From: Minisyncoccota bacterium
Lineage (GTDB): Bacteria > Patescibacteriota > Minisyncoccia > Phycocordibacterales > JBAYGS01
Length of the DNA stretch: 64,000 bases
Reading direction: 5' to 3'
NCBI GenBank assembly: GCA_041666545.1
Contig: JBAYGS010000003.1
Location: 41,086-105,085, forward strand
Shown here: positions 1 to 64,000 of the stretch, one piece after another
How the letters are laid out: every line of letters begins with the position of its first letter
How positions within the stretch are numbered: position 1 is the first letter of the stretch
Notes under the pieces: generated by a model
Database searches by the model: none
Told to the model about the DNA's origin: nothing
The model's input: the letters and a program-made list of their open reading frames with translations, nothing else
Translations under genes and position numbers: made by a program

Positions 1-27
1 TGCGACGACCCAGCTGGTACAGTCCTA

Positions 28-699
28 ATGAATTGGTTTGTGCCTCTTTTGTTTGCAGTCATTTCATTCTCCGCTTTCATGGCCCTTCTCACCGGAGATA
101 ACAGTTTATTAAAGGAACTGACCGGGACCAGAGGCGAGTTAGCCTGGCCACTGTGCAAAATGCTTAATTCCGCGATTTATGAGGGTGAAATTTTCAAATG
201 GGCGTCTAAACAGCGTCTTTGGAATAGCTTAGGGCTCGACAGATTCTTTGCCTTCATTGATAACCAACTGGAGACCTTCTTTCATTGGCTTGAATCTAAG
301 TTCAAGGAAAAAAGCACCAACGAGAGAGAGGTCTCTTTGGACAGAATTTTGGCTATGCTCTGCACGGCCTTTCTGGGAATGGTCTTGACCACAATCGGGG
401 CATACTTATTCCTGATTCTGTCACTCTTCTTCTTGGCACTCACGGGCTTAATCGTACTCCTCGACCTACCGACGATGATCTTCGTCCGAATCGCCACTCG
501 CCCAGCCTTGGCGGCCGGCGAAGGCGCGGCGACGGCCATTTTTCTGGAAGGAATTTTCTATCGATCATTCGAGGCCGCTTCCGGCTATGATTGGTTGAGG
601 CTCATCCTGTTCTCGCTACTCGGCGCCATCCTCGGCATTTCAGCTTATGCCTTACGACAAAGGCTGATTACCGTCGGAGCCATTGTTAAAGAAACTTGA
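28..699 (+). CDS. hypothetical polytopic membrane protein
   Basis: Complete 223 aa ORF with several hydrophobic helices. Followed by a hairpin plus T-run terminator at 703-738. No recognisable family. Confidence 0.4.
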   Translation: MNWFVPLLFAVISFSAFMALLTGDNSLLKELTGTRGELAWPLCKMLNSAIYEGEIFKWASKQRLWNSLGLDRFFAFIDNQLETFFHWLESKFKEKSTNEREVSLDRILAMLCTAFLGMVLTTIGAYLFLILSLFFLALTGLIVLLDLPTMIFVRIATRPALAAGEGAATAIFLEGIFYRSFEAASGYDWLRLILFSLLGAILGISAYALRQRLITVGAIVKET

Positions 700-702
700 T
701 TC

Positions 703-738
703 CCGCCCCGCACAGGCAGCCTGTGCGGGGCATTTTTA
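703..738 (+). terminator. rho-independent terminator (GC hairpin ccgccccgcacagg/cctgtgcgggg plus T-run)
   Basis: Perfect inverted repeat followed by attttta, directly after the stop of ORF 28-699. Confidence 0.6.
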
Positions 739-851
739 TTTCCCCAGCTTTTTGCTATAGTGTCATCATTATTAAAATAAAATACTAATCCACGAATCTT
801 ATCCTAATCCACGAATTACGAATGAGGTCATTCGGATATTAGTAGATTGGC

Positions 852-3008
852 ATGAAATTTGTAGATTGGTATCAACAATCTATGAAGAAAAAAGAATTCT
901 CCACGATAGTCGGCGGCAAGACTTTGACCGCAACCTTCAGCGACTTGGCCGAAAGGGCTAACGGTTCAGTGATGTTGCGCTACGGCAACACAGTTGTGTT
1001 GGCGACCGCAGTAATGTCAAAAGAATCTCGCGATGGCGAAGATTTCTTACCGCTCACAGTTGATTATGAGGAAAAGTTTTACGCTTCCGGTCAAATTCTC
1101 GGCTCGCGATTTGTGAGAAGGGAAGGTAAGCCGTCAGACGAAGCAATCCTCTCCGGCCGAATTGTCGACCGCACCATCCGCCCGCTTTTCGATCACTGGA
1201 TTCGAAACGAAATCCAATCAATCATCACGGTGCTCTCGATTGAAGAGGACGACCCGGATATGCTCGGCATCTGGGGCGCCTCGCTCGCGATTGGAACCTC
1301 GCATATCCCTTGGAACGGGCCAGTTTCCGCAATTCGCTTGGCCAAGATGAAAGGCGATGACAACTTCATCATCAATCCCAGCTACAAAATCCGCGAAGAC
1401 AAAAATCTGGAATTTGAACTTGTGGCCTGTGGCAAAGACGGCAAAATCAACATGATCGAGCTCGGTGGCAACGAAGTCCCGGAAGAAACCGTCGCCAAAG
1501 CTTTGCAATTTGCTTCCGAAGAAATCGAAAAGGTCCAGGATTTTCAAAATAAAATCATCAAAGAAATCGGCAAAAAGAAATTGATAATTCCGAAGCCGGA
1601 AACACCGAAAGAACTGACCCCGCTTTTCAAAGAAATCGTGCTCGCTAAACTCGAGAAGCAAGTTTTTACTGGTGTGCCGGGTGACACTTCGATTGAGGCA
1701 CTCAAGAAAGAGTGGCTCACGGCGGTTGAAGAGAAATTTCCTGGCACCAATATCAACCTACCGATCGATCTCTTTGAAGATGCCACCAATGAAATCGTCC
1801 ACACCGAAGCGATTGAGAATAATCGCCGAGCTGACGGCAGGAAGATTGATGAAATCCGCCCACTCTACGCGCAAGCCGGCGGAATTTCGCCAATTCTTCA
1901 CGGTTCAGGAATTTTCTATCGAGGTCAAACCCACATTCTGACCGCGCTCACCCTGGGTGGTCCTTCCGACACCCAAATTATTGACGGAATTGAAGAAAAA
2001 AATGTACAAAAGCGTTTCATGCACCATTACAACTTCCCACCATTCTCAACCGGTGAAACCGGCCGAGCCAGTAGCACCAACCGCCGAATGATCGGCCACG
2101 GCGCTCTCGCGGAAAAAGCCCTCGTGCCAATAATTCCTGACCAAGAGCAATTTCCTTATACCATCCGTTTGGTCTCGGAAGCTCTTTCTTCCAATGGTTC
2201 GACTTCAATGGGTTCGGTCTGTGGCTCGACTCTGGCTTTGATGGACGGCGGTGTACCAATCAAGAAACCGGTGGCCGGCATCGCTTCCGGTTTAATGCTT
2301 AGCGAGGACGGTAAGAAATATAAAGTGCTCACTGACATTCAGGGACCGGAAGACCACTATGGCGATATGGATTTTAAAGTCGCGGGCACACTGGAAGGCA
2401 TCACCGCTATGCAGATGGATGTGAAAGTCGGCGGTATTCCGCTTTCCATTTTTCCGGAAGCTCTCGAGAAAGCTCGGCTAGCCCGAATTCAAATTTTGAA
2501 AGTCATCACCGAGGCCATCCTGGAACCGCGACCGGAAATCTGCGCCAAGGCGCCAAAAATCCTAATCATCAGAATCAAACCGGACCAGATTGGCGGCGTC
2601 ATCGGCTCCGGTGGCAAGACCATCAATGACATCAAGGAAAAAACTGGAGTGGAGGCCATCGACATCGAGGATGACGGCAAAATTTTCATTACCGGTAAAA
2701 ATGGTTCAGCTGAAAAAGCGAAAAAGATTATTGAGGAAATGACACACGAATACAAACGCGGTGAAAAATTCCAAGGTGAAGTGGTAAAAATCTTGGACTT
2801 TGGCGCTTTTGTGAGAATCGGCTACAACGCCGAAGGTTTGGTACACATTTCTGAAATCGCGCCCTTCCGAGTCGACCGGGTCACCGCCGTCCTGAAAGAA
2901 GGCGACAAAGTACCGGTCGTCGTTAAAGAAATCGATGAGCGAGGCCGAATCAGTCTCTCAATCAAACAAGCCGACCCGAACTTCGTGAAACAGCCGGGGA
3001 AAGTTTAG
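852..3008 (+). CDS. pnp: polynucleotide phosphorylase (PNPase)
   Basis: 718 aa. N-terminus GKTLTATFSDLAERANGSVMLRYGNTVVLATAV is classic PNPase. Two RNase PH-like regions, then KH (GSGGKTINDIKEKTGV) and S1 (GEVVKILDFGAFVRI) at the C-terminus. Confidence 0.93.
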   Translation: MKFVDWYQQSMKKKEFSTIVGGKTLTATFSDLAERANGSVMLRYGNTVVLATAVMSKESRDGEDFLPLTVDYEEKFYASGQILGSRFVRREGKPSDEAILSGRIVDRTIRPLFDHWIRNEIQSIITVLSIEEDDPDMLGIWGASLAIGTSHIPWNGPVSAIRLAKMKGDDNFIINPSYKIREDKNLEFELVACGKDGKINMIELGGNEVPEETVAKALQFASEEIEKVQDFQNKIIKEIGKKKLIIPKPETPKELTPLFKEIVLAKLEKQVFTGVPGDTSIEALKKEWLTAVEEKFPGTNINLPIDLFEDATNEIVHTEAIENNRRADGRKIDEIRPLYAQAGGISPILHGSGIFYRGQTHILTALTLGGPSDTQIIDGIEEKNVQKRFMHHYNFPPFSTGETGRASSTNRRMIGHGALAEKALVPIIPDQEQFPYTIRLVSEALSSNGSTSMGSVCGSTLALMDGGVPIKKPVAGIASGLMLSEDGKKYKVLTDIQGPEDHYGDMDFKVAGTLEGITAMQMDVKVGGIPLSIFPEALEKARLARIQILKVITEAILEPRPEICAKAPKILIIRIKPDQIGGVIGSGGKTINDIKEKTGVEAIDIEDDGKIFITGKNGSAEKAKKIIEEMTHEYKRGEKFQGEVVKILDFGAFVRIGYNAEGLVHISEIAPFRVDRVTAVLKEGDKVPVVVKEIDERGRISLSIKQADPNFVKQPGKV

Positions 3009-3040
3009 AGGTTTAGAAGTTTGGAAGTTGAAAAGTTTAA

Positions 3041-3078
3041 AACCGCCAAGCATTTACATGTAACTACTTGGCGGTTTT
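3041..3078 (+). terminator. rho-independent terminator after pnp
   Basis: Hairpin ccgccaag...cttggcgg followed by ttttcc. Confidence 0.55.
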
Positions 3079-4276
3079 CCATTCGTGTCATTCGTTTTCA
3101 TTCGTAATTTGTGTCGTGTGCCGGTCTACTTTAAAGCTTCATGTTTCAAGCTTTATATCGTATAATTTCCAAATGGATCCTGAACTTAGCCAATTTCTTG
3201 GGGGTAATTCCGCGACACCAAAGCCCGAAACCTCAGCTATCCCGCCGAAACCGCCAACACAGCCGATGCCACCACCCCCGGTGCCACCAAAACCAACAAC
3301 ACCGGAAACCCCGACATCTTTACACGGCCAAACAATCGGCCCGTTTTTTAGCGATTTAAACGGCAACCACGACAACAAAGACGCGGAGCTAAAGCCTTTG
3401 CGAACCTACGAAGGTGATGTTGCCGCTTTTATGAAATCTCACGGCACTTCAACAGTCTCAATCGCCACCGCCGAAAGTCAAAGACGAGCCGCCACCCCGA
3501 TTGAAAGAGTCTCAACTACCACCGGTGAGGAGCCGAAATCCTACACAACTCTAATCGTCACAATCATCAGTTTGATTTTAGTCGTTGGTGGAATCACGGC
3601 GATTTTCTTTGCCGTCAATTCGGTCAAACCGCCGACTACGGTCATAGTCGAGGAGATCAAAACTTTGATTCCAACCGAATCACAGAAGGGAATCGACCTA
3701 AACCTTATCGACACGGCCCGTCTGAAATTAATTTTGCAGAATGAGGTTTCCAACAGCAAAATACCACTCGGCTCATTTTTGGGCTTTTATTTCACCCAAA
3801 CCAACGCCTCGACCGGCAAACAAATTTTACCAGCCCAGCAATTCTTAAAATTATTGGTTAAAAATATCCCCGACTCGCTTTTGCGTACCATTTCCAACGA
3901 CTTTCTTTTTGGTTTGGTCTCTTATGATGGTAATCGGCCATTTTTGATTTTAAAAGTTGATTCCTTCCAGCAGGCTTACGCCTCAATGTTAGAGTGGGAA
4001 AAAGATTTAGCCTACGACTTTTCTGACCTCTTGGCCTATCCAAACGACACTTCGGTCGCCACAACCACCGCCTCCACGAACGCTTTGCTTTTCAACGACC
4101 AGCTCTTTAGTGATACGGTAATTAAAAATAAAGATGTAAGAATTTTGCGAACCGCAACCGGCCGAACCAGAATCCTTTATTCAATTTTGGACCAATCGAC
4201 AATTTTGATCACCCCAAGCGAAAACGCTTTCGGCAAAGTTTTGGAACGCCTTGCCACCGCTTCGTTGGTGAGGTAG
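3068..4276 (+). CDS. hypothetical Pro/Thr-rich protein with a single TM segment (true start probably Met at 3173, MDPELSQ)
   Basis: Long ORF. The 5' end of the tracked ORF overlaps a family-D repeat, so a later start is likely. PxxP-rich region, then a hydrophobic helix LIVTIISLILVVGGITAIFFAV, then an extracytoplasmic domain. Confidence 0.4.
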   Translation: MAVFHSCHSFSFVICVVCRSTLKLHVSSFISYNFQMDPELSQFLGGNSATPKPETSAIPPKPPTQPMPPPPVPPKPTTPETPTSLHGQTIGPFFSDLNGNHDNKDAELKPLRTYEGDVAAFMKSHGTSTVSIATAESQRRAATPIERVSTTTGEEPKSYTTLIVTIISLILVVGGITAIFFAVNSVKPPTTVIVEEIKTLIPTESQKGIDLNLIDTARLKLILQNEVSNSKIPLGSFLGFYFTQTNASTGKQILPAQQFLKLLVKNIPDSLLRTISNDFLFGLVSYDGNRPFLILKVDSFQQAYASMLEWEKDLAYDFSDLLAYPNDTSVATTTASTNALLFNDQLFSDTVIKNKDVRILRTATGRTRILYSILDQSTILITPSENAFGKVLERLATASLVR

Positions 4277-4400
4277 CGCTCGACACCGATTACAAATACC
4301 CGCGAACTCTTAACCTCTTTTATATTCGTGTGCCCTATTTGTAAGGGTTCTTAACTATTCGTGGATTTGTGTCGTGAGCTCGCTGTAGTATAATAGCGAA

Positions 4401-4757
4401 ATGATTGATACAACAAAACTCAAAACCAAATTAGAAGCTGAGCTCGCCACCCTCGAGACCGAACTTAATGGCATTGGCCAAAAAAATCCCAATAACCCGG
4501 CCGATTGGCAAGCTACACCGGGAAACATCGACGCCGATAGCGCCGACCGCAATGAAGTTGCCGACACCATTGAAGAATTTGAAGACAACACCGCCATTCT
4601 CAAAGATTTGGAGATCCGTTACAACAATGTCAAAGACGCGCTCGCCAGGATTACCGCCGGCACTTACGGAACCTGTGAAGTCTGCAAAAAAGCCATCGAC
4701 CCTAAACGATTAGAGGCCAACCCTTCTGCCACCACCTGTATTGAACACACGAAATGA
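4401..4757 (+). CDS. DksA/TraR-family zinc-finger protein (C4-type)
   Basis: 118 aa. C-terminal CEVCKKAIDPKRLEANPSATTCIEH resembles the DksA/TraR zinc finger, with a coiled-coil N-terminus. Confidence 0.5.
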   Translation: MIDTTKLKTKLEAELATLETELNGIGQKNPNNPADWQATPGNIDADSADRNEVADTIEEFEDNTAILKDLEIRYNNVKDALARITAGTYGTCEVCKKAIDPKRLEANPSATTCIEHTK

Positions 4758-4761
4758 AACA

Positions 4762-4850
4762 CCAATAACCAAGAGACAATAACCAAAATTAAGTTGGTTG
4801 GAATTTGTTTGATTATTGTTTCTTGGATTTTGTTATTTGATTACTATGTC
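4762..4850. repeat. family-B palindromic unit overlapping the comM start region
   Basis: caataaccaagagacaataaccaaaa ... ttgattattgtttcttggattttgttatttg. Confidence 0.65.
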
Positions 4851-6414
4851 TTTCTCAAGAGTTCTTTCCGCCCAGACAAATTATCTGGACGCGGCGATTA
4901 TCAAAGTTGAAACCGACTTATCAAAAGGCCTGAATTCTTTTTCGATTGTCGGCTTGCCGGACAAAGCGGTGGAAGAAGCCAGGGACCGCATTTCGGCCGC
5001 TATCAAGAACAGCGGTTTTCTTTCACCTAAACAGAAGAACCAGAGGACGGTCGTAGCGCTCGCACCGGCGGAACTCAAAAAGGAGGGTGCCAATTTTGAC
5101 CTGGCAATTGCTCTGGGTTATCTCTTAGCTACCAAACTAATTCGTTTTAACCCGGAAAAAAGACTGTTTCTTGGAGAATTATCCCTCGATGGCAAACTTC
5201 AACCGATTGCCGGCAGTTTAGCCCTAGTCTCGGAAGCCAAAAAACGCGGAATTGAGGAAGTTTATCTGCCAAAACAAAACGCCACGGAGGGTGCTTTAAT
5301 TTCTGACATAAAAATTTTTGGTGCCGACAATTTACTAGAAATTATTGCCCACCTAATCGAGAAAAGCCTCGACAAAACAGATGAGAGCCCGAGAATTTTG
5401 AAATTTGAGCTAGAAGTCACTCCACCAACCCAAGTTATTTATGAGGAGCCGGAGCGGGGTTTGGATTTATCAGATATCAAAGGTCAAGAAAGCGCCAAAA
5501 GAGGACTTTTGATTTCGGCCGCCGGTGGCCACAACTTGGCAATGTACGGCCCGCCCGGTACCGGCAAAACCATGCTGGCCCGAGCTTTTACCCATCTTTT
5601 GCCAAGCCTCTCTTTTGAAGAAGCTTTGGAGGTGACGGCCATCCATTCGGTTTCCGGAACACTTAAAGAAACCTTAGTGACTCGGCCACCACTTAGAAGT
5701 CCACATCACACCTCCTCGTATGTTGCGATTGTCGGCGGTGGTACAGTGCCGAAGCCAGGAGAAATTACTCTCGCCCACCGAGGAGTTTTGTTTTTGGACG
5801 AATTTCCGGAGTTTGAAAGACGAGTCATCGATGGTCTGCGTCAACCACTTGAAGACCGGGTGGTCAGTGTTTCCCGAATCAAAGGCACCGCCCAATTTCC
5901 GGCGCAGTTTATTTTAATCGCTGCAATGAATCCTTGTCCTTGCGGTAATTTTGGCATTTCTGGCAAACCCTGCATTTGTAGTGCCTCGAACATTGAAAGG
6001 TACAAGAGAAAAATTTCCGGACCAATTATCGATCGCATTGATTTGTGGGTTGAAGTCTCAAGCGTTGATCATGAATCACTAACCAGCCGAGAAAAAAGTG
6101 GCGCTGATACCAAGACCGTACGCAAGCAGATTGCTGAAGCCAGAGAAATTCAAGCTAAACGATTTAAGGATTCTAAGAGACCAATTAAAACCAATGGAGA
6201 AATGAGCGCCAAAGATGTAATTGAGCTGATCGACTTGGCCAAAGAAGTCAAAGATGAGTTTAACAAGTCGGCAAAAAAGTTGGACCTCTCGGCCCGGTCC
6301 TATCACCGAGTTTTAAAGTTGGCTCGCACCATTGCCGATTTAGAAAAAAGCGACGCGGTAGAGCGAGAACATATTTTCGAAGCTTTGCAGTACCGACCGA
6401 AACAGAGAATGTAA
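4816..6414 (+). CDS. comM: YifB/ComM family Mg-chelatase-like AAA+ ATPase
   Basis: 532 aa. N-terminal Lon-like ChlI domain (IVGLPDKAVEEARDRISAAIKNSGF). Walker A GPPGTGKTMLA, Walker B VLFLDEFPEF. C-terminal Mg-chelatase domain. Confidence 0.85.
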   Translation: MFLGFCYLITMSFSRVLSAQTNYLDAAIIKVETDLSKGLNSFSIVGLPDKAVEEARDRISAAIKNSGFLSPKQKNQRTVVALAPAELKKEGANFDLAIALGYLLATKLIRFNPEKRLFLGELSLDGKLQPIAGSLALVSEAKKRGIEEVYLPKQNATEGALISDIKIFGADNLLEIIAHLIEKSLDKTDESPRILKFELEVTPPTQVIYEEPERGLDLSDIKGQESAKRGLLISAAGGHNLAMYGPPGTGKTMLARAFTHLLPSLSFEEALEVTAIHSVSGTLKETLVTRPPLRSPHHTSSYVAIVGGGTVPKPGEITLAHRGVLFLDEFPEFERRVIDGLRQPLEDRVVSVSRIKGTAQFPAQFILIAAMNPCPCGNFGISGKPCICSASNIERYKRKISGPIIDRIDLWVEVSSVDHESLTSREKSGADTKTVRKQIAEAREIQAKRFKDSKRPIKTNGEMSAKDVIELIDLAKEVKDEFNKSAKKLDLSARSYHRVLKLARTIADLEKSDAVEREHIFEALQYRPKQRM

Positions 6415-6541
6415 TACCAATCTACCAATTTTATTCCAATCTACAAATATCCAGATAATTAAGAACTCACAAAAAACCGCTCACGCGGTTTTTGGATTTC
6501 TTTTTCTTCATACCATATACCTTATACTATATACCCAATAC

Positions 6542-7594
6542 CTATCTGAAAGGGTTTTGCGCGCCTCGGACTTCGAAGTGTAAGTGCGGTCCGGTTGAAC
6601 GACCGGTAGAACCGACATAGCCGATAATCTGGCCTTGCACGACATAAGAACCTTCGTAGGCAACATTGGTATCAAGGTGCCCATAAAGAGTTTGAGTACC
6701 GTTCGCGTGGGCAATAACGATATATTCGCCGTAGCCACCGTTCCAACCCGAGGAACGACTGATGATGACTTGGCCACTCGCCGCAGCCATGATTGGTGTA
6801 CCTCTTGAGGCACCGATATCAATCCCGTTATAGCCATGCAAGCCCTGGGTTTTTCTGCCACCAAGAACCGGCCAAATGTAATAGGTGCCGTAGTCTGGAC
6901 CACCTGCGCCACGGATTTTTGAGGTGCTACTGATTGTCGAAACACTGTAGCCGGCCATTTCACCATCGGGAATAATTATCGTATCACCAACTATCAAACT
7001 GGCACCTTGATCCAAACCGTTAAATTGTCTGATTTCACCCGCGTCGCCTTTGTACTTTTTGGCAATGCTCTGTAGAGTTTCACCTTTAACCACGGTGTGT
7101 TTGATACCGGAGATAGGTAGGATAATCAATTTTTGACCGACCTGAATCGGACCGGTAATGTCGTTGGCCCAAATAATCGTGTTGGCTGAAACACCAAACA
7201 TTTTAGCAATACCGGAAAGTGAATCGCCAGAATGAACAACGTAGACACTAATCTGACTTGATTTTGGATCTTCGATGTCCGCCAAGGTGCCGGCCGGGCC
7301 AGCTTCCGAAAGTAGGGCGGAGCTTGCCACGATTGTGATGTCACCACCCTTGGACAAGCTCGGGTTAGGGTTCCGGGTCGCCTGAAGCAGGGGCATATTT
7401 TGAGAATTAACTACCGACCCGTTAGTTCCGGCCTCAGCCTCATTATTGACCAAACTAGAAATAAAACTTAAAAGCCCCGCGTTTGCAGTTCGCGGAGCTA
7501 AAATCAAACTTAAAAATAGAACGGTAGCGGTAATAGTTGAGAAAACCAAAATCGGCTTCATTTTGGAAAAGCCTTGGTTGAGCCATATTTTCAT
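6542..7594 (-). CDS. LysM-domain M23 family metallopeptidase
   Basis: 350 aa. Signal/TM N-terminus, two LysM-like repeats (VHSGDSLSGIAKMFGVS; VVKGETLQSIAKKY), and a C-terminal M23 motif HGYNGIDIGA...GPHLHFEVR. Confidence 0.8.
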   Translation of the reverse strand: MKIWLNQGFSKMKPILVFSTITATVLFLSLILAPRTANAGLLSFISSLVNNEAEAGTNGSVVNSQNMPLLQATRNPNPSLSKGGDITIVASSALLSEAGPAGTLADIEDPKSSQISVYVVHSGDSLSGIAKMFGVSANTIIWANDITGPIQVGQKLIILPISGIKHTVVKGETLQSIAKKYKGDAGEIRQFNGLDQGASLIVGDTIIIPDGEMAGYSVSTISSTSKIRGAGGPDYGTYYIWPVLGGRKTQGLHGYNGIDIGASRGTPIMAAASGQVIISRSSGWNGGYGEYIVIAHANGTQTLYGHLDTNVAYEGSYVVQGQIIGYVGSTGRSTGPHLHFEVRGAQNPFR

Positions 7595-7943
7595 CTGGTT
7601 GGCCTTACAGATTGCGCCAGTTGAGCCAGAATATTTTAGAGATTTAGAGATAAGCCTAATTTATACTCTCTAAAACTTTGAAGCTTTGACCTTTCTATCT
7701 TTAGGATTTCCTAAATTACGGCTCTACATAGCCGTGCTTCGAAGTTTCCCGAGAAAGCCTGATTTACAGCCATTTCTGACATATATGGCTCAACAAAGCC
7801 ATATAAACGGCAAAACAACCCTTTCGGTATATATCCATACTAGCTTTTAAAGACTTTAAGGTCAAACCAGTTGTCCACCTTTAGGAAAATGGAACATAGA
7901 GCATGGAGCATAAGGAAAAACCAAAGACAGGCACGGCCGCGCG

Positions 7944-8522
7944 TTGCGCGCGGCCGTGCCTGTTCTTGACTTTTTAACAGAGACATGCATAATTATACAC
8001 AGACTCGTCCTAAAACAAAAAGAAAGGAAACTTGTGAAAAATGAGTTTTTGTCACTCACCGGCAGTGTTTTACTTACGATTGATTCTTGGGTTGGCCTTC
8101 TCATGTTCTACCTAGTCTATCGATCAGGTTTCGATTGTTTGATTCGTGAGCCCTTTCACAAAATCCAAGCACTTACGCGCAATTGGAATTGGCAAACCAG
8201 ATTCAGTGCGGGTTTAGTCCTGCTTGTCCTCACGGCGATAGTTTTCTATGCTCCCGGCAGGTTCTTGAGTGAAAGGTTTTCAGATAATCCGAGATACGGC
8301 CAACCGATCTCTAATGAACTGGTTTCATTCAAAAACAAGATCTTTCGACCAAGAGCTGTGATCACTGTCGATGGAAAAACCGTACTCTACAATGAGGATG
8401 GCAAGTTCTACAGTCTGGACGGTCTGATCCTTGGACAAAAGCCGGACGAACTGTTTAAGCCCGGCGCTTCTTACACTGTTTACAGCCAAAGCAACCAATT
8501 GTGGTTTGCTCGACTGAACTGA
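7944..8522 (+). CDS. hypothetical membrane protein (likely GTG start at 8034 behind an AGGA RBS)
   Basis: The tracked ORF start lies inside a strong hairpin (7927-7965). An in-frame GTG at 8034 is preceded by aaaggaaac. Two predicted TM helices. A terminator follows at 8535-8561. Confidence 0.35.
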   Translation: MRAAVPVLDFLTETCIIIHRLVLKQKERKLVKNEFLSLTGSVLLTIDSWVGLLMFYLVYRSGFDCLIREPFHKIQALTRNWNWQTRFSAGLVLLVLTAIVFYAPGRFLSERFSDNPRYGQPISNELVSFKNKIFRPRAVITVDGKTVLYNEDGKFYSLDGLILGQKPDELFKPGASYTVYSQSNQLWFARLN

Positions 8523-8534
8523 CAGATCTCTTTT

Positions 8535-8561
8535 AAGCCGTGCGCTTCGCACGGCTTTTTA
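8535..8561 (+). terminator. rho-independent terminator
   Basis: agccgtgcg-cttc-gcacggct followed by ttttt. Confidence 0.6.
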
Positions 8562-8601
8562 AATACTTTCTACTTTCTATCTTATACCTTATACTTCCCC
8601 C

Positions 8602-10551
8602 ATGTCTTCCCACTTAGAAAGTCTAAATCCTCGCCAACACGAGGCCGCTACAACCCTTGAAGGACCTTTACTAATCATCGCCGGAGCCGGAGCCGGTAAA
8701 ACCAAAACTATCGCCCATCGGATTCTTCACCTCATTAAATCTGGCGTAGCACCTCATCAAATTCTCGCCATCACCTTCACCAACAAGGCCGCCAAAGAAA
8801 TGCGGGAAAGGGTTATGGGTCTAATCAGAGGGGATTCCGAGCTCAATCTACCAATTGCCTTTTCTGAACAGCCTTTTGTGAGCACTTTTCATGCGCTCGG
8901 TGTCCACATCATCAGAGAAAATTCTTTGAAACTTGGCCTGACCAGAAATTTTACAATTTTTGACCGCAACGACTCGCTTCGCGCCGTCAAAGAAGCTGTA
9001 AAGTCTGCCGGTTTGGATCCAAAAGATTACGAACCGAAGAAATTTCTGAATGCGATCTCTTGGCAAAAAGGCGAGGGGAGGACCTTGAGCGATTTTGAGG
9101 CGGAGAGTTCGAAAAATTACTTCTCCGAGCTCGTCGCCTCCGTCTGGGCAAATTATGAAAAGGTTTTGAAAGCTGAAAAATCGCTCGATTTCGACGACTT
9201 GCTTTTAAAAGCTGCCAAATTATTGAAAACCGACGCCGAAGTTAGGGGACATTACCGAGATATCTGGAAGTATATCCACATTGATGAATATCAGGACACC
9301 AACAAGGTCCAGTACCAGATTGCCAAATTGTTAATCGGTGAAACTAATAATATTTGTGTCGTCGGCGACGAAGACCAGTTAATTTATGCTTGGCGTGGCG
9401 CCAACATTTCCCACATTTTGCATTTCGAAAAAGATTTCCCAAATACCAAAGTGGTCCTGCTGGAACAAAATTATCGCTCGACCAAAAATATCTTAAGTGT
9501 CGCCAACCAAATCATCTCTAAGAACAAAATCCGGACTGCCAAAAAACTTTTTACCGACAAAAGCGATGGGGATAAAATTGGCCTTTATGCCTCGATTAAC
9601 GAAACTGATGAAGCTCAGTTTGTTGCCCACAAAGCTCTGGAATTAATCCAAAGTGGCGCCTCGCCTAGAGAAATCGCTGTGCTCTACCGAGCCAATTTTC
9701 AGTCGCGAGTTTTGGAAGAAGCTTTTCTGCTACACAACATTCCTTACCAAGTTTTAGGCACGCGTTTTTTTGAACGAAAAGAAGTGAAGGATGTCCTGTC
9801 ATTTATTCGTGGTGCTTTAAATCCCGACAGCTCGGCCGATTTGAAAAGGATTATCAATGTTCCACCAAGGGGCATCGGCAAGGTCACTTTGATAAAAATT
9901 TTGGCCAAGCAGGAGGCAACTTTGCCACCGGCAACCCGGGCCAAGGTTGAAGATTTTAGAGAGCACTTGGCCAACATCAAAGAGGCAGTCAGCTTAAAAG
10001 TTCCTTCTGAGTTGGTGAAATTTGTTTTGCAAGAAATCGGTTTGGAAAAAGAGTTGCTAAACGGTACAGAGGAGGACCACGAGCGTCTAGAAAACTTACG
10101 AGAACTCGCCACTCTGGCAACTCGTTATGATCATTTACCACTTCCTACCGGCACAGAAAAACTTTTGGAAGACGCGGCGCTTGCGACCGACCAGGACGAG
10201 CTGGTCAAAGATGAAAAAGCTGTTAAGCTGATGACAGTCCACGCTTCCAAGGGTTTGGAATTTGATAGCGTTTTCATCACCGGCTTGGAAGACAATCTCT
10301 TCCCACACCGCCAAATCGGCGAAGCCCGTATTTCGGCGGGGGAGGAAGAAGAGGAACGCCGCCTGTTTTATGTGGCCGTCACCAGAGCGCGCAAAAAACT
10401 ATTCCTTTCCTATTCCAGCAGTCGAACCATTTTCGGTTCGTCGCAAATGAACGCACCGTCAGAATTTATCACCGATATCGATGATATTTTCCTCGAAGCC
10501 GAGGAGCGTAATTGGGATTTGCCGGCCGAGAAGATAATTTATTTTGATTAA
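8602..10551 (+). CDS. UvrD/PcrA-family ATP-dependent DNA helicase
   Basis: 649 aa. LNPRQHEAATTLEGPLLIIAGAGAGKTKTIAHRI (Walker A) and DEYQDTN (motif II), with the UvrD C-terminal domain. Confidence 0.9.
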   Translation: MSSHLESLNPRQHEAATTLEGPLLIIAGAGAGKTKTIAHRILHLIKSGVAPHQILAITFTNKAAKEMRERVMGLIRGDSELNLPIAFSEQPFVSTFHALGVHIIRENSLKLGLTRNFTIFDRNDSLRAVKEAVKSAGLDPKDYEPKKFLNAISWQKGEGRTLSDFEAESSKNYFSELVASVWANYEKVLKAEKSLDFDDLLLKAAKLLKTDAEVRGHYRDIWKYIHIDEYQDTNKVQYQIAKLLIGETNNICVVGDEDQLIYAWRGANISHILHFEKDFPNTKVVLLEQNYRSTKNILSVANQIISKNKIRTAKKLFTDKSDGDKIGLYASINETDEAQFVAHKALELIQSGASPREIAVLYRANFQSRVLEEAFLLHNIPYQVLGTRFFERKEVKDVLSFIRGALNPDSSADLKRIINVPPRGIGKVTLIKILAKQEATLPPATRAKVEDFREHLANIKEAVSLKVPSELVKFVLQEIGLEKELLNGTEEDHERLENLRELATLATRYDHLPLPTGTEKLLEDAALATDQDELVKDEKAVKLMTVHASKGLEFDSVFITGLEDNLFPHRQIGEARISAGEEEEERRLFYVAVTRARKKLFLSYSSSRTIFGSSQMNAPSEFITDIDDIFLEAEERNWDLPAEKIIYFD

Positions 10552-10556
10552 CTAAG

Positions 10557-11342
10557 ATGTACGCACGGAAATCACTGGGTCAACATTTCTTAAATTCGCC
10601 AGCCGCGATTAAGGCCATTATAGATGCTGGACAAATCAAAAAGGATGAAATTATTTTAGAAATCGGGCCCGGTCGAGGAGTCTTGACCGGAGCCTTACTT
10701 CAGAAGACCAGCCGAGTCATCGCAGTCGAAAAAGACAGCCGACTAATGCCGGTTTTGCAGCAAAAGTTCACTAAAGAAATAACTTCCGGTGAGCTGACCC
10801 TGGTGAGCGCCGACATTCTTAACTTTTCTCTGACTGACGACTCACCACTCACTACTCATTACAAACTAATCGCCAACATCCCTTATTATCTAACCGGTGC
10901 GATTTTCAGAAAGTTTTTGGAAACCGAAAATCAGCCGGAAAAAATGGTTTTGCTGGTGCAGAAAGAGGTCGCCGACCGGATTCTGGCCAGAGACAACAAG
11001 GAAAGCTTGCTCTCGCTTAGCGTCAAGGCTTTTGGCAAACCAAAATACATCAAAACTGTTAAGGCCGGTTCTTTTAACCCGCCACCGAAAGTCGACTCGG
11101 CAATTTTAGCCATTGATGAAATCTCGCGAGATTTTTTTAAAGACTGCAGTGAAAAGATTTTTTTCAAATTGATTCATCTTGGATTTGCCCATAAAAGAAA
11201 ACAGCTAGTCGCCAACTTGGCCGGCAGTTATAAGAGGGAGAAGATTACAAAAATTCTAGGGCAGTTGGAATTGTCCCCAACCATCCGAGCCGAGGACCTG
11301 AAAATCAAAGACTGGCAACAGCTGGCCAAACTAATCGCCTGA
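10557..11342 (+). CDS. rsmA: 16S rRNA (adenine1518/1519-N6)-dimethyltransferase
   Basis: 261 aa. N-terminal KSLGQHFLNSPAAIKAIIDA and the SAM-binding EIGPGRGVLT motif are typical of KsgA/RsmA. Confidence 0.9.
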   Translation: MYARKSLGQHFLNSPAAIKAIIDAGQIKKDEIILEIGPGRGVLTGALLQKTSRVIAVEKDSRLMPVLQQKFTKEITSGELTLVSADILNFSLTDDSPLTTHYKLIANIPYYLTGAIFRKFLETENQPEKMVLLVQKEVADRILARDNKESLLSLSVKAFGKPKYIKTVKAGSFNPPPKVDSAILAIDEISRDFFKDCSEKIFFKLIHLGFAHKRKQLVANLAGSYKREKITKILGQLELSPTIRAEDLKIKDWQQLAKLIA

Positions 11343-11370
11343 TACGCAAGGAAACACCGCCAACTTATCT

Positions 11371-11781
11371 TTACCTGGTTGTACCCGTGCCCGGCTTACT
11401 GCCGTAGGTGCCGTCATTTTGAAGATCGACACACGATGTATAAACCCTGATACTGCAAGCTTGGGCATTGCCTTTGCGATAAGTGCCCACTTGATAACGA
11501 CCTTCAACATTATTATTCGGATATAACTTTGAATCTCCTTGGGCATAATAAAGTTTGATAACTGAATTGGTTCTATAATCCAAAATCCAATGGGAGTTGC
11601 CACTACAAGTACAAACACTTGAACCCATTGTGAGCAGGTGCATGCCCCCAAAAGGAGTCTCGTTGCCGGCAGCCTGAGAATCGGTTGCTGACGAGATTAA
11701 TAAAACCAAAGCTAGTGCCAAAAGAGAAACCGTGAGTAATTTTTTTATTACATTTACCATAACATTTATATTATACACCAC
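11371..11781 (-). CDS. small secreted Cys-containing protein (start probably at an internal Met, MVNVIKKLL)
   Basis: Signal-peptide-like LLTVSLLALALVLLISSA, then a soluble region with several Cys. No recognisable family. Confidence 0.3.
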   Translation of the reverse strand: MVYNINVMVNVIKKLLTVSLLALALVLLISSATDSQAAGNETPFGGMHLLTMGSSVCTCSGNSHWILDYRTNSVIKLYYAQGDSKLYPNNNVEGRYQVGTYRKGNAQACSIRVYTSCVDLQNDGTYGSKPGTGTTR

Positions 11782-11833
11782 CCCTCGCTTTATCGTTTTA
11801 GGAAAACTTTAAAACGCTTGATATAATTAGCTG

Positions 11834-12811
11834 ATGAAAAACAATCGGCTCACTTTATGGGCAAGCATTGTTCTGGCACTTTTGATTGTCGGCGGAACTT
11901 GGTATTTCTCCGTTAGCAAAGACAGTCAACAAAATATCGTCTCTGATAGCAGTGGCTTGAAACAAGTGGCTAGTCTGGTGACAGAAAAAGATTCTGATCG
12001 TGATGGTTTGAAAGACTGGGAAGAGTCACTTTGGGGGACTGACCCAATGAATCCTGATACTGACGGCGATGGCACAAATGATAGTGACGAAGTCAAGGCC
12101 GGAAGAAATCCCTTGATTCAGGGACCAAACGATATCTTGCAAAAATCGGACGACATCACACAAGTCACTAACATCTCCGCAAACGAGGAACTTAGCCAGA
12201 CTGACAAATTCTCGCGCGAACTTTTTGCCCGTTATTTAGCTTTCAAGCAGGGCAGTGAGACTTTGGACCCAAAGAGTCAAGAAATCATTATCAATAGTAT
12301 GTTGGCGGAGAACCAGACGACTATTTCTGCTAAAGTTCATTCTTCAGCCGAGCTAAAGGTGAGCCAAGACAATTCGGCAGCTGCCTTAAAAAATTATGGC
12401 AACCTGCTTGGCGGGGCCATTATTTCGTCTAGTCCGAAAAACACCCGAAACGAGATTACGATTTTAAACGAAGCGGCCCAGTCCGGAGATGAGAACAAAA
12501 TCGGAGAGCTGGACCCAATAATCACCGGCTACCAAGATTTGATCAAAGCTGTTTTGACTATAGAAGTTCCAACAGGGGCCATCTCAATCCACATCGCTTT
12601 CATCAATAGTTTGGAAAAAGTCTTGGTTAATATCAAAACTTTGCGACAATTCTTTACTGACCCGATCGCCGCTTTGTCAGGAATCAATAATTACGAGGGC
12701 GCTGTCACCTCTTTGCAATCAAGCTTGACCGCTTTCAGGAGCTTTTTCCAGGTTAAGGGCATCGTTTTCGAACCGACCGCCCCAGGGAACGCGCTTGTGG
12801 GCAACTTTTAG
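11834..12811 (+). CDS. membrane-anchored protein with thrombospondin type-3-like Ca-binding repeats
   Basis: N-terminal TM helix. DSDRDGLKDWEE...DPMNPDTDGDGTNDSDE aspartate-rich repeats. First gene of the co-directional secretion-like locus. Confidence 0.4.
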   Translation: MKNNRLTLWASIVLALLIVGGTWYFSVSKDSQQNIVSDSSGLKQVASLVTEKDSDRDGLKDWEESLWGTDPMNPDTDGDGTNDSDEVKAGRNPLIQGPNDILQKSDDITQVTNISANEELSQTDKFSRELFARYLAFKQGSETLDPKSQEIIINSMLAENQTTISAKVHSSAELKVSQDNSAAALKNYGNLLGGAIISSSPKNTRNEITILNEAAQSGDENKIGELDPIITGYQDLIKAVLTIEVPTGAISIHIAFINSLEKVLVNIKTLRQFFTDPIAALSGINNYEGAVTSLQSSLTAFRSFFQVKGIVFEPTAPGNALVGNF

Positions 12812-12829
12812 CTATTTAAAAACCTTTTC

Positions 12830-14764
12830 GTGTTAAAATTTAGCCATACAGGAACAAGAATGACCCAAACATTTTGGAAAATTGGTAAAAAATTCCTTAC
12901 CGGGTTGCTTGTTTTGGCTTTTGTAATGCCAATGGTTTTCGCGACTTCGGCGAATTCTGCTAATGCCCAAGATGCAGGTGGGCTTGGTAGTGTCGTCCCT
13001 GTAGGTGACGCCAAAAACTTAGTCAAAAACACCGCCACCGCTTTCTCTACCAATGCCGAGAAAGTGAGAACTTATGTTTTAAACAACATCGCTTACACCG
13101 TAGCCAAAGGCATCGCCCGCCAACTGACAACGAGCATCGTCAACTGGATTAACTCTGGTTTTAACGGCAGTCCGGCCTTCGTCACCAATCCCACACAATT
13201 CTTAATCAATACCGCCGACCGAATTGCCGGCGACTTGATCGAAGGTTCGGAGCTTGGCTTCCTTTGCGACCCTTTCCGCCTCGACATCCGTTTGGCTTTA
13301 GGTTTAAAGTATCGACCTTTCTATGACAAAGTGACCTGTTCTTTTACCGGCGTTGTCAACAATGTGAGAAACAGCGTCTCCGGTTTTACCGATGGCAACT
13401 TTAGAAATGGTGGTTGGGGTAGTTGGCTGACTCTCACCAATCAACCGCAGAATAATGTTTTTGGCGCCTATTTGGAATCACAAAACGAATTGGAAATTCG
13501 CATCGCCGGCCAGAGAATTTTGGAGTCAAAGAAACTTGACTGGGGTGGCGGTTTTCTATCTTGGGAAACTAATTGTCGCGATGTCCCTCTGCCGGGCGAC
13601 TCCGGTTTCGTCGGCCCAACTTTGCCGGGAACAACCGCGAACGCCGTCGGCTCGGGATTTGTCGGACCGGTAAACAGCGGTGCCGGCCAGGTTAGACGCC
13701 AACAGACTTGTGACATCGCCACTCCTGGTAGCGTGATTAATGACCAACTCAAAAAAGCCTTGGGTTCCGGTATCGACCAGCTCAACTTGGCCGACGACTT
13801 CAATGAAATCGTAAATGCCTTGGTAGTCCAGATGGTTACTCAAGTGGCAGGCGGCGGGTCAAATAGACCTAACACGGTAGGTAACACAGGGGGTCTAAAA
13901 GGAGCAAGCCAAGCGTCAACAGGTGGAGGAGCACCCTTAACTTCAGACCTTGCCCGAGTCCAGGACAACGCCTCATTGAAAAATATCATGACTGGTGTGA
14001 AAGCTGAGCTTGACAATATGATTAGCAACGAAATTAGGTACATCGCCACCAAGATATCATCCTTAAACATTCTAAACACCACGGAAGATTCGGTTATTTA
14101 CTTAAGAAGATGTTATGACGAAAAAGTAAACGGCACACAAATCATTACCCAAAACCAAACCCAAACTCGCATCTACTGTTTGATTGGCAACGTACAATAT
14201 GAAGGACAATACTGCAACAACCAACAGGTCTACCAAGTCCAGAGCAACACCCTAATCAATGGCTTGACCCAAACAGAGGCTGCGACTGCCCGATCTAGGA
14301 TGACCGCCGCCGAGACGACAATCCAACAAGCAATTACCCCACTAAAAGCCCCGATTGAACTAGACATAGCCACCGCCCAAACAATTAAAACCGGTTTAAT
14401 TGCTCTTCAGACCGAAATCAACACAACCCTGGCTCAAAATGAGTTGTTTATCAATGCTGACGGCTCACTTAGAGCAGACTTGAGCCTGGCAGACGCGAAC
14501 GCCAATGTCCAGTTGTTAGGCAAAGCTCAACAACTGTCAAACCAATATCAAGCCCTGACTAGTCGAAATGATTTACACCGAGAAGACAGCTTACTTGACG
14601 CCGAATACGAACGCGACTCCGTAGTTCGTCCTCAGATGGCAACATTAATGGACGGAACACCAGGTCCACAAGGTACGCCAGGTATTTCAACAAAGATTGA
14701 AGCTTGTGCCAACTTCCCTTTTGCTGACAGACAAGCCCAAGGCGGTTGGGGAGCAACTCAATAA
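12830..14764 (+). CDS. large secreted hypothetical protein (probable start at 12860, MTQTFWKIG)
   Basis: Signal peptide LLVLAFVMPMVFATSANSANA, then a 600 aa Gly/Asn/Thr-rich extracytoplasmic protein. Sits immediately upstream of the VirB6-like gene. Confidence 0.4.
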   Translation: MLKFSHTGTRMTQTFWKIGKKFLTGLLVLAFVMPMVFATSANSANAQDAGGLGSVVPVGDAKNLVKNTATAFSTNAEKVRTYVLNNIAYTVAKGIARQLTTSIVNWINSGFNGSPAFVTNPTQFLINTADRIAGDLIEGSELGFLCDPFRLDIRLALGLKYRPFYDKVTCSFTGVVNNVRNSVSGFTDGNFRNGGWGSWLTLTNQPQNNVFGAYLESQNELEIRIAGQRILESKKLDWGGGFLSWETNCRDVPLPGDSGFVGPTLPGTTANAVGSGFVGPVNSGAGQVRRQQTCDIATPGSVINDQLKKALGSGIDQLNLADDFNEIVNALVVQMVTQVAGGGSNRPNTVGNTGGLKGASQASTGGGAPLTSDLARVQDNASLKNIMTGVKAELDNMISNEIRYIATKISSLNILNTTEDSVIYLRRCYDEKVNGTQIITQNQTQTRIYCLIGNVQYEGQYCNNQQVYQVQSNTLINGLTQTEAATARSRMTAAETTIQQAITPLKAPIELDIATAQTIKTGLIALQTEINTTLAQNELFINADGSLRADLSLADANANVQLLGKAQQLSNQYQALTSRNDLHREDSLLDAEYERDSVVRPQMATLMDGTPGPQGTPGISTKIEACANFPFADRQAQGGWGATQ

Positions 14765-14770
14765 TAAAAA

Positions 14771-16507
14771 ATGACCAGACTCAAAAAATATCTGCCATAT
14801 ATCCTGATTGCCGTAATCCTTTGCGGTTTGGCCTTTTCACCTTTACTGATAAACACCGACCATGCTTTGGCGGCTACAGCCGGAGGTTCGTCTGACACCC
14901 CGGGTGGAGAGGGTGGACTAATCAGCACAGTGGCAAGCGGAGTCTTCGATAAATTTATGTCGTCGGTCACTTACATCATCCTCTGGCTAGTCGCGAGGAT
15001 TACTTGGGTCTCCGGCGCCCTGCTCGACCTTTCTGTCTACTACAGTTTGAACTTGGCCACCCTCTTGTCGAGAACTAATATTGTCACTATCGGCTGGACA
15101 ATTTTCCGCGACCTGGCCAATGTTTTCTTCATTTTCATCCTCCTTTATTACGGTATTAGAATGATTATCAGCTTGCCGGTTGATAAAAATTTAATCACGC
15201 GATTGATTGTGGTCGCCCTGCTTATCAACTTCAGCCTCTTTATCAGTCGGGTAGTGATTGACGCTTCAAATGTGGTGGCCTTACAATTTTATAAAGCCAT
15301 TCGGCCAAACTATACTACTGATATATCTAACCCAGATTTTTATTTGGACAACATCTCGAGCCAATTTATGTATGGCTTGCAACTTTCGAGCACCTACGAC
15401 CCGGGCTCTGGCGATAAAAGTGTCCTTCGAGATACAGCCGGTATTGCTTCGAAGAAAATTATCGTGATGATAATGGGCATAATCTTGCTCTTGGTGGCGG
15501 CTTTCGTCTTCGCGGCCGCCGCGATTCTCTTTACCGTGCGAACGGTAGTTTTGATACTCCTGATGATTCTTTCACCAATCGCTTTTATCGGCTCTCTCAT
15601 ACCCAAAACCCAAAGTTATTCTGAAGAATGGTGGACCCAACTTTTCAATCAGTCATTTTTTGCTCCGGCCTACTTGGTTATGACCTATGTCGTTTTGAAG
15701 GCTCTCGGAGGTATCCAAACGATGATTCCTGTACCGGCCGGTGCCTCTTTTACCGACGCTTTCGGAGGAATGGCTTTAACCAGTGTCTCGATAATTATGA
15801 ATTATGTAATTCTGATTATCCTGATGCTTTCTTCTTTGATTATTGCCAAGAGAATGGGCGCTCACGGGGCCGATATGGCACAGAAGGCGGCCGGCAAGAT
15901 GTCGTTTGGGATGGCGGGAGCCTTCGGCAGAACAACCTTCGGCAAAGTCGCTCAATCTTTTGGCGGCAGTAAATTTGCGCAGGGTATGGCTGCCAAATCT
16001 GGGGCCGTTGGCGCCGCCAGCAGGTTAGCACTCAAAGCCACGAATGCTGTCGGCCAGTCTAGCTTTGACCTCAGGGCAACAACGATGGCCGGTGGGGGTA
16101 TAAGCAGTCTTGTTGGCGATGTTGGAAAACCAAGAACAGCAAAAGAACTAGCAAAGGAGGCCGAGGAGGATCGTAAAGTTAAAGCTCAGGCACAGGTCAA
16201 AGCTGATAACGCCAGATTGGGCCAGTCAATTTCCAATCTCGCAACAACCAATCCTGCTGCTATCCCTGGAATTGTCAGTAATTTAGACAAGGACCAGTTT
16301 AAGTCTATTGATCCAAAGATTTTTGTTAACAACTCAACCGCTGCTCAGAGCCTGGAACCAGAACAGCTTAAAAATCTACAGAACAACCCCGACATTACTC
16401 AGGCTGACCGTCGCGCAATTAGACAACACATTTTGAACCTTGGTGCTGTAGGCACACCTACCCACACCTTCATGGATAGTGGCCCTGGTAGTGTTTTGTG
16501 GGCATAA
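14771..16507 (+). CDS. VirB6/TrbL-like polytopic membrane protein
   Basis: 578 aa. Signal peptide, 6 or more TM helices, and a hydrophilic Gly/Ala-rich C-terminal tail. This architecture is typical of VirB6/TrbL/ConG-type T4SS channel proteins. Assignment is by architecture and context only. Confidence 0.45.
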   Translation: MTRLKKYLPYILIAVILCGLAFSPLLINTDHALAATAGGSSDTPGGEGGLISTVASGVFDKFMSSVTYIILWLVARITWVSGALLDLSVYYSLNLATLLSRTNIVTIGWTIFRDLANVFFIFILLYYGIRMIISLPVDKNLITRLIVVALLINFSLFISRVVIDASNVVALQFYKAIRPNYTTDISNPDFYLDNISSQFMYGLQLSSTYDPGSGDKSVLRDTAGIASKKIIVMIMGIILLLVAAFVFAAAAILFTVRTVVLILLMILSPIAFIGSLIPKTQSYSEEWWTQLFNQSFFAPAYLVMTYVVLKALGGIQTMIPVPAGASFTDAFGGMALTSVSIIMNYVILIILMLSSLIIAKRMGAHGADMAQKAAGKMSFGMAGAFGRTTFGKVAQSFGGSKFAQGMAAKSGAVGAASRLALKATNAVGQSSFDLRATTMAGGGISSLVGDVGKPRTAKELAKEAEEDRKVKAQAQVKADNARLGQSISNLATTNPAAIPGIVSNLDKDQFKSIDPKIFVNNSTAAQSLEPEQLKNLQNNPDITQADRRAIRQHILNLGAVGTPTHTFMDSGPGSVLWA

Positions 16508-16517
16508 AACCTAAAAC

Positions 16518-17276
16518 ATGAGATACGACTCAACAAAACTAAACGAAATTTATAAAACCCTGCCAAAAGATGTTCAGGAAGCGATGTTTTCGGTTGACTC
16601 CGCCAACGCTGTTCAAAAAATCGGCAAAGATAACGGCTTGATGATTGATAAAATGGGTACCCTTGGTCAAATGGTTGGTCTGGTAATGCTCGGTGTCATT
16701 AAATCCGTGAGTTTCGCCAAAGAAATCGAACACGAACTCGGAGTCAACTCAACAACCGCTCAAAAGATTGTCGCTCAAGTAAACGAGCAAATCTTTTTGC
16801 CAATCCGAGAATCGCTCCGGAAAATTCAAGAAAAAGAAATCAAGCCGGAATGGGACAGTGAATCAACCACCACCTTAAACCACGAAGATGTGTTGAAGGG
16901 GATTGAGGAACCCGGAGCAGTCACCGCCGATAAGCAAACCTTACTTAGCGAAAGCAAACCGGCGACCGCACCGGCGCCAGTCAACTTGCCGACCGGACCG
17001 ATGGGGAATGCACCGGCAGAAATCAACGCTTGGCCAAAATCACCTGAAATAACGAAAGCCCCACTCGAAACATCGGCAAAACTAAAAGTGGAAAGCATGG
17101 GAGTAAATATCCTTGAGGATAAAATGAGTAAAGTTGTCCATATCGCTAAAGAAACTAAAATCATTGAGCCAGAACCTTCAAAATTGCCGCCAGTTGCTCC
17201 GAAACCACCAACTCCACCCTCAATGCTGAAGAAGCAATATGGGACAGTTGATCCGTATAGAGAACCGGTAAGCTAG
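16518..17276 (+). CDS. hypothetical protein with a Pro-rich C-terminus
   Basis: Complete ORF inside the cluster. No recognisable motifs. Confidence 0.35.
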   Translation: MRYDSTKLNEIYKTLPKDVQEAMFSVDSANAVQKIGKDNGLMIDKMGTLGQMVGLVMLGVIKSVSFAKEIEHELGVNSTTAQKIVAQVNEQIFLPIRESLRKIQEKEIKPEWDSESTTTLNHEDVLKGIEEPGAVTADKQTLLSESKPATAPAPVNLPTGPMGNAPAEINAWPKSPEITKAPLETSAKLKVESMGVNILEDKMSKVVHIAKETKIIEPEPSKLPPVAPKPPTPPSMLKKQYGTVDPYREPVS

Positions 17277-17306
17277 TTTGTAGTGAGTAGTGGGTAGTGA
17301 GTAGTT
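17277..17306. repeat. family-A repeat (gtagtgagtagtgggtagtgagtag), left inverted copy flanking the four-helix-bundle gene
   Basis: Its exact reverse complement (aactactcactacccactactcactac) occurs at 17664-17690. Confidence 0.8.
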
Positions 17307-17309
17307 AAA

Positions 17310-17666
17310 ATGCAAGTCAAAACTTACAAAGATCTGATTGTTTGGCAAAAGTCTATGGAGCTGGCCACTTTGATTTATAATTTAACCAAAGAGTTCCCAA
17401 GAGACGAGGTCTATGGCTTGTCTTCACAAATCAAACGGGCCGTAATTGCAATCCCATCGAATATCGCCGAAGGACAACGCAGGAAGGGGACGAAAGAATT
17501 TATTCAATTTCTACACATCTCTTATGGGTCTGGAGCAGAACTGGAAACTCAGCTGGAATTAGCCAAAAGACTATCTTTCGGTAATTTGAATAGCTATACT
17601 GTCATAGAAAACCTTTTAAACGAAATCATGCGAATGTTAAATAAGTTAATTTACTCACTTCACTAA
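17310..17666 (+). CDS. four-helix-bundle protein (23S rRNA intervening-sequence protein family; Avd-like fold)
   Basis: 118 aa. DLIVWQKSMELATLIYNLTKEFPRDEVYGLSSQIKRAVIAIPSNIAEGQRRKGTKEFIQFLHISYGSGAELETQLELAKRL matches the TIGR02436 / PF05635 signature closely. Confidence 0.8.
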   Translation: MQVKTYKDLIVWQKSMELATLIYNLTKEFPRDEVYGLSSQIKRAVIAIPSNIAEGQRRKGTKEFIQFLHISYGSGAELETQLELAKRLSFGNLNSYTVIENLLNEIMRMLNKLIYSLH

Positions 17667-17698
17667 CTACTCACTACCCACTACTCACTACCAACTCC
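17652..17698. repeat. family-A repeat, right inverted copy (overlaps the stop of the four-helix-bundle gene)
   Basis: ctcacttcactaactactcactacccactactcactaccaactcc. Confidence 0.8.
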
Positions 17699-17699
17699 T

Positions 17700-18137
17700 A
17701 TGCGTTTCCAAACACCGCAATTCATAGAAATCGAGGACAAAATTTTTGGGCCTCTCACCCTGAAACAGTTCATCTACCTTTTGGGTGGCGCTGGTTTGGC
17801 TTTCATTTTTTACCGATTCCTTAATATTTTTGTGGCCGTACCCCTAATCATTGCCTCCTTGGGCTTTGGTATCGCTTTGGCTTTTTATAAGATCAACAAC
17901 AGACCATTTGCCTATATTATTGAAGTCGCGGCCAAATATTTCCTACGCAACAAACTTTACATTTGGAAGAAAAAAGATAAACCGGTAGTCCAGAAGACGG
18001 AGAGCAGTGAAGAAGACCTGGTTTCCGGGCTTTATGTCCCCAAACTTTCTGACAGCAAATTAAAAGATCTGGCCTGGAGCCTGGACATCAAAAATGTTGA
18101 GAACCCTGGGACTTCCGAGACCATGCGAGGAAAATAA
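17700..18137 (+). CDS. small membrane protein with two TM helices (possible VirB3-like component)
   Basis: 145 aa. Two hydrophobic helices near the N-terminus, then a charged tail. Positioned upstream of the VirB4-like ATPase as VirB3-like proteins often are. Context only. Confidence 0.3.
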   Translation: MRFQTPQFIEIEDKIFGPLTLKQFIYLLGGAGLAFIFYRFLNIFVAVPLIIASLGFGIALAFYKINNRPFAYIIEVAAKYFLRNKLYIWKKKDKPVVQKTESSEEDLVSGLYVPKLSDSKLKDLAWSLDIKNVENPGTSETMRGK

Positions 18138-18249
18138 TGGACCTAATCGTCATAATATTTTTTTGATTTTCCTCTGTTTTGGGATTTATTTGGAGCTTGG
18201 TGTTTGTTATTTGGTGCTTCTTTATTGGGTTTTATGATAAAATGGCTTT

Positions 18250-18885
18250 ATGGCAAAAGCGAGCAGTTCAGAAACAACTCAAGGATTTGTTCCGATTAAG
18301 GAAGTCAGAGACGGCATCGCCGTTTTGAAAAATGGCGGTTTAAGAGCAATTCTTTTGGCTTCTTCTTTGAATTTTGCGTTGAAATCGGCCGATGAACAGC
18401 AAGCTATCATTTCTCAATTCCAAAACTTTTTGAATTCATTGGACTTCTCGGTACAAATTTTCATCCAATCACGCCGACTAGATATCAGGCCATATATTGC
18501 CCTACTCGAAAGCCGGTACAAAGAACAGCTTTCGGATTTAATGAAAATCCAGACCCGAGAATATATCGAGTTCATCAAGAATTTTACCGAAAACACCAGT
18601 ATTATGAGCAAAAGCTTTTTTGTAGTCATTCCTTACACCCCATCAGTTCTCGGTTCGGGTTCAAAGGGCCTCCTGGGCCGAAAAACCGAAAAGGTGACTC
18701 CGCAGACCTCGATGGAAAACTTCGAGGAAGACAGGAGCCAGCTCGACCAAAGAATTTCTGTCGTGGCCCAAGGGCTGACTCGATCCGGCATCAGAGTGGT
18801 ACAGCTTGGCACTGAGGAAGTTATCGAGCTTTTCTACAAAATTTTTAATCCGGGTGAGAGCGAAAAACCGATCCAAGTAAAATAG
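18250..18885 (+). CDS. hypothetical soluble protein, possibly a VirB4 N-terminal-domain-like fragment
   Basis: 211 aa. VPIKEVRDGIAVLKNGGLRAILLASSLNFALKSADEQQAIISQFQNFLNSLDFSVQIFIQSRR recalls the N-terminal region of Gram-positive VirB4/TrsE-type ATPases. Unverified. Confidence 0.3.
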   Translation: MAKASSSETTQGFVPIKEVRDGIAVLKNGGLRAILLASSLNFALKSADEQQAIISQFQNFLNSLDFSVQIFIQSRRLDIRPYIALLESRYKEQLSDLMKIQTREYIEFIKNFTENTSIMSKSFFVVIPYTPSVLGSGSKGLLGRKTEKVTPQTSMENFEEDRSQLDQRISVVAQGLTRSGIRVVQLGTEEVIELFYKIFNPGESEKPIQVK

Positions 18886-18902
18886 TGGCTATTTTACTTG
18901 GA

Positions 18903-18998
18903 ATCACCAAACACCAAGAAACAAATTCCAAGCAAACTCCAATAACAGAAACCTGAAAACTTTAGTTATTGTTTCTTGGTTATTGATTATCTACATCC
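18903..18998. repeat. family-B palindromic unit (ccaagaaacaa...ttattgtttcttggttattgattat)
   Basis: Reverse-complement arm and forward arm of the gttattgtttcttggttattg motif, upstream of the second four-helix-bundle gene. Confidence 0.7.
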
Positions 18999-19358
18999 AT
19001 GATTCATAAGTTTGATTTAGAAAAGCGAACGACAGATTTTGCAAAAGAAACCATCCTACTTTGCAGGAAATTACCTAAAGACCCGATAAACAACCGCCTA
19101 ATGGGACAAATTGTCGGTTCTTCCGGCTCTATTGGAGCTAATTACCGTGAAGCTAATGACTCACTGGGTAAGAGAGACTTTATCCACCGTTTGAAAATAT
19201 CCCGCAAGGAAATCAAGGAAACACTCCATTGGTTTGATTTGATTGAGACGGCCAATCCTAATTTCAAACCAGTGATACTGCCCCTCGCTAAGGAAGCGAC
19301 TGAACTGCGAAATATCTTTTCGGCGATTATTAAGAAATGCGAGGACAAGCAAGTATAG
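18999..19358 (+). CDS. four-helix-bundle protein (23S rRNA IVS protein family), second copy
   Basis: 119 aa. ...IVGSSGSIGANYREANDSLGKRDFIHRLKISRKEIKETLHWFDL matches the same family as 17310-17666 and is divergent from it. Confidence 0.75.
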   Translation: MIHKFDLEKRTTDFAKETILLCRKLPKDPINNRLMGQIVGSSGSIGANYREANDSLGKRDFIHRLKISRKEIKETLHWFDLIETANPNFKPVILPLAKEATELRNIFSAIIKKCEDKQV

Positions 19359-19373
19359 TATAATTGTATGACT

Positions 19374-19424
19374 GGTTATTGATGTTTGTTTGGTTATTGT
19401 TTCTTGGTTATTGATTATTTACAC
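19374..19424. repeat. family-B repeat, direct copy downstream of the second four-helix-bundle gene
   Basis: ggttattgatgtttgtttggttattgtttcttggttattgattatttacac. Direct repeat of 18964-18990. Confidence 0.7.
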
Positions 19425-19426
19425 CT

Positions 19427-21235
19427 ATGAGTTTCTTAAGTAACTTATTTACCAAAAAGAAAACGGTCTCAGGTATTTCTCCAATTTTGCCACAGGAAAT
19501 TTATCAATCCGGAGTTTTGGAGTTGCAAGATATTATCGCACCTTCCGCCCTCAAAATCAGTCCCAAGGAGCTTAATTTGGGCGAAAAGATTGTCCGGTCA
19601 TTTTTTGTGATTTCTTACCCTCGTTTCCTTTCGGAATCTTGGTTTGCGCCAATCATCAACCTCGACAAAGTTTTTAATGTCTCGATTTTTGTGCACCCAA
19701 TCGACACCGTCAAAGTTCTGCGCCAATTCCAGAAGAAAGTCGCCGAGGTGCAGAGCCAGATCAGCGCCAGGGAATCAAAAGGCTTGGTGAGAGACCCGAT
19801 GCTTGATACTGCTTATCACGATTTGGAACAACTACGCGATAGCCTGCAACAAGCCCAGGAAAAACTTTTTGATGTCGGCCTCTATATCACCATTTACGGC
19901 GATAACGACAATGAGTTGGACAAAATTGAATCAGAAATTAAATCAATTCTCGAGTCTAAACTTGTGTATGTAAAACCCGCCCTTTTCCAACAAGAGCAGG
20001 GCTATATCAGTTCGCTACCGATTGCCGACGACCAACTCCAGGTTCACTCAAAGCTCAATTCCACCCCTCTTTCCAGTCTTTTCCCGTTCGTGTCTTTCGA
20101 CCTAACTTCAGATAAAGGCATCCTTTACGGCGTTAATCGCCACAATTCCAGTCTGGTGCTTTTCGACCGCTTCTCGCTTGAAAACTACAATTCGATTACC
20201 TTCGCCAAATCTGGCGCCGGAAAATCGTACGCGACTAAACTGGAAATTTTGCGAACTCTGATGTTTGACGCCGATGTCATCGTAATTGACCCGGAAAAAG
20301 AGTACGAATACATGGCCGAGGCGACCGGTGGCAAATACTTCAATATTTCCTTAACTTCCGAACATCACATTAACCCCTTCGATTTACCGACGCCGAGCGA
20401 AGACGAGTCTCCGGCCGATGTTTTGCGTTCCAACATCATCAACCTGGTCGGCTTGTTTAGAATCATGATGGGTGGGCTTACCCCGGAAGAAGACGCGATT
20501 ATTGACCGGGCCATTACCGAAACCTACGCCCTGAAAGACATCTCGCCCGATTCCAACTTTGCCAATATTGAGCCACCGCTACTTTCAGATTTCGAATTGG
20601 TCTTGGCCGGCATGGAGGGCGGGGAATCGTTGGTACAAAGAATCACCAAATACACTAAAGGCACCTGGTCCGGTTTCCTCAATCGGCCGAGTAATGTGGA
20701 AATCGACAAAAAATTTGTTGTTTTCTCTTTGCGAGACATGGAGGAGGAGCTCAAACCAGTCGCGATGTACATCGTCACTCATTATATTTGGAATGCCATC
20801 AGAAAACACCTGAAGAAACGCCTACTGGTCATTGACGAGGCTTGGTGGATGATGAAATCCGATGATACCGCCTCGTTTCTTTTGAGCCTCGCCAAACGCG
20901 GACGAAAATATTATTTAGGCCTGGCCACAATCACCCAAGATGTTGATGACTTTTTGCGTTCGCCTTACGGTTTACCGATTGTCACCAACTCCTCAATTCA
21001 AATTTTACTCAAACAATCACCGGCCGTTATAGACCGACTGAAGGAAGTCTTTAACCTAACAGATGAGGAAAAATATTTACTTCTGGAATCTGATGTCGGG
21101 GAAGGGATTTTCTTCGTCGGCCTTAAACATGTTGCCATCAAAACTATCGCTTCATACACCGAGGACCAGATTATCACTTCGGACCCATCTCAAATTCTAG
21201 CTATCAAAAAGGCTCGCGCCGAGCTTAATTCTTAA
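19427..21235 (+). CDS. VirB4/TrsE-like conjugation-type ATPase (AAA-like, CagE/TrbE/VirB family)
   Basis: 602 aa. N-domain IVRSFFVISYPRFLSESWFAPIIN. Walker A FAKSGAGKSY. Walker B LLVIDEAWWMM (the DEAW motif typical of VirB4). C-terminal ATPase region. Confidence 0.75.
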   Translation: MSFLSNLFTKKKTVSGISPILPQEIYQSGVLELQDIIAPSALKISPKELNLGEKIVRSFFVISYPRFLSESWFAPIINLDKVFNVSIFVHPIDTVKVLRQFQKKVAEVQSQISARESKGLVRDPMLDTAYHDLEQLRDSLQQAQEKLFDVGLYITIYGDNDNELDKIESEIKSILESKLVYVKPALFQQEQGYISSLPIADDQLQVHSKLNSTPLSSLFPFVSFDLTSDKGILYGVNRHNSSLVLFDRFSLENYNSITFAKSGAGKSYATKLEILRTLMFDADVIVIDPEKEYEYMAEATGGKYFNISLTSEHHINPFDLPTPSEDESPADVLRSNIINLVGLFRIMMGGLTPEEDAIIDRAITETYALKDISPDSNFANIEPPLLSDFELVLAGMEGGESLVQRITKYTKGTWSGFLNRPSNVEIDKKFVVFSLRDMEEELKPVAMYIVTHYIWNAIRKHLKKRLLVIDEAWWMMKSDDTASFLLSLAKRGRKYYLGLATITQDVDDFLRSPYGLPIVTNSSIQILLKQSPAVIDRLKEVFNLTDEEKYLLLESDVGEGIFFVGLKHVAIKTIASYTEDQIITSDPSQILAIKKARAELNS

Positions 21236-21237
21236 AC

Positions 21238-22005
21238 ATGGCTGTTAAAGAGCGTATCGACAACACTACTGCCGGCTTGATGATTGCGGCCGCCTTTTTC
21301 CTCTTTGATTTAGTTGGCGGACTAGTAAATCTTATACCTTACGCAGGACAAGTTTTAAGCGATTTGGTCTCATTGACTGGCTTTTTAGTTATGGGCTTTT
21401 GGTTTATTTTAAAGGGAGTTAAGTTTTTGGACGGTGAAAATATCGGCAAAAAGGCCGGTACGCTGGCGTTTTCAATAATAATCGAGGCAGTCCCAATATT
21501 AAATGTTTTGCCGGCCCTGACATTTTTTGTAGTCAGGACAATTATCATGGTAAAATCAGAGGATAAGGTTAATGCCTTAAAGGAATCAACTGGTGCCGTG
21601 GGCAAGTTGGCGGAACGTGGCCACTCAAAGTCCAAAGGTAAATCCGAGAAGCCGGACGAAACACCGGCAGATGAGGACGGCGAAGAATCCGAGGAGTCTG
21701 GACCAGACTCTGGTCAAAGCGATACAGATGGGACATCAGCAACTCAAGAATATAATTCTGCTCCTATCGCCCATAAGGCATTTGGTGGCGTAGATACTGG
21801 ATCAATCAAAGACAGGAGCTTACGAGGGCCAGATTCAATCGATGACACCCCAGAAGAAAAATTGGCGGAACTGCAGTCTGGTCCTGGTGGACCAGATATA
21901 GTAGAAGCCGGCAACGAACGCCGGCGAGAAAAATTCAAAGAAATGATAAAAACAGGCGACGACCTACACCAAAACTCCTCTGGAGTTTTTCCGGACAGAA
22001 GATAA
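21238..22005 (+). CDS. membrane protein with an acidic C-terminal tail
   Basis: 255 aa. 3-4 TM helices, then a D/E/S-rich tail. Confidence 0.35.
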   Translation: MAVKERIDNTTAGLMIAAAFFLFDLVGGLVNLIPYAGQVLSDLVSLTGFLVMGFWFILKGVKFLDGENIGKKAGTLAFSIIIEAVPILNVLPALTFFVVRTIIMVKSEDKVNALKESTGAVGKLAERGHSKSKGKSEKPDETPADEDGEESEESGPDSGQSDTDGTSATQEYNSAPIAHKAFGGVDTGSIKDRSLRGPDSIDDTPEEKLAELQSGPGGPDIVEAGNERRREKFKEMIKTGDDLHQNSSGVFPDRR

Positions 22006-22064
22006 GGTAATTTGACTGAAACATTACGCAGTTTTGAAAACATAATGAGACTTTGATGATATAA

Positions 22065-23087
22065 TTGAAAGTGTTAATTATGAAAAAGCTAATCCTTGTT
22101 GCTCTCACGATGTTTCTGTTGGTGAATGGAGCTCTCTCCTCCGCCCAGACCATCGATTTGACCCAAAATCTCTCGGTCACTCAAAATCCAGAACGACCAA
22201 GAGCTTACGATACTGTTTCGATTTCAGTTGAAAGTTATTTGGTAGACTTAAATTCAGCTTCAATTACTTGGTCAGTAAACGGCAAGCTCTCGGAAAAGGG
22301 GACCGGCAACAAAACTTTCAAAATTAAACTCGGGGCGGTTGGCTCTTTAACCACGGTTGGCCTAAGCATCAAAGCCAGAACCGGCGAATCAATCGACAAA
22401 GTCTTTGCTTTACGCCCATCTGAAGTGGACCTTTTGTGGGAAGCCCAAACCTATACCCCGCCTTTTTATAAAGGCAAGGCCCTTTTCTCCAACCAGGGCC
22501 GTTTGAGGATTATTGCGGTGCCAAATTTTAAAGATTCGAGTGGCAAAACTATTTCAGCCGGCAATTTAATCTATACCTGGAAACAAGACGACCAGGTTTT
22601 GGGCAATCTTTCCGGTTATGGCAAATCCACTTTAATTGTTGACGGCCCGCTCTTGCCAATTCTAACCACCATAAGTGTCCAAGCGATGACCGCCGACAGT
22701 CAACTAGTCGCAGAAAGTCGTCTCTCATTAAGGTCTCTGACTCCTAGTATTTTATTTTATGAGAACAACCCGCTCTACGGCATTATGTATCATCAAGCCA
22801 TGGGCTCTGCCTTTACTTTACGCGGTTCAGAAATTACTTTAGCCGCTGAACCATATTTCTTCTCTGGTCACGAAAAAACGACTCTGGAAACCACCTACGA
22901 CTGGCAACTCAACGGTGTTATTGTAGGAGATAACGAGAACGGCGAGGTCACCTTAAGAAATGATAAGGCCCAAACTGGCCAGTCGATTTTGAGCCTGGAA
23001 ATAACCAACAGCCAAAAAATTTATCAATCGGCCCGACAAACCTTGACCTTGAATTTCTCTAGCGAAGGTGCTAACCCAACCTTCTAA
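22065..23087 (+). CDS. secreted hypothetical protein
   Basis: Signal peptide LILVALTMFLLVNGALSSAQT, then a beta-rich 300 aa domain. Confidence 0.35.
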   Translation: MKVLIMKKLILVALTMFLLVNGALSSAQTIDLTQNLSVTQNPERPRAYDTVSISVESYLVDLNSASITWSVNGKLSEKGTGNKTFKIKLGAVGSLTTVGLSIKARTGESIDKVFALRPSEVDLLWEAQTYTPPFYKGKALFSNQGRLRIIAVPNFKDSSGKTISAGNLIYTWKQDDQVLGNLSGYGKSTLIVDGPLLPILTTISVQAMTADSQLVAESRLSLRSLTPSILFYENNPLYGIMYHQAMGSAFTLRGSEITLAAEPYFFSGHEKTTLETTYDWQLNGVIVGDNENGEVTLRNDKAQTGQSILSLEITNSQKIYQSARQTLTLNFSSEGANPTF

Positions 23088-23917
23088 TGAAAAAAATGTC
23101 TAAAAATTTACGGCAGACTTTTTTAATAATTTATGTGGTTTTTCTTTTCAGTTCTTCAGTCATTACTGCTCAAGCCGCTGAACCTGTCAATTATATCCCT
23201 TTGGAGCCGTCTTTTTTAGGGCTTCCTACTGGCAGCACCGGTGGTATCACTTTTGGTGAATATCTCACTAGGTTTTTCTCCACTGTAATCGGTCTAGCGA
23301 TTATCTTGGCCGTCTTAATGATTGTTTGGGGCGGCTTTCAATATCTCTCAACCGACGCAATCACCGACAAACAAGAAGGGAAAGAGAAGTGGACTCAAGC
23401 GATTTATGGTCTAGTTTTGGTCCTAGCATCCTACCTCATCCTCCAGACAATCAACAAACAAATTATCACCATCCCTAATACTATTTTAAACCCTGGGAAC
23501 ATAACTTCTCATAGGGTGGAACCGATTGGTAGTGACGCAGCGATGAATGAAGCCGACCGCCTGGCCAACGCTCAAGCCAACCGACAAATCTCGGACATTA
23601 ACGCCAAAATTGAAGTAGCCCAAACTGAGGAAGAGGCAATTGATTTATTAAACCAAGCCGAGCAAGTTAAGCAGACCAGACTAGACGAACAAAAAACCGC
23701 CCATATCGCCGACACTCAAAGTTTTTTCGCGACTGAATTCCCAAAACTTCAGGAGAACTTTTCAAACGGACTTAAAAATCAGGTCGCAACTAACCGTGTG
23801 GCAATTCTGGAGAAACTCAAGGAGTTGACAACTTTTCTGGACAGAAACGGTTATGGAGCCGACGCGGACCGAATTCACCAGGAAACCGTCGCCAGACTTA
23901 ACCAATATCCAAACTAA
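23087..23917 (+). CDS. pilin-like protein with signal peptide and two TM helices (TrbC/VirB2-like architecture) plus a C-terminal coiled coil
   Basis: Signal peptide ending AQA, then two hydrophobic helices (VIGLAIILAVLMIVWGGFQYL; AIYGLVLVLASYLILQTI), as in VirB2/TrbC pilins. Assignment by architecture only. Confidence 0.3.
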   Translation: MKKMSKNLRQTFLIIYVVFLFSSSVITAQAAEPVNYIPLEPSFLGLPTGSTGGITFGEYLTRFFSTVIGLAIILAVLMIVWGGFQYLSTDAITDKQEGKEKWTQAIYGLVLVLASYLILQTINKQIITIPNTILNPGNITSHRVEPIGSDAAMNEADRLANAQANRQISDINAKIEVAQTEEEAIDLLNQAEQVKQTRLDEQKTAHIADTQSFFATEFPKLQENFSNGLKNQVATNRVAILEKLKELTTFLDRNGYGADADRIHQETVARLNQYPN

Positions 23918-23922
23918 TTAAA

Positions 23923-25146
23923 ATGTCAAAAAAAGTTATTTGGGTTCTTATAATAATATTAATCTTAATAATAGCCATCGCTATCTTCGGCTACTTCTTT
24001 TTGCAAACTCCGACTGGCCAGAAATTTGTGCAAGACAACGGGCTTTCCATCTTTATGCCTTTCGGCAATCAGGACCTACCACCGATAACTGGCGGGACTG
24101 GTGGCGGATTAGGGGTCAGTACTACCACCTTGCCTTCGACCGAACTGCCCTCGACCGAACCTTTGCCTAAATTGAGGAAAATCTGGGCCTCACCGACAGC
24201 GGGAGCAATCATTTTCTCTAAAAACAATACTAGTGACATCCGCTTTACCGACCGAAGTACCGGCCACATTTATGAGATGCTCGCCACCGACCGAGAGCCG
24301 GAGCGAATTTCTAACACGACAATTCCTAAGGTTTATGAGGCCGTTTGGAGCCCCGACGGCAACACTGTATATGCCAGATACTTAAAAGGAGAGACTAGCC
24401 CGAGCATTGAAACCTATGAAATAAAACTGGCTTCAACTACCGGTCAGGATTTTATTGGAACTTTCCTGCCAAAAAACATCTCAAGCCTGGCAACGAACCC
24501 CGCCGGCGATAAGGCTTTCTACTTGTCGCGAGAGACCGCCGGTGCCACCGGTTATGTTTGGCAAAAGAGTGGTAAGAGCCGAATCAACATTTTCTCTTCA
24601 CTTTTATCGGAATGGTTGGCCTCTTGGCCAAACGACACTTTTATCCTGCTTACAAATAAACCGAGCGGTACTTCACCGGGTTTTGCCTACCTGCTAAACT
24701 CAAAAACCAGCGAGATTAAAAAAATTGCGGAAGGTTTTAAAGGGCTCACTGCCTTAGCGAACGCAAAAGCCGATCTGGCCCTTATTGGTGGCAACGGACT
24801 AACAATCGGCACATGGAGACAGAAGGACAACAGTCTAAACAGCCTACCAATCAGCACTTTGCCAGAAAAATGTGTTTGGAAGGATGACCAGGCTGTCTAC
24901 TGTGCTGTGCCGGACTCTATCCCCGAAGGGGTCTATCCTGACAGTTGGTACCGGGGTGCTGTCTCTTTCAGGGATTCGCTTTGGGAAGTGAATACCGCCA
25001 CATTAACCACCAATCTCACAATATCCCTTAGTCTCACGGCAGGGGAAGATTTTGATGTCATTTCACCAGTGCTAAGCCCAGACAAAAAGAGTCTAATTTT
25101 CATCAACAAAAAAGACTTGAGTCTCTGGCTTTTGGAACTGCAATGA
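23923..25146 (+). CDS. membrane-anchored beta-propeller-like (TolB/PD40-like) protein
   Basis: N-terminal TM helix, Gly-rich linker, and WSPDGNTVYARY-type repeats. Confidence 0.4.
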   Translation: MSKKVIWVLIIILILIIAIAIFGYFFLQTPTGQKFVQDNGLSIFMPFGNQDLPPITGGTGGGLGVSTTTLPSTELPSTEPLPKLRKIWASPTAGAIIFSKNNTSDIRFTDRSTGHIYEMLATDREPERISNTTIPKVYEAVWSPDGNTVYARYLKGETSPSIETYEIKLASTTGQDFIGTFLPKNISSLATNPAGDKAFYLSRETAGATGYVWQKSGKSRINIFSSLLSEWLASWPNDTFILLTNKPSGTSPGFAYLLNSKTSEIKKIAEGFKGLTALANAKADLALIGGNGLTIGTWRQKDNSLNSLPISTLPEKCVWKDDQAVYCAVPDSIPEGVYPDSWYRGAVSFRDSLWEVNTATLTTNLTISLSLTAGEDFDVISPVLSPDKKSLIFINKKDLSLWLLELQ

Positions 25147-25174
25147 GACTCACAACTTACAGTTAGAGAATAAA

Positions 25175-25203
25175 CAAAAAAGAGGCGAGTGCCTCTTTTT
25201 TAA
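25175..25203. terminator. bidirectional terminator between convergent genes
   Basis: aaaaaagaggc-gagt-gcctcttttt, with an A-run and a T-run on either side. Confidence 0.6.
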
Positions 25204-25688
25204 AACTCCTGCGCCAACTCGGCCGGCTCTTTGTTTTCAATATATTTGATGACCACCCTTCGACCCTGACCCATTCCAGTTGATTCGGTGACAACATTCG
25301 GTTCAGATTCCAACAGTGTGTGAACCAACATCCTCTCAAACGAGGTCATTGGGTCCATCTCGATACTACTTTTGAAGGAGACGGCACGGTCTGCCATGAT
25401 TTTTGCTTTAGCGCGCAAACGATTGAGCATCGACTCTTGATAATCATTAACATCAACCGAAAATTCAGTCTCGTCCTCACCCAGCTGTTTGCCGGCCAAT
25501 TTTCTCACCAGGTGATTGAAAGCGGTAAAGTGTTCACCTCCTTGTCCGATTAAAAGACCTGACTCTTTGCTGCGAACCACAAAAATCGGCCTTTTTAGAA
25601 TTTGATGATTTACAAGTTCAATGCTTTCAGTCTCAATCGAAAGTTTCTTAAGCAGTTCCTCAATGATTGTTTTAACTTTCGGTTCCAT
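25200..25688 (-). CDS. jag: RNA-binding protein Jag/KhpB (KH + R3H domains)
   Basis: 162 aa. KH-like GLLIGQGGEHFTAFNHLVRK and R3H-like MTSFERMLVHTLL. Located downstream of yidC in the conserved rpmH-rnpA-yidC-jag operon. Confidence 0.8.
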   Translation of the reverse strand: MEPKVKTIIEELLKKLSIETESIELVNHQILKRPIFVVRSKESGLLIGQGGEHFTAFNHLVRKLAGKQLGEDETEFSVDVNDYQESMLNRLRAKAKIMADRAVSFKSSIEMDPMTSFERMLVHTLLESEPNVVTESTGMGQGRRVVIKYIENKEPAELAQEF

Positions 25689-25703
25689 AGCTTATTTCTA
25701 CGC

Positions 25704-26438
25704 CTAGGCGGGCTTTTGGTCAAGTCGATAACGCCGTCGCACCACGATTTCCTGGCCAATTGCAAAGAGATTGCTAGTCACCCAGTAAAATCCGACCACG
25801 GCCGGCAGTTGGTAGGCAATGATGATAATGAAAACCGGCATTACGTACTTCATCTGCATGCTCATGCTCCGAGCCAAGTCATCTTTGAAGGAAGGTTTGT
25901 CGGATTTGGCCGGAGTGGCCGGCAAGGCATAACGCATTTGGAAAAACTGACTGACACCGGCCAAAAGGGCAACGAAAATACTTTTCTGCGAGATGTCTAA
26001 AAGTCCAAAAAAATTCATGCTGATTAAATCCGGCACTGGAACAAAGTTGTAAAGCAAGCCAGCATTAACCTGTGGCAAACCGCCATTTAAAAAGACCCAG
26101 TAAAGAGCGAGAATGATTGGAATCTGAATTATGACCAAAAATATTCCGGCAAGCGGATTAAGCTTTTTCTCTTTATAGAGAGCCATCATCGCGCGAGCCT
26201 GCTCCTCGCGGTTATCTTTATGTTTATTTTTTAAAGCGTCGAGCTCTGGTTGGATTTTTTTCATAATCATCTGAGTCTCGACTGACTTCTTGGAAAGAGG
26301 GAAAAGGATTAGTTTTACCAAGACAGTAAACAAAATCACAATTAAACCGGCATCTGCCCATGGGAGAACATGGAATAAAAAAATTAACCCGTTGTATAGC
26401 GGTTTGTAAAAAATGGCTTGAAACAAGGTCGAAATCAT
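25704..26438 (-). CDS. yidC: membrane protein insertase YidC (short form)
   Basis: 244 aa. PLSKKSVETQMIMKKIQPELDALKNK...QIPIILALYWVF is the YidC/Oxa1 signature. Operon context matches. Confidence 0.85.
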   Translation of the reverse strand: MISTLFQAIFYKPLYNGLIFLFHVLPWADAGLIVILFTVLVKLILFPLSKKSVETQMIMKKIQPELDALKNKHKDNREEQARAMMALYKEKKLNPLAGIFLVIIQIPIILALYWVFLNGGLPQVNAGLLYNFVPVPDLISMNFFGLLDISQKSIFVALLAGVSQFFQMRYALPATPAKSDKPSFKDDLARSMSMQMKYVMPVFIIIIAYQLPAVVGFYWVTSNLFAIGQEIVVRRRYRLDQKPA

Positions 26439-26474
26439 CGACCTATCTTAGCTTATTTTGGGAGTTTTTTCAAA

Positions 26475-26813
26475 CTAAGCCACCCGCAGTCCGGCTGAGG
26501 CTAAAATATCCTCGATTTCTTTCTTCATCCCTTTAAAATTAAGTTTTCCGACACCTGGCTTTAAAAAAAATACCGCCGAGAAATTTTCCCTTAGGTTGGG
26601 AAGAAGTTTCCGAACAATTGAATACCCGCGCCTCTTCAGTAAATTCCTTTTCACTGCGGAATCGGCAACTTTTTTAGCAACAACAAAACTTACCTTTCTA
26701 CCCTCGAAGCTTTGCAACAAGCGTAGGGAAAGGTTGGGGGAGTGGAAGTTTCTGCCAGATTTAAGAATTTCCCCGAAAAGTTGTTTGGAGACTTTTTGAC
26801 TTCGGGCCAACAT
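26475..26813 (-). CDS. rnpA: RNase P protein component
   Basis: 112 aa basic protein (VVAKKVADSAVKRNLLKRRGYSIVRK) immediately downstream of rpmH. Confidence 0.85.
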   Translation of the reverse strand: MLARSQKVSKQLFGEILKSGRNFHSPNLSLRLLQSFEGRKVSFVVAKKVADSAVKRNLLKRRGYSIVRKLLPNLRENFSAVFFLKPGVGKLNFKGMKKEIEDILASAGLRVA

Positions 26814-26831
26814 AAAATCGGGTGACGAAAT

Positions 26832-26966
26832 TTAGACCGAGATTTTCTTTCGTCCTTTTTGGCGGCGTTGTTTGAGAACTTTCCGGCCACCGGTCGACTT
26901 GGAGCGTACCAAAAATCCGTGAGACTTGGCGCGTTTTCGTTTTTTGGGATTATAAGTGAAAGACAT
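26832..26966 (-). CDS. rpmH: 50S ribosomal protein L34
   Basis: Not in the ORF track because it is under 60 aa. Hand translation of the minus strand gives [44 protein letters not shown]. The KRxxxHGF...G.kvL..RR.KGRk motif is canonical L34. Confidence 0.85.
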
Positions 26967-27085
26967 TTTTTTAAAAATTAAGTCTTAACCCTACCTGTTG
27001 GCAGAGAAAAACTCAAATAAATTATTAACAGCTTATACACATATTATTAACATAATTTAACCTTGTCCACAAGTGTTATAATCGC
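26967..27085. promoter_or_regulatory. rpmH-dnaA divergent intergenic region: candidate oriC part 1 and dnaA promoter
   Basis: AT-rich 120 bp between divergently transcribed rpmH and dnaA. DnaA-box-like TTGTCCACA at 27062-27070, followed by tgttataat. Confidence 0.5.
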
Positions 27086-28486
27086 TTGGATAGATATATA
27101 CTTTACCCACTAAAATCCTTTATGCCTCCAATTATGTTCGACAACAAGTCACTCTGGGATCGAGTTTTGATAGAAGTGGAACTTTCGGTTTCAAAAGCCA
27201 ACTTCACAACTTGGTTTAAGGACACTTTTATCGACAAAGTAGACGAGGGTGCGGCCTATTTAGGGGTTCCGAACGCTTTTGTTAAGGACTGGCTCTCAAA
27301 AAAGTATCACCAATTGATTTTAAAGTCTTTAAGAGGTCTTGATGAGCGCATCCGCTCTTTGGAGTATGTAGTGGCCAAGAGTGACGGCCGGAGAGGGCAA
27401 GCTGACGCGCCACAGGCCTTGCCAAGAATGGCCCCCGGCAACGAATTACCCCTTCAAGACTTCTACATCAACAAAGACGACAACTTGAACCCTCGTTACA
27501 CCTTTTCAACTTTCGTGGTCGGTCCGTTCAACGAATTCGCTCACGCCGCCTCCCAGGCAATTTTAAAGAAGCCTTTGGCTTACAACCCGCTTTTTATTTA
27601 TGGTTCGACTGGCCACGGCAAAACTCACCTAATTCAGGCCATCGGCAACCACATTAAGACCACTTTGGAAGGGAAGAAGATTTTTTATCTGACCTCAGAG
27701 AGGTTTGCGGTAGATTTTGTTAACTCCCTAAACACCGGAAAAGCCAATGTTTTCAAGGAAAAATACCGAAAATATGATGTTTTAATTATGGATGATGTCC
27801 AATTCATCTCCAACAAAGACAAAACCCAGGAGGAGCTCTTCCATTTGTTCAACACTCTTTACGATAACAATAAGCAGATTATTTTCTCGGCTGACAAACA
27901 CCCGAACTTGATGCTCGACCTGCAAGATCGCCTGCGGTCCAGATTTAACGCCGGCATGATTGTTGAAATTTACCCGCCCGACTTTGAATCGCGACTCCAA
28001 ATTTTGAAAACCAAATCCGGTTTGATGAATTTTTCCCTCGCCCCAGACATTATTGAGTTTTTAGCCACTACAGTGGAAGGCAACATTCGGGAATTAGAAG
28101 GGGTTTTGAACTTGATTATCTGCCAAACCCAATTAAGAGGGAAGGATCTTTCAATCTTAGAGATTAAAAACTTAATTAAAAACAACAGCCGGCCCAAAAA
28201 ATCTGTTTCAGTTAAAGATGTAATTAAGACGATTGCCGACTTTTATAATGTGGAGGAGGGTAGCATCTACGAGAAGACCCGTAGAAAGGAGGTGGTTAAG
28301 CCACGCCAGGTGATTATGTATTTTTTGAGAGAAGAGCTAAACATTTCTTACCCTTCGATTGGTGAAAAAATGGGTGGTCGCGACCACACCACAGTTATCC
28401 ACTCATGCGAAAAGATTAAGAACGAATTACGCGACAACAACATTTTGGCCCAGGAAATCAACCAGTTAAAAGCGATGATAGGGTGA
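27086..28486 (+). CDS. dnaA: chromosomal replication initiator DnaA
   Basis: 466 aa. AAA+ NPLFIYGSTGHGKTHLIQAIGN. DnaA signature helix-turn-helix domain IV at the C-terminus (VKPRQVIMYFLREELNISYPSIGEKMGGRDHTTVIHS). Confidence 0.93.
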   Translation: MDRYILYPLKSFMPPIMFDNKSLWDRVLIEVELSVSKANFTTWFKDTFIDKVDEGAAYLGVPNAFVKDWLSKKYHQLILKSLRGLDERIRSLEYVVAKSDGRRGQADAPQALPRMAPGNELPLQDFYINKDDNLNPRYTFSTFVVGPFNEFAHAASQAILKKPLAYNPLFIYGSTGHGKTHLIQAIGNHIKTTLEGKKIFYLTSERFAVDFVNSLNTGKANVFKEKYRKYDVLIMDDVQFISNKDKTQEELFHLFNTLYDNNKQIIFSADKHPNLMLDLQDRLRSRFNAGMIVEIYPPDFESRLQILKTKSGLMNFSLAPDIIEFLATTVEGNIRELEGVLNLIICQTQLRGKDLSILEIKNLIKNNSRPKKSVSVKDVIKTIADFYNVEEGSIYEKTRRKEVVKPRQVIMYFLREELNISYPSIGEKMGGRDHTTVIHSCEKIKNELRDNNILAQEINQLKAMIG

Positions 28487-28709
28487 GGATAAGTTCTGGA
28501 TAACCCATCTAATAAGTTGTTAGTAGCCACTTCATTGTTTGTTGGTAAGAGGTAGAGAAAAAGAAGAAACTTTTTCCTCTCACCAAACCCCACAAAGAGT
28601 TAGTTTCAAAAAAGGACAAGAAAAATCAAAAACTGGCTCAACGAAGAGGTTTAAAAAATTATCAACATATCCCCAGAGCTAATCATAATAAAAGATTATA
28701 TTACTAAAT
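28487..28709. promoter_or_regulatory. dnaA-dnaN intergenic region: candidate oriC part 2 (DnaA-box cluster plus AT-rich stretch)
   Basis: 8/9 matches to the TTATCCACA consensus: TGAGGATAA (rc TTATCCTCA) at 28490, TGGATAAC (rc GTTATCCA) at 28505, TTATCAACA at 28650. An AT-rich tract aatcataataaaagattatattactaaat lies just before dnaN. Confidence 0.5.
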
Positions 28710-29810
28710 ATGAAAGCAGACTGTTCAAAAGATTTGTTGGCGGAAGTTTTAAACAAACTGGAGAAGATCGCAGGCAAGCACCAAACTCTGCCGGTTCTTT
28801 CTGGAATTTTAATTGAAGCGGAAAAAGGCAGTCTGGTTTTAAAAGCCACTAACCTTGATGTCGCAGCCGAGTTTGTTTTGCCGGCCAAAGTTGAGGAGGC
28901 CGGCCGGACAGTTGTACCGGCCGCCGCTCTGGCCTCGTTTGCCACCAATTTGTCTGGGGGCAAAAACATCCGTTTAGAACTTAGCCAGAACAACCTAAAA
29001 CTGGTGGCACCAAACAACACCGCCCTGATTAAGACTCTGCCTGTTGAGGAGTTCCCTTCTTTGCCGGAAGTTGTTAGCGGTCAAATTTTTACTTTGATGG
29101 CCAAGGATTTGGTTAAAGGACTAGTTTCAGTTGCCTACAGCTCGGCCGGGCACAGTTTGAAGCCGGAATTGGCCAGCGTTTCTTTGCGGGGTGACGGTGA
29201 GTCTCTGGTTTTTGCCGCTACCGACTCCTTCCGTCTGGCTGAAAAGAAAATCAAAATCAAAAAAGACTTAGACTTTAACCCTATTTTGGTCCCAGTTAAA
29301 AACGCCAACGAGATTGTCAGACTCCTCGAGAAAATTAATGGGGAAGTTGAAATTAAAATCGACAAAAATCAAATGGCGGTTTCAGCCGAAGGTTTAACTA
29401 TCATCACCCGCCTTGTCGACGGTTTGTTTCCGGATTATCAACAAATCATTCCTAAAGAAAAACAAACCGAAGCGACAGTTTTAAAACAAGACTTATTAAA
29501 CGCACTTAAACTCTCAAATATTTTTTCCGGAAAGTTCAACCAAATTAATTTCTCAATCAAACCAACAAGTAAAACTTTTAAAATTAGCTCAAAGACTGCG
29601 GAGTTGGGGGAGAACGAGCAGAATCTCGACGCCGCTCTTTCTGGAGAAGAGGTTGATGTAAATTTTAACTACCGCTACATCTCTGACTCCTTCCAGTCGA
29701 TTGACTCCGATAGCATAAATCTCTCTTTTAGCGGTCAAAATCGAGCCATGGTGATCACTGCAGTGGGCGATCGCTCCTTTCTCTACTTGGTGATGCCAAT
29801 GAACAAATAA
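28710..29810 (+). CDS. dnaN: DNA polymerase III beta sliding clamp
   Basis: 366 aa, three-domain beta-clamp-like, directly downstream of dnaA. Confidence 0.9.
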   Translation: MKADCSKDLLAEVLNKLEKIAGKHQTLPVLSGILIEAEKGSLVLKATNLDVAAEFVLPAKVEEAGRTVVPAAALASFATNLSGGKNIRLELSQNNLKLVAPNNTALIKTLPVEEFPSLPEVVSGQIFTLMAKDLVKGLVSVAYSSAGHSLKPELASVSLRGDGESLVFAATDSFRLAEKKIKIKKDLDFNPILVPVKNANEIVRLLEKINGEVEIKIDKNQMAVSAEGLTIITRLVDGLFPDYQQIIPKEKQTEATVLKQDLLNALKLSNIFSGKFNQINFSIKPTSKTFKISSKTAELGENEQNLDAALSGEEVDVNFNYRYISDSFQSIDSDSINLSFSGQNRAMVITAVGDRSFLYLVMPMNK

Positions 29811-30067
29811 TGTTCAATATCTCCAACTTTCTAAGCAAATTCGCCAAACTCGGTCATGGCGAGCAAGCGATTATTGAAGAGACTAAAGTCGCGGTTCAAG
29901 AGGTGCTGCATTTTAGTTTGGAGGGCAAAGCAATCCGTTTTGCGAACGGTGTTGTAAACATTTCCGCCCCGGCGGTGGCGAAGAGCGAAATCTTTCTTCA
30001 TAAGGAGGAAATTTTGGAAAAACTCAGACAAAAAATTCAGAAACCAAAAATTTTGGATATCAAGTAA
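29810..30067 (+). CDS. DUF721/DciA-like small protein
   Basis: 85 aa. ...LEGKAIRFANGVVNISAPAVAKSEIFLHKEEILEKLRQKI resembles the DUF721 (DciA) pattern L.NGvL.v.v.ssaw..EL...k.eiLekl. Sits downstream of dnaN, where DUF721 genes typically occur. Confidence 0.45.
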   Translation: MFNISNFLSKFAKLGHGEQAIIEETKVAVQEVLHFSLEGKAIRFANGVVNISAPAVAKSEIFLHKEEILEKLRQKIQKPKILDIK

Positions 30068-30079
30068 AATTTCTTTAAA

Positions 30080-32602
30080 CTATTTTTGAATTAAGAAGTT
30101 GCTGGAGACTTCACCGCGATTCAAAACCGCGTCATAAACCACCACCCTTAAAGTGTTAAAGTCACTGACACTGTCGATTTCATTAGGGACAAAAGAGAAA
30201 CTAAAAGGCGTCCGGGTGGCCGAACCGGCAAAGGAACCATTAATAAAGTAGTCGGCTTTGGTGAGATTAAATCTGGACTTAGCCGAAATCGAGATGGTGA
30301 CTCGGGTGTCAGCTCGCAAAACCGCCCCGTTTTGTGGCGAAAGTACGCTAATCTGCGGGGCGTACTCCGGTTTGTGAATATCATCAAGCTGGGTAGGGAT
30401 AATTGATAGATCCTTCTCTTTGATTTGTTGATCCGCGACCCATTTTCGCACCGGCACCTCCCACAGGTTAAATTGTGGGTCTGTTGTCGGGTCGGCAGGC
30501 GCGCTGCCTAGAGGGCTGTTTCTATCTACCCAGTAAAGTAGTGAATGTACATCTGGCACAACTTTCTCCTCGCGCAGTTCAGCTGGGGTGTATTCGGTCG
30601 CCAGTTTACCAGATAACTTATCAACAAAATAATTTTGGGTACCCTGCCAAAAACCACGAAGTGGCGGTTTTAGGTTGGAGTCGATTGGATTCGGTTTAGT
30701 AAATTGTTCGTCGGGAAGCTGTGGTAAAACAGCTTGCATAAACTCTCGCCAAAGAGGGGTGATAATAAAACCAGCCACCTTCTTTTCCATCGGGCTGTTG
30801 TTGTTGTTACCTGCCCATGCGCCAACTGCTAAATTTGGTGTGTAGCCGATTACCCAAGCGTCTCGGTAGTCATTGGTAGTGCCCGTCTTGGCGGCGACCG
30901 CCTGACCCGAAAAATCGATGTAAGGTCGAGTCTTGGCGGTGTTGTCAGAAAGGATGTCACTAATTTCTCTCGCAATATCTTGAGGAATAGTTTGGAACGG
31001 ACTTCTTTTCGGTTCGTAAACAACCTGTCCATTAGGGTCCTCGACCCGTAGAATGCTGATTGGCGCGTTTCTTACACCATCATTGGCAAAAACACTGTAG
31101 CCAGAGGTCAGCTCTAAAAGAGAAACCTCGCCACCACCCAAAACTAAGGTCAAACCATACTGGTCGGCGTTACCAAGGCTTGAAATTCCCATGTCTTTGG
31201 CGACTTTCAGCGAGTCTCTGATACCTGCCAAATAGAGGACCTTAATTGAAGGAATATTCAGTGATTCAATAAGCGCGGTTCGTAGCGAAACCGGACCGCG
31301 GAATTTGCCGTCATAATTTTCTGGCATATAACATTCCGACTCGTGCTCCGCAATAATCGGCGTGCCGTCAGGGTTGCAGGTAGTTTGGAATTCTGTCTGC
31401 AAATCAAAAACAGTAGTGGCCGGCGTATAGCCTTTCATAAAAGCTGTGGCATAGACGAAAGGTTTAAAAGCCGAGCCGGGTTGGCGGTGGGCTAAAGTCA
31501 CATTGAAATTACCGTCAATTTCTTTATCAAAATAGTCCCGAGATCCAACCATCGCCAAAACCTCGCCGGTTTTCGGGTCAATTGCCACCAAGGCGGCGTT
31601 TTCGGCGTTGAAGGTGGTTTTATTTTGGAGTGCGTGTCGCTTCACGATTTCTTCGGCTTTGGCTTCCATGCCGTAGTCGAGAGTAGTGATTACCTTGTAA
31701 CCGTTTTGTTCCAAGGCGCGTTTACCAAGCAACTCTTCAAGCTGTTGTTTAACATAGAGTGAGAAGTGTGGAGCCTTAATCCCTGTATCAGATTGAAGTG
31801 CAAAGGTGACTTTTTCTTGGCTCGCCGAATCAAAGTCAGTTTGGCTGATAAACTTATTCTCCAACATTTTGGCCAGGACCAGATTTTTTCTGGAGTCCAA
31901 ATCTTTACGGTGAGAGCCGTAAGGAGAGTAATAACTCGGGGCTTGAGGCATCGCGGCGAGATAAGCGGCCTGGGCCAGGCTCAAATTTTGGGAAGAAATT
32001 CCAAAATAAGTTTTGCTGGCCTCCTCTACGCCGTAAATGCTACCCCCGTAAGGCGCGCCATTTAAATACAAAGCCAAGATCTGATCTTTGTTTAGTTGTT
32101 GCTCAAGTTTCCAGGCCAAAACCCACTCTTTGAGTTTTCTGGAAATGGTTTTGTCGGTAGTTAAAATAGAATTCTTAACAACCTGTTGGGTAATCGTTGA
32201 ACCACCTTGGGAAAAGCCACCACCGAGGATGTTTGCCAAAATGGCGCGAGCAATAGAGGTGAATTTAATGCCACGGTGCTGGTAAAACTCATTATCCTCA
32301 ATCGCAACCGTTGCGTTCTTAACGTTTCGCGAGATTTCCTCGTATGGGATGATGGTTCGCCTGGTGTTGGCGAAAACATCATAAAGCAAGACTTCACCAG
32401 TCCGGTCGTAAATTTTAGTTGATTCGGCTATTTTGTTACTTTCAAAAAAATGCAAATCCGGCACAGTGAAGGTGGAAATCCAAAAAATAAAAAGTCCTGC
32501 CAAGACCAAAACGGCCGCTCCTGCGAAGTGCCAGAAAGCTTTTTTTCTGAAGGTTTTCTCGAAACGCTTAAAGGTTAACCTCATGCTCGTCCATAGTATC
32601 AT
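30080..32602 (-). CDS. class A penicillin-binding protein (PBP1A family, transglycosylase + transpeptidase)
   Basis: 840 aa. N-terminal TM. Glycosyltransferase-51 motifs (EDNEFYQHRGI; GGSTITQQ). Transpeptidase SxxK/SxN-type region. C-terminal extension. Confidence 0.9.
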   Translation of the reverse strand: MILWTSMRLTFKRFEKTFRKKAFWHFAGAAVLVLAGLFIFWISTFTVPDLHFFESNKIAESTKIYDRTGEVLLYDVFANTRRTIIPYEEISRNVKNATVAIEDNEFYQHRGIKFTSIARAILANILGGGFSQGGSTITQQVVKNSILTTDKTISRKLKEWVLAWKLEQQLNKDQILALYLNGAPYGGSIYGVEEASKTYFGISSQNLSLAQAAYLAAMPQAPSYYSPYGSHRKDLDSRKNLVLAKMLENKFISQTDFDSASQEKVTFALQSDTGIKAPHFSLYVKQQLEELLGKRALEQNGYKVITTLDYGMEAKAEEIVKRHALQNKTTFNAENAALVAIDPKTGEVLAMVGSRDYFDKEIDGNFNVTLAHRQPGSAFKPFVYATAFMKGYTPATTVFDLQTEFQTTCNPDGTPIIAEHESECYMPENYDGKFRGPVSLRTALIESLNIPSIKVLYLAGIRDSLKVAKDMGISSLGNADQYGLTLVLGGGEVSLLELTSGYSVFANDGVRNAPISILRVEDPNGQVVYEPKRSPFQTIPQDIAREISDILSDNTAKTRPYIDFSGQAVAAKTGTTNDYRDAWVIGYTPNLAVGAWAGNNNNSPMEKKVAGFIITPLWREFMQAVLPQLPDEQFTKPNPIDSNLKPPLRGFWQGTQNYFVDKLSGKLATEYTPAELREEKVVPDVHSLLYWVDRNSPLGSAPADPTTDPQFNLWEVPVRKWVADQQIKEKDLSIIPTQLDDIHKPEYAPQISVLSPQNGAVLRADTRVTISISAKSRFNLTKADYFINGSFAGSATRTPFSFSFVPNEIDSVSDFNTLRVVVYDAVLNRGEVSSNFLIQK

Positions 32603-32628
32603 ATTTTGTTTTGTGATAAATTAGGGTT

Positions 32629-33861
32629 ATGTTCAGATGGTTTAAAGGAGTGCCGACTTTGTCGCGTGACCCAAATAAGATCGAGGAGCTTTTGACTCGC
32701 GGCGTCGAGCGAATTTTTCCTTCCCCGGAATTCCTTAAAAAGGCCTTGCTAAGTGGGCGCCAACTAAAAATTTATCTCGGTATCGATCCGACCGGGCCGA
32801 CCCTGCATCTGGGGCATGCCATCCCGATTATGAAGCTCGCTGAATTTCAAGCTTTAGGCCACCAAGTTATTCTTTTAATCGGGGACCAAACCGCCATGAT
32901 TGGCGACCCGACCGACAAAAGTGCCACTCGGCAAAAACTGACTCGGGCGGAAGTGTTGAAAAACTGCCGAAATTACAAAAAACAAGCCTCAAAAATTCTG
33001 AAATTTACCGGCACCAACAAGGCCGAACTTCGTTACAATTCGAAATGGCTCAACAAACTTTCCTTAACCAGTCTATTGGAGCTGGCCTCAAACCTGACTT
33101 ACGCTCAAACCATTAAACGTGATATGTTCCAGCAAAGGATCAGTGAGGGTCGAGACCTTTATTTGCATGAGTTTCTGTATCCTTTGATGCAGGGCTACGA
33201 TTCCGTGGCGATGGATGTTGACGGGGAAGTTGGTGGCAACGATCAAACCTTTAACATGTTGGTTGGTCGCGATTTGCTCAAAAAAATCAAAAACAAAGAA
33301 AAGTTTGTAATCACCAGCAAACTGCTGGAAGACACCTCTGGCAAGAAAATGGGGAAGACCGAAGGCAACATGGTGACTTTAAGTGATGCGCCGAACGAAA
33401 TGTTTGGAAAAATTATGAGCTGGCCGGACACCCTGATCCCAATCGGTTTGGAGCTCCTAACTTTTCTGCCGATGAATGAAGTTAAAAATCTCGTGAGCAG
33501 CCTGACTAAAGGAGTTAACCCTAAGGAGGTTAAAAGTCGGCTGGCTTTTGAGGTGGTGAAAATTTACCACAACGCTAAGGCGGCTGAAGGGGCCGTGAAA
33601 AATTTCAATGCAACGTTTAAAGCCGGAGCGATTCCCGAAAATGTTTTGACGGTAAAAACTGCTCCGGATTTGCTTTCCGAAGTTTTACTCAAAGCGAAGA
33701 TGGTGGAATCAAAAACCGAATTTCGTCGTCTGGTTTCCGAAGGAGCGATCGAGGATTTGGATGGTAAAACTAGAATTAGTAATCCAACTGCGAAGGTGGA
33801 AAAAACCACTAATCTGAAAATTGGGAAAAAAAGATTTATTAAAATCGAGGTTGAAAAGTAA
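32629..33861 (+). CDS. tyrS: tyrosine--tRNA ligase
   Basis: 410 aa. HLGHAIPIMK (HIGH motif), KMGKTEGN (KMSKS variant), and a C-terminal S4-like domain. Confidence 0.9.
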   Translation: MFRWFKGVPTLSRDPNKIEELLTRGVERIFPSPEFLKKALLSGRQLKIYLGIDPTGPTLHLGHAIPIMKLAEFQALGHQVILLIGDQTAMIGDPTDKSATRQKLTRAEVLKNCRNYKKQASKILKFTGTNKAELRYNSKWLNKLSLTSLLELASNLTYAQTIKRDMFQQRISEGRDLYLHEFLYPLMQGYDSVAMDVDGEVGGNDQTFNMLVGRDLLKKIKNKEKFVITSKLLEDTSGKKMGKTEGNMVTLSDAPNEMFGKIMSWPDTLIPIGLELLTFLPMNEVKNLVSSLTKGVNPKEVKSRLAFEVVKIYHNAKAAEGAVKNFNATFKAGAIPENVLTVKTAPDLLSEVLLKAKMVESKTEFRRLVSEGAIEDLDGKTRISNPTAKVEKTTNLKIGKKRFIKIEVEK

Positions 33862-33899
33862 GGAAAAAACAGTTATCCACAGGGAGCTGTTTTTTTCTA
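33862..33899 (+). terminator. AT-rich hairpin terminator after tyrS carrying a perfect DnaA box in its loop
   Basis: aaaaaacag-ttatccacagggag-ctgttttttt. TTATCCACA at 33876-33884. Confidence 0.35.
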
Positions 33900-33976
33900 G
33901 TTTGCAAAAAATATTAGATTTGGTAAAAAGTAGGCATATCAGGCCGTGAAGCGGCAAATTAAAATTTAAACTAGGT

Positions 33977-34126
33977 ATGAATGACGAATTTGATCCAAAA
34001 GATTTAAGCCGAGACGATGACACTGTTGTCAGTGATGATCTAACAAGCGACACCATCAGTCTTGAAGATGCGATTGATGAGGAAGATGTTGAGGAGGACG
34101 ACTATACTGGTGAGACCTACGAATAG
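33977..34126 (+). CDS. possible 49 aa extremely acidic small protein
   Basis: Hand-translated: MNDEFDPKDLSRDDDTVVSDDLTSDTISLEDAIDEEDVEEDDYTGETYE, followed by a strong terminator. Weak RBS. Could be a chance ORF in a GA-rich sequence. Confidence 0.2.
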   Translation: MNDEFDPKDLSRDDDTVVSDDLTSDTISLEDAIDEEDVEEDDYTGETYE

Positions 34127-34135
34127 TAAAAATGA

Positions 34136-34176
34136 AAACCCCGGCGCCGATAACGGCGCCGGGGTTTTCTTGTGGA
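34136..34176. terminator. bidirectional rho-independent terminator (convergent with ruvC)
   Basis: aaaaccccggcgccg-ataa-cggcgccggggtttt, a 15 bp GC stem flanked by an A-run and a T-run. Confidence 0.75.
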
Positions 34177-34195
34177 TTAGCTGTGGAGAAGCTGT

Positions 34196-34684
34196 TTACT
34201 CCTTGTGGAGATCGTGTTCGCTCGCCAAACAAGTTATCCCCAAGGCCACCGCGTCAAGTTCGTCATCTTGTTGTTTTTTGTCAGTCAGAACAATCAATTT
34301 TGGCAGCATCGCCATTACTTGCCGTTTGTCGCTTTTACCGTAGCCGGTGACAGCAATTTTTACCTGAAGCGGGGTGTATTCAAAAATTTTCAGACCAGCC
34401 GCTGAGGCTTCGTAAATAATAACCCCGCGTGCCTCGGCGACTCCCATCGCGGTTTTCTGATTGGTTTCGAAATAAAGTTTCTCAATCGCCAAAGCTTTCG
34501 GCTCATATTTAGAAATGACTGATTTAACCTCCCGGCCAATTTCTAAAATTCTTTCCGCCAAAGGTTTTTTGGCTGAAGTCTTGAAACACTCAGAATAAAC
34601 CACGATTTCTTTTCGTTTTGGCAGTTTTTCCAAAACGGCAACGCCAACGCGCTCATATCCGGGATCAATCGCGAGGATTCTCAT
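34196..34684 (-). CDS. ruvC: crossover junction endodeoxyribonuclease RuvC
   Basis: 162 aa. MRILAIDPGYERVGVAVLE, with the RNase H-like fold catalytic Asp in place. Confidence 0.9.
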   Translation of the reverse strand: MRILAIDPGYERVGVAVLEKLPKRKEIVVYSECFKTSAKKPLAERILEIGREVKSVISKYEPKALAIEKLYFETNQKTAMGVAEARGVIIYEASAAGLKIFEYTPLQVKIAVTGYGKSDKRQVMAMLPKLIVLTDKKQQDDELDAVALGITCLASEHDLHKE

Positions 34685-34767
34685 AGGAGTTTGGATGTTT
34701 TGAGGTTAGGAAGTTGGGAAGTTAAACTTCTGAACTTCTAAACTTCAAGCGAAGCGAAACTAAAAAC

Positions 34768-35298
34768 TTACTCAGCGTTGGTAAAAATCTCTTGGACCTC
34801 ATCATTTTCCTCTAAAGCCTCAATCAAAGCCTCAAGCTTGGCGCCATCTTCCTCGGAAATCGGGGCCATGGTTTTCGGCATCCAGCCTTCGTGGGTTTTC
34901 TCGAAGGCCCAACTGGCGCTCCCGGGCGCGGCGAGGGCAGAACCGTGCTCCGAAAGAATAAATTTGATTTCCTGGGCGGCCTTATTGCGATTGTCGGTCA
35001 AAGCGTCAATGATGAGAGCTACTCCGCCTGGGCCATAGGCCTCATAGACAATTACCTCCATATTTTGCGAGCCGGCCTCGGTAGCCTTTTTCACGGCACG
35101 ATCAATGTTATCACTCGGCATGTTAGCGGCGCGAGCTTTTTCAATGATGCTCTTTAAGCCAGGCGAAGAAGTGTTGCCGTTAGCTTTTTTAGCTTCCAAA
35201 GTGATTAAACGGGAATATTTGGAAAAGATTTTGCTTTTCTTGGCATCCGAAACTGCCTTCTTATTTTTTACTTTTGACCATTTGTTGTGACCGGACAT
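34768..35298 (-). CDS. yebC: YebC/PmpR family DNA-binding regulator (short form)
   Basis: 176 aa. MSGHNKWSKVKNKKAVSDAKKSKIFSKYSRLITLEAKK is the canonical YebC N-terminus. Adjacent to ruvC as in many bacteria. Confidence 0.8.
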   Translation of the reverse strand: MSGHNKWSKVKNKKAVSDAKKSKIFSKYSRLITLEAKKANGNTSSPGLKSIIEKARAANMPSDNIDRAVKKATEAGSQNMEVIVYEAYGPGGVALIIDALTDNRNKAAQEIKFILSEHGSALAAPGSASWAFEKTHEGWMPKTMAPISEEDGAKLEALIEALEENDEVQEIFTNAE

Positions 35299-35508
35299 GG
35301 GAAGTGAGTAGTTAGTAGTGGGTAGTGAGTAGTAAAAGAAAGACCACTATACTTTATACCTAATATTTACCCCAGGCTACTTGACTAGTCGATTGGTTTA
35401 AGATATTACAGGAGTAGACAGAATTACAGCTCGAGCTGTTTTCGACTGTTCTTAACAAATAATCCTAAAGCATTTTAAAATGCTCCGGTAAATCAACGAG
35501 GAACCTGT

Positions 35509-36261
35509 ATGAATACAGAACCCGCAAATGTTGAAAAGACCCCTCAAATCAGAAAAACCACCTACGACCTTGGTCTTAAGATAATGGCGAATTTGCCTAA
35601 AGTTGCGCTGACCGAAGAACAAGAGCGATTTTTCCTTCAGCATCCGGGGCTTCTGGTGCCGGCCCTTCAACACGGCTTTAGCGAGCCGGAGATATTTGCC
35701 TTGGAGCCGGAGACTATCAATTGGATCAAAGGTTGGGAGAGTTTTTATGACTTGGTTTTCGGTATCAAAACCCAGTTGCTTTGGAAGGTCAAAATTCCTT
35801 TCCGTCGTGCGAAATTCAATCGCTTCATCATAGTGGTCCAAGGACTGTCAATGACTCATGTCTATAACGCCTGTGCTGGGCATTTTCCGTGCCAGTGCTA
35901 CGCTAACAACTTGGACATCTCGGTGACCGAGAATGAGCGTCACCCCACCGAACCCTATGCCATTTGGGTTAAGGATAGCGTAGAGGCCGACGAGAATCTC
36001 AAAAGTCTCTCAGCCAATCAGCTCAAAGGACAAGGTATTTGTGGCGAGACCATGCTTGAGCGAATGCTCCACGAGGTCAAACATTTCAGGGAAACCGGCA
36101 AGCATCTGGATACGGCTACGGCCACGATTTGTTCAGGTTCGCGCTATTCCGATGGTGGTGTTCCTGGCGCACGCTGGTATAACGGCGAGTTTCAGGTCGG
36201 TTGGTATGATGCGGGCCGTGTCTCTCCACGCTTACGGGCTCGCGAGGTGATAACCATCTAG
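35509..36261 (+). CDS. hypothetical Cys-rich soluble protein
   Basis: 250 aa. CAGHFPCQCY and other Cys/His residues. No family recognised. Preceded by a plausible sigma70 promoter (ttgact-17-tattac). Lies in an insertion between yebC and ruvB. Confidence 0.35.
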   Translation: MNTEPANVEKTPQIRKTTYDLGLKIMANLPKVALTEEQERFFLQHPGLLVPALQHGFSEPEIFALEPETINWIKGWESFYDLVFGIKTQLLWKVKIPFRRAKFNRFIIVVQGLSMTHVYNACAGHFPCQCYANNLDISVTENERHPTEPYAIWVKDSVEADENLKSLSANQLKGQGICGETMLERMLHEVKHFRETGKHLDTATATICSGSRYSDGGVPGARWYNGEFQVGWYDAGRVSPRLRAREVITI

Positions 36262-36508
36262 ATTTTCTACCGTGCTTCTTGGCCGGAAACGCATCTGCGT
36301 TTCCGGCCTTTTAAATATTCGTACTGGTGCTATACTTTTAAAAACAGTTCATTTAAATGAAAGGTAAAGTATGAAGCCAAAATGGCCAGCATTTATGTTG
36401 AGGCATTGGGGACCGCTACTTAATGGAAAAGGTGCCGGTCTCGCCTTTGTTTTTGCCGCTTGGGTTGCGATAACGGTGACGACACTTAGTCGACTTTTCC
36501 CATAGCCG

Positions 36509-36769
36509 ATGAGTCGGGTCAGTACCATCCTGGCCTTTTCTCTGAGTGCTATAATAATGGAAAGTTCTTTAAATGAAAGGCTTATTGTGAAATGTTTAAG
36601 CAAGGCTTATCTTGACCAGTTTTTCGCCGAGAAGTGGGAAACATTTTGTTCCAAGTTTCCACCATTCTACCGGAAGAAGTTCGATACCGGGTATTGGCTC
36701 GCACTCGCAGCTAGCCTGTTCGCCTTTTCCTTGGCAGTGGACTACTTGATACAAATGCTTCGCCAGTGA
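36509..36769 (+). CDS. small hypothetical protein with a C-terminal TM helix
   Basis: 86 aa. Preceded by the duplicated leader motif tttaaatgaaagg. Followed by a terminator. Confidence 0.25.
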   Translation: MSRVSTILAFSLSAIIMESSLNERLIVKCLSKAYLDQFFAEKWETFCSKFPPFYRKKFDTGYWLALAASLFAFSLAVDYLIQMLRQ

Positions 36770-36778
36770 GGTAAAAAC

Positions 36779-36802
36779 AAAACGCGGCTGTCCGCGTTTT
36801 TT
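36779..36802 (+). terminator. rho-independent terminator
   Basis: aaaacgcgg-ctgt-ccgcgtttttt. Confidence 0.6.
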
Positions 36803-36857
36803 CATTCTTGAATCTTGAATCTAAATTCGTGAATCTATTTTTTTCTTGAATCTATTT

Positions 36858-37877
36858 TCACAGCAGTTTCCCGGAACCTTTCAGCTTCAAGTGATTATAG
36901 GCTTTCGTGGTCGCGGTTCGGCCACGCGGAGTCCGTTCGAGAAAACCGAGTTGCAATAAATACGGTTCGTGGACTTCTTCAATCGTGGCTTCCTCTTCTG
37001 AAAGAGCGGCCGACAGAGTATTTAAACCGACCGGCCCTCCGCCAAATTTTTCAATCAAAGTTATCAGCAAATTTCGGTCGGCGCCATTTAAGCCGGCTTC
37101 ATCTACTCCCAAAAGACTTAAAGCTTCAAGCGCGCTCTTTTCATTGAGTTCGCCCTTTTTAACTTGAGCAAAATCTCGACAGCGCTTCAAGAGGTAGTTG
37201 GCAGTTCGTGGCGTAAAGCGGCTTCGTTTGGCGATTTCAAAAATTGCCTGGTCGCTGATTTCAACTCCCAAAATTTTGGCCGATCTTTTAATAATCTCGG
37301 CAATCTCTTTGTCAGTGTAAAAATCCAAACGAAAAGTTCCGCCGGAGAATCGGGAGCGGAGGGGAGAGGAGAGCATGGCCACACGAGTTGTGGCGGCGAC
37401 TAAAGTGAAAGGCGGCAGCTCCAGTTGGATAGTTCTTGCCGAAGGTCCTTTGCCTATGATAATATCCAAACTTCCTGATTCCATCGCCGGATAGAGAATT
37501 TCCTCGATGGAGCGATTTAGGCGATGGATTTCGTCTATGAAAAGAATATCCCCGGCCGACAAGTTGGTGATGATTGATGCTAAATCACCGACTTTTTCGA
37601 TTGCCGGTCCGGAGGTGACTTTCATTTGGGTATTGAGCTCTTTGGCAATTAGGTGAGCAAGGGTGGTCTTCCCCAAGCCTGGTGGCCCGTAAAAAAGGAT
37701 ATGCTCCGGCGGGTGATTGCGCTCTTTAGCGGCCGTGAGGAGAATTTTCAGGTTTTCTTTGACCGAATTTTGGCCAATATATTCCTGCCAACGACTTGGA
37801 CGCAGGGTCTGGTCTAAAAATGCTTCCTCGGCCGGTTCCTTGGCTATTTTGTTGGCTTTTTCATTCAGGCTTGACAT
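36858..37877 (-). CDS. ruvB: Holliday junction branch-migration helicase RuvB
   Basis: 339 aa. [12 protein letters not shown]...[16 protein letters not shown] (Walker A), FIDEIHRL (Walker B), and a C-terminal winged helix. Confidence 0.93.
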
Positions 37878-38284
37878 ATAAATTGTTTTATGCTAGACTA
37901 CCACTGTTATTTGAAAGAGGCGAGACGCGGTCATTATGGGCTCCAGAAATAGGGGTCATGAGATTTTAAGCTGGGCAATCCAGAATTTAAATCTCTAAGT
38001 AATGGATTTCACGGTCTTTAAATTCTTTTAGAGGACGTCTTGGTTTCGTATCTTCGGATATTAGGCTGATACTATCCTTGTAAAAGCGGTTTAGCTTTTG
38101 GCGTCATGCTAAAAGTATTACTTAGAGATTTAACATCTGGATTTGGGGCCCCGGTTAGAACATTTCGTTTTAACCGGGGCCTTTCGTTTTCTATCTCTCA
38201 TTATTCACGGCTTTAGCCCTCTGGCAACTGGGGATAGCGACTGCAACACCAAAAACTTTTTCTTGCAAGGAACTGTGGACAGTC

Positions 38285-39955
38285 TTACATTTCTGCTTCC
38301 AAATCAATCACTCGTTTGACCTCCTCAAGTGAAGTCAATCCGGCCAAAATTTTCATAATTCCGTCTTGTCGCATGTCGGGAATATTTTGCGCCACCGAAG
38401 CTTTTTTAATCTCTCGCTCGCTTGGGCTGGCTTCGACCACTTTTTCGATCGCCTGATCGGTAATGATGGCCTCATAAACTCCGGCGCGGCCCTTGTAGCC
38501 GGTATTGTTGCAGACAGCACAGCCGACCGGCACAAACATTTTCTCGATTGGTGGGAGCGGATCCTTAAGCTCACTTAGGATTTTCTTGAACAATTCTTGG
38601 TCGGCCGGTTCGATCGGCGCCTCCTTCTTGCAAGCCTGACAAAGTTTACGAACTAAACGTTGGGCCATCGCTAAACTCAAAGCTGAAGTGATAATTTTTG
38701 GGTTGACCTTAAGATCAATCAGTCGGGTGAAGGTCCCGGCGGCATTATTGGTGTGCAAAGTTGAGAAGACCAAGTGGCCGGTGAGTGCCGAGTTGATGGC
38801 CACACTCGCGGTTTCGCTGTCTCGGATTTCACCAACCATGATGACATCCGGATCTTGTCGCAAAGCGCTCCTTAGGCCAGAAAGGAAAGTGTAGCCCTTT
38901 TCGCTGTCGGTTTGAGTTTGCACGATTCCCGGTAAATGGTATTCGATCGGGTCTTCAATGGTGATTATCTTAATGCTTGGATCGTGGAGTTTCCGAAGCA
39001 GGGCATAGAGCGTGGTGGTTTTACCGGAACCGGTTGGGCCGGTGGTGAGCAACATGCCGTTGGGCTTGCTAATGGTTTTATTGACCAATTCCAAAAGTTT
39101 TTCACTCATCCCGAGTTGTTCGAGTGGCACCGAGATTGATTTCGGATTCAAAACGCGCATCACGATTGATTCAGCGTAGGCACCGGGCAGAACCGAAGTT
39201 CGAATTTCGATATCGGCGTCGCTCACCCCTACACTAAAACGACCGTCCTGGGCTTCTGAACCGACATTGAGCTTTAGGCCGGAGATTAATTTAATACGCG
39301 AAAGCAGTAAGCGGTAAGTTTGGCGGTCAAATTTAATTACATCGGTTAGAACACCGTCCAAACGAAAGCGAATTCGGACATACTCTTCTTCCGGTTCGAT
39401 GTGGATGTCGGAAGCGTTGATAGCCAAAGCTCCGGCCAAAATTACCTCTAAAATTTTTGAAATTTTAAAACCCTTGGTGCCCTTTAACAGTTCATAGATT
39501 TTTGAAGTGATGTCGTTTAAATTTTTAACATCTTTCATAACCGAAGCGACTTCCTCGGCGGAAATATCAAGAGCGCCGGCTTTGGATTCGCTGGCGTAAG
39601 AAAGAGTGGCATAAAGCGACCAGGCTTTTTCCAGGCTTGTGGCTGAAACCATGAAAAGGGTTAGTGCATAGCCGGCTGTTTCGAGTTTTTTCAAAACCAA
39701 CAGAGTTTTGTCGAATTGAGGGGAGAGGACCGCTACCTTTAATTTTTTTCCGGAAATGTCAAAGACTGCCATTTTAGCTTCTCGTGCTTCCGCCTCCGGC
39801 ACAAGTCGGAGGGCGTCGCTGTTAACCGGGGCGGTCAAAAGATTACCGTAGGCGATGCCATACTTACCTGACAGCAATTCGGCGGAATCTTCCGCCTCTT
39901 TCCTTAAAAGAGTTTTGATTCGTTCCTCCTGTTTGTCGTCATTAAAATCAATCAT
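38285..39955 (-). CDS. pilB: type IV pilus assembly / type II secretion ATPase (PilB/GspE family)
   Basis: 556 aa. Walker A LLTTGPTGSGKTTTLYA, Asp box, His box, and the C-terminal tetracysteine CQACKK...CAVCNNTGYKGRAGVYE typical of GspE/PilB. Confidence 0.9.
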   Translation of the reverse strand: MIDFNDDKQEERIKTLLRKEAEDSAELLSGKYGIAYGNLLTAPVNSDALRLVPEAEAREAKMAVFDISGKKLKVAVLSPQFDKTLLVLKKLETAGYALTLFMVSATSLEKAWSLYATLSYASESKAGALDISAEEVASVMKDVKNLNDITSKIYELLKGTKGFKISKILEVILAGALAINASDIHIEPEEEYVRIRFRLDGVLTDVIKFDRQTYRLLLSRIKLISGLKLNVGSEAQDGRFSVGVSDADIEIRTSVLPGAYAESIVMRVLNPKSISVPLEQLGMSEKLLELVNKTISKPNGMLLTTGPTGSGKTTTLYALLRKLHDPSIKIITIEDPIEYHLPGIVQTQTDSEKGYTFLSGLRSALRQDPDVIMVGEIRDSETASVAINSALTGHLVFSTLHTNNAAGTFTRLIDLKVNPKIITSALSLAMAQRLVRKLCQACKKEAPIEPADQELFKKILSELKDPLPPIEKMFVPVGCAVCNNTGYKGRAGVYEAIITDQAIEKVVEASPSEREIKKASVAQNIPDMRQDGIMKILAGLTSLEEVKRVIDLEAEM

Positions 39956-40102
39956 ACGGCTAATTTTAGCTTTTTTTAGACGGGCTTACAACGCAAGAAA
40001 AAGGGGGAGGGAAAGCCCCGCCGGCCGAGGACGTCCGGCGGGGCTTGACAACTTTTTGTTTTGTGATAGGGTGGCGGGAGAACCTTCAACCAAAGGTGTT
40101 CA

Positions 40103-40597
40103 ATGAAAATCGTTAACTATGTCGCAGTTCTTTGTTTGAGTCTGGTGTTTGTTGGTTGCAAGTCCCCGCTCTCCCAGGGCCAAAAGCCGGTTCCGGTCGT
40201 GAACAACTATTATTACAATACCCCGCCTCCGGCCCCGGTGGTCGCCAAACCGGCCCCAGCTCCAGCGAAAGCGAAACCCGCTCCGGCCCCGGCCAAAACG
40301 GCGGTAACGGCGCAGAAGCCCGCTCCGCCCAAGGTCGCGCCGGTCCCAGTGTTGAAATCCGGGCGCCCGGACTACAGCGTCTTGTTTATCAACCGGACCA
40401 AAGAGGTCGTGGCCATTGCCCTCAATAACGGGCGGCTGAAATTCAGTCTGAAGCCGGGCGAAGAGAAGGAGGTTCCGGCGGAGGCCTCGAACAACCAAAT
40501 TCCTTACGAGGCGAAAATCGGCAACACTGCCTACGCCGACGGGACCATCAAGGTTGACCCCGGCTCGGTCTTTTACCGGATTACGATTCGACAGTGA
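40103..40597 (+). CDS. lipoprotein with a Pro/Ala-rich linker (high-GC gene)
   Basis: Signal peptide with lipobox LVFVGC, (P-A-P-A-K)n low-complexity region, then a 90 aa beta domain. Local GC is well above the window average. Confidence 0.4.
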   Translation: MKIVNYVAVLCLSLVFVGCKSPLSQGQKPVPVVNNYYYNTPPPAPVVAKPAPAPAKAKPAPAPAKTAVTAQKPAPPKVAPVPVLKSGRPDYSVLFINRTKEVVAIALNNGRLKFSLKPGEEKEVPAEASNNQIPYEAKIGNTAYADGTIKVDPGSVFYRITIRQ

Positions 40598-40619
40598 GTC
40601 GGTCCGGCACCAAACCACC

Positions 40620-40658
40620 CCCCCACCCCTTTGCGGGTGAGGGGTTTTTTTATTATAT
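40620..40658 (+). terminator. G/C-rich hairpin plus T7 terminator
   Basis: cccacccctttgcgggtgagggg followed by tttttttatt. Confidence 0.5.
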
Positions 40659-40723
40659 TCGCATGCCTTATTCGTAAAGGTTCTCAACAGTTTTTAATGC
40701 TCAACTAAGCCGTATCTTTGCTA

Positions 40724-40845
40724 TTGACCCCGTTAGAGATAGGTCATCAGAGATGACCGTAGCTATATGCTAGTAGCAGCATTCTATTTTATGGCTTTGA
40801 ATAAGGTTTTTTAGAGCATTCTAAACAGAGGATCTCTAACGGGGT
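40724..40845. repeat. small element with 14-17 bp terminal inverted repeats (accccgttagagat / atctctaacggggt) and an internal palindrome ggtcatcagagatgacc
   Basis: Seen directly in the sequence. The arms are about 90 bp apart in the intergenic region between a lipoprotein gene and a secreted-protein gene. Confidence 0.5.
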
Positions 40846-40944
40846 TGACTTTAGTCTTAAAATTTGATATACTATAGGTAGGAATACAGAAACCTAAACC
40901 ATGTTTGTGCCGACTTTTAGTAGTCGGCACAAGGAAAGGACCAG

Positions 40945-41835
40945 ATGAAAAATCTCATGTTCGTTGTAATGTTGCTCGTGTCAGCTCTGGCTCACGGCGC
41001 CGAAGTGAATCAGGAAATCGTCATGAAGCCGGTGGAACCGAAAGCGGTTCACCAAACTCCGGCGAGGCCGAAAATCGTGCCGCAAAAAGAGCTCACGGTT
41101 AAGGAGCTCTTCGAGCGTGAGCAAGTTCGGCGCCAAGAAAAAGAAATGGCTGCGAAGATTGCGACCGGAGAGCAAATCATTCCGGCAGCCGGACTCACAT
41201 CCACGCAGTCTGGAACGGTGCCAGTTGTTCAGGCTCCGACGCGAGTCGGCAGCAGATCAGCCCACCGGTATCCCAATCAGCGCTCATTCGGAGGGCATCG
41301 GAGCTTCGGTGGTAGCCGCCCGTTTGGAGGCAATCAAGCTCCGAATGGGTACATCACCACTGCTCCGGCGGCGACGGTGCCGGCCAATGTGCAGGTCTAT
41401 GTCGGGTCACCGGCCGTATCGCAACAGCCCGCTCCTGCCAAAAGCGGGTTCTGGCGAAAAGTTGGCCAAGCCACCGGGTTTGGTCCACTCTTCACCGAGT
41501 ACCGGCCTCAAATCGCCGAGTATGCCGCGACCCACGGAGCGGTCGGCGCCTCCCAGTTCAGTGGGGTGCCTTACCAGACTACGGAGTCGGTGAGCGCATC
41601 CACTTGGGACAACTCCTACCAACCTTACGGTTGGGGCTCGAGGCCAAACACTTCGAAAGGCTCCTACTACGGCTACAGCCGAGTGAGTCAGCCGACCTAC
41701 GGGGCTTATGTCCCGGACGGCGCGGCTCCGACCTCGTATGTCCGGTTCGAGTCGGTAAGCCAAAGGCTCGGACCGCAGGACTACGGAGTCCCGGGTGGGA
41801 GCACGAAGGTGTTCCGGCTCTTCGGTCGGGACTAG
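40945..41835 (+). CDS. secreted low-complexity protein (high-GC gene)
   Basis: Signal peptide MFVVMLLVSALAHGA, then a Gly/Ser/Tyr/Pro-rich sequence with repeats (RSFGGHRSFGGSRPFGG). Confidence 0.35.
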   Translation: MKNLMFVVMLLVSALAHGAEVNQEIVMKPVEPKAVHQTPARPKIVPQKELTVKELFEREQVRRQEKEMAAKIATGEQIIPAAGLTSTQSGTVPVVQAPTRVGSRSAHRYPNQRSFGGHRSFGGSRPFGGNQAPNGYITTAPAATVPANVQVYVGSPAVSQQPAPAKSGFWRKVGQATGFGPLFTEYRPQIAEYAATHGAVGASQFSGVPYQTTESVSASTWDNSYQPYGWGSRPNTSKGSYYGYSRVSQPTYGAYVPDGAAPTSYVRFESVSQRLGPQDYGVPGGSTKVFRLFGRD

Positions 41836-41907
41836 GCCACTCAGTTCTTCACAAAGCGCGTCGCAAGATGCGCTTTTCTTTTTGTTCAATTTAGCTACAA
41901 TCACTGG

Positions 41908-42375
41908 ATGAGAATTATAAGCAAAAGTTTGGCCGAAACCGAAAAATTCGCCCAAGATTTTTTAAATAAAATTAAACCAAAAGAAAACGACGCGACGGTC
42001 GTCGGTCTACATGGTGATTTAGGATCTGGAAAAACCGCTTTTGTTAAACTGATTGCGAAAAATTTAGGCATTACTGAAAACATCACCAGCCCCACTTTTG
42101 TCATTATGAAAAACTACCCACTTATTCTTCAAAACTTCCCAACTTCAAAACTTCCCAACTTCAAAACTCTCACACATATTGACGCCTACCGTCTCGACCG
42201 TGGCAGTGATCTTGCCAAGCTTGGTTTTGCTGATTTACTAAATAATCAAGAAAATCTGATTCTGCTTGAGTGGCCGGAAAAAGTGGCCGATGTTCTACCG
42301 AAAGACTATGTAAGGATTGATTTTAAATTTATTGACGAAAACACCAGAGAAATTTCTACTGATTTTTGGCTTTAA
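41908..42375 (+). CDS. tsaE: tRNA threonylcarbamoyladenosine biosynthesis protein TsaE (YjeE ATPase)
   Basis: 155 aa. VGLHGDLGSGKTAFVK (Walker A) ...TSPTF...HIDAYRL core, with an in-frame 16 aa insertion encoded by a family-E repeat. Confidence 0.8.
   Translation: MRIISKSLAETEKFAQDFLNKIKPKENDATVVGLHGDLGSGKTAFVKLIAKNLGITENITSPTFVIMKNYPLILQNFPTSKLPNFKTLTHIDAYRLDRGSDLAKLGFADLLNNQENLILLEWPEKVADVLPKDYVRIDFKFIDENTREISTDFWL
42127..42168. repeat. family-E repeat (aaaacttcccaacttc x2) inside the tsaE coding sequence, in frame
   Basis: Encodes LILQNFPTSKLPNFKT between conserved TsaE segments. Confidence 0.75.
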
Positions 42376-42497
42376 TTCCGGCTCGGTTTGAGGTAATCTT
42401 GAGGAGGAAGGTAAACCCAAAACCCTAAGGCAATAACAATTGCTCGGGTGACCCTAAAACAGGCTATGCCTGTTCGGTAAACAAGAAAGGAATACCA

Positions 42498-43271
42498 GTG
42501 AAAAATGCCAAACGAGCCTTTGATTTGATGTGCAAAGACCTGTTGGTTATCGAGCCGATGGGTATCGCTTACGCCGCTCTGGCGGAAGACGGGCTATTCT
42601 CGGCCAAAATTGTGAATGTGGAAAAGGCTATTCATCGGCTGGCCGACAAAAACGGTCCGGACGCTATGGGCTCTCTGCCTTTCAAACGAGTTTTGACCAT
42701 TCGAAGCATTGTGGCAATGGTGATGCTCGGCTATCCGGCGGAAGCCATCGATTGGCTAAAGAGTCTTGGCGCGAACTATCAAGGGTCGGCGACCAGCGAT
42801 GAGGCGATTTTCTCTCACGGGTGCACGATCGGTATGATTTTTGGTCTTAACGAACTCTCCGAGGCCGGTGAGCCGATTAGTCCCGGTTTGGAAGAAGCAG
42901 TAGCACAAAGCCTTACTACTTTTCTTCAGATTGGGAAAGAAAAAGGTCTGAACGAGTATCTCAAAGATCAAAATTTGGCGTTGCTCTTTCGAAGGTTCAT
43001 CACTCCAGCCAATTCTGGCAAAGATGGTGAGTGGGGCCGGGCGGAGACAATCAACTTTGTCCTCACAGTGATCAAGGCCGATCGCAAGAAGTTTGGTTTG
43101 ATGGGCGAGGAGCTTGGTCGGATGCTCTGCGAGAGTCTGCTCGGCAATTTGGAGTGGCACTCGGCATGGCAGACTGTTCATTTTGCCCTCGGGCTGATGA
43201 TGCGGCACCGAGCCGGACCAAAGCCCAATTTGCCGGTTGGTGGCGAACTATTGAAGAAAAAGAAAAAGTGA
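42498..43271 (+). CDS. hypothetical all-alpha protein
   Basis: 257 aa, no recognisable motif. Moderately high GC. Ends with a poly-Lys tail. Confidence 0.35.
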   Translation: MKNAKRAFDLMCKDLLVIEPMGIAYAALAEDGLFSAKIVNVEKAIHRLADKNGPDAMGSLPFKRVLTIRSIVAMVMLGYPAEAIDWLKSLGANYQGSATSDEAIFSHGCTIGMIFGLNELSEAGEPISPGLEEAVAQSLTTFLQIGKEKGLNEYLKDQNLALLFRRFITPANSGKDGEWGRAETINFVLTVIKADRKKFGLMGEELGRMLCESLLGNLEWHSAWQTVHFALGLMMRHRAGPKPNLPVGGELLKKKKK

Positions 43272-43498
43272 AAATTCGCCCCGCGTTTGCTGCAAACGCG
43301 GGGCTTTTAATCTCCCCAAACTCCTTGACTTTACCCAACAAAACTGTAGGGTAGTAAAGGACCTGGCTAATTGGCCAAAGTTCATTGTCAGTCAACCGCC
43401 GAGGCTTTTGTTCTGAAAAGGCAAAAGATTAGGCAAAATTGTTCAGAAACCAAGTCTTGAAAAGGATTTGGTGGAGAACATAACCTGAAAAGGTTCGT

Positions 43499-44293
43499 AT
43501 GAAGATGGATACCGCGTCAATTGTTGGTGCCTTATTCGCCGAGCAAGAAAAAAGTCCTCTCACTAAAGCTTTGGAGATTATCTCCTCAGATCAGTCAGAT
43601 GACCAAAAAACTGGAGCTCTGGCCTCGTTGCTACTCTGCGAAAGTGGAGGATGTTCCTTTGAGCACATTCGAAGAGTGACGCTTATCGCCGTGGCCGCCG
43701 GCCCGGATTTCTTGGCTGCATTCGTTAAAAATTTCGAGTACACCTTCCTCAACTTCATGACTCTTGCCACGGTAAAAGACATGGAGTTCAAGATTCACGC
43801 CGTTCTGGTCGGCTTACTTGAGGGGGAAATCAGACTTGACCCGAAACGCAAGAATCCGACTATGCATGTCAGCCCGACAATCATATTGCCCTTGGCTTAC
43901 ATGAAAGCATTGCCACTCGACAGAATGAGCCCGGATGTCGCGAGTCGGTTTTCGAGCGCAGTCGCGGAATATTTAAAGGAGGGCCATCTCTGTGAATCTC
44001 TAACAACACACGCTAAGGAGCAGAAGTTGCGTTGTGTGGAGTACCGAGCCTTTTTTGGAACGGTCGCGGAACTTTTACCGGCAGCATCTGGTCGGCAAAA
44101 CCGACTCTTGTGGCAGGTGGTCGAAGAGTTTGTTCACAAAATCAAGCCAGTTCTTACCGAGCCAGCAATGATCACCCACTACACGGCCGGCATTGCTCAC
44201 GCATTCAGTCTGCCACTTGAGCCGGCTGATCCCGAAAGTGAACGGATGAAACAGAAAATCATGAAGGCGGTCCGCGGAGACCTGTTCAGTTAG
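43499..44293 (+). CDS. hypothetical all-alpha protein
   Basis: 264 aa, no recognisable motif. Upstream region has three copies of ytgaaaagg. Followed by terminator 44312-44350. Confidence 0.35.
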   Translation: MKMDTASIVGALFAEQEKSPLTKALEIISSDQSDDQKTGALASLLLCESGGCSFEHIRRVTLIAVAAGPDFLAAFVKNFEYTFLNFMTLATVKDMEFKIHAVLVGLLEGEIRLDPKRKNPTMHVSPTIILPLAYMKALPLDRMSPDVASRFSSAVAEYLKEGHLCESLTTHAKEQKLRCVEYRAFFGTVAELLPAASGRQNRLLWQVVEEFVHKIKPVLTEPAMITHYTAGIAHAFSLPLEPADPESERMKQKIMKAVRGDLFS

Positions 44294-44311
44294 TTGTTGT
44301 GTTTTATGCCA

Positions 44312-44350
44312 CCCCCCCGCACCAATCAGTGCGGGGGCTTTTATTTTTCT
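44312..44350 (+). terminator. rho-independent terminator
   Basis: cccccgcac-caatca-gtgcggggg followed by cttttattttt. Confidence 0.65.
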
Positions 44351-44391
44351 AAATGCTAGAATGTAGCTATATTTTTCATAATTCCTAATTC

Positions 44392-46842
44392 GTGAATCCT
44401 AAATCTACCCCAAAAAGACTGGTTTTACTCGACGCTCACGCGATACTGCACCGCGCTTACCATGCCTTGCCGGAATTTTCTTCAAGCAAAGGGGAACCGA
44501 CCGGGGCACTTTACGGGCTTTCAGCGATGCTCATCAAGATTATTGCTGATTTGAAGCCCGACTATTTGATTGCCGCTTACGATTTACCCAAGCCGACCTA
44601 TCGCCACGAAGCTTTCAAAGACTACAAAGCCGGCCGAGCCAAGGCCGACCCGGAACTGGTGTCGCAAATGAGGCGCTCGCGTGACGTTTTCACCGCTTTT
44701 AATATTCCAATTTATGACAAGGAAGGTTTTGAAGCGGATGACATAATCGGCACAATTGTCGAAAAGCTAACAGCTAAAAGCCAAAAGCTAAAAGCTGATG
44801 TAGACATAGTGATTGCCTCGGGCGACATGGACACCTTGCAGTTGGTTTCGGACGACAAGGTTCGAGTTTATACTCTGAAAAAAGGTATTAAAGACACGAT
44901 TATCTATAACGAAAAAGGTGTTATTGAACGGTTTGGTTTTGGGCCGGAACTTTTGCCGGATTACAAAGGTTTGCGCGGGGACCCGTCGGATAATATTCCG
45001 GGGATAAAAGGAATTGGTGAGAAGACCGCCACGATTTTGATTACCAATTTCGGTTCGGTTGAACAGATTTATAAACAAATTAAAAAAGACGAAAAGCCAT
45101 TACTTAAGGCAGGGATTACGCCCCGAATTGTTGAGCTTCTGAAAACCAACGAAGAAGAGGCGCAATTTTCCAAAATGCTTGGCACAATTCGTAGAGACGC
45201 GCCGATTGACTTCAGATTGCCGGAGCAGACCTGGAAGGAAAGTTTGGACGTTACAAAAACCGAGGAATTGTTCAGCGAACTGGAATTTCGAGCGCTCGGG
45301 ACACGCTTTAAGGAAACTTTAAATAAAGAAGCGCCAAATTCAAAAACCCAGGTTCCAAATAAATCTCAAATCATAAAGTCAGAAAATTCAGAAACTACAC
45401 ACTACTCACTACCCACTACTCACTTACCATCCGACTTCTTCGAAACCTCGCTTGCCCTCTGGGTCGTCAATTCTAACCTGACCAATCCGACCATGGAGGA
45501 TGTTTTGAATTTTGGCCGGACGGATGATTATGAAAAAGCCAAGAAGTTGATTTTTGAAACACTCAGGCAAAGAAAAAGCGAGAGAGTGTATGAGGAAATC
45601 GAGAAACCTTTGATTCCTGTCGTAAAAGCGATGGATGAGCGGGGAGTGAAGATTGATACGGAACTTCTCAAGAAACTTTCGGTTGAATATCATAAGAAAC
45701 TGGATGGCTTGGAAAAAGAAATTCACCAATTGGCCGGTGAGGAATTTAATGTGGCTTCCCCGAAACAATTGGGAGAAATTTTGTTCGTTAAGATGGGCTT
45801 GGCTGGCAAAAGGCAAAAAAAGACTGCAACTGGGGCGTTTTCTACCAAGGAAAGCGAACTTGAAAAATTGCGAGAGTCGCATCCGATTATAAGTTTGATT
45901 TTGGAGTATCGCGAATTTGCCAAATTGCTTTCCACATATATCGACACGATTCCGACTCTGGTGGACAAGAATAACCGGCTACACACGCATTTTTTGCAAG
46001 CCGGCGCCGCGACTGGGCGAATGGCCTCGGAAAATCCGGGTTTGCAAAATATTCCCAACAAAACTGAATTGGGCCGAGCTATTAGACAAGCTTTCGTTGC
46101 CGAAAAAGGTTTTAAACTTTTGGCGCTCGATTATTCGCAGATTGAACTCCGGATTGCCGCGTTTTTGTCGGGCGATAAAAAGTTGATTGAGATTTTTAAG
46201 AACGGCGAAGATGTTCATACAGCGGTGGCGGCGGAAGTTTTCGGTGTGCCGGGCGACAAAGTCCACAAAGATATGCGTCGCAAAGCCAAAGTGATTAATT
46301 TCGGCGTGATGTACGGGATGGGGGTGAATGCGCTTCGGACTAATCTGGGCGCCGGCACAACTCGTGAGGAAGCGCAGAAATTTTACAACGACTATTTTGA
46401 AAAGTTTTCAGGTTTGGCCAAATATTTAGATAAGGTGAAAGCTGAAACCGCGAGACAAGGTTACACCGAAACTTTTTTTGGCCGAAGGCGATATTTTGAA
46501 GGAATTAATTCTAAATTACCGTTTATTCGTGCCGCTGCTGAACGAATGGCGATTAACGCGCCGATTCAAGGCACCGAGGCCGACATTGTGAAGCTCGCGA
46601 TGATTAAAATTTGCGAATACATCAAATCGGAAAAACTTGAGGAACAAGTTTTTCCGATTCTCCAAGTCCATGACGAATTGGTTTATGAAGTTCGCGAGGA
46701 TTTAATTTCCAAAATCGCTCCAGCTATCAAAAAAATTATGGAATCAGTTATTCCACCCGAAAAAGTTGCCGGCATCGTCTGTGTCGCCGAAGCGTCCGAG
46801 GGGGAGAGGTGGGGGGAGATGAAGAAGGTAGAAGGTATATAG
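44392..46842 (+). CDS. polA: DNA polymerase I (5'-3' exonuclease + polymerase domains)
   Basis: 816 aa. N-terminal 5'-3' exo (LVLLDAHAILHRAYHALP; GIGEKTA). C-terminal pol motifs (LALDYSQIELRIAA; YGMGVNAL; QVHDELVYEV). The linker carries in-frame repeat-derived insertions. Confidence 0.93.
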   Translation: MNPKSTPKRLVLLDAHAILHRAYHALPEFSSSKGEPTGALYGLSAMLIKIIADLKPDYLIAAYDLPKPTYRHEAFKDYKAGRAKADPELVSQMRRSRDVFTAFNIPIYDKEGFEADDIIGTIVEKLTAKSQKLKADVDIVIASGDMDTLQLVSDDKVRVYTLKKGIKDTIIYNEKGVIERFGFGPELLPDYKGLRGDPSDNIPGIKGIGEKTATILITNFGSVEQIYKQIKKDEKPLLKAGITPRIVELLKTNEEEAQFSKMLGTIRRDAPIDFRLPEQTWKESLDVTKTEELFSELEFRALGTRFKETLNKEAPNSKTQVPNKSQIIKSENSETTHYSLPTTHLPSDFFETSLALWVVNSNLTNPTMEDVLNFGRTDDYEKAKKLIFETLRQRKSERVYEEIEKPLIPVVKAMDERGVKIDTELLKKLSVEYHKKLDGLEKEIHQLAGEEFNVASPKQLGEILFVKMGLAGKRQKKTATGAFSTKESELEKLRESHPIISLILEYREFAKLLSTYIDTIPTLVDKNNRLHTHFLQAGAATGRMASENPGLQNIPNKTELGRAIRQAFVAEKGFKLLALDYSQIELRIAAFLSGDKKLIEIFKNGEDVHTAVAAEVFGVPGDKVHKDMRRKAKVINFGVMYGMGVNALRTNLGAGTTREEAQKFYNDYFEKFSGLAKYLDKVKAETARQGYTETFFGRRRYFEGINSKLPFIRAAAERMAINAPIQGTEADIVKLAMIKICEYIKSEKLEEQVFPILQVHDELVYEVREDLISKIAPAIKKIMESVIPPEKVAGIVCVAEASEGERWGEMKKVEGI
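45395..45428. repeat. family-A repeat inside the polA coding sequence, in frame
   Basis: actacacactactcactacccactactcacttacc encodes TTHYSLPTTHLP in the exo-pol linker. Confidence 0.75.
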
Positions 46843-46865
46843 TATTAAGTATATGGTATAAAAAA

Positions 46866-46890
46866 CCGAAGCGGGTAGCGCTTCGGGGGT
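46866..46890 (-). terminator. rho-independent terminator for the minus-strand gene 46895-47158
   Basis: On the minus strand ccgaagcgctacccgcttcgg is followed by tttttt. Confidence 0.5.
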
Positions 46891-46894
46891 GTTG

Positions 46895-47158
46895 CTAAGA
46901 TAATCGGCGTGCTTTTCGGACAAGGCGAAAAGTTCCAACTGGTGCAGTGCAGAGACCAAACGGCACATTTGCTAAATTTGAGCTTCTTGTTTTATCACTC
47001 AAAATTCTGGCGAGATTTGCCAGACACAAGTCCGCTTCTTTGGCGTTGGGATTCTGTTTCAAGTCTGCTTCAATCGCAATTCTTAACTCCTTTGCGATTC
47101 CGGGGCTGTATTTCTTGGCGATTTCCGCTATATATCTTTTTGCTTTTTTACTAATCAT
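46895..47158 (-). CDS. small hypothetical basic protein
   Basis: 87 aa complete ORF with a terminator downstream on the minus strand. Confidence 0.3.
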   Translation of the reverse strand: MISKKAKRYIAEIAKKYSPGIAKELRIAIEADLKQNPNAKEADLCLANLARILSDKTRSSNLANVPFGLCTAPVGTFRLVRKARRLS

Positions 47159-47308
47159 AGAACCTCCAGGTTGGGCCTGAATTTAGCTTAACACCTTAAA
47201 TATTTTAAGCAACGGCTCGCAAGGACTGGCTCGTAGGAGCGGTTCTTGCGGTAGAAAATAAAAGCCGTCCGAAGCGGACGGCGCGATGAGAGCGACTTGG
47301 TTGTTGGG

Positions 47309-47716
47309 CTATCGAAGCAAAAGAAAGGCGGCGAGACCAGCACACAAATAGCCGATTAATCTTTTGGGACTGAGGTCGCCGGACATGACTGTTTGGTATG
47401 TGGCGATCACGGCGATCTGTACCATGACGGTGGCCATAAACAAAGTACCCGCCTCTTTCAGGGTTGCTTGCGTTATTACACTGTTGAAAGCCATGACTCC
47501 TACGGCACCAAATATTCCGCCGGCCAAAATCATCAGCCACTTAGCTTTAGTCAGGTCCTCAAGTTGGTTTATGGCTGGTAGTGAGACGATTGCAAGAACC
47601 ACGGCGGTGAAGATCCCTGTGGCGATATTGCTCCGTAGACCGCTACGATTCATAAAGAGGGGCCAGATAGCGAAGCAAAATCCTGCCACGGCAACTTTCA
47701 AAGCTACATTACGCAT
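47309..47716 (-). CDS. small 4-TM membrane protein (EamA/DMT-like half-transporter?)
   Basis: 135 aa, four hydrophobic helices. Family assignment tentative. Confidence 0.3.
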   Translation of the reverse strand: MRNVALKVAVAGFCFAIWPLFMNRSGLRSNIATGIFTAVVLAIVSLPAINQLEDLTKAKWLMILAGGIFGAVGVMAFNSVITQATLKEAGTLFMATVMVQIAVIATYQTVMSGDLSPKRLIGYLCAGLAAFLLLR

Positions 47717-47881
47717 GTTTCCTTTTCAGTGTGGTTTTTCTATTTTCAGATTAGTCTTAAACTCAGCACCTGTCAACAAAAGCTCCTGACTTATAGTAGG
47801 CACACGCAAGAACGGTTCTCGCGGTAGGCAATGAAAAACCGCCCGAGGGTTGCCGGGGCGGCTTAAGGGTTTTTAAATTGC

Positions 47882-48091
47882 TCACTCTCGGCCTAACAGT
47901 TTGTTGGTGACTGTGACTGCGAGTTTCCAAATTAGACAGAGGGCGCCACCAATAGTTAGCATTGTCGTGATTACTGTGGCTGCAATTTTTGCCCATTCAG
48001 TGTCCGGAGAAAAATCACCGAAAAAAGGGAAGGCAATTAGAATTAAGACGAAAATGACACCGAAGCCCGCGATGAATCCAAAAAGCTTCAT
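47882..48091 (-). CDS. small 2-TM membrane protein
   Basis: 69 aa with two hydrophobic helices. Confidence 0.25.
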   Translation of the reverse strand: MKLFGFIAGFGVIFVLILIAFPFFGDFSPDTEWAKIAATVITTMLTIGGALCLIWKLAVTVTNKLLGRE

Positions 48092-48240
48092 ATTTTATAT
48101 GTCGGAAGAACTGTTTCCGGGACAAGTCTAACGAAATTGTTGTAATTGGCAAGGTGTAAGACTGGACAGGTGGGTATGGTTGACATTTTTAATATTAAAT
48201 GTAGGCTGAAAGAGGAAACCTTAAAGAAAGTGAGTTAAAA

Positions 48241-48564
48241 ATGACCGCAACAATCCCCGAGAGTTTGTGTGACCACATGTTTAGTTGTTTAGGGGGCAAG
48301 CTTAATGCCTCTCCGGCGAATAATCCCTGTGGCCACTCCCGCGACGCCTATTTTACCATTGTTCCTGAGGCTCCGGTCTCGGGCGCCACCATTACAGAGA
48401 AGTTGATTGGTTATTATCGTGGCGTCGGCGCTAATGTGGAGATTTGTACCAGCTTTTGTTTTGAAGTCACTTTGAGAGACGGGACCAAGCTTTGGGTTTC
48501 GGTCTCGAATTACTCCGACGACGGGAGGGGCAAGATCATTTTTAGCGTCGAGGTTATGAGGTGA
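48241..48564 (+). CDS. hypothetical protein
   Basis: 107 aa ORF followed by a strong terminator at 48573-48608. Confidence 0.3.
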   Translation: MTATIPESLCDHMFSCLGGKLNASPANNPCGHSRDAYFTIVPEAPVSGATITEKLIGYYRGVGANVEICTSFCFEVTLRDGTKLWVSVSNYSDDGRGKIIFSVEVMR

Positions 48565-48572
48565 ATTTTATA

Positions 48573-48608
48573 AAACCGACAGTGGCAAATTGTCGGTTTT
48601 TTTCTTTT
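48573..48608 (+). terminator. rho-independent terminator
   Basis: aaaaccgacag-tggcaaat-tgtcggttttttt. Confidence 0.7.
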
Positions 48609-48658
48609 CACTATTTTTTATACTATATACCTAATACTTTATACTATATACTTTACCT

Positions 48659-49348
48659 ATGCTTCTTTTCCTCTACGGCGAAAATAAGGACAAAGCGCGA
48701 GAGAAAGCTCGTGAGTTAATGGAAAGTTTGGCTAAGAAGCGCCCGGAGGCGTCGCTTTTTAAACTGGAAACTGATGGTTTTGATTTGGCCAAACTTGAGG
48801 AGCTGGTTCTAGGGCAAGGACTTTTCTCGAATAAGTACATTGTTTTTCTCGACTCACTTTTTGAAGATGCTGAAATCAAAGAGCAAGTTCTAAAATTTTA
48901 TAAAGAAATCGGCGCTTCCGAAAATGCTTTCATCTGGCTGGAAGGGAAAGTCGACAAGGCGACTCTAACTAAACTCGAAAAAGTTGCTGAGAAGGTTCAG
49001 AAATTTGAAAGTGGTGAAGGGAAGGCGAGAAAATTCGGCCTGGGTGGCGGTCAAGCAGTTTCCCTTAATGATTTTAATATCTTTGATTTGGCTAGTGTTT
49101 TGGCTAGGCGTGATCGACGACAACTTTGGCTCCTGTACCGCGAGGCAATTTCGAAAGACTTTCCACCGGAAGAAATTTGTGGAATTTTGTTTTGGAAACT
49201 AAAAGATTTACTCACCAAAGGGAATAGCAGTTTTGAAAAGGCCGAAATTAAAAAAATGGCTGAAAAATTGGTTTCAATCTATCACGACGCTCATCGAGGT
49301 AAGCTGGACTTTGAAATTTCCCTCGAGAAGTTTGTTTTAACGGTTTAA
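48659..49348 (+). CDS. holA: DNA polymerase III delta subunit-like (HolA-like, short)
   Basis: 229 aa. MLLFLYGENKDKAREKARELMESL...LFSNKYIVFLDSLFEDA resembles the HolA N-terminus (lyGee..l, L..~r~vv~~). Short for holA. Confidence 0.5.
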   Translation: MLLFLYGENKDKAREKARELMESLAKKRPEASLFKLETDGFDLAKLEELVLGQGLFSNKYIVFLDSLFEDAEIKEQVLKFYKEIGASENAFIWLEGKVDKATLTKLEKVAEKVQKFESGEGKARKFGLGGGQAVSLNDFNIFDLASVLARRDRRQLWLLYREAISKDFPPEEICGILFWKLKDLLTKGNSSFEKAEIKKMAEKLVSIYHDAHRGKLDFEISLEKFVLTV

Positions 49349-49473
49349 ACTGGTTAGTTTTTGTTGCCGCTGTACCAAAGCGGTTTTTTGTTCTTTAAAA
49401 ATATTTAGGTAACTAACTGCCTCAAACGAGGTTAAAGCTAGTAGACAGTTCCTAATCTCAAACCGAAAAAATT

Positions 49474-50469
49474 ATGAATCAAACCGAACTCAATCAAATT
49501 GCGGAAATTTATGGCCTAGGCCGAATTCAGTCGGCTGTGAAAAATGAAAAAGGCCTGGTGAATGATACCTACTATCTCAAGACGGACCGGGGTCATTTTA
49601 TGGCGCAAAAGTTAAATCCGATTTTCACCGAAGCAGTGGTCGAGGATCACGATGTCGTGGCTAGGCACCTTCTACTCAACGACTTTCTGGCCCCCAAGAT
49701 TGTGGAAGTCAGAGACAATGTGCTGTCGGCTAGAATCAGCGGCGCCCTTTGGAAAGTGTGCTACTACATCCCACATGATGAAGATGTAAAGGTGAGTGAC
49801 AAGACTGTGGTTGAGGCGGCCGCCGCACTCGGTAGATTCCACGGGATAATGGGCTGTTGCCCGCTTCAGCCGAAGTTTAAAATCCCAAATTTCCACGAGA
49901 CTCGGAAGATAATCGAGAAGCTCTCCCGCGTTTTCTTAAGTGAGGAGTATGCCGAGAAGGCGATGTGGGTGACGGAAATTTATCACGATATTGTTGGCTC
50001 AATCACGAAGCATTATTTGCCGACCGATTTGTCTCCGACTCTAATTCACGGCGATCCAAAGTTCGACAATTTTCTTTTTCGTGATGGGGAAGTAGTTGGG
50101 ATGTTTGATCTTGATACCGTGATGCTTGGTCACGAGCTTCTGGATCTGGGCGATGCCTTTCGCAGTTGGTGTCGTGAAAGCAAAACCGAGTTTAACCTGA
50201 ATCGGTTTAACTTAGCTCTTAAAGCTTATCGATCGAAACATAACTTGTGGTGGCGAGGAGGAAAGCTTATCGGGGATGATCTGGTTAAAGATGCGGTGGC
50301 ACTGATTACCCTTGAACTGGCGGCCCGCTACCTCATCGACTACTTCGAAGAAACCTACTTCGATTGGAAAAAATATAAGTATCGCTCGCGAGCCGAGCAA
50401 AATCTCAGTCGCACCAAACGCTATTTGGCCTATTACCACAATATGCAGAAAGCGTTTGGGATGGAGTAG
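49474..50469 (+). CDS. phosphotransferase family protein (APH/choline-kinase-like)
   Basis: 331 aa. Brenner/catalytic motif HGDPKFDNFLF...GMFDLDTVMLGHELLDLGDAF is typical of aminoglycoside phosphotransferase / homoserine kinase II-like kinases. Confidence 0.7.
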   Translation: MNQTELNQIAEIYGLGRIQSAVKNEKGLVNDTYYLKTDRGHFMAQKLNPIFTEAVVEDHDVVARHLLLNDFLAPKIVEVRDNVLSARISGALWKVCYYIPHDEDVKVSDKTVVEAAAALGRFHGIMGCCPLQPKFKIPNFHETRKIIEKLSRVFLSEEYAEKAMWVTEIYHDIVGSITKHYLPTDLSPTLIHGDPKFDNFLFRDGEVVGMFDLDTVMLGHELLDLGDAFRSWCRESKTEFNLNRFNLALKAYRSKHNLWWRGGKLIGDDLVKDAVALITLELAARYLIDYFEETYFDWKKYKYRSRAEQNLSRTKRYLAYYHNMQKAFGME

Positions 50470-50479
50470 GGAAAACAAA

Positions 50480-50990
50480 ACTCGTCTTGGGAAAGATGGG
50501 TTTTTTAAATCCAAAAGCCGAGATCTAATCTTGTCGGCCACAACTCTCGCTTTGCCGTCGCAAAGCTCGGTCGCAGCCCCCGCCTCGCGGCCTCGCCTGC
50601 TGGCTCGGCATCGCACCGCAAGGGTACTTCCAATTTCTAACTCGCATAGCTCGAAGAAATTTAGGTCGCTCCGGCTCGGACAAGTATCGAAATCGGACTT
50701 GTCGTCACAAATATTTTGTTCGCCGTCGCTCACAAAATTTTCTGACCACGCCTCGGCTGTTTTGCTTGCTCACAAAACATGCCTCCGGCTCGGACAAGTA
50801 TCGAAAAAAGCGGAGCAGTCCGCTTTTTTCTATCTTGTCCGCCCGGTAGGAAGTTCGACCCTTACAGGGTCAGTGCCCTGTTTGGATTTTTCTTGCGCGT
50901 GAGAAAGCTTAGAAAAATGCTCAAACAGGCTTCGATTCCTACACGGAGACATAACATGTCTCCTCGGGCGGACCATTCCGCTTCGCTACA
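50480..50990. repeat. tRNA-Lys 3' flank: mosaic of conserved hairpins (loop tcgccgtcgc), a duplicated ctccggctcggacaagtatcgaaa motif, and a partial tRNA-Lys 3'-end copy
   Basis: gtccgcccggtaggaagttcgaccc at 50838-50862 resembles the tRNA 3' end gtccgcccggtaggaatcgaacc at 50994-51016. The repeat ctccggctcggacaagtatcgaaa occurs at 50661 and 50783. Confidence 0.55.
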
Positions 50991-50993
50991 TAG

Positions 50994-51066
50994 TCCGCCC
51001 GGTAGGAATCGAACCTACGACCTTCTCCTTAAAAGGGAGCCGCTCTACCAACTGAGCTACGGGCGG
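50994..51066 (-). tRNA. tRNA-Lys (anticodon UUU)
   Basis: Hand-folded from the minus strand: GCCCGUAGCUCAGUUGGUAGAGCGGCUCCCUUUUAAGGAG...GGUUCGAUUCCUACCGGGCGG. Acceptor stem pairs. Anticodon loop CUUUUAA. CCA not encoded. Confidence 0.8.
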
Positions 51067-51146
51067 ATAAAAAAGTAGAAGAACTATATCAAAAAATAGT
51101 TCTTTGTCCAATTACTATAAACTATAAACTAGCTGCTACCAGTCGA

Positions 51147-51578
51147 CTAAAGCGGCAAATCAAAGGCGAGAAAACCCGGGCCGCTAACTAAAAGTGAAAG
51201 CAAGATTACGATGAGTAGTAAGTAAACCCGCTTATTGTAAACAATTGCACCGGCCCATCTCGGAGTTTTGGATTTCAATGCTTGAATTAGCAAAATCAAA
51301 ATCAAAACTAAGGCAACTGGTTGGGTGAATAATCCGATAACCAAAAAAATTCCGCCCAAAACCTCTAAGAGGGCAATTATTCTGGCCAGAATTGATTTTG
51401 GGGCCGAGAGACTCCTGTAAAGCTGGTAACCGGAATAAATAATAATCAAACCGGCCACGATCCGAAGAAGCGTCGGTCCGGCGAGTCCGTAGGTCAATAA
51501 ATTTGGAAAAATACTTAACATGGCATTATGATAGCATAATGAATAATCAATAACCAAGAAACAATAACCAAGAAACAA
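51147..51578 (-). CDS. DoxX family membrane protein (likely start at internal Met, MLSIFPN)
   Basis: 4 TM helices. LLRIVAGLIIIYSGYQL...GGIFLVIGLFTQ is DoxX-like. Confidence 0.55.
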   Translation of the reverse strand: MFLGYCFLVIDYSLCYHNAMLSIFPNLLTYGLAGPTLLRIVAGLIIIYSGYQLYRSLSAPKSILARIIALLEVLGGIFLVIGLFTQPVALVLILILLIQALKSKTPRWAGAIVYNKRVYLLLIVILLSLLVSGPGFLAFDLPL

Positions 51579-51655
51579 TAACCAAGGTAAGTAGACGCTA
51601 CCGAGTATTGTTAATCGGAATTTGTTCGGTTATTGTTTCTTGGTCATTGGTGATT
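51546..51655. repeat. family-B palindromic unit (3x caataaccaagaaa, then ttattgtttcttggtcattg)
   Basis: Long imperfect inverted repeat in the divergent intergenic region between the DoxX and SpoU genes. Confidence 0.7.
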
Positions 51656-52161
51656 GTGGAGTGATTTTATATTTAATTATGTCAAAACAAAAAAAAGAAG
51701 TTTGTCTCGTGCTAGACAATATCCGAAGTGTCTATAATGTTGGCGCGATTTTTCGGACTGCCGACGCTTTGGCTGTTGATAAAATCTATTTAGTCGGTGT
51801 GACACCTGCGCCGATTGATCGTTTTGGCCGATTTCGCAAAGATTTGGCTAAATCTGCTTTGGGTGCGGAGAAGAGTGTGGCTTGGGAATCGGTTTCGACC
51901 CTGACTGTTGTCTTAAAAAAACTAAAAAAAGCTGATTATCAATTGATTGCGGTCGAACAAGGCAACGGTTCAGTTGATTATAAAAAGGTAAAGATTAAAG
52001 CAAAAGTTGCTTTTGTCGTGGGTGAAGAAACCAAGGGAATCACTAAAAAATCTTTAGCTCTTTGCGATTTAGTAGCCGAAATCCCGATGCGTGGCCAAAA
52101 AGAGTCGCTCAATGTTTCCGTGGCGACCGGAGTGGCGCTTTTTAGAATTCTGAATCAGTAG
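51622..52161 (+). CDS. SpoU/TrmH family RNA 2'-O-methyltransferase
   Basis: DNIRSVYNVGAIFRTADALAVDKIYLVG and the C-terminal LNVSVATGVALF are SPOUT class motifs. Probable start at MSKQKK (51679). Confidence 0.8.
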   Translation: MFGYCFLVIGDCGVILYLIMSKQKKEVCLVLDNIRSVYNVGAIFRTADALAVDKIYLVGVTPAPIDRFGRFRKDLAKSALGAEKSVAWESVSTLTVVLKKLKKADYQLIAVEQGNGSVDYKKVKIKAKVAFVVGEETKGITKKSLALCDLVAEIPMRGQKESLNVSVATGVALFRILNQ

Positions 52162-53159
52162 CTTGAGATATCGACCGTGTTGCCGGCCGAGTCAATAAGT
52201 TTAATGATTTCTCGTTTGCTTTTCCAAATTTCGTCGGTGCGATTTAAGAAAACCCGCCATTCGGAGGTCGAGTAAAAATCGGTGTCGTTTAGGTGATCGT
52301 CGACACAACCGTTGTAATTAAAGTGAGCCGTGATGAAGTCTTGGCAGGTGTTGCCGGCTTTGAACGGAAAAATCTCAGTTGGCATCTGACAGAGACTGAT
52401 TCTGTCAATGTAGTCGCGACAAGTGTCATTGAAGCTTTGCGGGTCAAGCGGGATGTTGGCGTCTCTGGCGGCCGGACATTGATAGTTGATTATTGGGGTG
52501 AAGGTCTGGAATTGGTTAAGGTAGCCTGAACATTTGTTCCCACGGAAAGAATAGCCGACCGGCGACCGACCGGTTGAGATGATCGCTCGTTCACCCGGTG
52601 TAAGGACAATAGCGCCTTCAGAGTTTAATTGGCCGGAACGAAAGATTTGGGTGCCACCGCCAATAGGATAACCGTTACCGGTTGCGCCACTGGCAATTTT
52701 CCACCCGGTAATATTAACCCCTTTGGCATTATTGCTGGCGGCCCTGATTGTGATGTATTCCTGTTGCGGGTTAGAGGCAATAGCGCCATAGGTGCTATCT
52801 ATTAAGACCAAATCGGCGTAAACCGAAATACCTTTGTCTGGCAAAATGTCCGCTACAGCCGAAGCTGGCCCGGTAGGAGTTTGGGGTGCTTGATTATTGT
52901 TGGTTTGGCCGGTGTTCGAATCGGTCGGGCCGGTACCGCCACTACCGACTAGACCTTCCAAAGGTTTGGGTAGACTGCCATAGCCGGTGCTGTTTTCGCC
53001 AATAGTTGTGGGTGGGATGAGATACGGTCCTTGAGTGGCAATTGGTCGGTTATAGCCACCGGTCCAAACCCAGGCGATGATGATGAGAATCATGATGGCC
53101 ACCAAAGACATAAAGTCTTTGCCGGCGCTTTGAGTTGGTTTAGTTTTTTTATCGGCCAT
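52155..53159 (-). CDS. membrane-anchored lamin-tail-domain (LTD)-like protein
   Basis: N-terminal TM, Gly/Thr-rich linker, then EYITIRAASNNAKGVNITGWKIASGATGNGYPIGGG, which resembles LTD sequences. Confidence 0.45.
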   Translation of the reverse strand: MADKKTKPTQSAGKDFMSLVAIMILIIIAWVWTGGYNRPIATQGPYLIPPTTIGENSTGYGSLPKPLEGLVGSGGTGPTDSNTGQTNNNQAPQTPTGPASAVADILPDKGISVYADLVLIDSTYGAIASNPQQEYITIRAASNNAKGVNITGWKIASGATGNGYPIGGGTQIFRSGQLNSEGAIVLTPGERAIISTGRSPVGYSFRGNKCSGYLNQFQTFTPIINYQCPAARDANIPLDPQSFNDTCRDYIDRISLCQMPTEIFPFKAGNTCQDFITAHFNYNGCVDDHLNDTDFYSTSEWRVFLNRTDEIWKSKREIIKLIDSAGNTVDISSY

Positions 53160-53212
53160 CGAAATAGTATTAGGTATATAGTATTAAGTATATAGTATGG
53201 GGAAAGAAAAAT

Positions 53213-54190
53213 CTAAGAGTAAAGAATTTGATGCTTGGGGCAGAAGTGAGCGCTGCGACCGCCGAGTTTGAGTTTGGTGATGATACCGGAGCATCTTTTC
53301 TTGCCACATTTTCCGCTAGTCTTTTGATAAGCCTGATGGTGATACTGGAAATTGCCCTTGGTGCCGAGTGGAGTGCGATAATCCGAAGTTGAATCACCGC
53401 CAAATTGGATGCCTTTTCTCAAAATCAGCTTCATTGAGTCGAACATCTTTTTTAGCTTTAGTGCAGGAATTTTAGAGACAATCGAGAGGGGATGGATGCC
53501 AGAGTCCCAAAGAATTTCGTCAGAATAAATATTGCCAATGCCGGATACAACTTTTGGGTCCATGAGAACCTGTTTGATTCTGCTTTTGGGCCAAGTGAAT
53601 AGACGGCCTTGGAATTTTTTGAAATCAAAACTTTTTTCGAGGGGTTCTGGGCCAATGTCGGCCAAATGCCCAGTTTCGTGAGCGGTTTTGGTTGGTAGGA
53701 GAGTGACTTTAGCGAACTTTCTCACATCGGAGAGAGCCAAATGTTTGCCATTTGTAAACGAAATAACTAAATGAACGAATCGGCTGTAGGGGTCTTTAAG
53801 CGCCTCGGGCGCAATCGCGATCCAAGGGGAAGCTGTTAGCTGTTGGCCTTTAGCTTTTAGTTTTTCGGATTTACTTGAAACTTTTAACTTGGAACTTGGA
53901 ACTCGCCTGTACGTTCCGTACAGGAGTTGGCCGGTCATTTTCATGTGAACCAGAATTGTCTGACCGTTTGAGAGGTTTATCAAAACATTTTTACCGCGCC
54001 TTTCGACATTTTTAATTTTCGCGCCAATTACGCTGACCCGAAATTTTCGGAAAAATTTCGGGTCCTTAATATTATCTTTTCCCTCATGAATTTTTCCGCC
54101 ATAATCGGTCCAAGCATCAGAAATAGTAAGGCCGGAAATCAGCCGGTCTAGCATTGTTGCGGTAGTGTGGACTTCGGGAAGTTCGGGCAT
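53213..54190 (-). CDS. mutM: formamidopyrimidine-DNA glycosylase (Fpg/MutM/Nei family)
   Basis: 325 aa. N-terminal MPELPEV (catalytic Pro2/Glu3), H2TH region, and a C-terminal zinc finger CGKKRCSGIITKLKLGGRSAHFCPKHQ. Carries an in-frame repeat-derived insertion. Confidence 0.85.
   Translation of the reverse strand: MPELPEVHTTATMLDRLISGLTISDAWTDYGGKIHEGKDNIKDPKFFRKFRVSVIGAKIKNVERRGKNVLINLSNGQTILVHMKMTGQLLYGTYRRVPSSKLKVSSKSEKLKAKGQQLTASPWIAIAPEALKDPYSRFVHLVISFTNGKHLALSDVRKFAKVTLLPTKTAHETGHLADIGPEPLEKSFDFKKFQGRLFTWPKSRIKQVLMDPKVVSGIGNIYSDEILWDSGIHPLSIVSKIPALKLKKMFDSMKLILRKGIQFGGDSTSDYRTPLGTKGNFQYHHQAYQKTSGKCGKKRCSGIITKLKLGGRSAHFCPKHQILYS
53848..53906. repeat. family-E-like repeat inside the fpg coding sequence (minus strand), in frame
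   Basis: The minus-strand sequence encodes VPSSKLKVSSKSEKLKAKGQ, inserted in Fpg. Confidence 0.7.
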
Positions 54191-54378
54191 GATTATAAGG
54201 GTATAGCTCCGACGGTTGTTTTACAAGGTCGGGACCCCGTCTAAAGCGTCGGGGCGTAAGGCGTCTAAGGAAGAATGACTTGACAAACAAATGAATTTTA
54301 ATATAGTCTGATTTCAGAAAGGGGTTGGTTTTATAAATCAATCTAAGTGCGGTTAACTCAAAGTGAAAGGATTGGAGT

Positions 54379-54858
54379 ATGAGCGCAAAAAAGCCGGAGG
54401 TCAGCTTGGATTACCTTCTTAATGCCCTGGTTGATATGGGGTTTCTCAAGCAAGCGCAGGTGGATGAAGTTCGGGCCCAAACTCTTCGCAAGGGCGGGGT
54501 GGTCGAATGGCTCATGAAACACGGACGGCTGACTGAGTGGCAGGTCACCAAGGCCAGGGCGGCCCAGTTCGGCGCCGAGGTCATCGAGGACGACAAGGTC
54601 GTCGTCGCTAAGAACTGGAGAAGGCGTTTACCCAGAAGTGTTGGCGCCAAGTTCTTCAAGGAACGCCAGGTGGTTCCGGTCCAAATCAGTGCTGGTGGTA
54701 CCCGGGGTGTCTGCAAGGTGGCGCTGAACGATCCGTCGGACCTCGACACGATTGACTTCCTTTATCACCTGACCCGCATGGACATTGTGGTCAGGGTTGC
54801 TTCGAGGCCAGCTATCAAGAATGCCCTGTCGAAAATGCGCGACCGGGTGGGGCGATAG
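54379..54858 (+). CDS. stand-alone GspE/PilB N-terminal-domain (T2SSE_N / MshEN-like) protein
   Basis: 159 aa. Two helical-hairpin repeats (LLNALVDMGFLKQAQVDEVRAQ; VEWLMKHGRLTEWQVTKARAAQFGAEVI) followed by the beta segment VALNDPSDLDTIDFLYHLT, as in GspE N1 domains. High GC. Confidence 0.5.
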   Translation: MSAKKPEVSLDYLLNALVDMGFLKQAQVDEVRAQTLRKGGVVEWLMKHGRLTEWQVTKARAAQFGAEVIEDDKVVVAKNWRRRLPRSVGAKFFKERQVVPVQISAGGTRGVCKVALNDPSDLDTIDFLYHLTRMDIVVRVASRPAIKNALSKMRDRVGR

Positions 54859-54921
54859 TCAGGGTTTATTGTTTTGCATAACACCAAGATTAGTTCTTGG
54901 TGTTTTTCTATTATTTTTTCT

Positions 54922-56187
54922 CTAGCAGTTTTTTAATTCCTCTCTAGCAACAGTCGCATCATCCCAAGGGATTTTGGTGCCGTTTGGCCCGCAGATACAG
55001 GGGTCGGTGCCTTTGCCAGTAATTAAAACCGTATCGCCAGTTTGGGCGAGTTTCAAAGCCTCGCGAATCGCTTCGCGGCGGTCCATAATAATTTTATATT
55101 GTCCGTCGGCGATTCCTTTAGCCACTTCCTCAACGATTGCTCTCGGGTCCTCATCGTAAGGGTCTTCATTGGTAAGAATTATTTCATCGCAATATTGATC
55201 GGCAACTTTCCCCATGGCCGGTCTTTTCCATTTGTCTCGGCCGCCACCGGTGTTTCCCAAGACGCAGATTTTTCGCGAATCTTGGAAAACCTGATAAAGC
55301 TTTTCTAGGGAATCGGCGGTATGGGCGTAGTCAACAATTACCTCAAACTTCTGATTGTCAGAAATCTTTACATTTTCCACTCGACCGCGGATCCCTTTGA
55401 ATCTTTCCAGGGCGGATTTTATAACCGAAATTCCGATACTTTGCGATTTGGCATAAGTAATGGCCGCGAGCATATTGTAAACATTAAAAAGACCGGAAAG
55501 GTGAGAGGTGATCAAGGTCTTGTCGATTGTAATATCGGTGTCATGAAGGTGTAGTTCATACGGTTCAGCATCTTTGACCGAGAACTTGATTTTCTCCGCA
55601 ATATTTAGAGCGAGAAATAGAGCTAATTCTTTATCGTCGCCATTTACCACCAAAACTCTTCGCTTCTTTTTGGATTTGGCCAGAGCCCGACCGATTGAGA
55701 GTTTGGCGTCTTTATATTTTTCAAATGAGCCATGAGCCTCAATGTGTTCCGGAGAAATGTTGGTGACGATCAGTCCGTCAAAGTTTATCAGGCGGTGGCG
55801 AGAAAATTGGGCGCCTTGGGAGGTGACTTCAAGGATGGCGTACTGGCAACCCGCCTTCACGGCTCGGCGAAGAAACTTCTGCATGAAAAATCGTCCCGGC
55901 ATCGACATCTTAAATTTATTGTCTTCAGAGTTCTGGTCAATTTTAAAGCGCACTGTGTTTTGTAGAGCAGTTTTAAATCCGGCCTCTTCTAAAATCGCAT
56001 TTAAGATTTCGGTAGTCGAACTTTTTCCTTTGGTGCCGGTGACACCAACGACGATCAGTTTACGAGAAGGGAAGCGGTAAATAATCGCGCCCAAAAGCGA
56101 CATCAGGTAGTGATAGGCCGGCTGAAAAAAGTTGTAAGCCTTAGCCGGAATTATTTTCTCAATTTGTCTTAGAATTTTTTCTTTCAT
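54922..56187 (-). CDS. Mur ligase family protein (MurE-like UDP-N-acetylmuramoyl-tripeptide synthetase)
   Basis: 421 aa. VVGVTGTKGKSSTTEIL (P-loop), the Mur ligase middle and C-terminal domains, and a DNPR-like motif. Confidence 0.7.
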   Translation of the reverse strand: MKEKILRQIEKIIPAKAYNFFQPAYHYLMSLLGAIIYRFPSRKLIVVGVTGTKGKSSTTEILNAILEEAGFKTALQNTVRFKIDQNSEDNKFKMSMPGRFFMQKFLRRAVKAGCQYAILEVTSQGAQFSRHRLINFDGLIVTNISPEHIEAHGSFEKYKDAKLSIGRALAKSKKKRRVLVVNGDDKELALFLALNIAEKIKFSVKDAEPYELHLHDTDITIDKTLITSHLSGLFNVYNMLAAITYAKSQSIGISVIKSALERFKGIRGRVENVKISDNQKFEVIVDYAHTADSLEKLYQVFQDSRKICVLGNTGGGRDKWKRPAMGKVADQYCDEIILTNEDPYDEDPRAIVEEVAKGIADGQYKIIMDRREAIREALKLAQTGDTVLITGKGTDPCICGPNGTKIPWDDATVAREELKNC

Positions 56188-56757
56188 TTATTTACCTAAA
56201 ACTTTTAATGCAGCTTTTATTCTTTCGCCGGTATCAGCAATTTTTAGATCGACTTCTTTTAGCGCTTCACGGGCTTCTTGGTGCTTATAGCCAAGAGCCT
56301 TCAGGGCTTCAAGTGCATCAATTTCGTCACGCAAACTCATTTCATCAGCTTCTGTATCGACACCGAGTTTGCCTTTGAGTTCCAAAACAATTTTGTCGGC
56401 CATTTTTTTGCCAATGCCGGAAACTTTGGTGAGGTGGGCAGTCTCGCCGGAGATAATCGCTTTTCGTAAAGAGGGGACAGTTGTCACATTCAAAATTCCC
56501 AGAGCGGTTTTCGGACCGATGCCAGAGACCGTAATCAAAAGTTCAAAAAAAGAAAGCTCCTCTTTGTTTAAAAAACCATAAAGGTCCAGGGCGTTTTCTC
56601 GGACGGCTAAATGAGTCCAAAGTGAGATAACTTCACTCTTTTGGCTTTTGGCGATAGTTTCGGCGGTAGCGAAGACCTTGTATCCCACTCCACCAACGGA
56701 AATTACCAAATATCGCTCAGTGGTGTCGGCTACGGTACCGCTTAGGTGGGAAATCAT
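56188..56757 (-). CDS. ruvA: Holliday junction DNA helicase RuvA
   Basis: 189 aa. MISHLSGTVADTTERYLVISVGGVGYKV, with helix-hairpin-helix GIGPKTALGIL and the C-terminal domain III. Confidence 0.9.
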   Translation of the reverse strand: MISHLSGTVADTTERYLVISVGGVGYKVFATAETIAKSQKSEVISLWTHLAVRENALDLYGFLNKEELSFFELLITVSGIGPKTALGILNVTTVPSLRKAIISGETAHLTKVSGIGKKMADKIVLELKGKLGVDTEADEMSLRDEIDALEALKALGYKHQEAREALKEVDLKIADTGERIKAALKVLGK

Positions 56758-56918
56758 GAAGTTAAGTATATAGTATAAGGTATATAGTATAAAGTATCAG
56801 ATAATTCCACAGGAATGGATAAATTTGCATTTTTTGAAAGTCTCTGTTAGTATTGCCCTTGTTCGTTTTTCTGATGTCTTTAACTACAAACTACTCACTA
56901 CCAACTACTAACTAACTT

Positions 56919-57182
56919 ATGCCTATCACATCTTCAGCCAAAAAAGCTCTCCGCGCTTCCAAGAGAAAGCGAGTTTTCAACTTACGACGACAAAAAGCTT
57001 CCGATGAGTTGGTAAAGCAGATTCGCAAACTGGTGGCCCAAAAGAAAGTCTCCGAAGCCAAGGCCTTGCTTCCTAAAGCCTATCAAGCTCTGGATAAATC
57101 GGCCAAGATGAAGACTATCAAGAAAAATACCGCTTCCAGAAAGAAATCTCGGTTGGCCAAGCTTCTCAAGAAGAACTCTTAG
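56919..57182 (+). CDS. rpsT: 30S ribosomal protein S20
   Basis: 87 aa. MPITSSAKKALRASKRKRVFNLRRQKA...KSRLAKLLKK is the canonical S20. Confidence 0.9.
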   Translation: MPITSSAKKALRASKRKRVFNLRRQKASDELVKQIRKLVAQKKVSEAKALLPKAYQALDKSAKMKTIKKNTASRKKSRLAKLLKKNS

Positions 57183-57185
57183 TCA

Positions 57186-57218
57186 AAAATTCCGCCCAAA
57201 GCGGAATTTTTGTTTCGG
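57186..57218 (+). terminator. rho-independent terminator after rpsT
   Basis: aaaattccgc-ccaaa-gcggaatttttgtttc. Confidence 0.65.
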
Positions 57219-57355
57219 GTGGTCAGGAATATTTTGCTCGCCGTCGCTTGCAAAATTTCACGACCCTGCCCCGCCGGTTTTGCCTGCTAGCAAAACAGGG
57301 CGCTGGCCAGCATATGTATCAAAAAACCTGAAGCAGTTCATGTTTTTCTATCATG

Positions 57356-57427
57356 TGCTCTTGGCCAGAATCGAACTGGCATCGTTCCCTTCGGAGGGGA
57401 ACATCCTATCCATTGAACGACAAGAGC
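57356..57427 (-). tRNA. tRNA-Arg (anticodon CCG)
   Basis: Hand-folded: GCUCUUG-UC-GUUC-AAUGGAUA-GGAU-G-UUCCC-CUCCGAA-GGGAA-CGAUG-CCAGUUCGAUUCUGG-CAAGAGC-A. All stems pair. Anticodon loop CUCCGAA. Confidence 0.7.
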
Positions 57428-57604
57428 AGGATGAAGAGTTGGTAGGAGCGGCAGGAAATTCGAAACTTACAGTTTCAGTACCCCGTTGAGCTTATTTTTG
57501 TCGTCCGCCGAGGACGCAAAAATAAGCTCAACGGGGCTTCGATTCCTGACGCAAGCAAAATCGTTTGCTTGCTCCGAGAGCACAAACCTCGCGGACTCGC
57601 TTTG

Positions 57605-57676
57605 TGCTCTCGGCAGGAATCGAACCTGCATTTCTCCCTTCGCAGGGGAGTGTCCTATCCATTGAACGACGGGAGC
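57605..57676 (-). tRNA. tRNA-Arg-like (anticodon reads GCG)
   Basis: Hand-folded: GCUCCCG-UC-GUUC-AAUGGAUA-GGAC-A-CUCCC-CUGCGAA-GGGAG-AAAUG-CAGGUUCGAUUCCUG-CCGAGAGC. One acceptor-stem mismatch (C5-A68). The D-arm is identical to the neighbouring tRNA-Arg. Confidence 0.6.
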
Positions 57677-57775
57677 ATATATTGAATTTGCTTACTTTAG
57701 CTTAAAAACCAAAGAATATCAAAACCAATCTTCTAATTAAGCTAGTGAAGCTAATGAAGCTAGCACAGCTAGTCT

Positions 57776-58234
57776 CTAAAATCCCAAAAATCCCATCACT
57801 TGTTCGGAGAAGGGAACTCGCAGGGGCTCTTCTTTGATGTAGTCGTTGAGATAGTCTTTGACCACAATTATGTCGACTTCTCCTAAAGGTAGAGTGATAA
57901 TCGGCAAAAAACCGCTCTGTGCTTTCAAGATCAATTTCGGCCCCGACTCATCACCATCAATTCCGAAAGCTAAAAGATTGCCAAATGGATAGAAAATCTC
58001 CCCGGAAAGGATGCCCTCCTGATTAATTTCAAAAGTAATCAATTTTGGCGGGCGTCGGGTGTGCATAAAAAGGGTGGCGGCAGCAATGACAATGAGGACG
58101 GCAAAAAGGGCGTTGCCAAAAATAATGGCACTGACGACCAGCGAGGCAATAATAATAACCGTGGCGACATACCAGTCGGAAGTTCTAGTTTTGACTGGAT
58201 ATTCCAGAGCTTGCCACTGTAAAGACTTTCTCAT
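57776..58234 (-). CDS. hypothetical membrane protein (start taken at internal Met MRKSLQW)
   Basis: One central TM pair. The tracked ORF start overlaps the upstream VKOR gene, so the in-frame Met at 58234 is more plausible. Confidence 0.3.
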   Translation of the reverse strand: MRKSLQWQALEYPVKTRTSDWYVATVIIIASLVVSAIIFGNALFAVLIVIAAATLFMHTRRPPKLITFEINQEGILSGEIFYPFGNLLAFGIDGDESGPKLILKAQSGFLPIITLPLGEVDIIVVKDYLNDYIKEEPLRVPFSEQVMGFLGF

Positions 58235-58236
58235 GA

Positions 58237-58650
58237 CTAAAGATTTATAAACATTAGGATGAAAATCGCGGTTGTAATGAAAGCCGACACCAAACACCAA
58301 GTGCAATACTGTTTGATGATGAAGGTTTGGACCAAAGACAGGCTAAATGACATTAAAAATCCTCCCGCGCTAATCAGAAATAAAAGTAAAGCGACTGTCG
58401 GCGAATTAGCTGACGGCAGAAAAACAAAATAGGTATAACATAGAGCGATAAGTCCATAATAGGCCATACCCGCCACTTCCAGTCTGACACCCATCAGGGA
58501 GCCAAACCTGCTCCTAACCACGGCATCACAATCGAAACCGACCGGACAGACGATTGGGGTCGGCTTCTGCTTTTCGGTGTAAATAAAATGGGAAACGGCG
58601 AAGCCACAGAAACCTAGAACTGCGATGATAATGAAAATAGCTAACGGCAT
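58237..58650 (-). CDS. vitamin K epoxide reductase (VKOR) family protein
   Basis: 137 aa. 4 TM. Cys pairs CPVGFDC and CTWC in the positions expected for VKOR. Confidence 0.55.
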   Translation of the reverse strand: MPLAIFIIIAVLGFCGFAVSHFIYTEKQKPTPIVCPVGFDCDAVVRSRFGSLMGVRLEVAGMAYYGLIALCYTYFVFLPSANSPTVALLLFLISAGGFLMSFSLSLVQTFIIKQYCTWCLVSAFITTAIFILMFINL

Positions 58651-58734
58651 ATTTAAACTATTGTAGCATAACTTTAGTGAGCTCGAGCAGTTGATTGGCT
58701 TTGCTTCGGGTCAGTCTTTTGGTATCATTGTCGT

Positions 58735-58950
58735 ATGCCAACTGATCCACAAATTTTCTGGTTTTTGATTCTGAGTATCGTCTGGGTTTTGCCTTGGAAA
58801 GGTTATGCCTTGTGGATGGCGGCCAAGCGAAATGATACCAAATGGTTTGTTGCAATTTTGATTTTAAACACACTCGCAATTTTGGAAATAATTTATATTT
58901 TCTTTGTTGTGAGGCGTGATAAAAATAAAAGCGAGGAGGCGGAGTCATAA
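58735..58950 (+). CDS. small 2-TM membrane protein
   Basis: 71 aa with two hydrophobic helices. Confidence 0.25.
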   Translation: MPTDPQIFWFLILSIVWVLPWKGYALWMAAKRNDTKWFVAILILNTLAILEIIYIFFVVRRDKNKSEEAES

Positions 58951-59237
58951 AATTTTAATTTCAAACACCCCGAGTTTCAATAACTCGGGGTGTTTCGTTT
59001 TGGCGGAGGGAGTGAGACCACGAGTACGTTTTTTGAAACTTACAGTTTCAGGCAGCTTTTCCGAAAACTGCACTTGGATTTTAATAGTCGCTTTGCTTCT
59101 TTAAGATCTCGGCGTACCCCGATTGGTTCGCGAAGCGCTCGGCTCAATCGGGCTTCGAATCTCACACGCAGTGCTCCCCAGCACTGCTCTCCTCCGCTTA
59201 ACAAAAAATGGCACTTGCGTGCACATTTTTGTAAAAG

Positions 59238-59324
59238 CGGAGGAGGTGAGATTCGAACTCACGGCCCCCTTACGAGGGCTCCGGTTTTCAAGACCGGTGC
59301 ATTCGACCACTCTGCCACTCCTCC
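59238..59324 (-). tRNA. tRNA-Ser (anticodon UGA)
   Basis: Hand-folded: GGAGGAG-UG-GCAGAGUGGUCGAAUGC-ACCGG-UCUUGAAA(ACCGG)-long variable arm GCCCUCGUAAGGGGGC-GUGAGUUCGAAUCUCAC-CUCCUCC-G. Confidence 0.8.
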
Positions 59325-59406
59325 CGGAAGAACTAGGCCATAATAGCAAAAAAGGTTGGTTTTGCAATTTAATGCCAGCGCGACCAGTTTAGTGTAATAT
59401 ACAAAG

Positions 59407-59808
59407 ATGCGTTTTTTGGGGATTGATTATGGTGAAAAGCGGGTAGGGCTGGCGATTTCCGACGAGAGTGGAAAAATGGCTTTTCCTGACCAAACTTTAC
59501 CAAATAATAAGAATTTAATTGGTGAAATCGCCTCTATCTGTGAGAAGAAGGAGATTGAGAGGGTTATAATTGGTGAGTCGCGAGATTATTCCGGTAAACC
59601 AAACGCCATAATGAAAGAGGCCGAAGAGTTTAGTGTGTCTTTGGCTAAAGCGACCGGTCTTAATGTCATCAATGAGCCAGAATTTCTGACCTCGCACCAA
59701 GCTTCTAAGATTCAAGGCGGGAGTAATCAGATTGACGCGTCAGCAGCAACAATTATCTTGCAATCACATCTTGATAAATTAAATTTGAAAAATCAAAATG
59801 GAAAATGA
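59407..59808 (+). CDS. ruvX: putative pre-16S rRNA nuclease / Holliday-junction resolvase-like YqgF (RuvX)
   Basis: 133 aa. MRFLGIDYGEKRVGLAISDE is the canonical YqgF N-terminus. Confidence 0.85.
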   Translation: MRFLGIDYGEKRVGLAISDESGKMAFPDQTLPNNKNLIGEIASICEKKEIERVIIGESRDYSGKPNAIMKEAEEFSVSLAKATGLNVINEPEFLTSHQASKIQGGSNQIDASAATIILQSHLDKLNLKNQNGK

Positions 59809-60226
59809 CAATTTAAAATTAAAAAAGGAAGAAATCTTAGCAGAAAAGATCGGGTATGACGATTTTGTGAAAGTTGAAATGAAAGCCGGGCAAATTTTGA
59901 GCGCGGAAAAAGTTCCTGAAACCGATAAGCTGGTAAAGTTATCGGTGGATTTTGGCTCCTTCAAAACCGAAGTTAAAAAAGAAGATGGCACGGTGGAAAT
60001 TCAGGAGGCTAAAGATGTCAGGCAGATTATTTCAGGAATCTCGCTCTATTTTCCGGACGCTTCGGTTTTGGTGGGGAAGAAGTGCATGTTTGTCACCAAC
60101 CTAGAGCCGCGAAAAATCAAAGGTCTGGAGAGTAATGGGATGATTTTGGCTTTGTCGACTGAAGATGGCAAGTTTTCTTTGCTTGAACCATCGGCCGAGA
60201 TACCTATAGGGACAAAAGCGAAGTAA
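59798..60226 (+). CDS. tRNA-binding domain protein (CsaA/Trbp111/MetRS-C-like)
   Basis: 142 aa. VGKKCMFVTNLEPRKIKGLESNGMILA is the OB-fold tRNA-binding signature. Confidence 0.7.
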   Translation: MENDNLKLKKEEILAEKIGYDDFVKVEMKAGQILSAEKVPETDKLVKLSVDFGSFKTEVKKEDGTVEIQEAKDVRQIISGISLYFPDASVLVGKKCMFVTNLEPRKIKGLESNGMILALSTEDGKFSLLEPSAEIPIGTKAK

Positions 60227-60297
60227 AAGCACCAAGCACCGAATAAATTTTTCTTTTTTTGCAGATTGAGATTTATTTGGAACTTGTAATTTGAAAT

Positions 60298-60930
60298 TTG
60301 TTATTTTATCTTTCTTACATTATGTTAGATTATCTCGACCCGCTATTTTTAATCAAAGCTCTCGGACTTATCGGAGTTTTGCTCATAATTTTTGCCGAAT
60401 CGGGGTTATTTTTTGGGTTTTTCTTGCCTGGTGATTCGCTCCTATTCACTGCCGGACTTTTGGCCTCGCAGGGTTATCTGAATATTTATTACCTCTTACC
60501 CGGGGTATTTTTGATGGCAGTTCTGGGAGATACCTTCGGCTACACCTTTGGTCGGAAAATCGGCCCCAAAATTTTTACGCGCGAAGATTCGTTATTTTTT
60601 CACAAAAAACACGTTGAGCGCGCCAAAAACTTCTATGAAAAGTATGGTAACAAAACCATTGTTTTGGCGCGGTTTATTCCGATTGTCAGGACTTTTGCTC
60701 CGATTGTGGCTGGGGTTGGGCAGATGGATTATCGGAAATTTTTGACCTATAATATTTTTGGCGGTCTGGCTTGGACGGTTTTGCTTGCCGGAGGCGGTTA
60801 TTTTCTTGGCGAGATTGTGCCCGGGATTGAAAAGTATGTCACTTTGATTTTGGTTCTGATTATTTTAACCTCATTTTTGCCGGCTATCTCGGAAATCTGG
60901 CAGGTTTGGCGCCAAAAGCACAGCGCTTAG
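60298..60930 (+). CDS. DedA family membrane protein
   Basis: 210 aa. GFFLPGDSLLFTAGLLA and ARFIPIVRTFAPIVAGVGQM are DedA/VTT motifs. Confidence 0.8.
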   Translation: MLFYLSYIMLDYLDPLFLIKALGLIGVLLIIFAESGLFFGFFLPGDSLLFTAGLLASQGYLNIYYLLPGVFLMAVLGDTFGYTFGRKIGPKIFTREDSLFFHKKHVERAKNFYEKYGNKTIVLARFIPIVRTFAPIVAGVGQMDYRKFLTYNIFGGLAWTVLLAGGGYFLGEIVPGIEKYVTLILVLIILTSFLPAISEIWQVWRQKHSA

Positions 60931-60972
60931 TTCTCCTTTGAAGAAAGACAAGTTATAATAGAGGCATATTAT

Positions 60973-62067
60973 ATGGCGTCTTTTGTAAAATCTTTTCTGC
61001 GTTTTTTCCCAACCCCGCAATTTTTGGCAATGCCGGCGGTCGGTCTAGATGTTTCTGATCGGGCAATCCGGTTTGTTGAGTTTGGCCGCCGTTCCGGTCT
61101 GCCGGTCCTGAAAAATTTTGGCGAAATTATTCTCCCAGAGGGATTAGTGGTTGGCGGGGAGATTAAAAAGCCCAAGGAATTATCAGAGATTTTGACACAG
61201 GTCAAAGCGAGAACCGGTCTCAAATTTGCTAGAGTTGCTCTGCCGGAAGAAAAAGCTTATTTATTTAGAACCGTAATTCCCAAAGTCGAAGCCAAAGAGG
61301 TGCGTAGTCTTTTGGAATTCAAGTTGGAAGAAAATGTGCCCTTGTCGCCGGCCGAAGTAATTTTTGATTACGAAATTATTCCAAGTCGCGGGCCTAAATC
61401 TGGAAATGAGCTGGAAATCAGTGTCTCGGCTATCCCTCGCCAGTTTGTTGTGGATTTTTCCAATGTTTTGGGATTGGCGGGGCTGACTCCGATTTCTTTT
61501 GAAGTGGAGGCCAGGGCTTTTGTGCGGACTTTGCTAAAAAAGAATGATTCACGGGCCACGATTATCGTCTTTTTCAAAGAAACCAAAACCGTTTTAGCTG
61601 TGGCTATCGGCAACTTAATCTATTTTACTTCAACCCTAAGTATTAGCGGTGAAATGCTTACTAAAACTCTGGCGAACACTCTTAAAATTGCACCGGAAGT
61701 AGCGCGTCGTTTAAAAGCGGAGAAAGGTTTGGCCGGCTATAAAGAAAATCTTGATGTTTTCGCTTCGCTCACTACTGTTTTGGCGGCTCTCAAGGATGAG
61801 ATTAGTCGGATTATGATTTATTGGAATTCACACGAGAAAATTCATAACCGTGTCGAGCAGGATATCAGTCGAGTGGTATTTTGTGGCCAGGATTCGGCCA
61901 TTCCTGGTTTTGATGTCTACATGCGCGCCGCGCTTGGGGTTGAGGTGGCGGTCGGTAATGTTTGGCTCAACGCTTTTGATTTCGATGATTGTATTCCGGA
62001 TATTAGCCAGAGCGAATCGCTCAATTATGCGACCGCTATCGGGCTGGCTTTACCGAAAGAGTTATAG
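60973..62067 (+). CDS. pilM: type IV pilus assembly protein PilM (actin-like ATPase; probable start MPAVGLDV at 61030)
   Basis: VGLDVSDRAIRFVEF N-terminus and a C-terminal GG..IPGF...LG motif. Followed by pilN- and pilO-like genes. Confidence 0.7.
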   Translation: MASFVKSFLRFFPTPQFLAMPAVGLDVSDRAIRFVEFGRRSGLPVLKNFGEIILPEGLVVGGEIKKPKELSEILTQVKARTGLKFARVALPEEKAYLFRTVIPKVEAKEVRSLLEFKLEENVPLSPAEVIFDYEIIPSRGPKSGNELEISVSAIPRQFVVDFSNVLGLAGLTPISFEVEARAFVRTLLKKNDSRATIIVFFKETKTVLAVAIGNLIYFTSTLSISGEMLTKTLANTLKIAPEVARRLKAEKGLAGYKENLDVFASLTTVLAALKDEISRIMIYWNSHEKIHNRVEQDISRVVFCGQDSAIPGFDVYMRAALGVEVAVGNVWLNAFDFDDCIPDISQSESLNYATAIGLALPKEL

Positions 62068-62082
62068 CTGAAATTTAAAAAT

Positions 62083-62625
62083 ATGTTCAAGCTTTTACCA
62101 GAAGAACAGGCGAAAATTATTAAGAGGGAGTACTATTTTCGGATTACCACCACTTCCTTGTTTTTGCTTTTCTTGGCGACCTTACTGGCCTTAGCTTTTC
62201 TTTATCCGATTGACATTCTTTCTTCGTACAAAGTGAATAGTGCTCAGGCGACTTTGAAATCGGAACATGCCGATGAAATCTCAAGCGGAACAAGCAGTTT
62301 GGGTCCAGTTTTGGCAAGAGCGAAAACTGAGCTAGATTTGCTTGGTCAGTTCCGGTCGCCAGTCTCTTGGTATATGCTTCTGGGACGATTGATAAATGTC
62401 AAACCAAAAGGGGTAGTTATCAATTCCTTGAATTTAGGGAAAGGTGCTAAGGACAATGAGTTGTCTATTGGATTTGGCGGGGTAGCGGATGATCGCTTTA
62501 CTCTGCTCGAGCTTGCCAAAAATCTTGAAAAACAAAGTATATTTTCCAAGGTCGTTCTGCCGGTTTCAGAATTGGCCAAAAATAAAGATCTCAACTTTTC
62601 GCTTAGCACGACCGCAACTTTTTAA
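62083..62625 (+). CDS. pilN: PilN-like inner-membrane pilus assembly protein
   Basis: 180 aa. N-terminal cytoplasmic segment, single TM, periplasmic domain. Position after pilM. Confidence 0.45.
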   Translation: MFKLLPEEQAKIIKREYYFRITTTSLFLLFLATLLALAFLYPIDILSSYKVNSAQATLKSEHADEISSGTSSLGPVLARAKTELDLLGQFRSPVSWYMLLGRLINVKPKGVVINSLNLGKGAKDNELSIGFGGVADDRFTLLELAKNLEKQSIFSKVVLPVSELAKNKDLNFSLSTTATF

Positions 62626-62628
62626 AAT

Positions 62629-63174
62629 ATGAAACCGAAAAATACTACAACTAAAACTCTTCTGGCGCTCGCTGTCTGCTTGGCTTTGGGCGGACTCGTT
62701 GGCTACTATTTTTATTTCAATCATATTAAGGGCGACGGGGAAGCTGCTTCGAGCCTGCAAAATGAAATTGATCTCCTGGCGGAAAAAGCGACAAGACTAG
62801 ATTCAATCAAATCAATTTTGGCCGATACTTCTTCTGATCGGGCCAAATTGGCGAAGGCGGTGGTGGCAGCCGATGGGGTGGCCAATTTTGCGAGCGAGCT
62901 GGAGGCGTTGGGGGTAAGCCTTGGCACGACGGTGGCAATCGGCTCGCTTGATGTGAAGAGTCTGTCCGGTTTAGGCTCTGATACTTTGGAAATTTTGGCA
63001 GTCCGGCTTTCGGCTAGCGGTTCTTGGCGACAAGTTACAAGATTGTTTAGTGCTTTGGAGAACTTACCTTATGGCCTGCGTTTCGAGCAGGTCTCTCTCA
63101 ATAAATCAGTCGACTCCAAAACTGGCGTCAGTTGGCAGGTGGCCTTTTCACTGGAAGTCCTAAAAAGAAAATAA
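62629..63174 (+). CDS. pilO: PilO-like pilus assembly protein
   Basis: 181 aa. Single TM, coiled coil (QNEIDLLAEKATRLDSI), C-terminal domain. Position after pilN. Confidence 0.4.
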   Translation: MKPKNTTTKTLLALAVCLALGGLVGYYFYFNHIKGDGEAASSLQNEIDLLAEKATRLDSIKSILADTSSDRAKLAKAVVAADGVANFASELEALGVSLGTTVAIGSLDVKSLSGLGSDTLEILAVRLSASGSWRQVTRLFSALENLPYGLRFEQVSLNKSVDSKTGVSWQVAFSLEVLKRK

Positions 63175-63524
63175 ATTCTATGGATCTAAAAAATATTAAT
63201 CAATTGGTCAAGGCGGTAGGGGCAGATTCCAAAGGGGTTGGAGCCTGGTTTGTCCAAGCCAAACGCGACCCGAACCGTGCCTGGGAAATAATTTTCGGTA
63301 GCTTTCTGGTGGTGGCTTTATTACTCTTGGCTTTTTCCGGCTATTTATTTGTAAAGATTAATCGTGGAGAAATTTTTACTGTCAGTAAACCGGCCACCGA
63401 AAATCTGGGAACGATCGACCGCGAGAAAGTAAAGCAGGCTCTAGACGCAATGGACCGCAAGGCCTTGAAACTTAAGGAAATCAAAAATGGCGGCACAATT
63501 TATGTTGACCCCTCCTTGCAGTGA
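63132..63524 (+). CDS. small single-TM protein downstream of pilO (probable start MDLKNIN at 63180)
   Basis: The tracked ORF overlaps pilO, so an in-frame later start is likely. One TM helix FGSFLVVALLLLAF. Confidence 0.3.
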   Translation: MAGGLFTGSPKKKINSMDLKNINQLVKAVGADSKGVGAWFVQAKRDPNRAWEIIFGSFLVVALLLLAFSGYLFVKINRGEIFTVSKPATENLGTIDREKVKQALDAMDRKALKLKEIKNGGTIYVDPSLQ

Positions 63525-63578
63525 AAGATTTGAATCGATAGATTAAAAATCAATCCTTTGCTATATTTGCAGACGATT

Positions 63579-63650
63579 GCCCCTGTAGTTTAATGGATAG
63601 AACTGTGGACTTCTAAGCCACTAATGGGTGTTCGATTCACCCCGGGGGCA
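63579..63650 (+). tRNA. tRNA-Arg (anticodon UCU)
   Basis: Hand-folded: GCCCCUG-UA-GUUU-AAUGGAUA-GAAC-U-GUGGA-CUUCUAA-GCCAC-UAAUG-GGUGUUCGAUUCACC-CCGGGGGC-A. One U-G pair in the acceptor stem and one A-G at the base of the anticodon stem. Confidence 0.7.
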
Positions 63651-63676
63651 CAGAATTAGCTGTATATAAATTAAGT

Positions 63677-64000
63677 ATGTTTACAGGTCGTGTTGGTCAA
63701 AATGAAAATGTCCCGACTCCGGAAAAACCACCTTTTTTGTATCATGGTTCTGCACATAAGCATATTGAGGAATTAGAGCCAAGAAATGAAAGTGTAAGAG
63801 ATCCGGGAGAAGGTCCTGTTGTTTTTGCTACCCAAGAATTAGCACTAGCGACCATTTTTATGGCCGCGGGTGTTGTGGAAAGTGGTAAGTCTGGTGATGT
63901 ACCCTACGCGGTTATTGTTGGCACCAAAGAAATATTTAAACGAGATGATAATGGTGGCCATGTTTACATTCTGCCGAGTGCCAGTTTCGAAAAGGACCCC
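63677..64000 (+). CDS. hypothetical protein, 5' partial at window edge (ORF open to the end of the window)
   Basis: ATG at 63677, then 108 sense codons with no stop to position 64000: MFTGRVGQNENVPTPEKPPFLYHGSAHKHIEELEP... Confidence 0.3.
   Translation, partial: MFTGRVGQNENVPTPEKPPFLYHGSAHKHIEELEPRNESVRDPGEGPVVFATQELALATIFMAAGVVESGKSGDVPYAVIVGTKEIFKRDDNGGHVYILPSASFEKDP

Follow-up and report, generated by a model that had tools for sequence, protein, structure and literature searches.

The repeats dispersed through the window, by which we mean the whole 64,000-nt stretch of DNA analysed here, consist of degenerate heptamers, with a few octamers, set in tandem as short arrays of 3–6 units each in a compact CPR genome. 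It is probable, in our judgement, that two selfish cassettes carrying S23p genes have the arrays of families A and B as their inverted arms, and that the remaining copies are derivatives of such elements inserted at gene boundaries. A cassette is laid out as a 5' heptamer array, a gene for an S23p/four-helix-bundle protein (PF05635) and a complementary 3' array. The inverted pairs without a gene, namely the hairpins, would correspond to the ORF-less intervening sequences (IVS) of rRNA, the solo arms would be G-less leaders before start codons, and the arrays lying in frame would be copies tolerated within variable loops of proteins.

All 25 positions at which an earlier note on this DNA had placed five repeat families do hold such repeats, and the word searches and the comparison with shuffles put them far above chance. 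The families are genuine, non-random, dispersed and clustered at gene boundaries. With up to 3 mismatches allowed, where 0 matches are expected by chance, the words of families A, B and C gave 7, 7 and 5 matches in the window, respectively; the exact family E word occurs there once, and Tandem Repeats Finder reported family E arrays of period 8 at 3001, 34705/34723 and 42127. When regions in which self-matches numbered 16 or more out of 21 were counted and compared with the shuffle mean, there were 18 regions of period 7 (shuffle mean 0.15), 16 of period 14 (0.25), 5 of period 21 (0.15) and 3 of period 8 (0), with 0–3 observed for all other periods. The excess of periods 7 and 14 is also found in relatives. 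What had been described as shuffled concatenations of words are tandem degenerate 7-mers, or two 7-mers that alternate with period 14.

The proposition that each family nearly lacks one base is correct in part. A reduced alphabet beyond the effect of tandem repetition alone is present in 13 of 24 arrays (54%), which have no G or no C at all on one strand, as against 9–23% of simulated degenerate heptamer arrays and 0.7% of random 35-nt windows, and A or T is never absent; family B, however, does contain the T it was said to lack (A 59%, C 17%, T 15%, G 9%). We concur that the composition is strand-asymmetric, and it limits the self-pairing of a single array. Intergenic and boundary sequence, about 13% of the total, holds 49 of 74 heptamer arrays, and the 5'-proximal arrays show a moderate orientation bias (13 G-poor versus 4 C-poor). 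As proposed, the majority of arrays are no more than 60 bp away from a start or stop codon, but five or six are inside coding sequences.

The first cassette belongs to family A. Its 5' arm (17277..17306, plus strand) reads (GTAGTGA/GTAGTGG)n, in which TAG and TGA close all three reading frames, and is followed by the IVP1 gene (17310..17666, plus strand) for a 118-aa 23S_rRNA_IVP/four-helix-bundle protein of the S23p family, which matches PF05635 (Pfam, 6e-39) and TIGR02436 and has as its best PDB match 2GSC, the Xanthomonas S23p protein XCC0516 (6e-23). The 3' arm (17652..17699, plus strand), (TACTCAC/TACCCAC)n without G, ends 8 nt upstream of the prgI start codon. Between them the two arms make a perfect inverted repeat of 25 bp, and they fold into a long-range stem of about 30 bp. 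Solo family A arrays, both without G, abut the yebC start codon on its upstream side (35298..35336, minus strand, G-less on the sense strand) and stand immediately 5' of the start codon of rpsT, the gene for S20 (56879..56918, plus strand). A further family A array (45389..45431, plus strand) is in frame within PolA, in the hypervariable linker at aa 333–346, and an exact 21-mer is common to it and the IVP1 arms, which we take as a sign that sequence was copied from one locus to another. The inverted pairing of arrays, and the bracketing of two PF05635 genes by A and B, had been overlooked in the earlier reading.

The second cassette, like the first, is located within the type-IV-secretion operon. 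It has a family B 5' arm (18898..18950, plus strand; CACCAAA CACCAAG AAACAAA ...), a further family B copy in the orientation of a 3' arm (18961..19002, minus strand) that contains the IVP2 start codon and duplicates 19389–19430 in direct orientation over 42 nt (90%), the IVP2 gene itself (18999..19358, plus strand) and a family B 3' arm (19385..19426, minus strand) that abuts the virB4 start codon. IVP2 is a second, divergent PF05635 four-helix-bundle protein of 119 aa, and it also matches TIGR02436. Family B occurs besides as two gene-less hairpins: one at 4753..4850 in the gap between the dksA-like gene and comM (B+ 4753–4786, B− 4798–4850; fold −24.2 kcal/mol, z −3.4), the other at 51538..51650 in a divergent intergenic region (B+ 51538–51585, B− 51621–51650; −37.7 kcal/mol, z −6.3).

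The host is a CPR bacterium of Paceibacteria/Taylorbacteria-like affiliation, in which Shine-Dalgarno-like sites were found for 9 of 67 genes and the position of the −10 hexamer peaks 6–7 nt before ATG; its mRNAs appear to be leaderless. Family C resembles a −10 box, TATACT, repeated in tandem, and its position 6–7 nt before ATG is as expected for leaderless transcription. On the plus strand, an array past a terminator (8563..8596) has its final TATACT 6 nt before the uvrD-like ATG, and another (48610..48656) has TATACT, kept in relatives, 6 nt before the holA ATG. The latter forms the right edge of an insertion of 1.8 kb that separates polA from holA and whose left edge is an inverted family C array (46823..46862, minus strand; inverted-repeat score 22, null maximum 13). 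On the minus strand, TATACT in the array at 56760..56803 is 7 nt before the ruvA ATG, and the array at 53158..53204 is immediately 5' of a minus-strand gene start. Two plus-strand arrays complete the family, one adjoining the solo A array (35346..35382) and one of TATACC/TATACT units past the comM terminator (6506..6542), at a convergent junction where relative L099 has an IVP cassette. Two of the family C arrays are at convergent junctions with no downstream gene.

The T-rich family D does have repeats at each of the sites assigned to it, yet it is heterogeneous and not strictly heptameric. Its members, all on the plus strand, comprise the words CACGAAT and ATTAGTAGATTGG 5' of pnp (786..851), CATTCGT repeats of period about 10 past the pnp terminator (3079..3118), ATTCGTG and TTTGTGTCGTG 5' of the dksA-like promoter (4323..4380), TTGAATC / TTCGTGAATC past a terminator (36798..36857), and words 5' of polA (44376..44405). 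In relatives, GxxExxY (PD-(D/E)XK) cassettes have these words as their arms; the 64-kb window itself has no GxxExxY gene. Family E is represented by an octamer array of AAGTTTAG-like units at the pnp stop codon (2999..3042, plus strand) and by a gene-less hairpin inserted between yebC and ruvC (34694..34750; z −4.8 and −5.5). Within the 64-kb window, no partner gene for family C, D or E was found.

The arrays within coding sequences are in PolA (two), TsaE, Fpg and, weakly, KsgA. Apart from the linker copy, PolA has an in-frame (AAAAGCT)n array in the loop of its 5'-3' exonuclease (44759..44800, plus strand, aa 123–137), at which L003 and L010 have different heptamer arrays. In TsaE, octamers of family E, arrayed as (CTTCAAAA CTTCCCAA)n, make an in-frame loop insertion of about 8 aa (42126..42169, plus strand); in Fpg, two in-frame heptamer arrays make one of about 21 aa (53831..53907, minus strand), a site where the heptamers of L086 and L087 are different ones.

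Across CPR lineages the arm words are conserved and specific for each protein subfamily. IVP1-type genes in L002, L099, L109/112/114 and L119 have (GTAGTNN)n arms with a complementary array downstream, and the one in L120 has a GTAGG/AGCT variant; IVP2-type genes in L122, L123 and L129–134 have (CAATAAC CAAGAAA)n arms, and GxxExxY genes in L122, L135, L138 and L141 have ACGAAT / GAATCTACAAAT arms. Flanking inverted repeats with a score of at least 14 were found for 11 of 1117 ORFs (up to 260 aa), every one of them an IVP or GxxExxY gene. Comparison of filled with empty sites shows that arrays and cassettes are inserted: the TraC-like and VirB4 genes are 4 nt apart in L119, where the window and L122 have an IVP2 cassette, and polA-holA and yebC-ruvC (the latter with a gap of 1–10 nt) are adjacent in most relatives, whereas in some an insert bounded by arrays, or a hairpin, comes between them. 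Neither a target-site duplication nor a transposase was detected. The strain comparison proposed earlier reveals a variable number of units, the 5' arm of one identical IVP protein having 6, 7 and 8 in L112, L114 and L109, respectively. Words at orthologous sites differ between species, for which local de novo generation could be an alternative source. Beyond CPR, PF05635 genes across phyla have a period-7/14 array in the flank in 25 of 33 cases versus 62 of 1515 control ORFs (other periods, 0–2), where many IVP loci were chosen because they encode IVP and the control ORFs come from other loci; the pairing of gene and heptamers is also found in cyanobacteria, Bacteroidota and Xanthomonas.

As to how a cassette may work, in a read-through transcript its arms would pair into a stem of about 25–30 bp, and cleavage of that stem by RNase III, which we infer from the rRNA IVS, would remove the selfish ORF from the transcript of the operon. 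The 64-kb window contains no RNase III gene. The G-rich 5' arm might serve to shut all three reading frames, and the G-less 3' arm might give the next gene a leader with neither structure nor start codons, a good match for an organism nearly devoid of Shine-Dalgarno sites. Such a "clean leader" does not fit every family, because B-type 3' arms are TTG-rich and contain G.

The repeats are indeed not REP, BIME or CRISPR, but they do not stand apart from every described element, for tandem heptamer arrays are a class already known in other phyla as cyanobacterial STRR, Xanthomonas GGGAATC and Beggiatoaceae/Bacteroidetes TAACTGA (PMC4692102, PMC4679880). The closest known systems are these heptamer repeats of cyanobacteria and Xanthomonas together with the 23S rRNA IVS. 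The S23p-encoding IVS of Leptospira, Coxiella burnetii and Brucella share with our cassettes an S23p/PF05635 ORF between terminal inverted repeats, a stem of about 28–30 bp, tandem heptamers of strain-variable copy number 5' of the ORF, and ORF-less versions; in Coxiella, the 28-bp stem is cut by RNase III and 2–3 strain-variable heptamers are 5' of S23p, and the IVS is regarded as selfish (PMC4990558). Unlike the IVS, the present elements are outside rRNA, between protein-coding genes of operons, both their arms are wholly heptamer arrays, and their arm sequences recur elsewhere, alone or as in-frame protein insertions; excision by RNase III, a trait of the IVS, is for them predicted by analogy. 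The long SSRs (Xanthomonas GGGAATC, Nostoc GGGGAYT, TAACTGA) likewise consist of degenerate 7-nt units in about 4 copies, mostly intergenic (PMC4692102, PMC4679880), often directly 5' of start codons and occasionally within ORFs, occur as singles and convergent (inverted) pairs, and differ in length between relatives. Those described here differ in being in CPR, with other words and several families in one genome, and a specific link with flanked PF05635 and GxxExxY genes is shown for them, one that neither paper mentions.

REPIN-RAYT systems have a similar layout, a single-copy gene between inverted short repeats that are also dispersed intergenically as doublets and singlets. The gene flanked here, however, is not an IS200/IS605-type Y1 transposase, the repeat is a tandem heptamer array instead of a REP palindrome, and no sign of transposition chemistry was seen. 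Avd of diversity-generating retroelements is a four-helix bundle homologous to S23p (bAvd Pfam 4e-6, NF033474 2e-8) and binds nucleic acid and reverse transcriptase. Unlike at Avd loci, neither a reverse transcriptase nor a template/variable repeat pair is present beside the IVP genes, whose neighbours are secretion-system genes.

An artefact of assembly or construction, suggested by nothing but odd appearance, can be ruled out for practical purposes, because four assemblies that are independent in sample and pipeline (ENA ERZ27249449, JGI 3300037810, Logan SRR6484324 and SRR18595301) have contigs that match the window at 100% identity, arrays included; plasmids of isolates and dozens of related MAGs have analogous arrays as well. 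We also consider it unlikely that the arrays are immobile SSRs of 7-nt units that arose locally by slipped-strand mispairing, without any tie to genes and with families due to coincidence or a few favoured seeds. Slippage was proposed for the heptamer SSRs over-represented in many bacteria (Mrazek 2007, as cited in PMC4679880 and PMC4692102), it agrees with the strain-variable unit number and the other words at orthologous sites, and the normal length of the TsaE loop in L003 and L010 despite a heptamer array suggests formation in place. Slippage, however, does not account for exact 21–22-mers common to distant loci, arm words that track the protein subfamily across CPR lineages, inverted pairing confined to IVP/GxxExxY genes, or a proportion of arrays wholly without G or C above that simulated.

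Binding sites of a trans-acting RNA- or DNA-binding regulator, which would control translation or transcription of the adjacent gene, are quite improbable. A regulator-binding role was proposed for the TAACTGA repeats of Beggiatoaceae, with ribosomal protein S1, Csp and CsrA-like proteins as candidates (PMC4679880), and many arrays here adjoin start codons although the genome is without Shine-Dalgarno sites, with arrays at yebC, rpsT and holA in several species; yet the words at orthologous genes are wholly different between species, at least five unrelated families are together in 64 kb, coding loops and convergent 3' ends have arrays too, and no candidate binder was found. Likelier than these, though still doubtful, is a possibility drawn from the REPIN-RAYT analogy, in which the arrays are non-autonomous elements and the small proteins encoded between them, S23p pentamers and GxxExxY nucleases, act in trans to move or maintain them. 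This could explain why each gene is between inverted copies of a family dispersed elsewhere, the gene-less inverted doublets and the subfamily-specific arms; the GxxExxY proteins have the PD-(D/E)XK nuclease fold (Pfam PDDEXK_3), and in Xanthomonas 70 of 186 GGGAATC arrays are in convergent pairs, with array #15 overlapping the start of the S23p gene XCC0516. On the other hand, S23p has no known catalytic activity, target-site duplications were not seen, and families C, D and E are without a partner gene in the window.

Our preferred reading remains that of selfish S23p-gene cassettes and their derivatives. The heptamer repeats of cyanobacteria, Bacteroidota and Xanthomonas, without explanation since 1990, show the same gene pairing.

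The repeats that the earlier note had grouped into five dispersed families, A to E, are real and non-random: the words of families A, B and C gave five to seven matches each (at most three mismatches) where 0 were expected, and the exact word of family E occurs a single time in the window. What had been described as a shuffled concatenation of two or three short words is instead, by Tandem Repeats Finder and a lag-autocorrelation census, a tandem run of degenerate heptamers (an array), often with two alternating heptamer variants (period 14); a few arrays are built of octamers. With a threshold of 16 self-matches in 21 and dinucleotide shuffles as the null, the census found 18 regions at period 7 (0.15 in shuffles), 16 at period 14 (0.25), 5 at period 21 (0.15) and 3 at period 8 (0 in shuffles), with 0-3 at any other period. 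The reduced alphabet proposed at the same time is sound for 13 of 24 arrays, which are wholly without G or C on one strand (never A or T), but family B does not lack T. This reduction is not a trivial product of repetition, since the 54% observed compares with 9-23% in simulated degenerate heptamer arrays. Regarding orientation, 13 of the 5'-proximal arrays have a G-poor sense strand and 4 a C-poor one, a bias which is suggestive, not strong.

An artefact is excluded, since contigs obtained from four independent samples and assemblers match the window at 100% identity. Nor did the retrievable contigs, all of them 100% identical, reveal any strain-level polymorphism in the arrays of the window. 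For a JGI contig (L082), the sole differences are a 70-nt deletion, which falls within a VTT-domain gene, and an N run, both unrelated to arrays (window 60369-60438 and 62359-62500) and probably assembly-level. Of 74 heptamer arrays counted across 1.44 Mb of sequence from the window and its relatives, 49 fall in the approximately 13% that is non-coding or at gene boundaries.

Families A and B bracket two genes of the T4SS-like operon, IVP1 (17310-17666) and IVP2 (18999-19358), both encoding 23S_rRNA_IVP / four-helix bundle S23p proteins (PF05635, TIGR02436; Pfam E values 6e-39 and 1.5e-13), with PDB 2GSC, the S23p protein XCC0516 of Xanthomonas, as the top structural match. Their immediate neighbours are PrgI, TraC-like and VirB4-like genes; a diversity-generating retroelement, the context of Avd, would instead have a reverse transcriptase and a template/variable repeat pair beside it. 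The family A arrays form a 25-bp perfect inverted repeat around IVP1 (inverted-repeat score 27-30), and the 446-nt transcript is predicted to fold into a long-range stem of about 30 bp around the ORF, with the arms paired in both the MFE and the centroid structures; the family B arrays around IVP2 score 16. A heptamer containing a stop codon closes all three frames after three units, as the 5' arm of IVP1 does, and the complement of this arm is open and without start codons. A 42-nt direct duplication (90% identity; 18961-19002 and 19389-19430) also surrounds IVP2 and spans the start-codon context (…CC/CT ATGA) of IVP2 and of virB4; it looks from the sequence as if the IVP2 cassette, that is, the gene with its arms, had taken up a copy of the host gene's translation start region.

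Similar arms accompany homologues in other CPR genomes, with words specific to the subfamily. Genes of IVP1 type carry (GTAGTNN)n upstream and its complement downstream (loci L002, L099, L109/112/114, L119 and L120, the last with a GTAGG/AGCT variant), and those of IVP2 type carry (CAATAAC CAAGAAA)n and its complement (L122, L123, L129-134). Genes of a third kind, GxxExxY (PDDEXK_3, TIGR04256), are flanked by ACGAAT / GAATCTACAAAT, which are the words of family D (L122, L135, L138, L141). When 1117 ORFs of at most 260 aa were scanned blindly, a flanking inverted repeat with a score of at least 14 was found in 11, and all 11 were IVP or GxxExxY genes. The link between family D and GxxExxY is described here for CPR; tblastn against plasmids gave no GxxExxY match at 1e-8. 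No partner gene was found in the window for family E. Another small selfish-gene polymorphism, without heptamer arms, is an 86-aa GIY-YIG gene between dnaG and rpoD (L109 1532-1792, compared with L112), which some strains of a Gribaldobacteria-like population have and others lack.

The arms are not confined to CPR. On plasmids, four-helix-bundle genes have inverted heptamer arms that read (TAGGGAG)n / (TCCCTAC)n in Nostoc edaphicum (inverted-repeat score 31), (TAGGGTG)n / (CTACACC)n in Calothrix brevissima (24), (AAAAGGG)n and its complement in Geminocystis (22), (GGTTTAA)n / (AACCTTG)n in Riemerella (14) and (TGTCACC)n in Anabaena 90 (12), and many homologues on IMG/VR contigs are likewise flanked by inverted heptamer arrays. 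An array of period 7 or 14 is present in at least one flank of 25 of 33 PF05635 genes as against 62 of 1515 control ORFs, and in both flanks of 11 of 33 as against 2 of 1515. Other periods are nearly absent from the PF05635 flanks, with no array at periods 5, 6, 9 or 10, two at period 8 and one at period 11. In addition, the published table of GGGAATC arrays in Xanthomonas campestris places array #15 over the start codon of XCC0516, the very S23p protein of the structure that IVP1 matches best in the PDB; the count for Xanthomonas is 186 such arrays, of which 70 belong to convergent pairs (PMC4692102). Many IVP1-like 5' arms contain a TAG-G-rich core (TAGTGAG, TAGGGAG, TAGGGTG, TAGTCTG, TTAGGAG; window 17277-17306, L146, L150, L165, L172), a pattern matched by the Xanthomonas unit GGGAGTAGGGAATC, and it could be either a conserved recognition core or a mere stop-codon constraint. 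Some cassettes sit between operon subunit genes, namely ribonucleotide reductase beta/alpha, cas6/cas4 and NiFe hydrogenase small/large subunits (in L146, the Nostoc edaphicum plasmid, L149, the Anabaena 90 plasmid, and L120), so that intra-operon positions are tolerated, or exploited, in several phyla.

Insertion is evident from comparison of orthologous junctions. L119, whose VirB4 is 89% identical to that of the window, has the IVP1 site in common, and its TraC-like and VirB4 genes lie 4 nt apart; the IVP2 cassette is found at the TraC-like/VirB4 position in the window and in L122. Some 35 relatives have a gap of about 1-20 nt between the adjacent genes polA and holA, while the window carries there an insert of 1.8 kb with a family C array at either end, the two in inverted orientation (inverted-repeat score 22, null maximum 13); the small ORFs of this insert have no informative Pfam match as a partner gene of that family; L002 has an IVP cassette at this junction and L032 a gene-less inverted array pair. 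The junction (L001-L080; window 46843-48658) is a recurrent insertion hot spot: about 25 genomes have gained small ORFs (60-250 aa) there, and inverted arrays bound only three of these inserts. Most relatives have yebC and ruvC side by side, whereas the window has a family E hairpin between them and several relatives have array hairpins of their own; such gene-less hairpins have predicted folds with z of -2.6 to -6.3. Between comM and an M23 peptidase gene, L099 has an IVP cassette and the window an orphan family C array. Unit number varies as well, with 6, 7 or 8 heptamers in the 5' arm among contigs encoding an identical IVP protein, in parallel with the strain-variable GACAGAT heptamers of the Coxiella IVS, the intervening sequence of 23S rRNA (PMC4990558).

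Arrays also lie inside genes. PolA holds two (aa 123-137 and 333-346), both within indel-variable loops, and loops of TsaE and Fpg have insertions of about 8 aa and about 21 aa, respectively. The same PolA and TsaE loops contain different heptamer arrays in L003 and L010, and the same Fpg loop has an ACCCTAA array in L086 and an AGTCGNA array in L087; a metagenome scan used solely for this Fpg comparison gave 13 loci, mostly short. Likewise, the 5' regions of yebC, rpsT, holA and fpg have arrays of unrelated words in different species. Thus the position is conserved and the sequence is not, and the array families are homogeneous within a single genome, unlike between species. Local slippage would account for changes in unit number, but slippage alone does not account for protein-specific arms or for shared 21-22-mers; an exact 21-mer is common to both IVP1 arms and the in-frame PolA array, which indicates that array sequence was copied between loci.

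The host is a member of the CPR/Patescibacteria, as placed by PolA and its neighbours, with best matches of about 70% aa identity to MAGs labelled Taylorbacteria/Paceibacterota. Shine-Dalgarno sequences are nearly absent, even a weak match being found at just 9 of the 67 genes window-wide. A scan with consensus promoters and terminators was uninformative, showing no enrichment over shuffles, and a positional analysis was used instead, in which -10-like hexamers similar to TATAAT show a peak at 6-7 nt before ATG. This is the signature of leaderless mRNAs and suggests that they are widespread in the host; examples of Shine-Dalgarno-poor or -10 sites lie at 4381-4403, 11817-11836, 41890-41910 and 38285-39975 (minus strand). 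The usual layout runs from a gene stop through a terminator hairpin and an array to the next start codon. In all four start-proximal copies of family C (uvrD-like, holA, a 334-aa gene and ruvA) the last TATACT stands 6-7 nt before ATG, and relatives have one TATACT at the same distance from holA; on this sequence evidence family C resembles a -10 box of leaderless transcripts repeated in tandem, a role that does not suit the two copies at convergent junctions. An 18-bp GC-rich near-perfect palindrome at 7926-7964 (14 G-C pairs), terminator-like on both strands, overlaps the annotated TTG start of ORF 7944-8522, the true start of which is therefore probably further downstream. Other local features are a G+C content of 54.6% at 40001-42000, around ORF 40945-41835, as against about 45% elsewhere, and an element of about 140 nt present twice with 81% identity (50701-50838 and 57219-57356, minus strand), directly downstream of tRNA-Lys (50993-51066) and tRNA-Arg (57355-57427), which has a terminator-like hairpin, conserved GC-rich boxes and no Rfam match.

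As for known classes, the arrays share with the heptanucleotide tandem repeats (STRR / long SSR) a head-to-tail 7-nt unit above chance and a mainly intergenic location, whereas the consensus units of STRR1-3 belong to heterocystous cyanobacteria and are not matched by those of this CPR host. The earlier note recognised neither REP, BIME nor CRISPR, and rightly so. The flanked genes encode PF05635 four-helix bundles, and no RAYT (IS200/IS605-like Y1 transposase) gene is flanked by the repeats; a REP unit, an imperfect palindrome of 20-40 nt, is ruled out, as hairpins come only from inverted array pairs and single arrays, lacking G or C, cannot self-pair. The units of 7-8 nt are directly adjacent, in contrast to the 24-48 nt repeats with unique spacers of CRISPR. 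A MITE would have terminal inverted repeats and a target-site duplication and would derive from an element encoding a transposase; inverted arms are present here, no clear duplication of the target site emerged when filled and empty sites were compared, and no transposase was found. A phage origin is rejected, given the lack of any megablast match to phage records and the chromosomal housekeeping genes of the window (pnp, comM, uvrD-like, PBP1, polA, ruvABC, the T4SS-like operon). The Rfam search of known RNA families returned tRNAs only.

The closest likeness is to the IVS. IVS elements with S23p ORFs, like heptamer repeats in several phyla, are already known; the S23p / 23S_rRNA_IVP ORF lies inside the element in both systems, and the terminal inverted repeats of an IVS, with a stem of about 20-30 bp around the ORF, have their counterpart in the stem predicted for IVP1. 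An IVS is inserted in a 23S rRNA helix (9, 25 or 45), whereas the cassettes here lie between T4SS-like genes, and the window contains no rRNA. By analogy with the rRNA IVS, the arms would pair in a read-through transcript and RNase III would cut the stem, releasing the selfish ORF; the flanking cistrons would stay translatable in a host that needs no Shine-Dalgarno sites. Repetitive arms may still pair after slippage, in alternative registers of 7 or 14 nt. Tentatively, and with more doubt than confidence, the S23p (and GxxExxY) genes could be the autonomous partners of dispersed arrays, the arrays serving in cis as sites that the encoded protein binds or mobilises, and the heptamer populations of cyanobacteria (STRR), Xanthomonas (GGGAATC), Bacteroidota and CPR could be gene-less derivatives of IVS-like cassettes. 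If so, this would be a REPIN/RAYT-like system based on another protein and on a site of 7-nt periodicity.

To our knowledge, neither the origin nor a function of heptamer tandem repeats, described in cyanobacteria since 1990 and later in Xanthomonas and Beggiatoaceae, has been established, and we know of no established function for either the S23p four-helix-bundle or the GxxExxY small-protein family, both of which are very widespread (for S23p on its own, more than 7,900 of 8,000 scored candidates matched at E <= 1e-10). Full-text literature searches found no report of IVS-like cassettes in protein-coding operons, of heptamer arrays in CPR, or of general, period-7-specific ties between PF05635/S23p or GxxExxY genes and inverted or dispersed heptamer arrays. 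The two long-standing puzzles are joined here: in CPR, Cyanobacteria, Bacteroidota, Xanthomonas and viral-like contigs, it is specifically S23p/GxxExxY genes that lie between inverted arrays, the words of which are particular to the subfamily. The outcome is a testable model of IVS-like selfish cassettes resident in operons as well as in rRNA. Insertions of this sort supply the tightly packed operons of CPR with spacers, terminators and promoters, and short repeat insertions make new loops in essential proteins such as PolA, Fpg and TsaE.

Follow-up and report, generated by a model that had tools for sequence, protein, structure and literature searches.

The operon and its genomic setting

The window, a 64-kb stretch of a 178.5-kb contig from a Candidatus Paceibacterota MAG, carries, just as an initial annotation had described, 13 co-directional plus-strand ORFs at 11834-25146; their intergenic gaps are 0-114 nt. 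These ORFs and one nearby peptidase gene are as follows.

6542..7594, -: LysM-domain M23 peptidase, encoded 4 kb upstream of the operon (Pfam Peptidase_M23 105 bits, LysM 83 bits; position kept in 8 related loci)
11834..12811, +: g01, first operon gene; product anchored at its N-terminus and bearing bacterial TSP3 repeats of the calcium-binding type (Pfam TSP3_bac 33.3 bits, cut-off 25)
12830..14764, +: g02, secreted 644-aa protein, tentatively VirB5/TraI-like
14771..16507, +: g03, polytopic membrane protein whose C-terminal tail is hydrophilic ("extended VirB6" type), possibly VirB6/TrbL-like (marginal Pfam TrbL match)
16518..17276, +: g04, conserved protein with a helical N-terminal region, a proline-rich linker and a conserved C-terminal DPYREP motif
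17275..17696, +: IVP cassette 1 with ORF 17310-17666 (23S rRNA intervening-sequence protein/Avd-like four-helix bundle; Pfam 23S_rRNA_IVP 132.9 bits)
17700..18137, +: g06, PrgI-family, VirB3-like 2-TM protein (Pfam PrgI 41.4 bits, cut-off 27)
18250..18885, +: g07, TrsD-like protein of 211 aa (NCBIfam matches, alignment to an unsplit VirB4)
18902..19419, +: IVP cassette 2 with ORF 18999-19358, between trsD and virB4 (Pfam 23S_rRNA_IVP 51.3 bits)
19427..21235, +: g09, VirB4-family ATPase of the MPF_FATA/CD1110 type (NCBIfam, Pfam and PDB matches)
21238..22005, +: g10, small polytopic membrane protein with three hydrophobic segments and an acidic disordered tail (from hydrophobicity and position)
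22065..23087, +: g11, N-terminal helix (anchor or signal), then three Ig/FN3-like beta-sandwich domains
23087..23917, +: g12, VirB2-like T4SS pilin (Pfam T4SS_pilin 38.6 bits, cut-off 26.6)
23923..25146, +: g13, last operon gene; N-terminal TM anchor and probable TolB-like beta-propeller (weak profile matches)

A hairpin (25175-25202) separates the last ORF from the convergent jag gene. The operon is flanked by ksgA on one side and by jag-yidC-rnpA-dnaA on the other, with oriC adjacent, and the order UvrD-KsgA-operon-Jag-YidC-RnpA-DnaA-DnaN-PBP1 is repeated in dozens of species. Since this order recurs so widely, GC skew reaches its minimum near 28 kb in the window and the operon has no integrase, we read it as a core locus that was probably inherited vertically and is not mobile. 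An origin-proximal chromosomal T4SS arrangement has been published for Patescibacteria (Quinonero-Coronel et al. 2025, PMC12102498). Our operon matches that description in its genes, in its lack of a relaxase and T4CP and in its dnaA/rnpA/ksgA position, in line with the minimal T4SS-like arrangement of ultra-small bacteria proposed by the initial annotation.

That annotation had also placed all 13 ORFs in an envelope/secretion locus, which does not hold for 17310-17666 and 18999-19358: these two 23S_rRNA_IVP genes are inserted cassettes and no part of the secretion machine. The ORF of cassette 1, which also matches PHROG Avd (5.4e-10), is enclosed by 33-nt inverted repeats (arms 17275-17307 and 17664-17696, 97% complementary) whose stem is closed in the RNA fold (z -4.0), and the spacer that holds it is empty in most related loci. 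Cassette 2 is enclosed by 45-nt imperfect inverted repeats (RNA fold z -4.65), with a 42-nt leader and ATG duplicated before virB4 (18961-19002 and 19389-19430). Only 6 of 77 loci have a comparable insertion, of 450-545 nt, between trsD and virB4; in about 60 loci the trsD-like gene abuts virB4 directly (0-30 nt). Both cassettes resemble 23S rRNA intervening sequences in that inverted repeats on either side of a PF05635 ORF pair into a long stem that encloses it, but they sit between the genes of an mRNA operon and not in 23S rRNA, and a search around 12 related IVP cassettes turned up no rRNA. The description of the products as almost only secreted, lipid-anchored or polytopic can be kept in part: VirB4, its TrsD-like neighbour, both IVP proteins and probably g04 are cytoplasmic, which makes four or five of the 13, and "lipid-anchored" is unsupported because none of the 13 proteins has a lipobox cysteine.

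The VirB4 motor and its conservation

The ATPase g09 has a Walker A motif (AKSGAGKS, aa 260-267, nt 20204-20227) and a Walker B motif (LLVIDEAW, aa 466-473, nt 20822-20845), and its match to NCBIfam conju_CD1110, "VirB4-like conjugal transfer ATPase," scores 364.8 bits against a cut-off of 325 (model positions 180-734 of 752), confirming the family given initially. Pfam adds P-loop_TraG (88 bits), AAA_10 and TraC_F_IV. The possibility of a HerA/FtsK-type translocase within an unrelated envelope operon, a grouping named beforehand as evidence against VirB4, can be given practically no credence. Although the protein, named "DUF87 domain-containing" by NCBI, matches Pfam DUF87/HerA with 29.7 bits in its P-loop segment, that match is limited to aa 259-320, whereas the full-length matches are VirB4 families above the curated cut-off. 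Furthermore, the gene is flanked by those for PrgI, a TrsD-like VirB4 N-domain and a T4SS pilin. The best solved relatives are VirB4 4ag5 (2.5e-38) and TrwK (1.9e-5), and HerA and FtsK are absent from the PDB matches; together with the conju_CD1110 score, these matches refute a HerA/FtsK-type identity.

The 602-aa ATPase is without the first ~180 residues of VirB4, and these are supplied by g07, which its profile matches identify as a detached, TrsD-like VirB4 N-terminal domain. It matches NCBIfam VirB4_plasma (positions 98-233, 8.7e-12), conju_CD1110 (positions 9-110) and TrsD/TraD (28 bits), aligns with residues 35-193 of the unsplit 783-aa VirB4 of Clostridium perfringens (E 2e-8) and has the precomputed Pfam annotation PF26593 TraC-like. 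Its orthologues occur in 77 of 80 loci; the initial annotation had missed its VirB4 N-domain nature. PrgI (g06), found in 75-77 of the 80 loci, has two hydrophobic segments, agrees with the small 2-TM protein placed initially in the VirB3 position and, by its family membership, is the VirB3-like protein, predicted to dock VirB4 at the membrane.

VirB4 is 80-88% identical across 80 other species and 80-100% identical to Paceibacterota MAG proteins, and its closest plasmid relatives are Firmicutes/Actinobacteria CD1110 VirB4 proteins at 31-36% identity. When orthologues were compared within the same genomes of our set of 80 related loci, median identity was 81.7% for VirB4, 65% for TrsD and 55% for PrgI; 62%, 56% and 47% for the core proteins DnaA, UvrD and DnaN; and 39% for the pilin, 34% for g11, 33% for g02 and g13 and 30% for VirB6. 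These values suggest a motor under strong constraint and fast-evolving surface parts.

Pilin, possible platform and surface proteins

For g03, the polytopic topology of a VirB6/TrbL-like protein stood (about 8 hydrophobic segments), while the profile support is marginal: the Pfam TrbL match (aa 139-346, profile positions 26-211 of 215, E 2.2e-5) reaches 24.8 bits, slightly below the cut-off of 25.9. Its position is kept in 57 loci, but only 4 of 31 orthologues match TrbL at E<=0.01 and searches of PDB and plasmids gave no match, so we hold the VirB6/TrbL-like assignment weakly. The pilin g12, also foreseen initially, consists of a signal peptide, a two-helix hairpin (aa 60-121) and a poorly conserved helical C-terminal extension of ~150 aa. 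Conservation is confined to the N-terminal 45%, orthologue lengths range from 106 to 628 aa, and there are a faint match to TrbC/VirB2 (Pfam) and a weak one to the NCBIfam Mbov_0395 pilin-like family. Immediately upstream of g03, g02 is tentatively a VirB5/TraI-like pilus-tip or stalk protein, a reading drawn from a 53-residue N-terminal model, which the window protein itself does not match, and a non-specific helical-bundle match.

The remaining proteins may be accessory. The TSP3 repeats of g01 were correctly recognised at the outset; this protein has one N-terminal hydrophobic segment, and in 43-47 related loci its place is taken by an orthologue of about 28% identity. No match to g04 was found in Pfam, NCBIfam, PHROG or PDB; its orthologues in 39-51 loci keep D245, Y247 and E249 invariant. 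Searches that included Pfam and NCBIfam gave no family for g10, whose position directly 3' of virB4 is occupied in 57 loci by an ORF of 110-300 aa, mostly with 2-4 hydrophobic segments. Kinship of g10 with the pilin was rejected (hhalign probability 0.8%). Likewise, g11 was rejected as a VirB8 in view of its three Ig-like domains, and we propose that it is a surface or wall-spanning accessory protein. A TolB-like beta-propeller is probable in g13, which is present in 57-61 loci (about 33% identity); all signals are weak (family profile against TolB 7mx5 in PDB, E 0.014; Pfam PD40 0.014, DPPIV_N 0.054).

A proposed contact or translocation organelle

As first reported, no relaxase, VirD4, VirB11 or integrase occurs among ORFs of at least 250 aa in the window, where the sole T2SSE ATPase (556 aa) is of the PilB type and carries an MshEN domain. 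Neither the window nor the 80 related loci gave a tblastn match to Gram-positive VirD4, relaxase, MobC or SLT queries. Because no relaxase or coupling protein lies alongside it, the operon would not be a conjugation machine. A distal coupling protein is possible, since our inspection covered 64 kb of the contig and the genomes of Patescibacteria commonly encode T4CP homologues at other sites, in many of them far from virB4 (PMC12102498). One could thus suppose that a conjugative or integrative element uses the operon as its mating-pair-formation module while its relaxase, coupling protein and oriT lie elsewhere in the genome, and outside the CPR the nearest relatives of the ATPase are indeed conjugative VirB4 proteins of Firmicutes and Actinobacteria. 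We consider this very improbable: the operon sits among core genes beside oriC without integrase, repeats or tRNA boundary; its ATPase is more conserved than DnaA while neighbouring operon genes stand at ~30%, contrary to what recent spread of an element would give; and of 3,035 Patescibacteria genomes only 103 were found to have relaxases (PMC12102498). A genuine conjugative relative, C. perfringens pSXP-169_2 (L082), has MobC, relaxase, VirD4 and SLT hydrolase genes beside an unsplit VirB4.

More broadly, monoderm conjugative MPF_FATA systems (pCF10 Prg/Pcf, the CTn2 CD1110 family, pGO1 TrsD/TrsE) share with our operon a PrgI directly upstream of a CD1110-type VirB4, the split TrsD and VirB4 of the pGO1 subclass and a design without an outer-membrane core complex (PMC4027160). 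They differ in their MobC, relaxase, VirD4 and SLT/CHAP hydrolase, in their mobile-element location and in having no VirB2-type pilins. Of the diderm systems (Agrobacterium VirB, R388 Trw), the pilus-biogenesis roles VirB2, B3, B4, B5 and B6 are apparently all represented, and the VirB5-like then VirB6-like adjacency, with both assignments weak, recalls virB5-virB6 and CTnDOT traI-traJ; by contrast, the operon is without the VirB7/B9/B10 outer-membrane complex, VirB8, VirB11 and VirD4.

The closest likeness is to the Patescibacteria-clade T4SS: a VirB4 of MPF_FATA ancestry with adjacent TrsD, PrgI/VirB3, VirB6-like protein and VirB2-like pilin (PF18895), no relaxase or T4CP nearby and, in Paceibacteria, a chromosomal place beside dnaA, dnaN, rnpA and ksgA. 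Southlakia epibionticum cannot grow as an epibiont without its homologous SEML1_0006-0019 system, which has pilins and no recognisable relaxase or T4CP (Wang et al. 2023, PMC10633639; PMC12857230). This essentiality comes from one Saccharimonadia species. Southlakia has a 6-gene pilin array where our operon has a single pilin gene; the Paceibacteria-specific accessory set (g01, g02, g04, g10, g11, g13) is unnamed in PMC12102498 and PMC10633639, and the two IVP cassettes interrupt the window copy. The operon is thus a typical copy of the relaxase-less, origin-proximal T4SS of nearly all ultra-small Patescibacteria, described in 2023-2025 and not new; we add the TrsD-like VirB4 N-domain, the tentative VirB5 tip, the Ig-like g11, the conservation contrast and the cassettes.

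Based on these comparisons, we think it likely that the locus encodes a chromosomal, vertically inherited, MPF_FATA-derived T4SS of this clade that forms a non-conjugative, pilus-like contact or translocation organelle. The split of VirB4 is plain from the genes; its hexamer would be built from two polypeptides, the N-domain and the ATPase, and, by analogy with R388 and Gram-positive systems, would dock on PrgI/VirB3 and the VirB6-like protein in a single membrane. ATP hydrolysis may then pull the pilin g12 out of the membrane, so that it polymerises on the VirB6 platform beneath g02, if this is indeed a VirB5-like tip. The anchored g01, g11 and g13 could lead the structure through the wall or fix it there and make contact with the host cell, and the organelle most likely serves a host-dependent lifestyle.

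The same machine might instead be mainly an importer, a pilus-tipped conduit, comparable to H. pylori ComB or archaeal Ced, through which host DNA, nucleotides or other building blocks would enter; this differs from our proposal only in cargo direction. We regard this as possible but rather unlikely. ComB and Ced likewise combine a VirB4-type ATPase with no relaxase or coupling protein, and uptake through the T4SS has been proposed in reviews for Patescibacteria, which lack nucleotide synthesis (PMC11665869; PMC12857230). The ATPase partially matches the DNA-import CedB of NCBIfam, but over the P-loop region only and at 37.6 bits, far under the 700-bit cut-off, and the operon has no recognisable CedA, ComB or DNA-binding component. 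The Southlakia T4SS is still essential when comEC-dependent transformation is abolished, which separates it from competence and does not thereby show import (PMC12857230). ComM and type IV pilus genes, which would suit an importer, also lie within the window.

As a point against the contact organelle, searches that included Pfam and NCBIfam found no VirB8-like or VirB1-like gene inside the operon. M23/LysM-containing VirB1 homologues are associated with virB4 in Paceibacteria (PMC12102498), and, speculatively, the M23/LysM protein encoded upstream on the opposite strand could possibly stand in for the absent VirB1-type wall hydrolase.

The VirB4-like ATPase and its genomic setting

The 13 plus-strand ORFs of the operon (11834-25146) follow one another with gaps of 0-114 nt, and a hairpin at 25175-25202 lies between the last of them and the convergent jag gene; a promoter and terminator scan gave nothing informative beyond this operon-closing hairpin. 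The ORFs, with the matches that characterize them, are listed here together with the flanking genes.

The operon and its flanks (start or range; operon ORFs all on the plus strand)
Upstream flank: PNPase, ComM, M23/LysM peptidase (minus strand), UvrD/PcrA, KsgA
11834, plus: g01, protein with TSP3 repeats
12830, plus: g02, 644-aa secreted protein
14771, plus: g03, possible VirB6/TrbL-like protein
16518, plus: g04, role unknown
17310-17666, plus: 23S_rRNA_IVP protein (Avd-like four-helix bundle), in cassette 1 (17275-17696)
17700, plus: g06, PrgI/VirB3 (41.4 bits, cut-off 27)
18250-18885, plus: g07, 211-aa TrsD-like protein
18999-19358, plus: second 23S_rRNA_IVP protein of the same fold, in cassette 2 (18902-19419)
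19427-21235, plus: g09, 602-aa VirB4 ATPase
21238, plus: g10, small polytopic protein
22065, plus: g11, predicted three Ig-like domains
23087, plus: g12, T4SS_pilin (38.6 bits, cut-off 26.6)
23923, plus: g13, three weak beta-propeller signals (TolB 0.014, PD40, DPPIV_N)
Downstream flank: Jag, YidC, RnpA (minus strand), then DnaA, DnaN, PBP1

The ATPase scored 364.8 bits, above the cut-off of 325, on the NCBIfam model conju_CD1110 ("VirB4-like conjugal transfer ATPase"). It was also matched by NCBIfam VirB4_plasma, TraC-F-type and VirB4_CagE and by Pfam P-loop_TraG (88 bits), AAA_10 and TraC_F_IV, and its best PDB relatives were Thermoanaerobacter VirB4 (4ag5, 2.5e-38) and TrwK. Walker A (AKSGAGKS) lies at residues 260-267 and Walker B (LLVIDEAW) at residues 466-473. 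The initial annotation had considered that the protein might instead group with HerA/FtsK-type ATPases: a DUF87 (HerA-type) match does exist, but it is confined to the P-loop segment, so the objection to a VirB4 identity fails, and a HerA/FtsK identity is ruled out by the CD1110 score and the VirB4/TrwK matches in the PDB.

The ATPase enters the conju_CD1110 model only at position 180. The 211-aa ORF, of the TrsD/TraD family, covers positions 9-110 of conju_CD1110 and positions 98-233 of VirB4_plasma, and it matches the unsplit 783-aa VirB4 of Clostridium perfringens over residues 35-193 (E 2e-8). The N-terminal domain of VirB4 is present, split off as the TrsD-like ORF. The ATPase shares 80-100% identity with hundreds of Paceibacterota/Parcubacteria MAG proteins but no more than 36% with any VirB4 from a plasmid, which makes it very likely a member of the monophyletic Patescibacteria VirB4 clade; the identical sequence occurs on the 178.5-kb ENA contig ERZ27249449 k141_931567 and, at NCBI, as a Candidatus Paceibacterota MAG protein.

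That clade, nested in MPF_FATA, comes from a survey that found VirB4 in 2,417 of 3,035 Patescibacteria genomes, with TrsD, PrgI/VirB3, VirB6 and PF18895 pilins as its neighbours, relaxases nearly absent and T4CP seldom near the T4SS; in Paceibacteria the T4SS adjoins dnaA, dnaN, rnpA and ksgA (Quinonero-Coronel et al. 2025, PMC12102498). For Southlakia the homologous cluster is essential to epibiotic growth; this cluster has pilins, and neither a relaxase nor a coupling protein is recognisable in it (Wang et al. 2023, PMC10633639). Our operon is likewise chromosomal and placed by dnaA, dnaN, rnpA and ksgA, with relaxase and T4CP not found nearby. The earlier reading of the locus as T4SS-like, of the kind reported in ultra-small bacteria, agrees with both publications and is therefore correct: it is a textbook example of an already known system, and what the comparison of 80 species adds is a sharper version of the existing picture, not a new kind of system.

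The lack of a relaxase and a coupling protein, remarked on at the outset, also held. Relaxase, VirD4, VirB11 and integrase were each absent from the window ORFs of at least 250 aa in a Pfam scan of the 64 kb, and Gram-positive VirD4, relaxase, MobC and SLT hydrolase queries gave 0 tblastn matches in the window or the 80 related loci. The conjugative relative on C. perfringens pSXP-169_2 carries MobC, a relaxase, VirD4, PrgI, an unsplit VirB4 and an SLT hydrolase. The sole T2SSE ATPase among window ORFs of at least 250 aa, a PilB-type protein of 556 aa that has an MshEN domain (38285-39955, minus strand), belongs to type IV pili. Cumulative GC skew changes direction at ~28 kb of the window, and the operon therefore adjoins oriC; instead of a plasmid or ICE setting we find core-gene synteny beside the origin, with no integrase found in the window.

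A cell-wall hydrolase domain of the VirB1/PrgK/CwlT type was found in none of the 13 operon ORFs. The sole hydrolase candidate is the M23 peptidase with LysM (6542-7594, minus strand), 4 kb upstream; related loci L008, L011, L035, L038, L041, L042, L057 and L074 have it in the same place, shortly before uvrD-ksgA and the operon. This peptidase could be a stand-in for the absent VirB1-type hydrolase, and some Patescibacteria VirB1 homologues are known to bear Peptidase_M23 and LysM domains (PMC12102498).

Components around the motor and a VirB5-like candidate

HMM matches place TrsD, VirB3/PrgI and a VirB2-like pilin all near virB4. Lipid-anchored products, which had been proposed at the outset, find no support: a lipobox cysteine was found in none of the proteins of the locus. 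For g03, the TrbL/VirB6 score of 24.8 bits is slightly below the cut-off of 25.9, and TrbL was matched by just 4 of 31 orthologues; its family profile found no PDB match and tblastn found no match in 72,556 plasmids. The architecture fits, and we tentatively regard it as VirB6-like. The small polytopic g10 follows virB4 in 57 loci. As a second pilin it is rejected, with an hhalign probability of 0.8% and no consistent Pfam family in 31 positional orthologues. In L002 and L004-L007, which are among the closest VirB4 relatives, no g10 equivalent was seen between virB4 and g11, and the three-Ig-domain gene comes directly after virB4. A VirB8-like protein (NTF2 fold; PrgL, TraM, TcpC) was not found by modelling g11, the ORF whose place and size would suit one best: it is predicted to fold as three Ig-like domains. 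Single-sequence searches of PDB, PHROG and NCBIfam with g02, g04 and g11 were empty, as was a family-profile search of the PDB with g04.

The secreted protein g02 offers a concrete target for structural and genetic tests. Pfam DUF4141 was matched at the N-terminus by 24 of 64 g02 orthologues (above cut-off in 3 of the 7 inspected); the window protein has no DUF4141 match, yet it aligns with the motif after the signal peptide. Bacteroides conjugative transposons encode DUF4141 proteins between traG and traJ, and CTnDOT TraI has been reported as a VirB5 homologue (PMC4027160). The g02 gene is immediately upstream of the VirB6-like gene, the same placement as virB5, and at its C-terminus the protein model shows a confident helix bundle. 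Foldseek against the PDB gave nothing below E 0.08, and a profile search of the PDB gave nothing relevant. Taking these several weak signals together, we lean slightly toward g02 being VirB5-like. Such a protein beside the VirB6-like gene would complete a minimal pilus-assembly set in a monoderm. Some g02 orthologues (P0252, P0258, P0284, P0307, P0317, P0321, P0347 and P0355) add C-terminal adhesion-type domains, among them F5/8 type C discoidin, PF16403 and PKD, which fits an exposed, host-binding role.

Inserted IVP cassettes

Two of the 13 ORFs are the 23S_rRNA_IVP proteins. Cassette 1 is bounded by inverted repeats of 33 nt (97% complementary) and cassette 2 by repeats of 45 nt (78% complementary), and RNA folding closes an inverted-repeat stem around each IVP ORF (z of -4.0 and -4.65, respectively). 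In having a PF05635 ORF inside a long stem they resemble 23S rRNA intervening sequences, which are inserted in 23S rRNA genes and cut out by RNase III, but these cassettes occupy spacers between protein genes of an mRNA operon; no rRNA was found in the window or at 12 related loci. Cassette 2 parts trsD from virB4; of 77 loci, about 60 have these genes 0-30 nt apart. The same leader plus ATG stands before both the IVP ORF (18961-19002) and virB4 (19389-19430) as a direct repeat of 42 nt (90% identical), and the cassette appears to give virB4, whose normally tight coupling to trsD it breaks, a copy of the cassette's own translation start region. A perfect 14-bp hairpin also spans the trsD stop codon (18872-18902).

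An HMM search of the 81 T4SS loci (80 plus the window) recovered 19 IVP ORFs, spread over 13 loci. Every one of them shares the strand of the operon and occupies one of its spacers, mostly g04>PrgI, PrgI>TrsD and TrsD>VirB4; the flanks, 38% of the sequence, had none. The IVP-bearing related loci are L024, L028, L029, L032, L033, L038, L050, L052, L067, L068, L072, L076 and L080; in L076 an IVP gene is frameshifted into two ORFs. In a scan of 80 metagenome loci with a narrow IVP alignment, inverted repeats flanked 68 of 82 IVP ORFs, 35 of 49 were co-directional between two genes, and the cassettes were found in many unrelated operons without rRNA nearby. A role as T4SS subunits is rejected on their occurrence in only 13 of 81 loci, in varying spacers, and on the same cassettes being present in unrelated operons. 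A role as the Avd of a diversity-generating retroelement is rejected too; no reverse transcriptase was found among window ORFs of at least 250 aa. The IVP genes are general operon-embedded cassettes, not T4SS parts, a point relevant to annotators of such loci; a literature search on inverted-repeat-flanked IVP cassettes turned up nothing useful.

Conservation across species and the proposed working

The 80 loci that a genome scan gave come from different species, MAGs of Taylor-, Zambryski-, Campbell- and Parcubacteria among them, and have the near-constant order UvrD-KsgA-g01-g02-VirB6-g04-PrgI-TrsD-VirB4-(g10)-g11-pilin-g13-Jag-YidC-RnpA-DnaA-DnaN-PBP1.

Median identity between the window proteins and those of the 80 genomes, whose loci were picked by VirB4 similarity
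Motor: VirB4 81.7%, TrsD 65%, PrgI 55%
Housekeeping: DnaA 62%, UvrD 56%, KsgA 51%, YidC 49%, DnaN 47%
Exposed: pilin 39%, g11 34%, g02 33%, g13 33%, VirB6 30%, g01 29%
Role unknown: g04 29%

VirB4 and TrsD stand above the replication initiator DnaA (62%) of the same genomes, with PrgI at 55%, and the exposed parts change fast; the contrast, being within genomes, is still valid despite the VirB4-based choice of loci. The cytoplasmic motor is slower-evolving than the replication initiator, and a conserved motor with fast exposed components is what one would expect if the device is indispensable and serves host contact. The comparison also shows the operon to be vertically inherited: recent horizontal spread would be expected to leave uniformly high similarity, and such uniformity was not seen.

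We propose, as the most likely working, that the two-piece VirB4 motor would be placed on PrgI and the VirB6-like protein and would build a pilus, VirB2-like and tipped by a VirB5-like protein, while anchored surface proteins may help in accessory roles. Such an organelle would serve contact or translocation and would be non-conjugative. Reviews have speculated that the Patescibacteria T4SS serves effector delivery or uptake (PMC11665869, PMC12857230). Uptake is central to an alternative that we hold to be rather unlikely: a core, vertically inherited "feeding" organelle whose pilus would penetrate or dock on the host and take up host molecules, with no DNA export. It would have a VirB2-like shaft and a VirB5-like tip on VirB6, VirB3 and the two-piece VirB4, as a conjugative-type pilus of a monoderm, and, if true, would explain a motor more conserved than DnaA with quickly diverging exposed parts. 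Few machines are known to be essential to these ultra-small bacteria in their epibiotic life, and the Patescibacteria T4SS is among them.

Saccharibacteria have a second envelope machine that is reported to be essential, the type IV pilus. Genes for type IV pili share the window with the T4SS: besides the PilB-type ATPase there is PilM (60973-62067, plus strand), with more small ORFs downstream. The window also holds a ComM-like Mg-chelatase family protein (4816-6414, plus strand). A GC-rich island at 40100-41900 (0.60-0.63, against 0.44-0.47 elsewhere) encodes two secreted low-complexity Pro/Ala/Gly-rich ORFs. One, 40103-40597 (164 aa), bears a lipobox-like VGC site; for the larger, 40945-41835, Pfam gave no match. 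Rfam gave none across the island, which is possibly foreign DNA. Finally, L076 has its TrsD-IVP-VirB4-PrgI segment in the opposite orientation to the remaining operon genes and to the core genes on either side.

Follow-up and report, generated by a model that had tools for sequence, protein, structure and literature searches.

A probable IVS-type cassette with a four-helix-bundle gene between inverted heptanucleotide arrays in a T4SS operon of Paceibacteria

In this study, we describe two small genes of the four-helix-bundle (4HB) or S23p family, HB1 and HB2, each of which lies between inverted arrays of 7-nt units within the T4SS operon of a Paceibacteria (CPR) genome. HB1 and its arms are probably a selfish, promoter-less cassette of the IVS type that resides in an mRNA operon. 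Cassette 2 is built alike around a 4HB gene that is unrelated to HB1, and its heptamers differ. A 4HB gene is nearly always found between inverted 7-nt arrays, and the unit comes and goes among the genes of operons, not in rRNA alone. In the window, that is, the whole 64,000-nt stretch of DNA that was analysed, the two cassettes and their neighbours are as follows:

16518-17276, + strand: p252, a conserved T4SS-locus protein gene upstream in the operon, with syntenic homologues in most of the 80 species compared (L001-L080)
17274-17308, + strand: left arm of cassette 1, five tandem TAG-N4 heptamers (TAGTTTG, TAGTGAG, TAGTGGG, TAGTGAG, TAGTTAA)
17310-17666, + strand: HB1, 4HB/S23p-family gene, 118 aa, basic, pI 9.2
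17664-17696, + strand: right arm of cassette 1, the reverse complement of the left arm, (N4-CTA) repeated
17700-18137, + strand: prgI/virB3-like gene directly downstream of cassette 1 (PF12666, E 2.1e-10)
18902-18946, + strand: left arm of cassette 2, C/A-rich heptamers of the AAACACC / AAGAAAC type
18961-18998, + strand: inner copy of the right-arm/leader sequence, immediately 5' of the HB2 ATG, 90% identical to the virB4 leader
18999-19358, + strand: HB2, second 4HB gene, between trsD and virB4, 119 aa
19375-19426, + strand: right arm of cassette 2, doubling as the virB4 leader (virB4 ATG at 19427)

HB1 matches PF05635 (23S_rRNA_IVP) with E 6.2e-39 and 132.9 bits (cut-off 33.8), residues 7-112 aligning with model positions 1-106, and TIGR02436 with 124.4 bits (cut-off 24), in agreement with the first-pass annotation, which had called it a TIGR02436-type 4HB protein. 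HB2, about 20-23% identical to HB1, likewise gives a full-length match above the curated cut-offs (PF05635, E 1.5e-13, 51.3 bits; TIGR02436, 71.3 bits). The PDB structure nearest to HB1 is 2GSC (E 5.8e-23), and its nearest solved homologues, 2GSC and 2RLD, have five chains each.

The arms of cassette 1 form an inverted repeat of 33 nt (17275-17307 and 17664-17696), 97% complementary, which includes a perfect 27-mer at 17280-17306 with its reverse complement at 17665-17691; shuffles lead one to expect no such match. The perfect pair had been reported in the first-pass annotation with limits that were 1-3 nt off, and the overlap of its downstream copy with the HB1 stop is as described there, the TAA codon (17664-17666) lying inside the right arm. 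TRF assigns to the arrays a period of 7 with 3.7-4.4 copies, and the left arm carries sense-strand stop codons in all three frames. The cassette sits in sense orientation exactly between the p252 stop and the prgI/virB3 start of the origin-proximal T4SS operon: the TAG stop of p252 (17274-17276) is unit 1 of the left array, and the right arm, which ends 3 nt before the prgI ATG, is here the 5' leader of prgI. In cassette-free relatives the C-terminus of p252 (DPYREPxx*) ends at the same position, and most of them have a TATAAT box 6-8 nt upstream of the prgI ATG instead of an arm. RNA folding predicts that the two arms pair, in the MFE and in the centroid structure alike (z = -4.0).

The arms of cassette 2 (18902-18946 and 19375-19419; 45 nt, 78%) likewise close a predicted stem in either RNA fold, MFE or centroid (z = -3.3), and the inner copy of the leader sequence could in addition pair locally with 18903-18924. 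The ORF at 18250-18885 matches the VirB4 N-terminus, which would make HB2 an insertion splitting virB4; this reading was rejected, as the ORF is a separate TrsD-family gene in all relatives (PMC12102498).

Comparison with 80 Paceibacteria species that share the VirB6-p252-PrgI-TrsD-VirB4 synteny places the cassettes among sporadic occupants of this operon. The majority of these species have no 4HB gene in it, and their sites are compact and empty, with a trsD|virB4 gap of mostly about 10-30 nt and a short p252|prgI spacer. The occupied operons hold 15 4HB ORFs and one frameshifted copy, at p252|prgI, prgI|trsD, trsD|virB4 and other spacers, all co-oriented with the operon; in about 15 species these cassettes are non-orthologous, occupy several different spacers and are nearly all bracketed by arrays. 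Genes similar to HB1 are found in relatives at the site that holds HB2 in the window. Where relatives carry a 4HB gene at the HB1 site, it has flanking arrays of its own (L032, L066, L067, L079 and, in decayed form, L021, in which both arms are kept around an internally deleted 4HB remnant), and L051, whose gene at this site has no arms, is the sole exception. The first-pass annotation had proposed that gene and repeats move, or are controlled, as a unit, had suggested a comparison with relatives lacking the insertion, and had named same-site genes devoid of repeats as evidence to the contrary; the empty sites, the repeated insertion and arms that follow the protein clade bear the proposal out. 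No filled/empty polymorphism was found at strain level, where an exact look-up of the PrgI protein returned the same strain only; mobility is deduced from the between-species comparison only.

The inverted-repeat score of 4HB genes has a median of 30.5, against 14 for 849 other genes, whose 99th percentile is 30 (p = 2e-9). The same anatomy, with a score of at least 24, is seen in 64 of 79 HB1-like loci from a set of 80 metagenomic loci that were retrieved through the 4HB gene only, with no T4SS criterion. Arms match their own partners better than the arms of other loci (31 vs 17, p = 7e-22), so that the inverted pairing is cassette-specific, and the motif classes of the arms match the protein clusters: the motif follows the protein clade, not the host genome. 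Across loci, arms have a median of 86% identity over 27 nt. Of 67 loci, 52 have both neighbour genes co-oriented, and the gaps measure about 50-60 nt.

Arrays of these families also occur without a 4HB gene. The HB1 repeat, which had been noted at three other places in the window, is in fact present at four, one of them weaker, and there is one gene-less inverted pair of the HB2 family:

10840-10862, + strand: weak, short copy of the HB1 heptamer family, inside the ksgA-like gene 10557-11342
35301-35334, - strand: solo array of the HB1 arm family, CTA-on-sense, with a TAG-unit chain at 35309-35332
45393-45426, + strand: member of the HB1 arm family that runs in frame through a linker of polA (...ETTHYSLPTTHLP...) in the stop-free orientation
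51538-51673, no strand: two inverted HB2-family arms (51538-51583, 51628-51673) with a 44-nt spacer and no gene between them
56881-56915, + strand: solo array of the HB1 arm family, five units, CTA-on-sense, 4 nt upstream of the ATG at 56919

The solo copies lie directly 5' of start codons, as does the array at 35301-35334 (its TAG-unit chain is 10 nt upstream of the start of the gene 34768-35298 on the - strand), or in frame within genes, and in each case with CTA on the sense strand, the orientation free of stops. The window has six strict TAG arrays of four or more units, against 0.08 expected. Since solo arrays outnumber cassettes in the window, arrays may have an independent existence, for example as leaders of downstream genes. 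Arrays are common in this genome, an abundance that had been foreseen as a possible reason for flanking by chance, yet the pairing of arms is cassette-specific, as described above. The pair at 51538-51673 was first read as an empty site; this was dropped, because the pair separates two divergent genes, each of which has one arm as its leader; that it is a decayed cassette is therefore no more than a possibility.

The cassettes resemble the rRNA IVSs that carry an S23p ORF, as in Leptospira, Coxiella burnetii, Brucella and Azospirillum, in which the protein, as here, belongs to PF05635. In both cases the ORF stands inside inverted repeats that form a closing stem, here a predicted one, the arms next to the S23p ORF contain tandem heptamers (here five of the TAG-N4 type), the distribution is sporadic, and the ORF is subject to decay. 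In Coxiella burnetii, three to four GACAGAT heptamers precede the S23p ATG, and the 5' RNase III cut falls at the first repeat (PMC4990558). Locus L177, from Azospirillum lipoferum AZO_p2, is recognised by Rfam as a 23S rRNA gene with 500.8 bits, and its IVS has inverted GGACAGA-type heptamer arrays on both sides of the 4HB ORF. Cassette 1 differs from these IVSs in its host transcript, which is a protein-coding operon and not rRNA, in its TAG-N4 core, in its placement exactly between a stop and a start codon, and in that excision by RNase III is proposed by analogy only. Location within a 23S or 16S rRNA gene, which is part of the usual definition of an IVS, does not apply to it, its neighbours being protein-coding; the Rfam matches in the window are five tRNAs and no rRNA, and a search with six conserved rRNA probe sequences found no rRNA in the 80 metagenomic loci. 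Copies of 4HB genes in cyanobacteria and on Bacteroidota plasmids also have inverted heptamer arrays, between cas6 and cas4, cas10 and cmr3, or nrdB and nrdA; in one cyanobacterial copy (L165) the arrays are direct, not inverted. The recurrence of the heptamer design around 4HB genes in distant bacteria suggests a widespread, largely undescribed mobile cassette.

In canonical rRNA IVSs, cleavage of the stem by RNase III has been shown experimentally (PMC4990558), and a comparable path can be proposed for cassette 1. The cassette would be transcribed by read-through from the T4SS operon, and its arms would pair into a stem of about 33 bp enclosing the ORF, which, by analogy, is probably an RNase III substrate. 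The cut would free the mRNA of the 4HB gene without damage to the cistrons on either side, and the leader left to prgI would be short, poor in G and unstructured. The window showed no rnc gene, so the RNase III step is a pure analogy. A sign of RNA-level selection was sought in wobble-compatible mismatches, and a clear signal was absent: transversions account for 139 of 219 arm mismatches across loci, and wobble pairs are little enriched (47 vs 33). These figures do not establish that a perfect RNA stem is under selection, and the arms could instead work as DNA.

This last point gives substance to a second explanation, in which the cassette is a DNA-level TIR element whose arrays serve as ends for a trans-acting transposase or recombinase, or for the 4HB protein in the role of a DNA-binding accessory; neither the RNA stem nor RNase III would then matter, and the co-orientation would reflect the need for read-through only. 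The ends of the cassettes are inverted, like those of TIR transposons and MITEs, and the arrays are symmetric on both strands, with TAG facing inward at each end, as in transposon subterminal repeats. The lack of a wobble signature and the movement of the arms with the protein clade fit this explanation, as does an older proposal that IVSs are transposition remnants (cited in PMC4990558). Decayed, MITE-like derivatives exist as well: L021, L071 and possibly 51538-51673 share with MITEs, REPs and REPINs the character of short intergenic inverted-repeat elements and non-autonomous hairpin derivatives. The cassettes differ from such elements in arms that are internally 7-nt periodic and in a cargo that is always the same small 4HB gene, in strict sense orientation in operons, and neither a cognate transposase nor a RAYT was found. 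No transposase occurs in the operon or among the 30 window ORFs scanned, and no integrase or target-site duplication was identified for the cassettes; the latter would not be recognisable, because the arms abut stop and start codons. Cleavage of the stem by RNase III is, moreover, established in canonical rRNA IVSs, and the sense bias and exact stop/start placement fit an RNA-level lifestyle at least equally well. We therefore consider a DNA-level element rather unlikely, and favour the IVS-type cassette.

It is improbable that the 4HB proteins and their hairpins are domesticated, dedicated control parts of the T4SS, such as attenuators or processing sites that set the stoichiometry of the cistrons. 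Both 4HB genes of the 64-kb window do sit in the T4SS operon, and the cassettes of relatives cluster between VirB6 and VirB4, with none in the approximately 6 kb downstream of virB4. However, only about 15 of the 80 species have a 4HB gene in this operon, at variable spacers and with non-orthologous proteins, and the same design is found between unrelated cas, nrd and rRNA genes in other phyla. The 80 metagenomic loci came from the 4HB gene alone, with no reference to the T4SS, and a survey of the T4SS of Patescibacteria makes no mention of 4HB genes as components (PMC12102498).

The fold of the 4HB family links it to the Avd proteins of DGRs (PMC10053308), and HB1, which is basic as Avd is, matches bAvd (PF22296, 27.6 bits) and DivGenRetAVD (NF033474, 34.3 bits) weakly. 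For a DGR remnant or satellite, with the 4HB protein as Avd accessory for a reverse transcriptase encoded elsewhere, it also speaks that sense insertion into transcribed regions would be compatible with an RNA intermediate. Yet both scores are far under the cut-offs (40 and 80 bits, respectively), the 23S_rRNA_IVP model fits far better, no reverse transcriptase is present among the 30 window ORFs scanned, and the 64-kb window contains no template/variable repeat (TR/VR) pair: its direct repeats of at least 40 nt are the heptamer arrays, tRNAs and one 44-nt pair, a two-copy match of 73% at 53505/56381. The DGR reading was rejected on these data and is very improbable; the first-pass annotation had likewise described the gene as IVS/Avd-like with no visible DGR. 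The bAvd protein forms a pentameric barrel, and to our knowledge Avd genes have not been described with flanking heptamer arrays. Just as improbable is a chance juxtaposition, in which the 4HB gene happens to fall between two opposed copies of common leader arrays: about 17 of 68 window genes do have heptamer arrays just 5' of their ATG, and the right arm is also the prgI leader, but the 27-mer pair is not expected in shuffles, no gene start of the window other than that of HB1 is preceded by a TAG-on-sense array, bracketing applies to both 4HB genes, and over 80 plus 80 loci the bracketing is 4HB-specific, as the controls with inverted-repeat scores and with own versus other arms demonstrate.

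Within the IVS-type cassette that we favour, the arrays themselves call for an explanation. TAG is enriched about 9-fold on the upstream side, 227 of 308 intervals between successive TAG triplets measure 7 or 8 nt, and the modal chain length is five units (27 of 73 loci). An unbiased test on 210 middle units found TAG retained in 196 and replaced by TAA or TGA in three, the spacer positions being only 39-71% identical. TAG-type arms place stops in all three frames in 68 of 73 loci; three-frame stops were nevertheless rejected as a general reason for the heptamers: the units of other clades contain no stop (GGGAACA, GGGAAAA, GGCAGAG), and TAA or TGA rarely substitutes for TAG. HutP and TRAP, two ring-shaped RNA-binding proteins, read one triplet per subunit, UAG with 4-nt spacers in the case of HutP and (G/U)AG with 2-3 nt spacers in that of TRAP. 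The TAG-type arrays recall these systems in their invariant core, 7-nt spacing and modal five units beside a gene of a pentameric-toroid family, and differ from them in that there is no sequence or fold relationship, other 4HB clades use non-TAG heptamers, and binding to the array is putative. The crystal structure of the Xanthomonas S23p protein is a homopentameric toroid (PMC4990558, citing Lin 2006), and the family is basic (median pI 9.3). More speculatively, a TAG core that is invariant and recurs every 7 nt, a mode of five units and a basic, homopentameric protein together suggest, by analogy with HutP and TRAP, that the arrays may be the binding sites of the protein encoded between them. 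Such binding could serve autoregulation or a step in mobility. The coincidence of five units with a pentamer is numerology at present; chain lengths range from 2 to 10.

Heptanucleotide repeats are over-represented in the intergenic regions of some bacteria, as STRRs in cyanobacteria and as GGGAATC / GGGGAYT in Xanthomonas and Nostoc, and those of Xanthomonas form 70-75 convergent inverted pairs of variable length (PMC4692102). The arrays of the window are likewise tandem, intergenic 7-nt units, often in convergent inverted pairs, which is what characterizes repeats of the STRR type, and the cyanobacterial 4HB genes that we examined are flanked by such heptanucleotide arrays. In contrast to those reports, the array pairs of the window bracket a 4HB gene and their motif follows the protein clade; as the unit sequences differ from published STRRs and the host is a CPR bacterium, the resemblance is one of kind, not of membership. 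The terms 'S23' and 'helix bundle' are absent from the text of PMC4692102, so that the repeats described there are not linked to 4HB genes, and a search of the open-access literature gave no link between these genes and heptamer arrays beyond the single Coxiella description.

A wider reading is possible, if tentative: 4HB/S23p proteins and heptanucleotide arrays might be one two-part system across bacteria, in which each pentameric clade would read a 7-nt unit of its own, with one unit to a subunit and some five to an arm, and protein and arms would form a mobile cassette colonising highly transcribed operons, including those of rRNA. If this is true, the rRNA IVSs would be no more than the special case that is known best, and the intergenic excess of heptamers (STRRs, the GGGAATC pairs of Xanthomonas, the solo arrays of the window) would be the footprint of the cassette. 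The function of S23p/4HB proteins and the origin of rRNA IVSs are questions that date from the early 1990s, and the heptamer excess of some genomes is also unexplained; the present locus, with about 175 comparators, connects the three. The annotation 'four helix bundle protein' is thereby turned into testable hypotheses, namely binding of pentamers to heptamers, RNase III processing in mRNA operons, and mobility. From a practical point of view, the cassettes split CPR operons, may be misread as parts of CRISPR-Cas or T4SS loci, and break assemblies at their repeats, as in L168, whose contig ends 21 nt upstream of prgI, within the right arm.

Two four-helix-bundle (4HB, S23p) genes, HB1 and HB2, stand between inverted arrays of tandem heptamers in a T4SS-like operon, in the following order.

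14771-16507, VirB6/TrbL, position 1
16518-17276, p252, a conserved T4SS-locus gene, position 2
17310-17666, plus strand, HB1, with left and right arms (the HB1 cassette)
17700-18137, PrgI/VirB3
18250-18885, TrsD
18999-19358, plus strand, HB2, with its own arms (the HB2 cassette)
19427-21235, VirB4

The HB1 cassette, in sense orientation, fits exactly between the stop codon of p252 and the start codon of prgI (17274-17699). The p252 stop TAG is followed by TTTG TAGTGAG TAGTGGG TAGTGAG TAGTTAA A and the HB1 ATG, the left arm being made of five TAG-N4 units of which the p252 stop codon provides the first TAG; at the 3′ end, CAC TAA is followed by CTACTCACTACCCACTACTCACTACCAACT CCT ATG, the final ATG being the prgI start. 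The arms are tandem arrays (TRF, period 7), delimited by the repeat finder at 17275-17307 and 17664-17696 (33 nt, 97% complementary), and they contain a perfect 27-mer (17280-17306, reverse complement at 17665-17691), for which 100 shuffles gave no match with up to three mismatches allowed. The first-pass annotation had described this 27-nt repeat, which is real, with coordinates that were 1-3 nt off; the overlap of its downstream copy with the HB1 stop codon is seen in the sequence, and the assignment to the 4HB family holds for both PF05635 (132.9 bits, cut-off 33.8) and TIGR02436 (124.4 bits, cut-off 24). Among solved structures, 2GSC (E 5.8e-23) and 2RLD come closest, and HB1 has no close orthologue, the top non-self match among more than 8000 being 66% identical. 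A stem closing the cassette is predicted in both the MFE and centroid RNA folds (z -4.0; 0 of 100 shuffles equal). In another assembly of this strain, JGI contig Ga0376277_0106593 stops within the right arm, 21 nt before prgI, so heptamer repeats may break short-read assemblies.

The HB2 gene, 1.3 kb downstream of HB1 between trsD and virB4, had gone unnoticed. It matches PF05635 (E 1.5e-13), shares only about 20-23% identity with HB1, and lies between the arms of an inverted repeat of its own (18902-18946 and 19375-19419; 45 nt, 78%), with heptamers different from those of HB1 and a closing stem in MFE and centroid folds (z -3.3; 0 of 100 shuffles equal). The TrsD-like ORF at 18250-18885 resembles the VirB4 N-terminus; an insertion of HB2 splitting virB4 is ruled out because this ORF is a separate conserved gene, as seen in relatives (PMC12102498). 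The 42 nt up to and including the HB2 start codon (18961-19002) share 90% identity with the virB4 leader (19389-19430), and a third copy of this leader (4804-4859) precedes a Mg-chelatase-like gene at 4846, the similarity entering the first codons (MSF...).

The window comes from a member of the Paceibacteria (Parcubacteria, CPR), its VirB4 sharing 87% identity with the VirB4 of a Candidatus Taylorbacteria MAG. It also carries dnaA (27122-28486) and dnaN (28710-29810), some 6 kb away from the T4SS operon, in agreement with the often origin-proximal position of Patescibacteria T4SS loci (PMC12102498). A VirB4 scan, with one genome per species, gave 80 loci of shared gene order (L-numbers below; VirB4 80-88% identical). 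In most of them the p252-prgI spacer is short and cassette-free and the trsD-virB4 gap is roughly 10-30 nt, and these compact spacers provide the empty sites against which the first-pass annotation had proposed to compare the locus. A profile search found 15 4HB ORFs and one frameshifted copy (L075), all on the operon strand, so that occupation is sporadic and recurs at several spacers.

p252-prgI: L032, L051, L066, L067, L079 and a decayed copy in L021
prgI-trsD: L023, L027, L028, L037
trsD-virB4: L023, L031, L049, L067, L075
farther upstream: L071, L027

Since the trsD-virB4 spacer of relatives holds HB1-like genes and that of the window the unrelated HB2, the operon spacers have been colonised independently. 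In L079, the closest relative at the site of HB1, the left arm lies some 100 nt farther out, and L051 has a 4HB gene at p252-prgI without arms. In L021 (~640-815, p252-prgI) both TAGCTTn arms of a decayed cassette are intact, and inside it are a small palindrome and a 36-codon remnant in which the N- and C-termini of a 4HB protein are joined; this remnant shows the origin of ORF-less hairpins such as that of L071 at p252-prgI.

Bracketing goes with 4HB genes and is not a general trait of the genome. The IR score, defined as the best local complementarity between the 90-nt flanks of a gene, has in the T4SS loci a median of 30.5 for 4HB genes (n=16) versus 14 for 849 other genes (Mann-Whitney p = 2e-9); the 95th and 99th percentiles of these controls are 20 and 30, and the few with high scores are T4SS genes adjoining arrays. 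When the 17 4HB proteins of T4SS loci, a small sample, were clustered, the groups coincided with the arm motif classes.

TAG-N4 arms: HB1, L031, L032, L066, L071, L079
AACCAAC arms: L027a, L028, L037 (proteins 58-74% identical to one another)
A-rich AAAAG arms: L023a, L049
TAAGAG-type arms: L023b, L027b, L067a
HB2: alone, outside the other protein groups

The sole misfit in the HB1 protein cluster is L067b, with GAAG-type arms. As motif classes match protein groups, and the arms of two cassettes in a single genome differ (seen in L023, L027, L067 and also in the window), the arms belong to the cassette and not to the host locus, as far as this small sample goes. The earlier reading of HB1 and its repeats as a cassette is thus supported by the empty sites, the repeated occupation and the arms following the protein.

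Scanning metagenomes with 35 aligned family members extended the HB1 clade to 80 loci, with proteins 53-68% identical to HB1 and IR scores of at least 24 in 64 of the 79 scorable genes (at least 30 in 44). In the usual orientation the sense strand carries N4-TAG repeats in the left arm and their complement in the right arm. TAG occurs upstream of the gene 5.2 times per 70 nt, against a background of 0.585 (73 non-redundant loci), with a spacing of 7 nt in 162 and 8 nt in 65 of 308 intervals, and chains of five units are the commonest on both sides (27/73), followed by four (20/73). The periodic core is conserved: the unit between TAGs 14 nt apart is TAG in 196 of 210 cases, whereas identity with the preceding unit at its spacer positions is only 39-71%, and the two arms mismatch at 2-5% of TAG positions versus 15-42% of spacer positions. 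Arms match their own partner far better than those of other loci (score 31 vs 17, p = 7e-22). Both neighbours are co-oriented in 52 of 67 cassettes, the gaps to them having medians of 59 and 50 nt, and six conserved rRNA probe sequences detected no rRNA in these loci. TAG is the stop codon of the upstream gene at 41 of the 59 loci (background 32%) and keeps the register of the array at 32 of them, a count biased by the fact that any ORF entering such an array must stop there.

Similar arrangements were found by tblastn against plasmids (38 records, mostly cyanobacterial; 16 loci inspected), where inverted arrays of 7-8-nt units directly flank the 4HB gene in 11 of 16 loci. The units are listed by host.

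Nostoc edaphicum: TAGGGAG
Geminocystis: AAAAGGG
Anabaena 90: AGGTGAC, arms farther from the ORF
Nostoc C052: GGGAACA and GCAGAGGA
Calothrix: TAGGGTG
Nostoc ATCC 53789: GGGAAAA
Stanieria: GGCAGAG
Picosynechococcus: GGAGATA
Leptolyngbya: GGGGAGA-type
Riemerella: AAGGTTC

Three of the 16 have an obvious array downstream only, two of these with a transposase gene upstream, and one, between cas6 and cas4 on Pseudanabaena galeata plasmid pPg_01 (L165), has direct instead of inverted arrays, with about 15 perfect AAAGCTA repeats before the gene and AAAGCCA repeats after it in the same orientation. Neighbours are typically co-oriented operon partners (cas6-cas4 twice, cas10-cmr3, a T4CP gene), with the exception of the Nostoc edaphicum gene, whose neighbours nrdB and nrdA are on the other strand. 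The sixteenth locus, from Azospirillum lipoferum (L177), is recognised by Rfam as 23S rRNA (LSU, 500.8 bits), and its intervening sequence (IVS) holds a 4HB ORF between inverted GGACGGA/TGACAGA heptamers. In the Coxiella burnetii IVS, three or four GACAGAT repeats, varying between strains, directly precede the S23p ATG, and the 5′ cut of RNase III falls at the first of them (PMC4990558, which also cites the Xanthomonas S23p protein as a homopentameric toroid). The window cassettes thus share the detailed anatomy of canonical rRNA IVSs but reside in mRNA operons.

Already known are rRNA IVSs with S23p ORFs, inverted repeats and RNase III excision, the Coxiella IVS heptamers, and the wide distribution of "four helix bundle" genes, also inside cas loci; intergenic heptameric repeats, of unknown function, are over-represented in Xanthomonas and Nostoc, including convergent pairs (PMC4692102). 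In the non-subscription literature we found no report of non-rRNA 4HB genes lying systematically in IVS-like inverted heptamer arrays, of such cassettes coming and going between operon genes, or of a repeat core following the protein clade. The HB1 locus appears to be an ordinary member of a large class, and the class, rather than the single locus, is the interesting result because it offers a concrete, testable handle on the roles of S23p/4HB proteins and heptameric repeats.

With no evident promoter, the HB1 cassette would be transcribed with the operon; its arms would pair into a duplex of ~33 bp that, by analogy with rRNA IVSs, would be an RNase III substrate, the cut leaving prgI with a short leader poor in G. 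Cassette-free relatives instead have a leaderless-type promoter for prgI. In most of these, TATAAT lies 6-8 nt 5′ of the prgI ATG without a Shine-Dalgarno sequence, as in many window genes (starts at 3173, 4401, 11760 on the minus strand, 11834, 22080, 54190 on the minus strand and 60973), which suggests that leaderless mRNAs are common in this lineage. A role of the arrays at the DNA level is a serious rival to RNA pairing, since the arm mismatches are mostly transversions (139/219) with little wobble enrichment, which argues against strict selection for an RNA stem. More speculatively, each 4HB subunit might read one heptamer unit. This is suggested, taken together, by a TAG core that stays invariant while the spacers diverge, a phase of 7 nt in all clades, a modal number of five units, the basic nature of the protein (pI 9.3 at the median) and the pentameric toroid. 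HutP reads UAG-N4, and this putative one-unit-per-subunit reading would resemble HutP or TRAP. The heptamers as stop codons in all frames fail as an explanation: some clades use stop-free units, and TAA/TGA substitutions are nearly absent. A diversity-generating retroelement (DGR), of which the first-pass annotation had seen no sign, is rejected, as Avd models score HB1 below cut-off (34.3 bits vs 80; 27.6 vs 40), 30 scanned window ORFs include no reverse transcriptase, and direct repeats of at least 40 nt in the 64-kb window are only the heptamer arrays, a tRNA pair and a weak 44-nt two-copy match.

The HB1 arm family also occurs elsewhere in the window, as had been noted at first reading for three places.

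35301-35334, 4-10 nt upstream of the minus-strand gene starting at 35298
56881-56915, 4-10 nt upstream of the gene starting at 56919
45393-45426, in frame inside polA
10840-10862, weaker, in frame inside a ksgA-like gene

Wherever checked, these solo copies are in the stop-free, CTA-on-sense orientation. Strict TAG arrays of at least four units number six in the window versus 0.08 expected, and only the one preceding HB1 has TAG on the sense strand. In-frame arrays in housekeeping genes comprise, besides those at 45393-45426 and 10840-10862, a second one in polA (44762-44796) and one at 53831-53865 in the minus-strand gene 53213-54190; in the protein they give short linkers of low complexity, for example ETTHYSLPTTHLP in DNA polymerase I, and the two that were checked for orientation (45393-45426 and 53831-53865) are CTA-on-sense. 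A third heptamer/14-mer family (ATACTATATACC...; 6510-6542, 8554-8594, 48617-48655, 53164-53198 and 56764-56797) lies directly 5′ of four start codons, with one copy between convergent genes, and some copies may also serve as -10 boxes, since they carry TATACT some 6-7 nt 5′ of the ATG. An inverted repeat not of the heptamer type (37977-38003 and 38117-38143; 27 nt, 93%, 113-nt spacer) lies between ruvB and a pilB-like ATPase gene (38285-39955, minus strand), downstream of the latter. Finally, a perfect 20-bp hairpin (57481-57536) lies between two tRNA-Arg genes with anticodons CCG and GCG (57354-57428 and 57603-57677; 81% identical).
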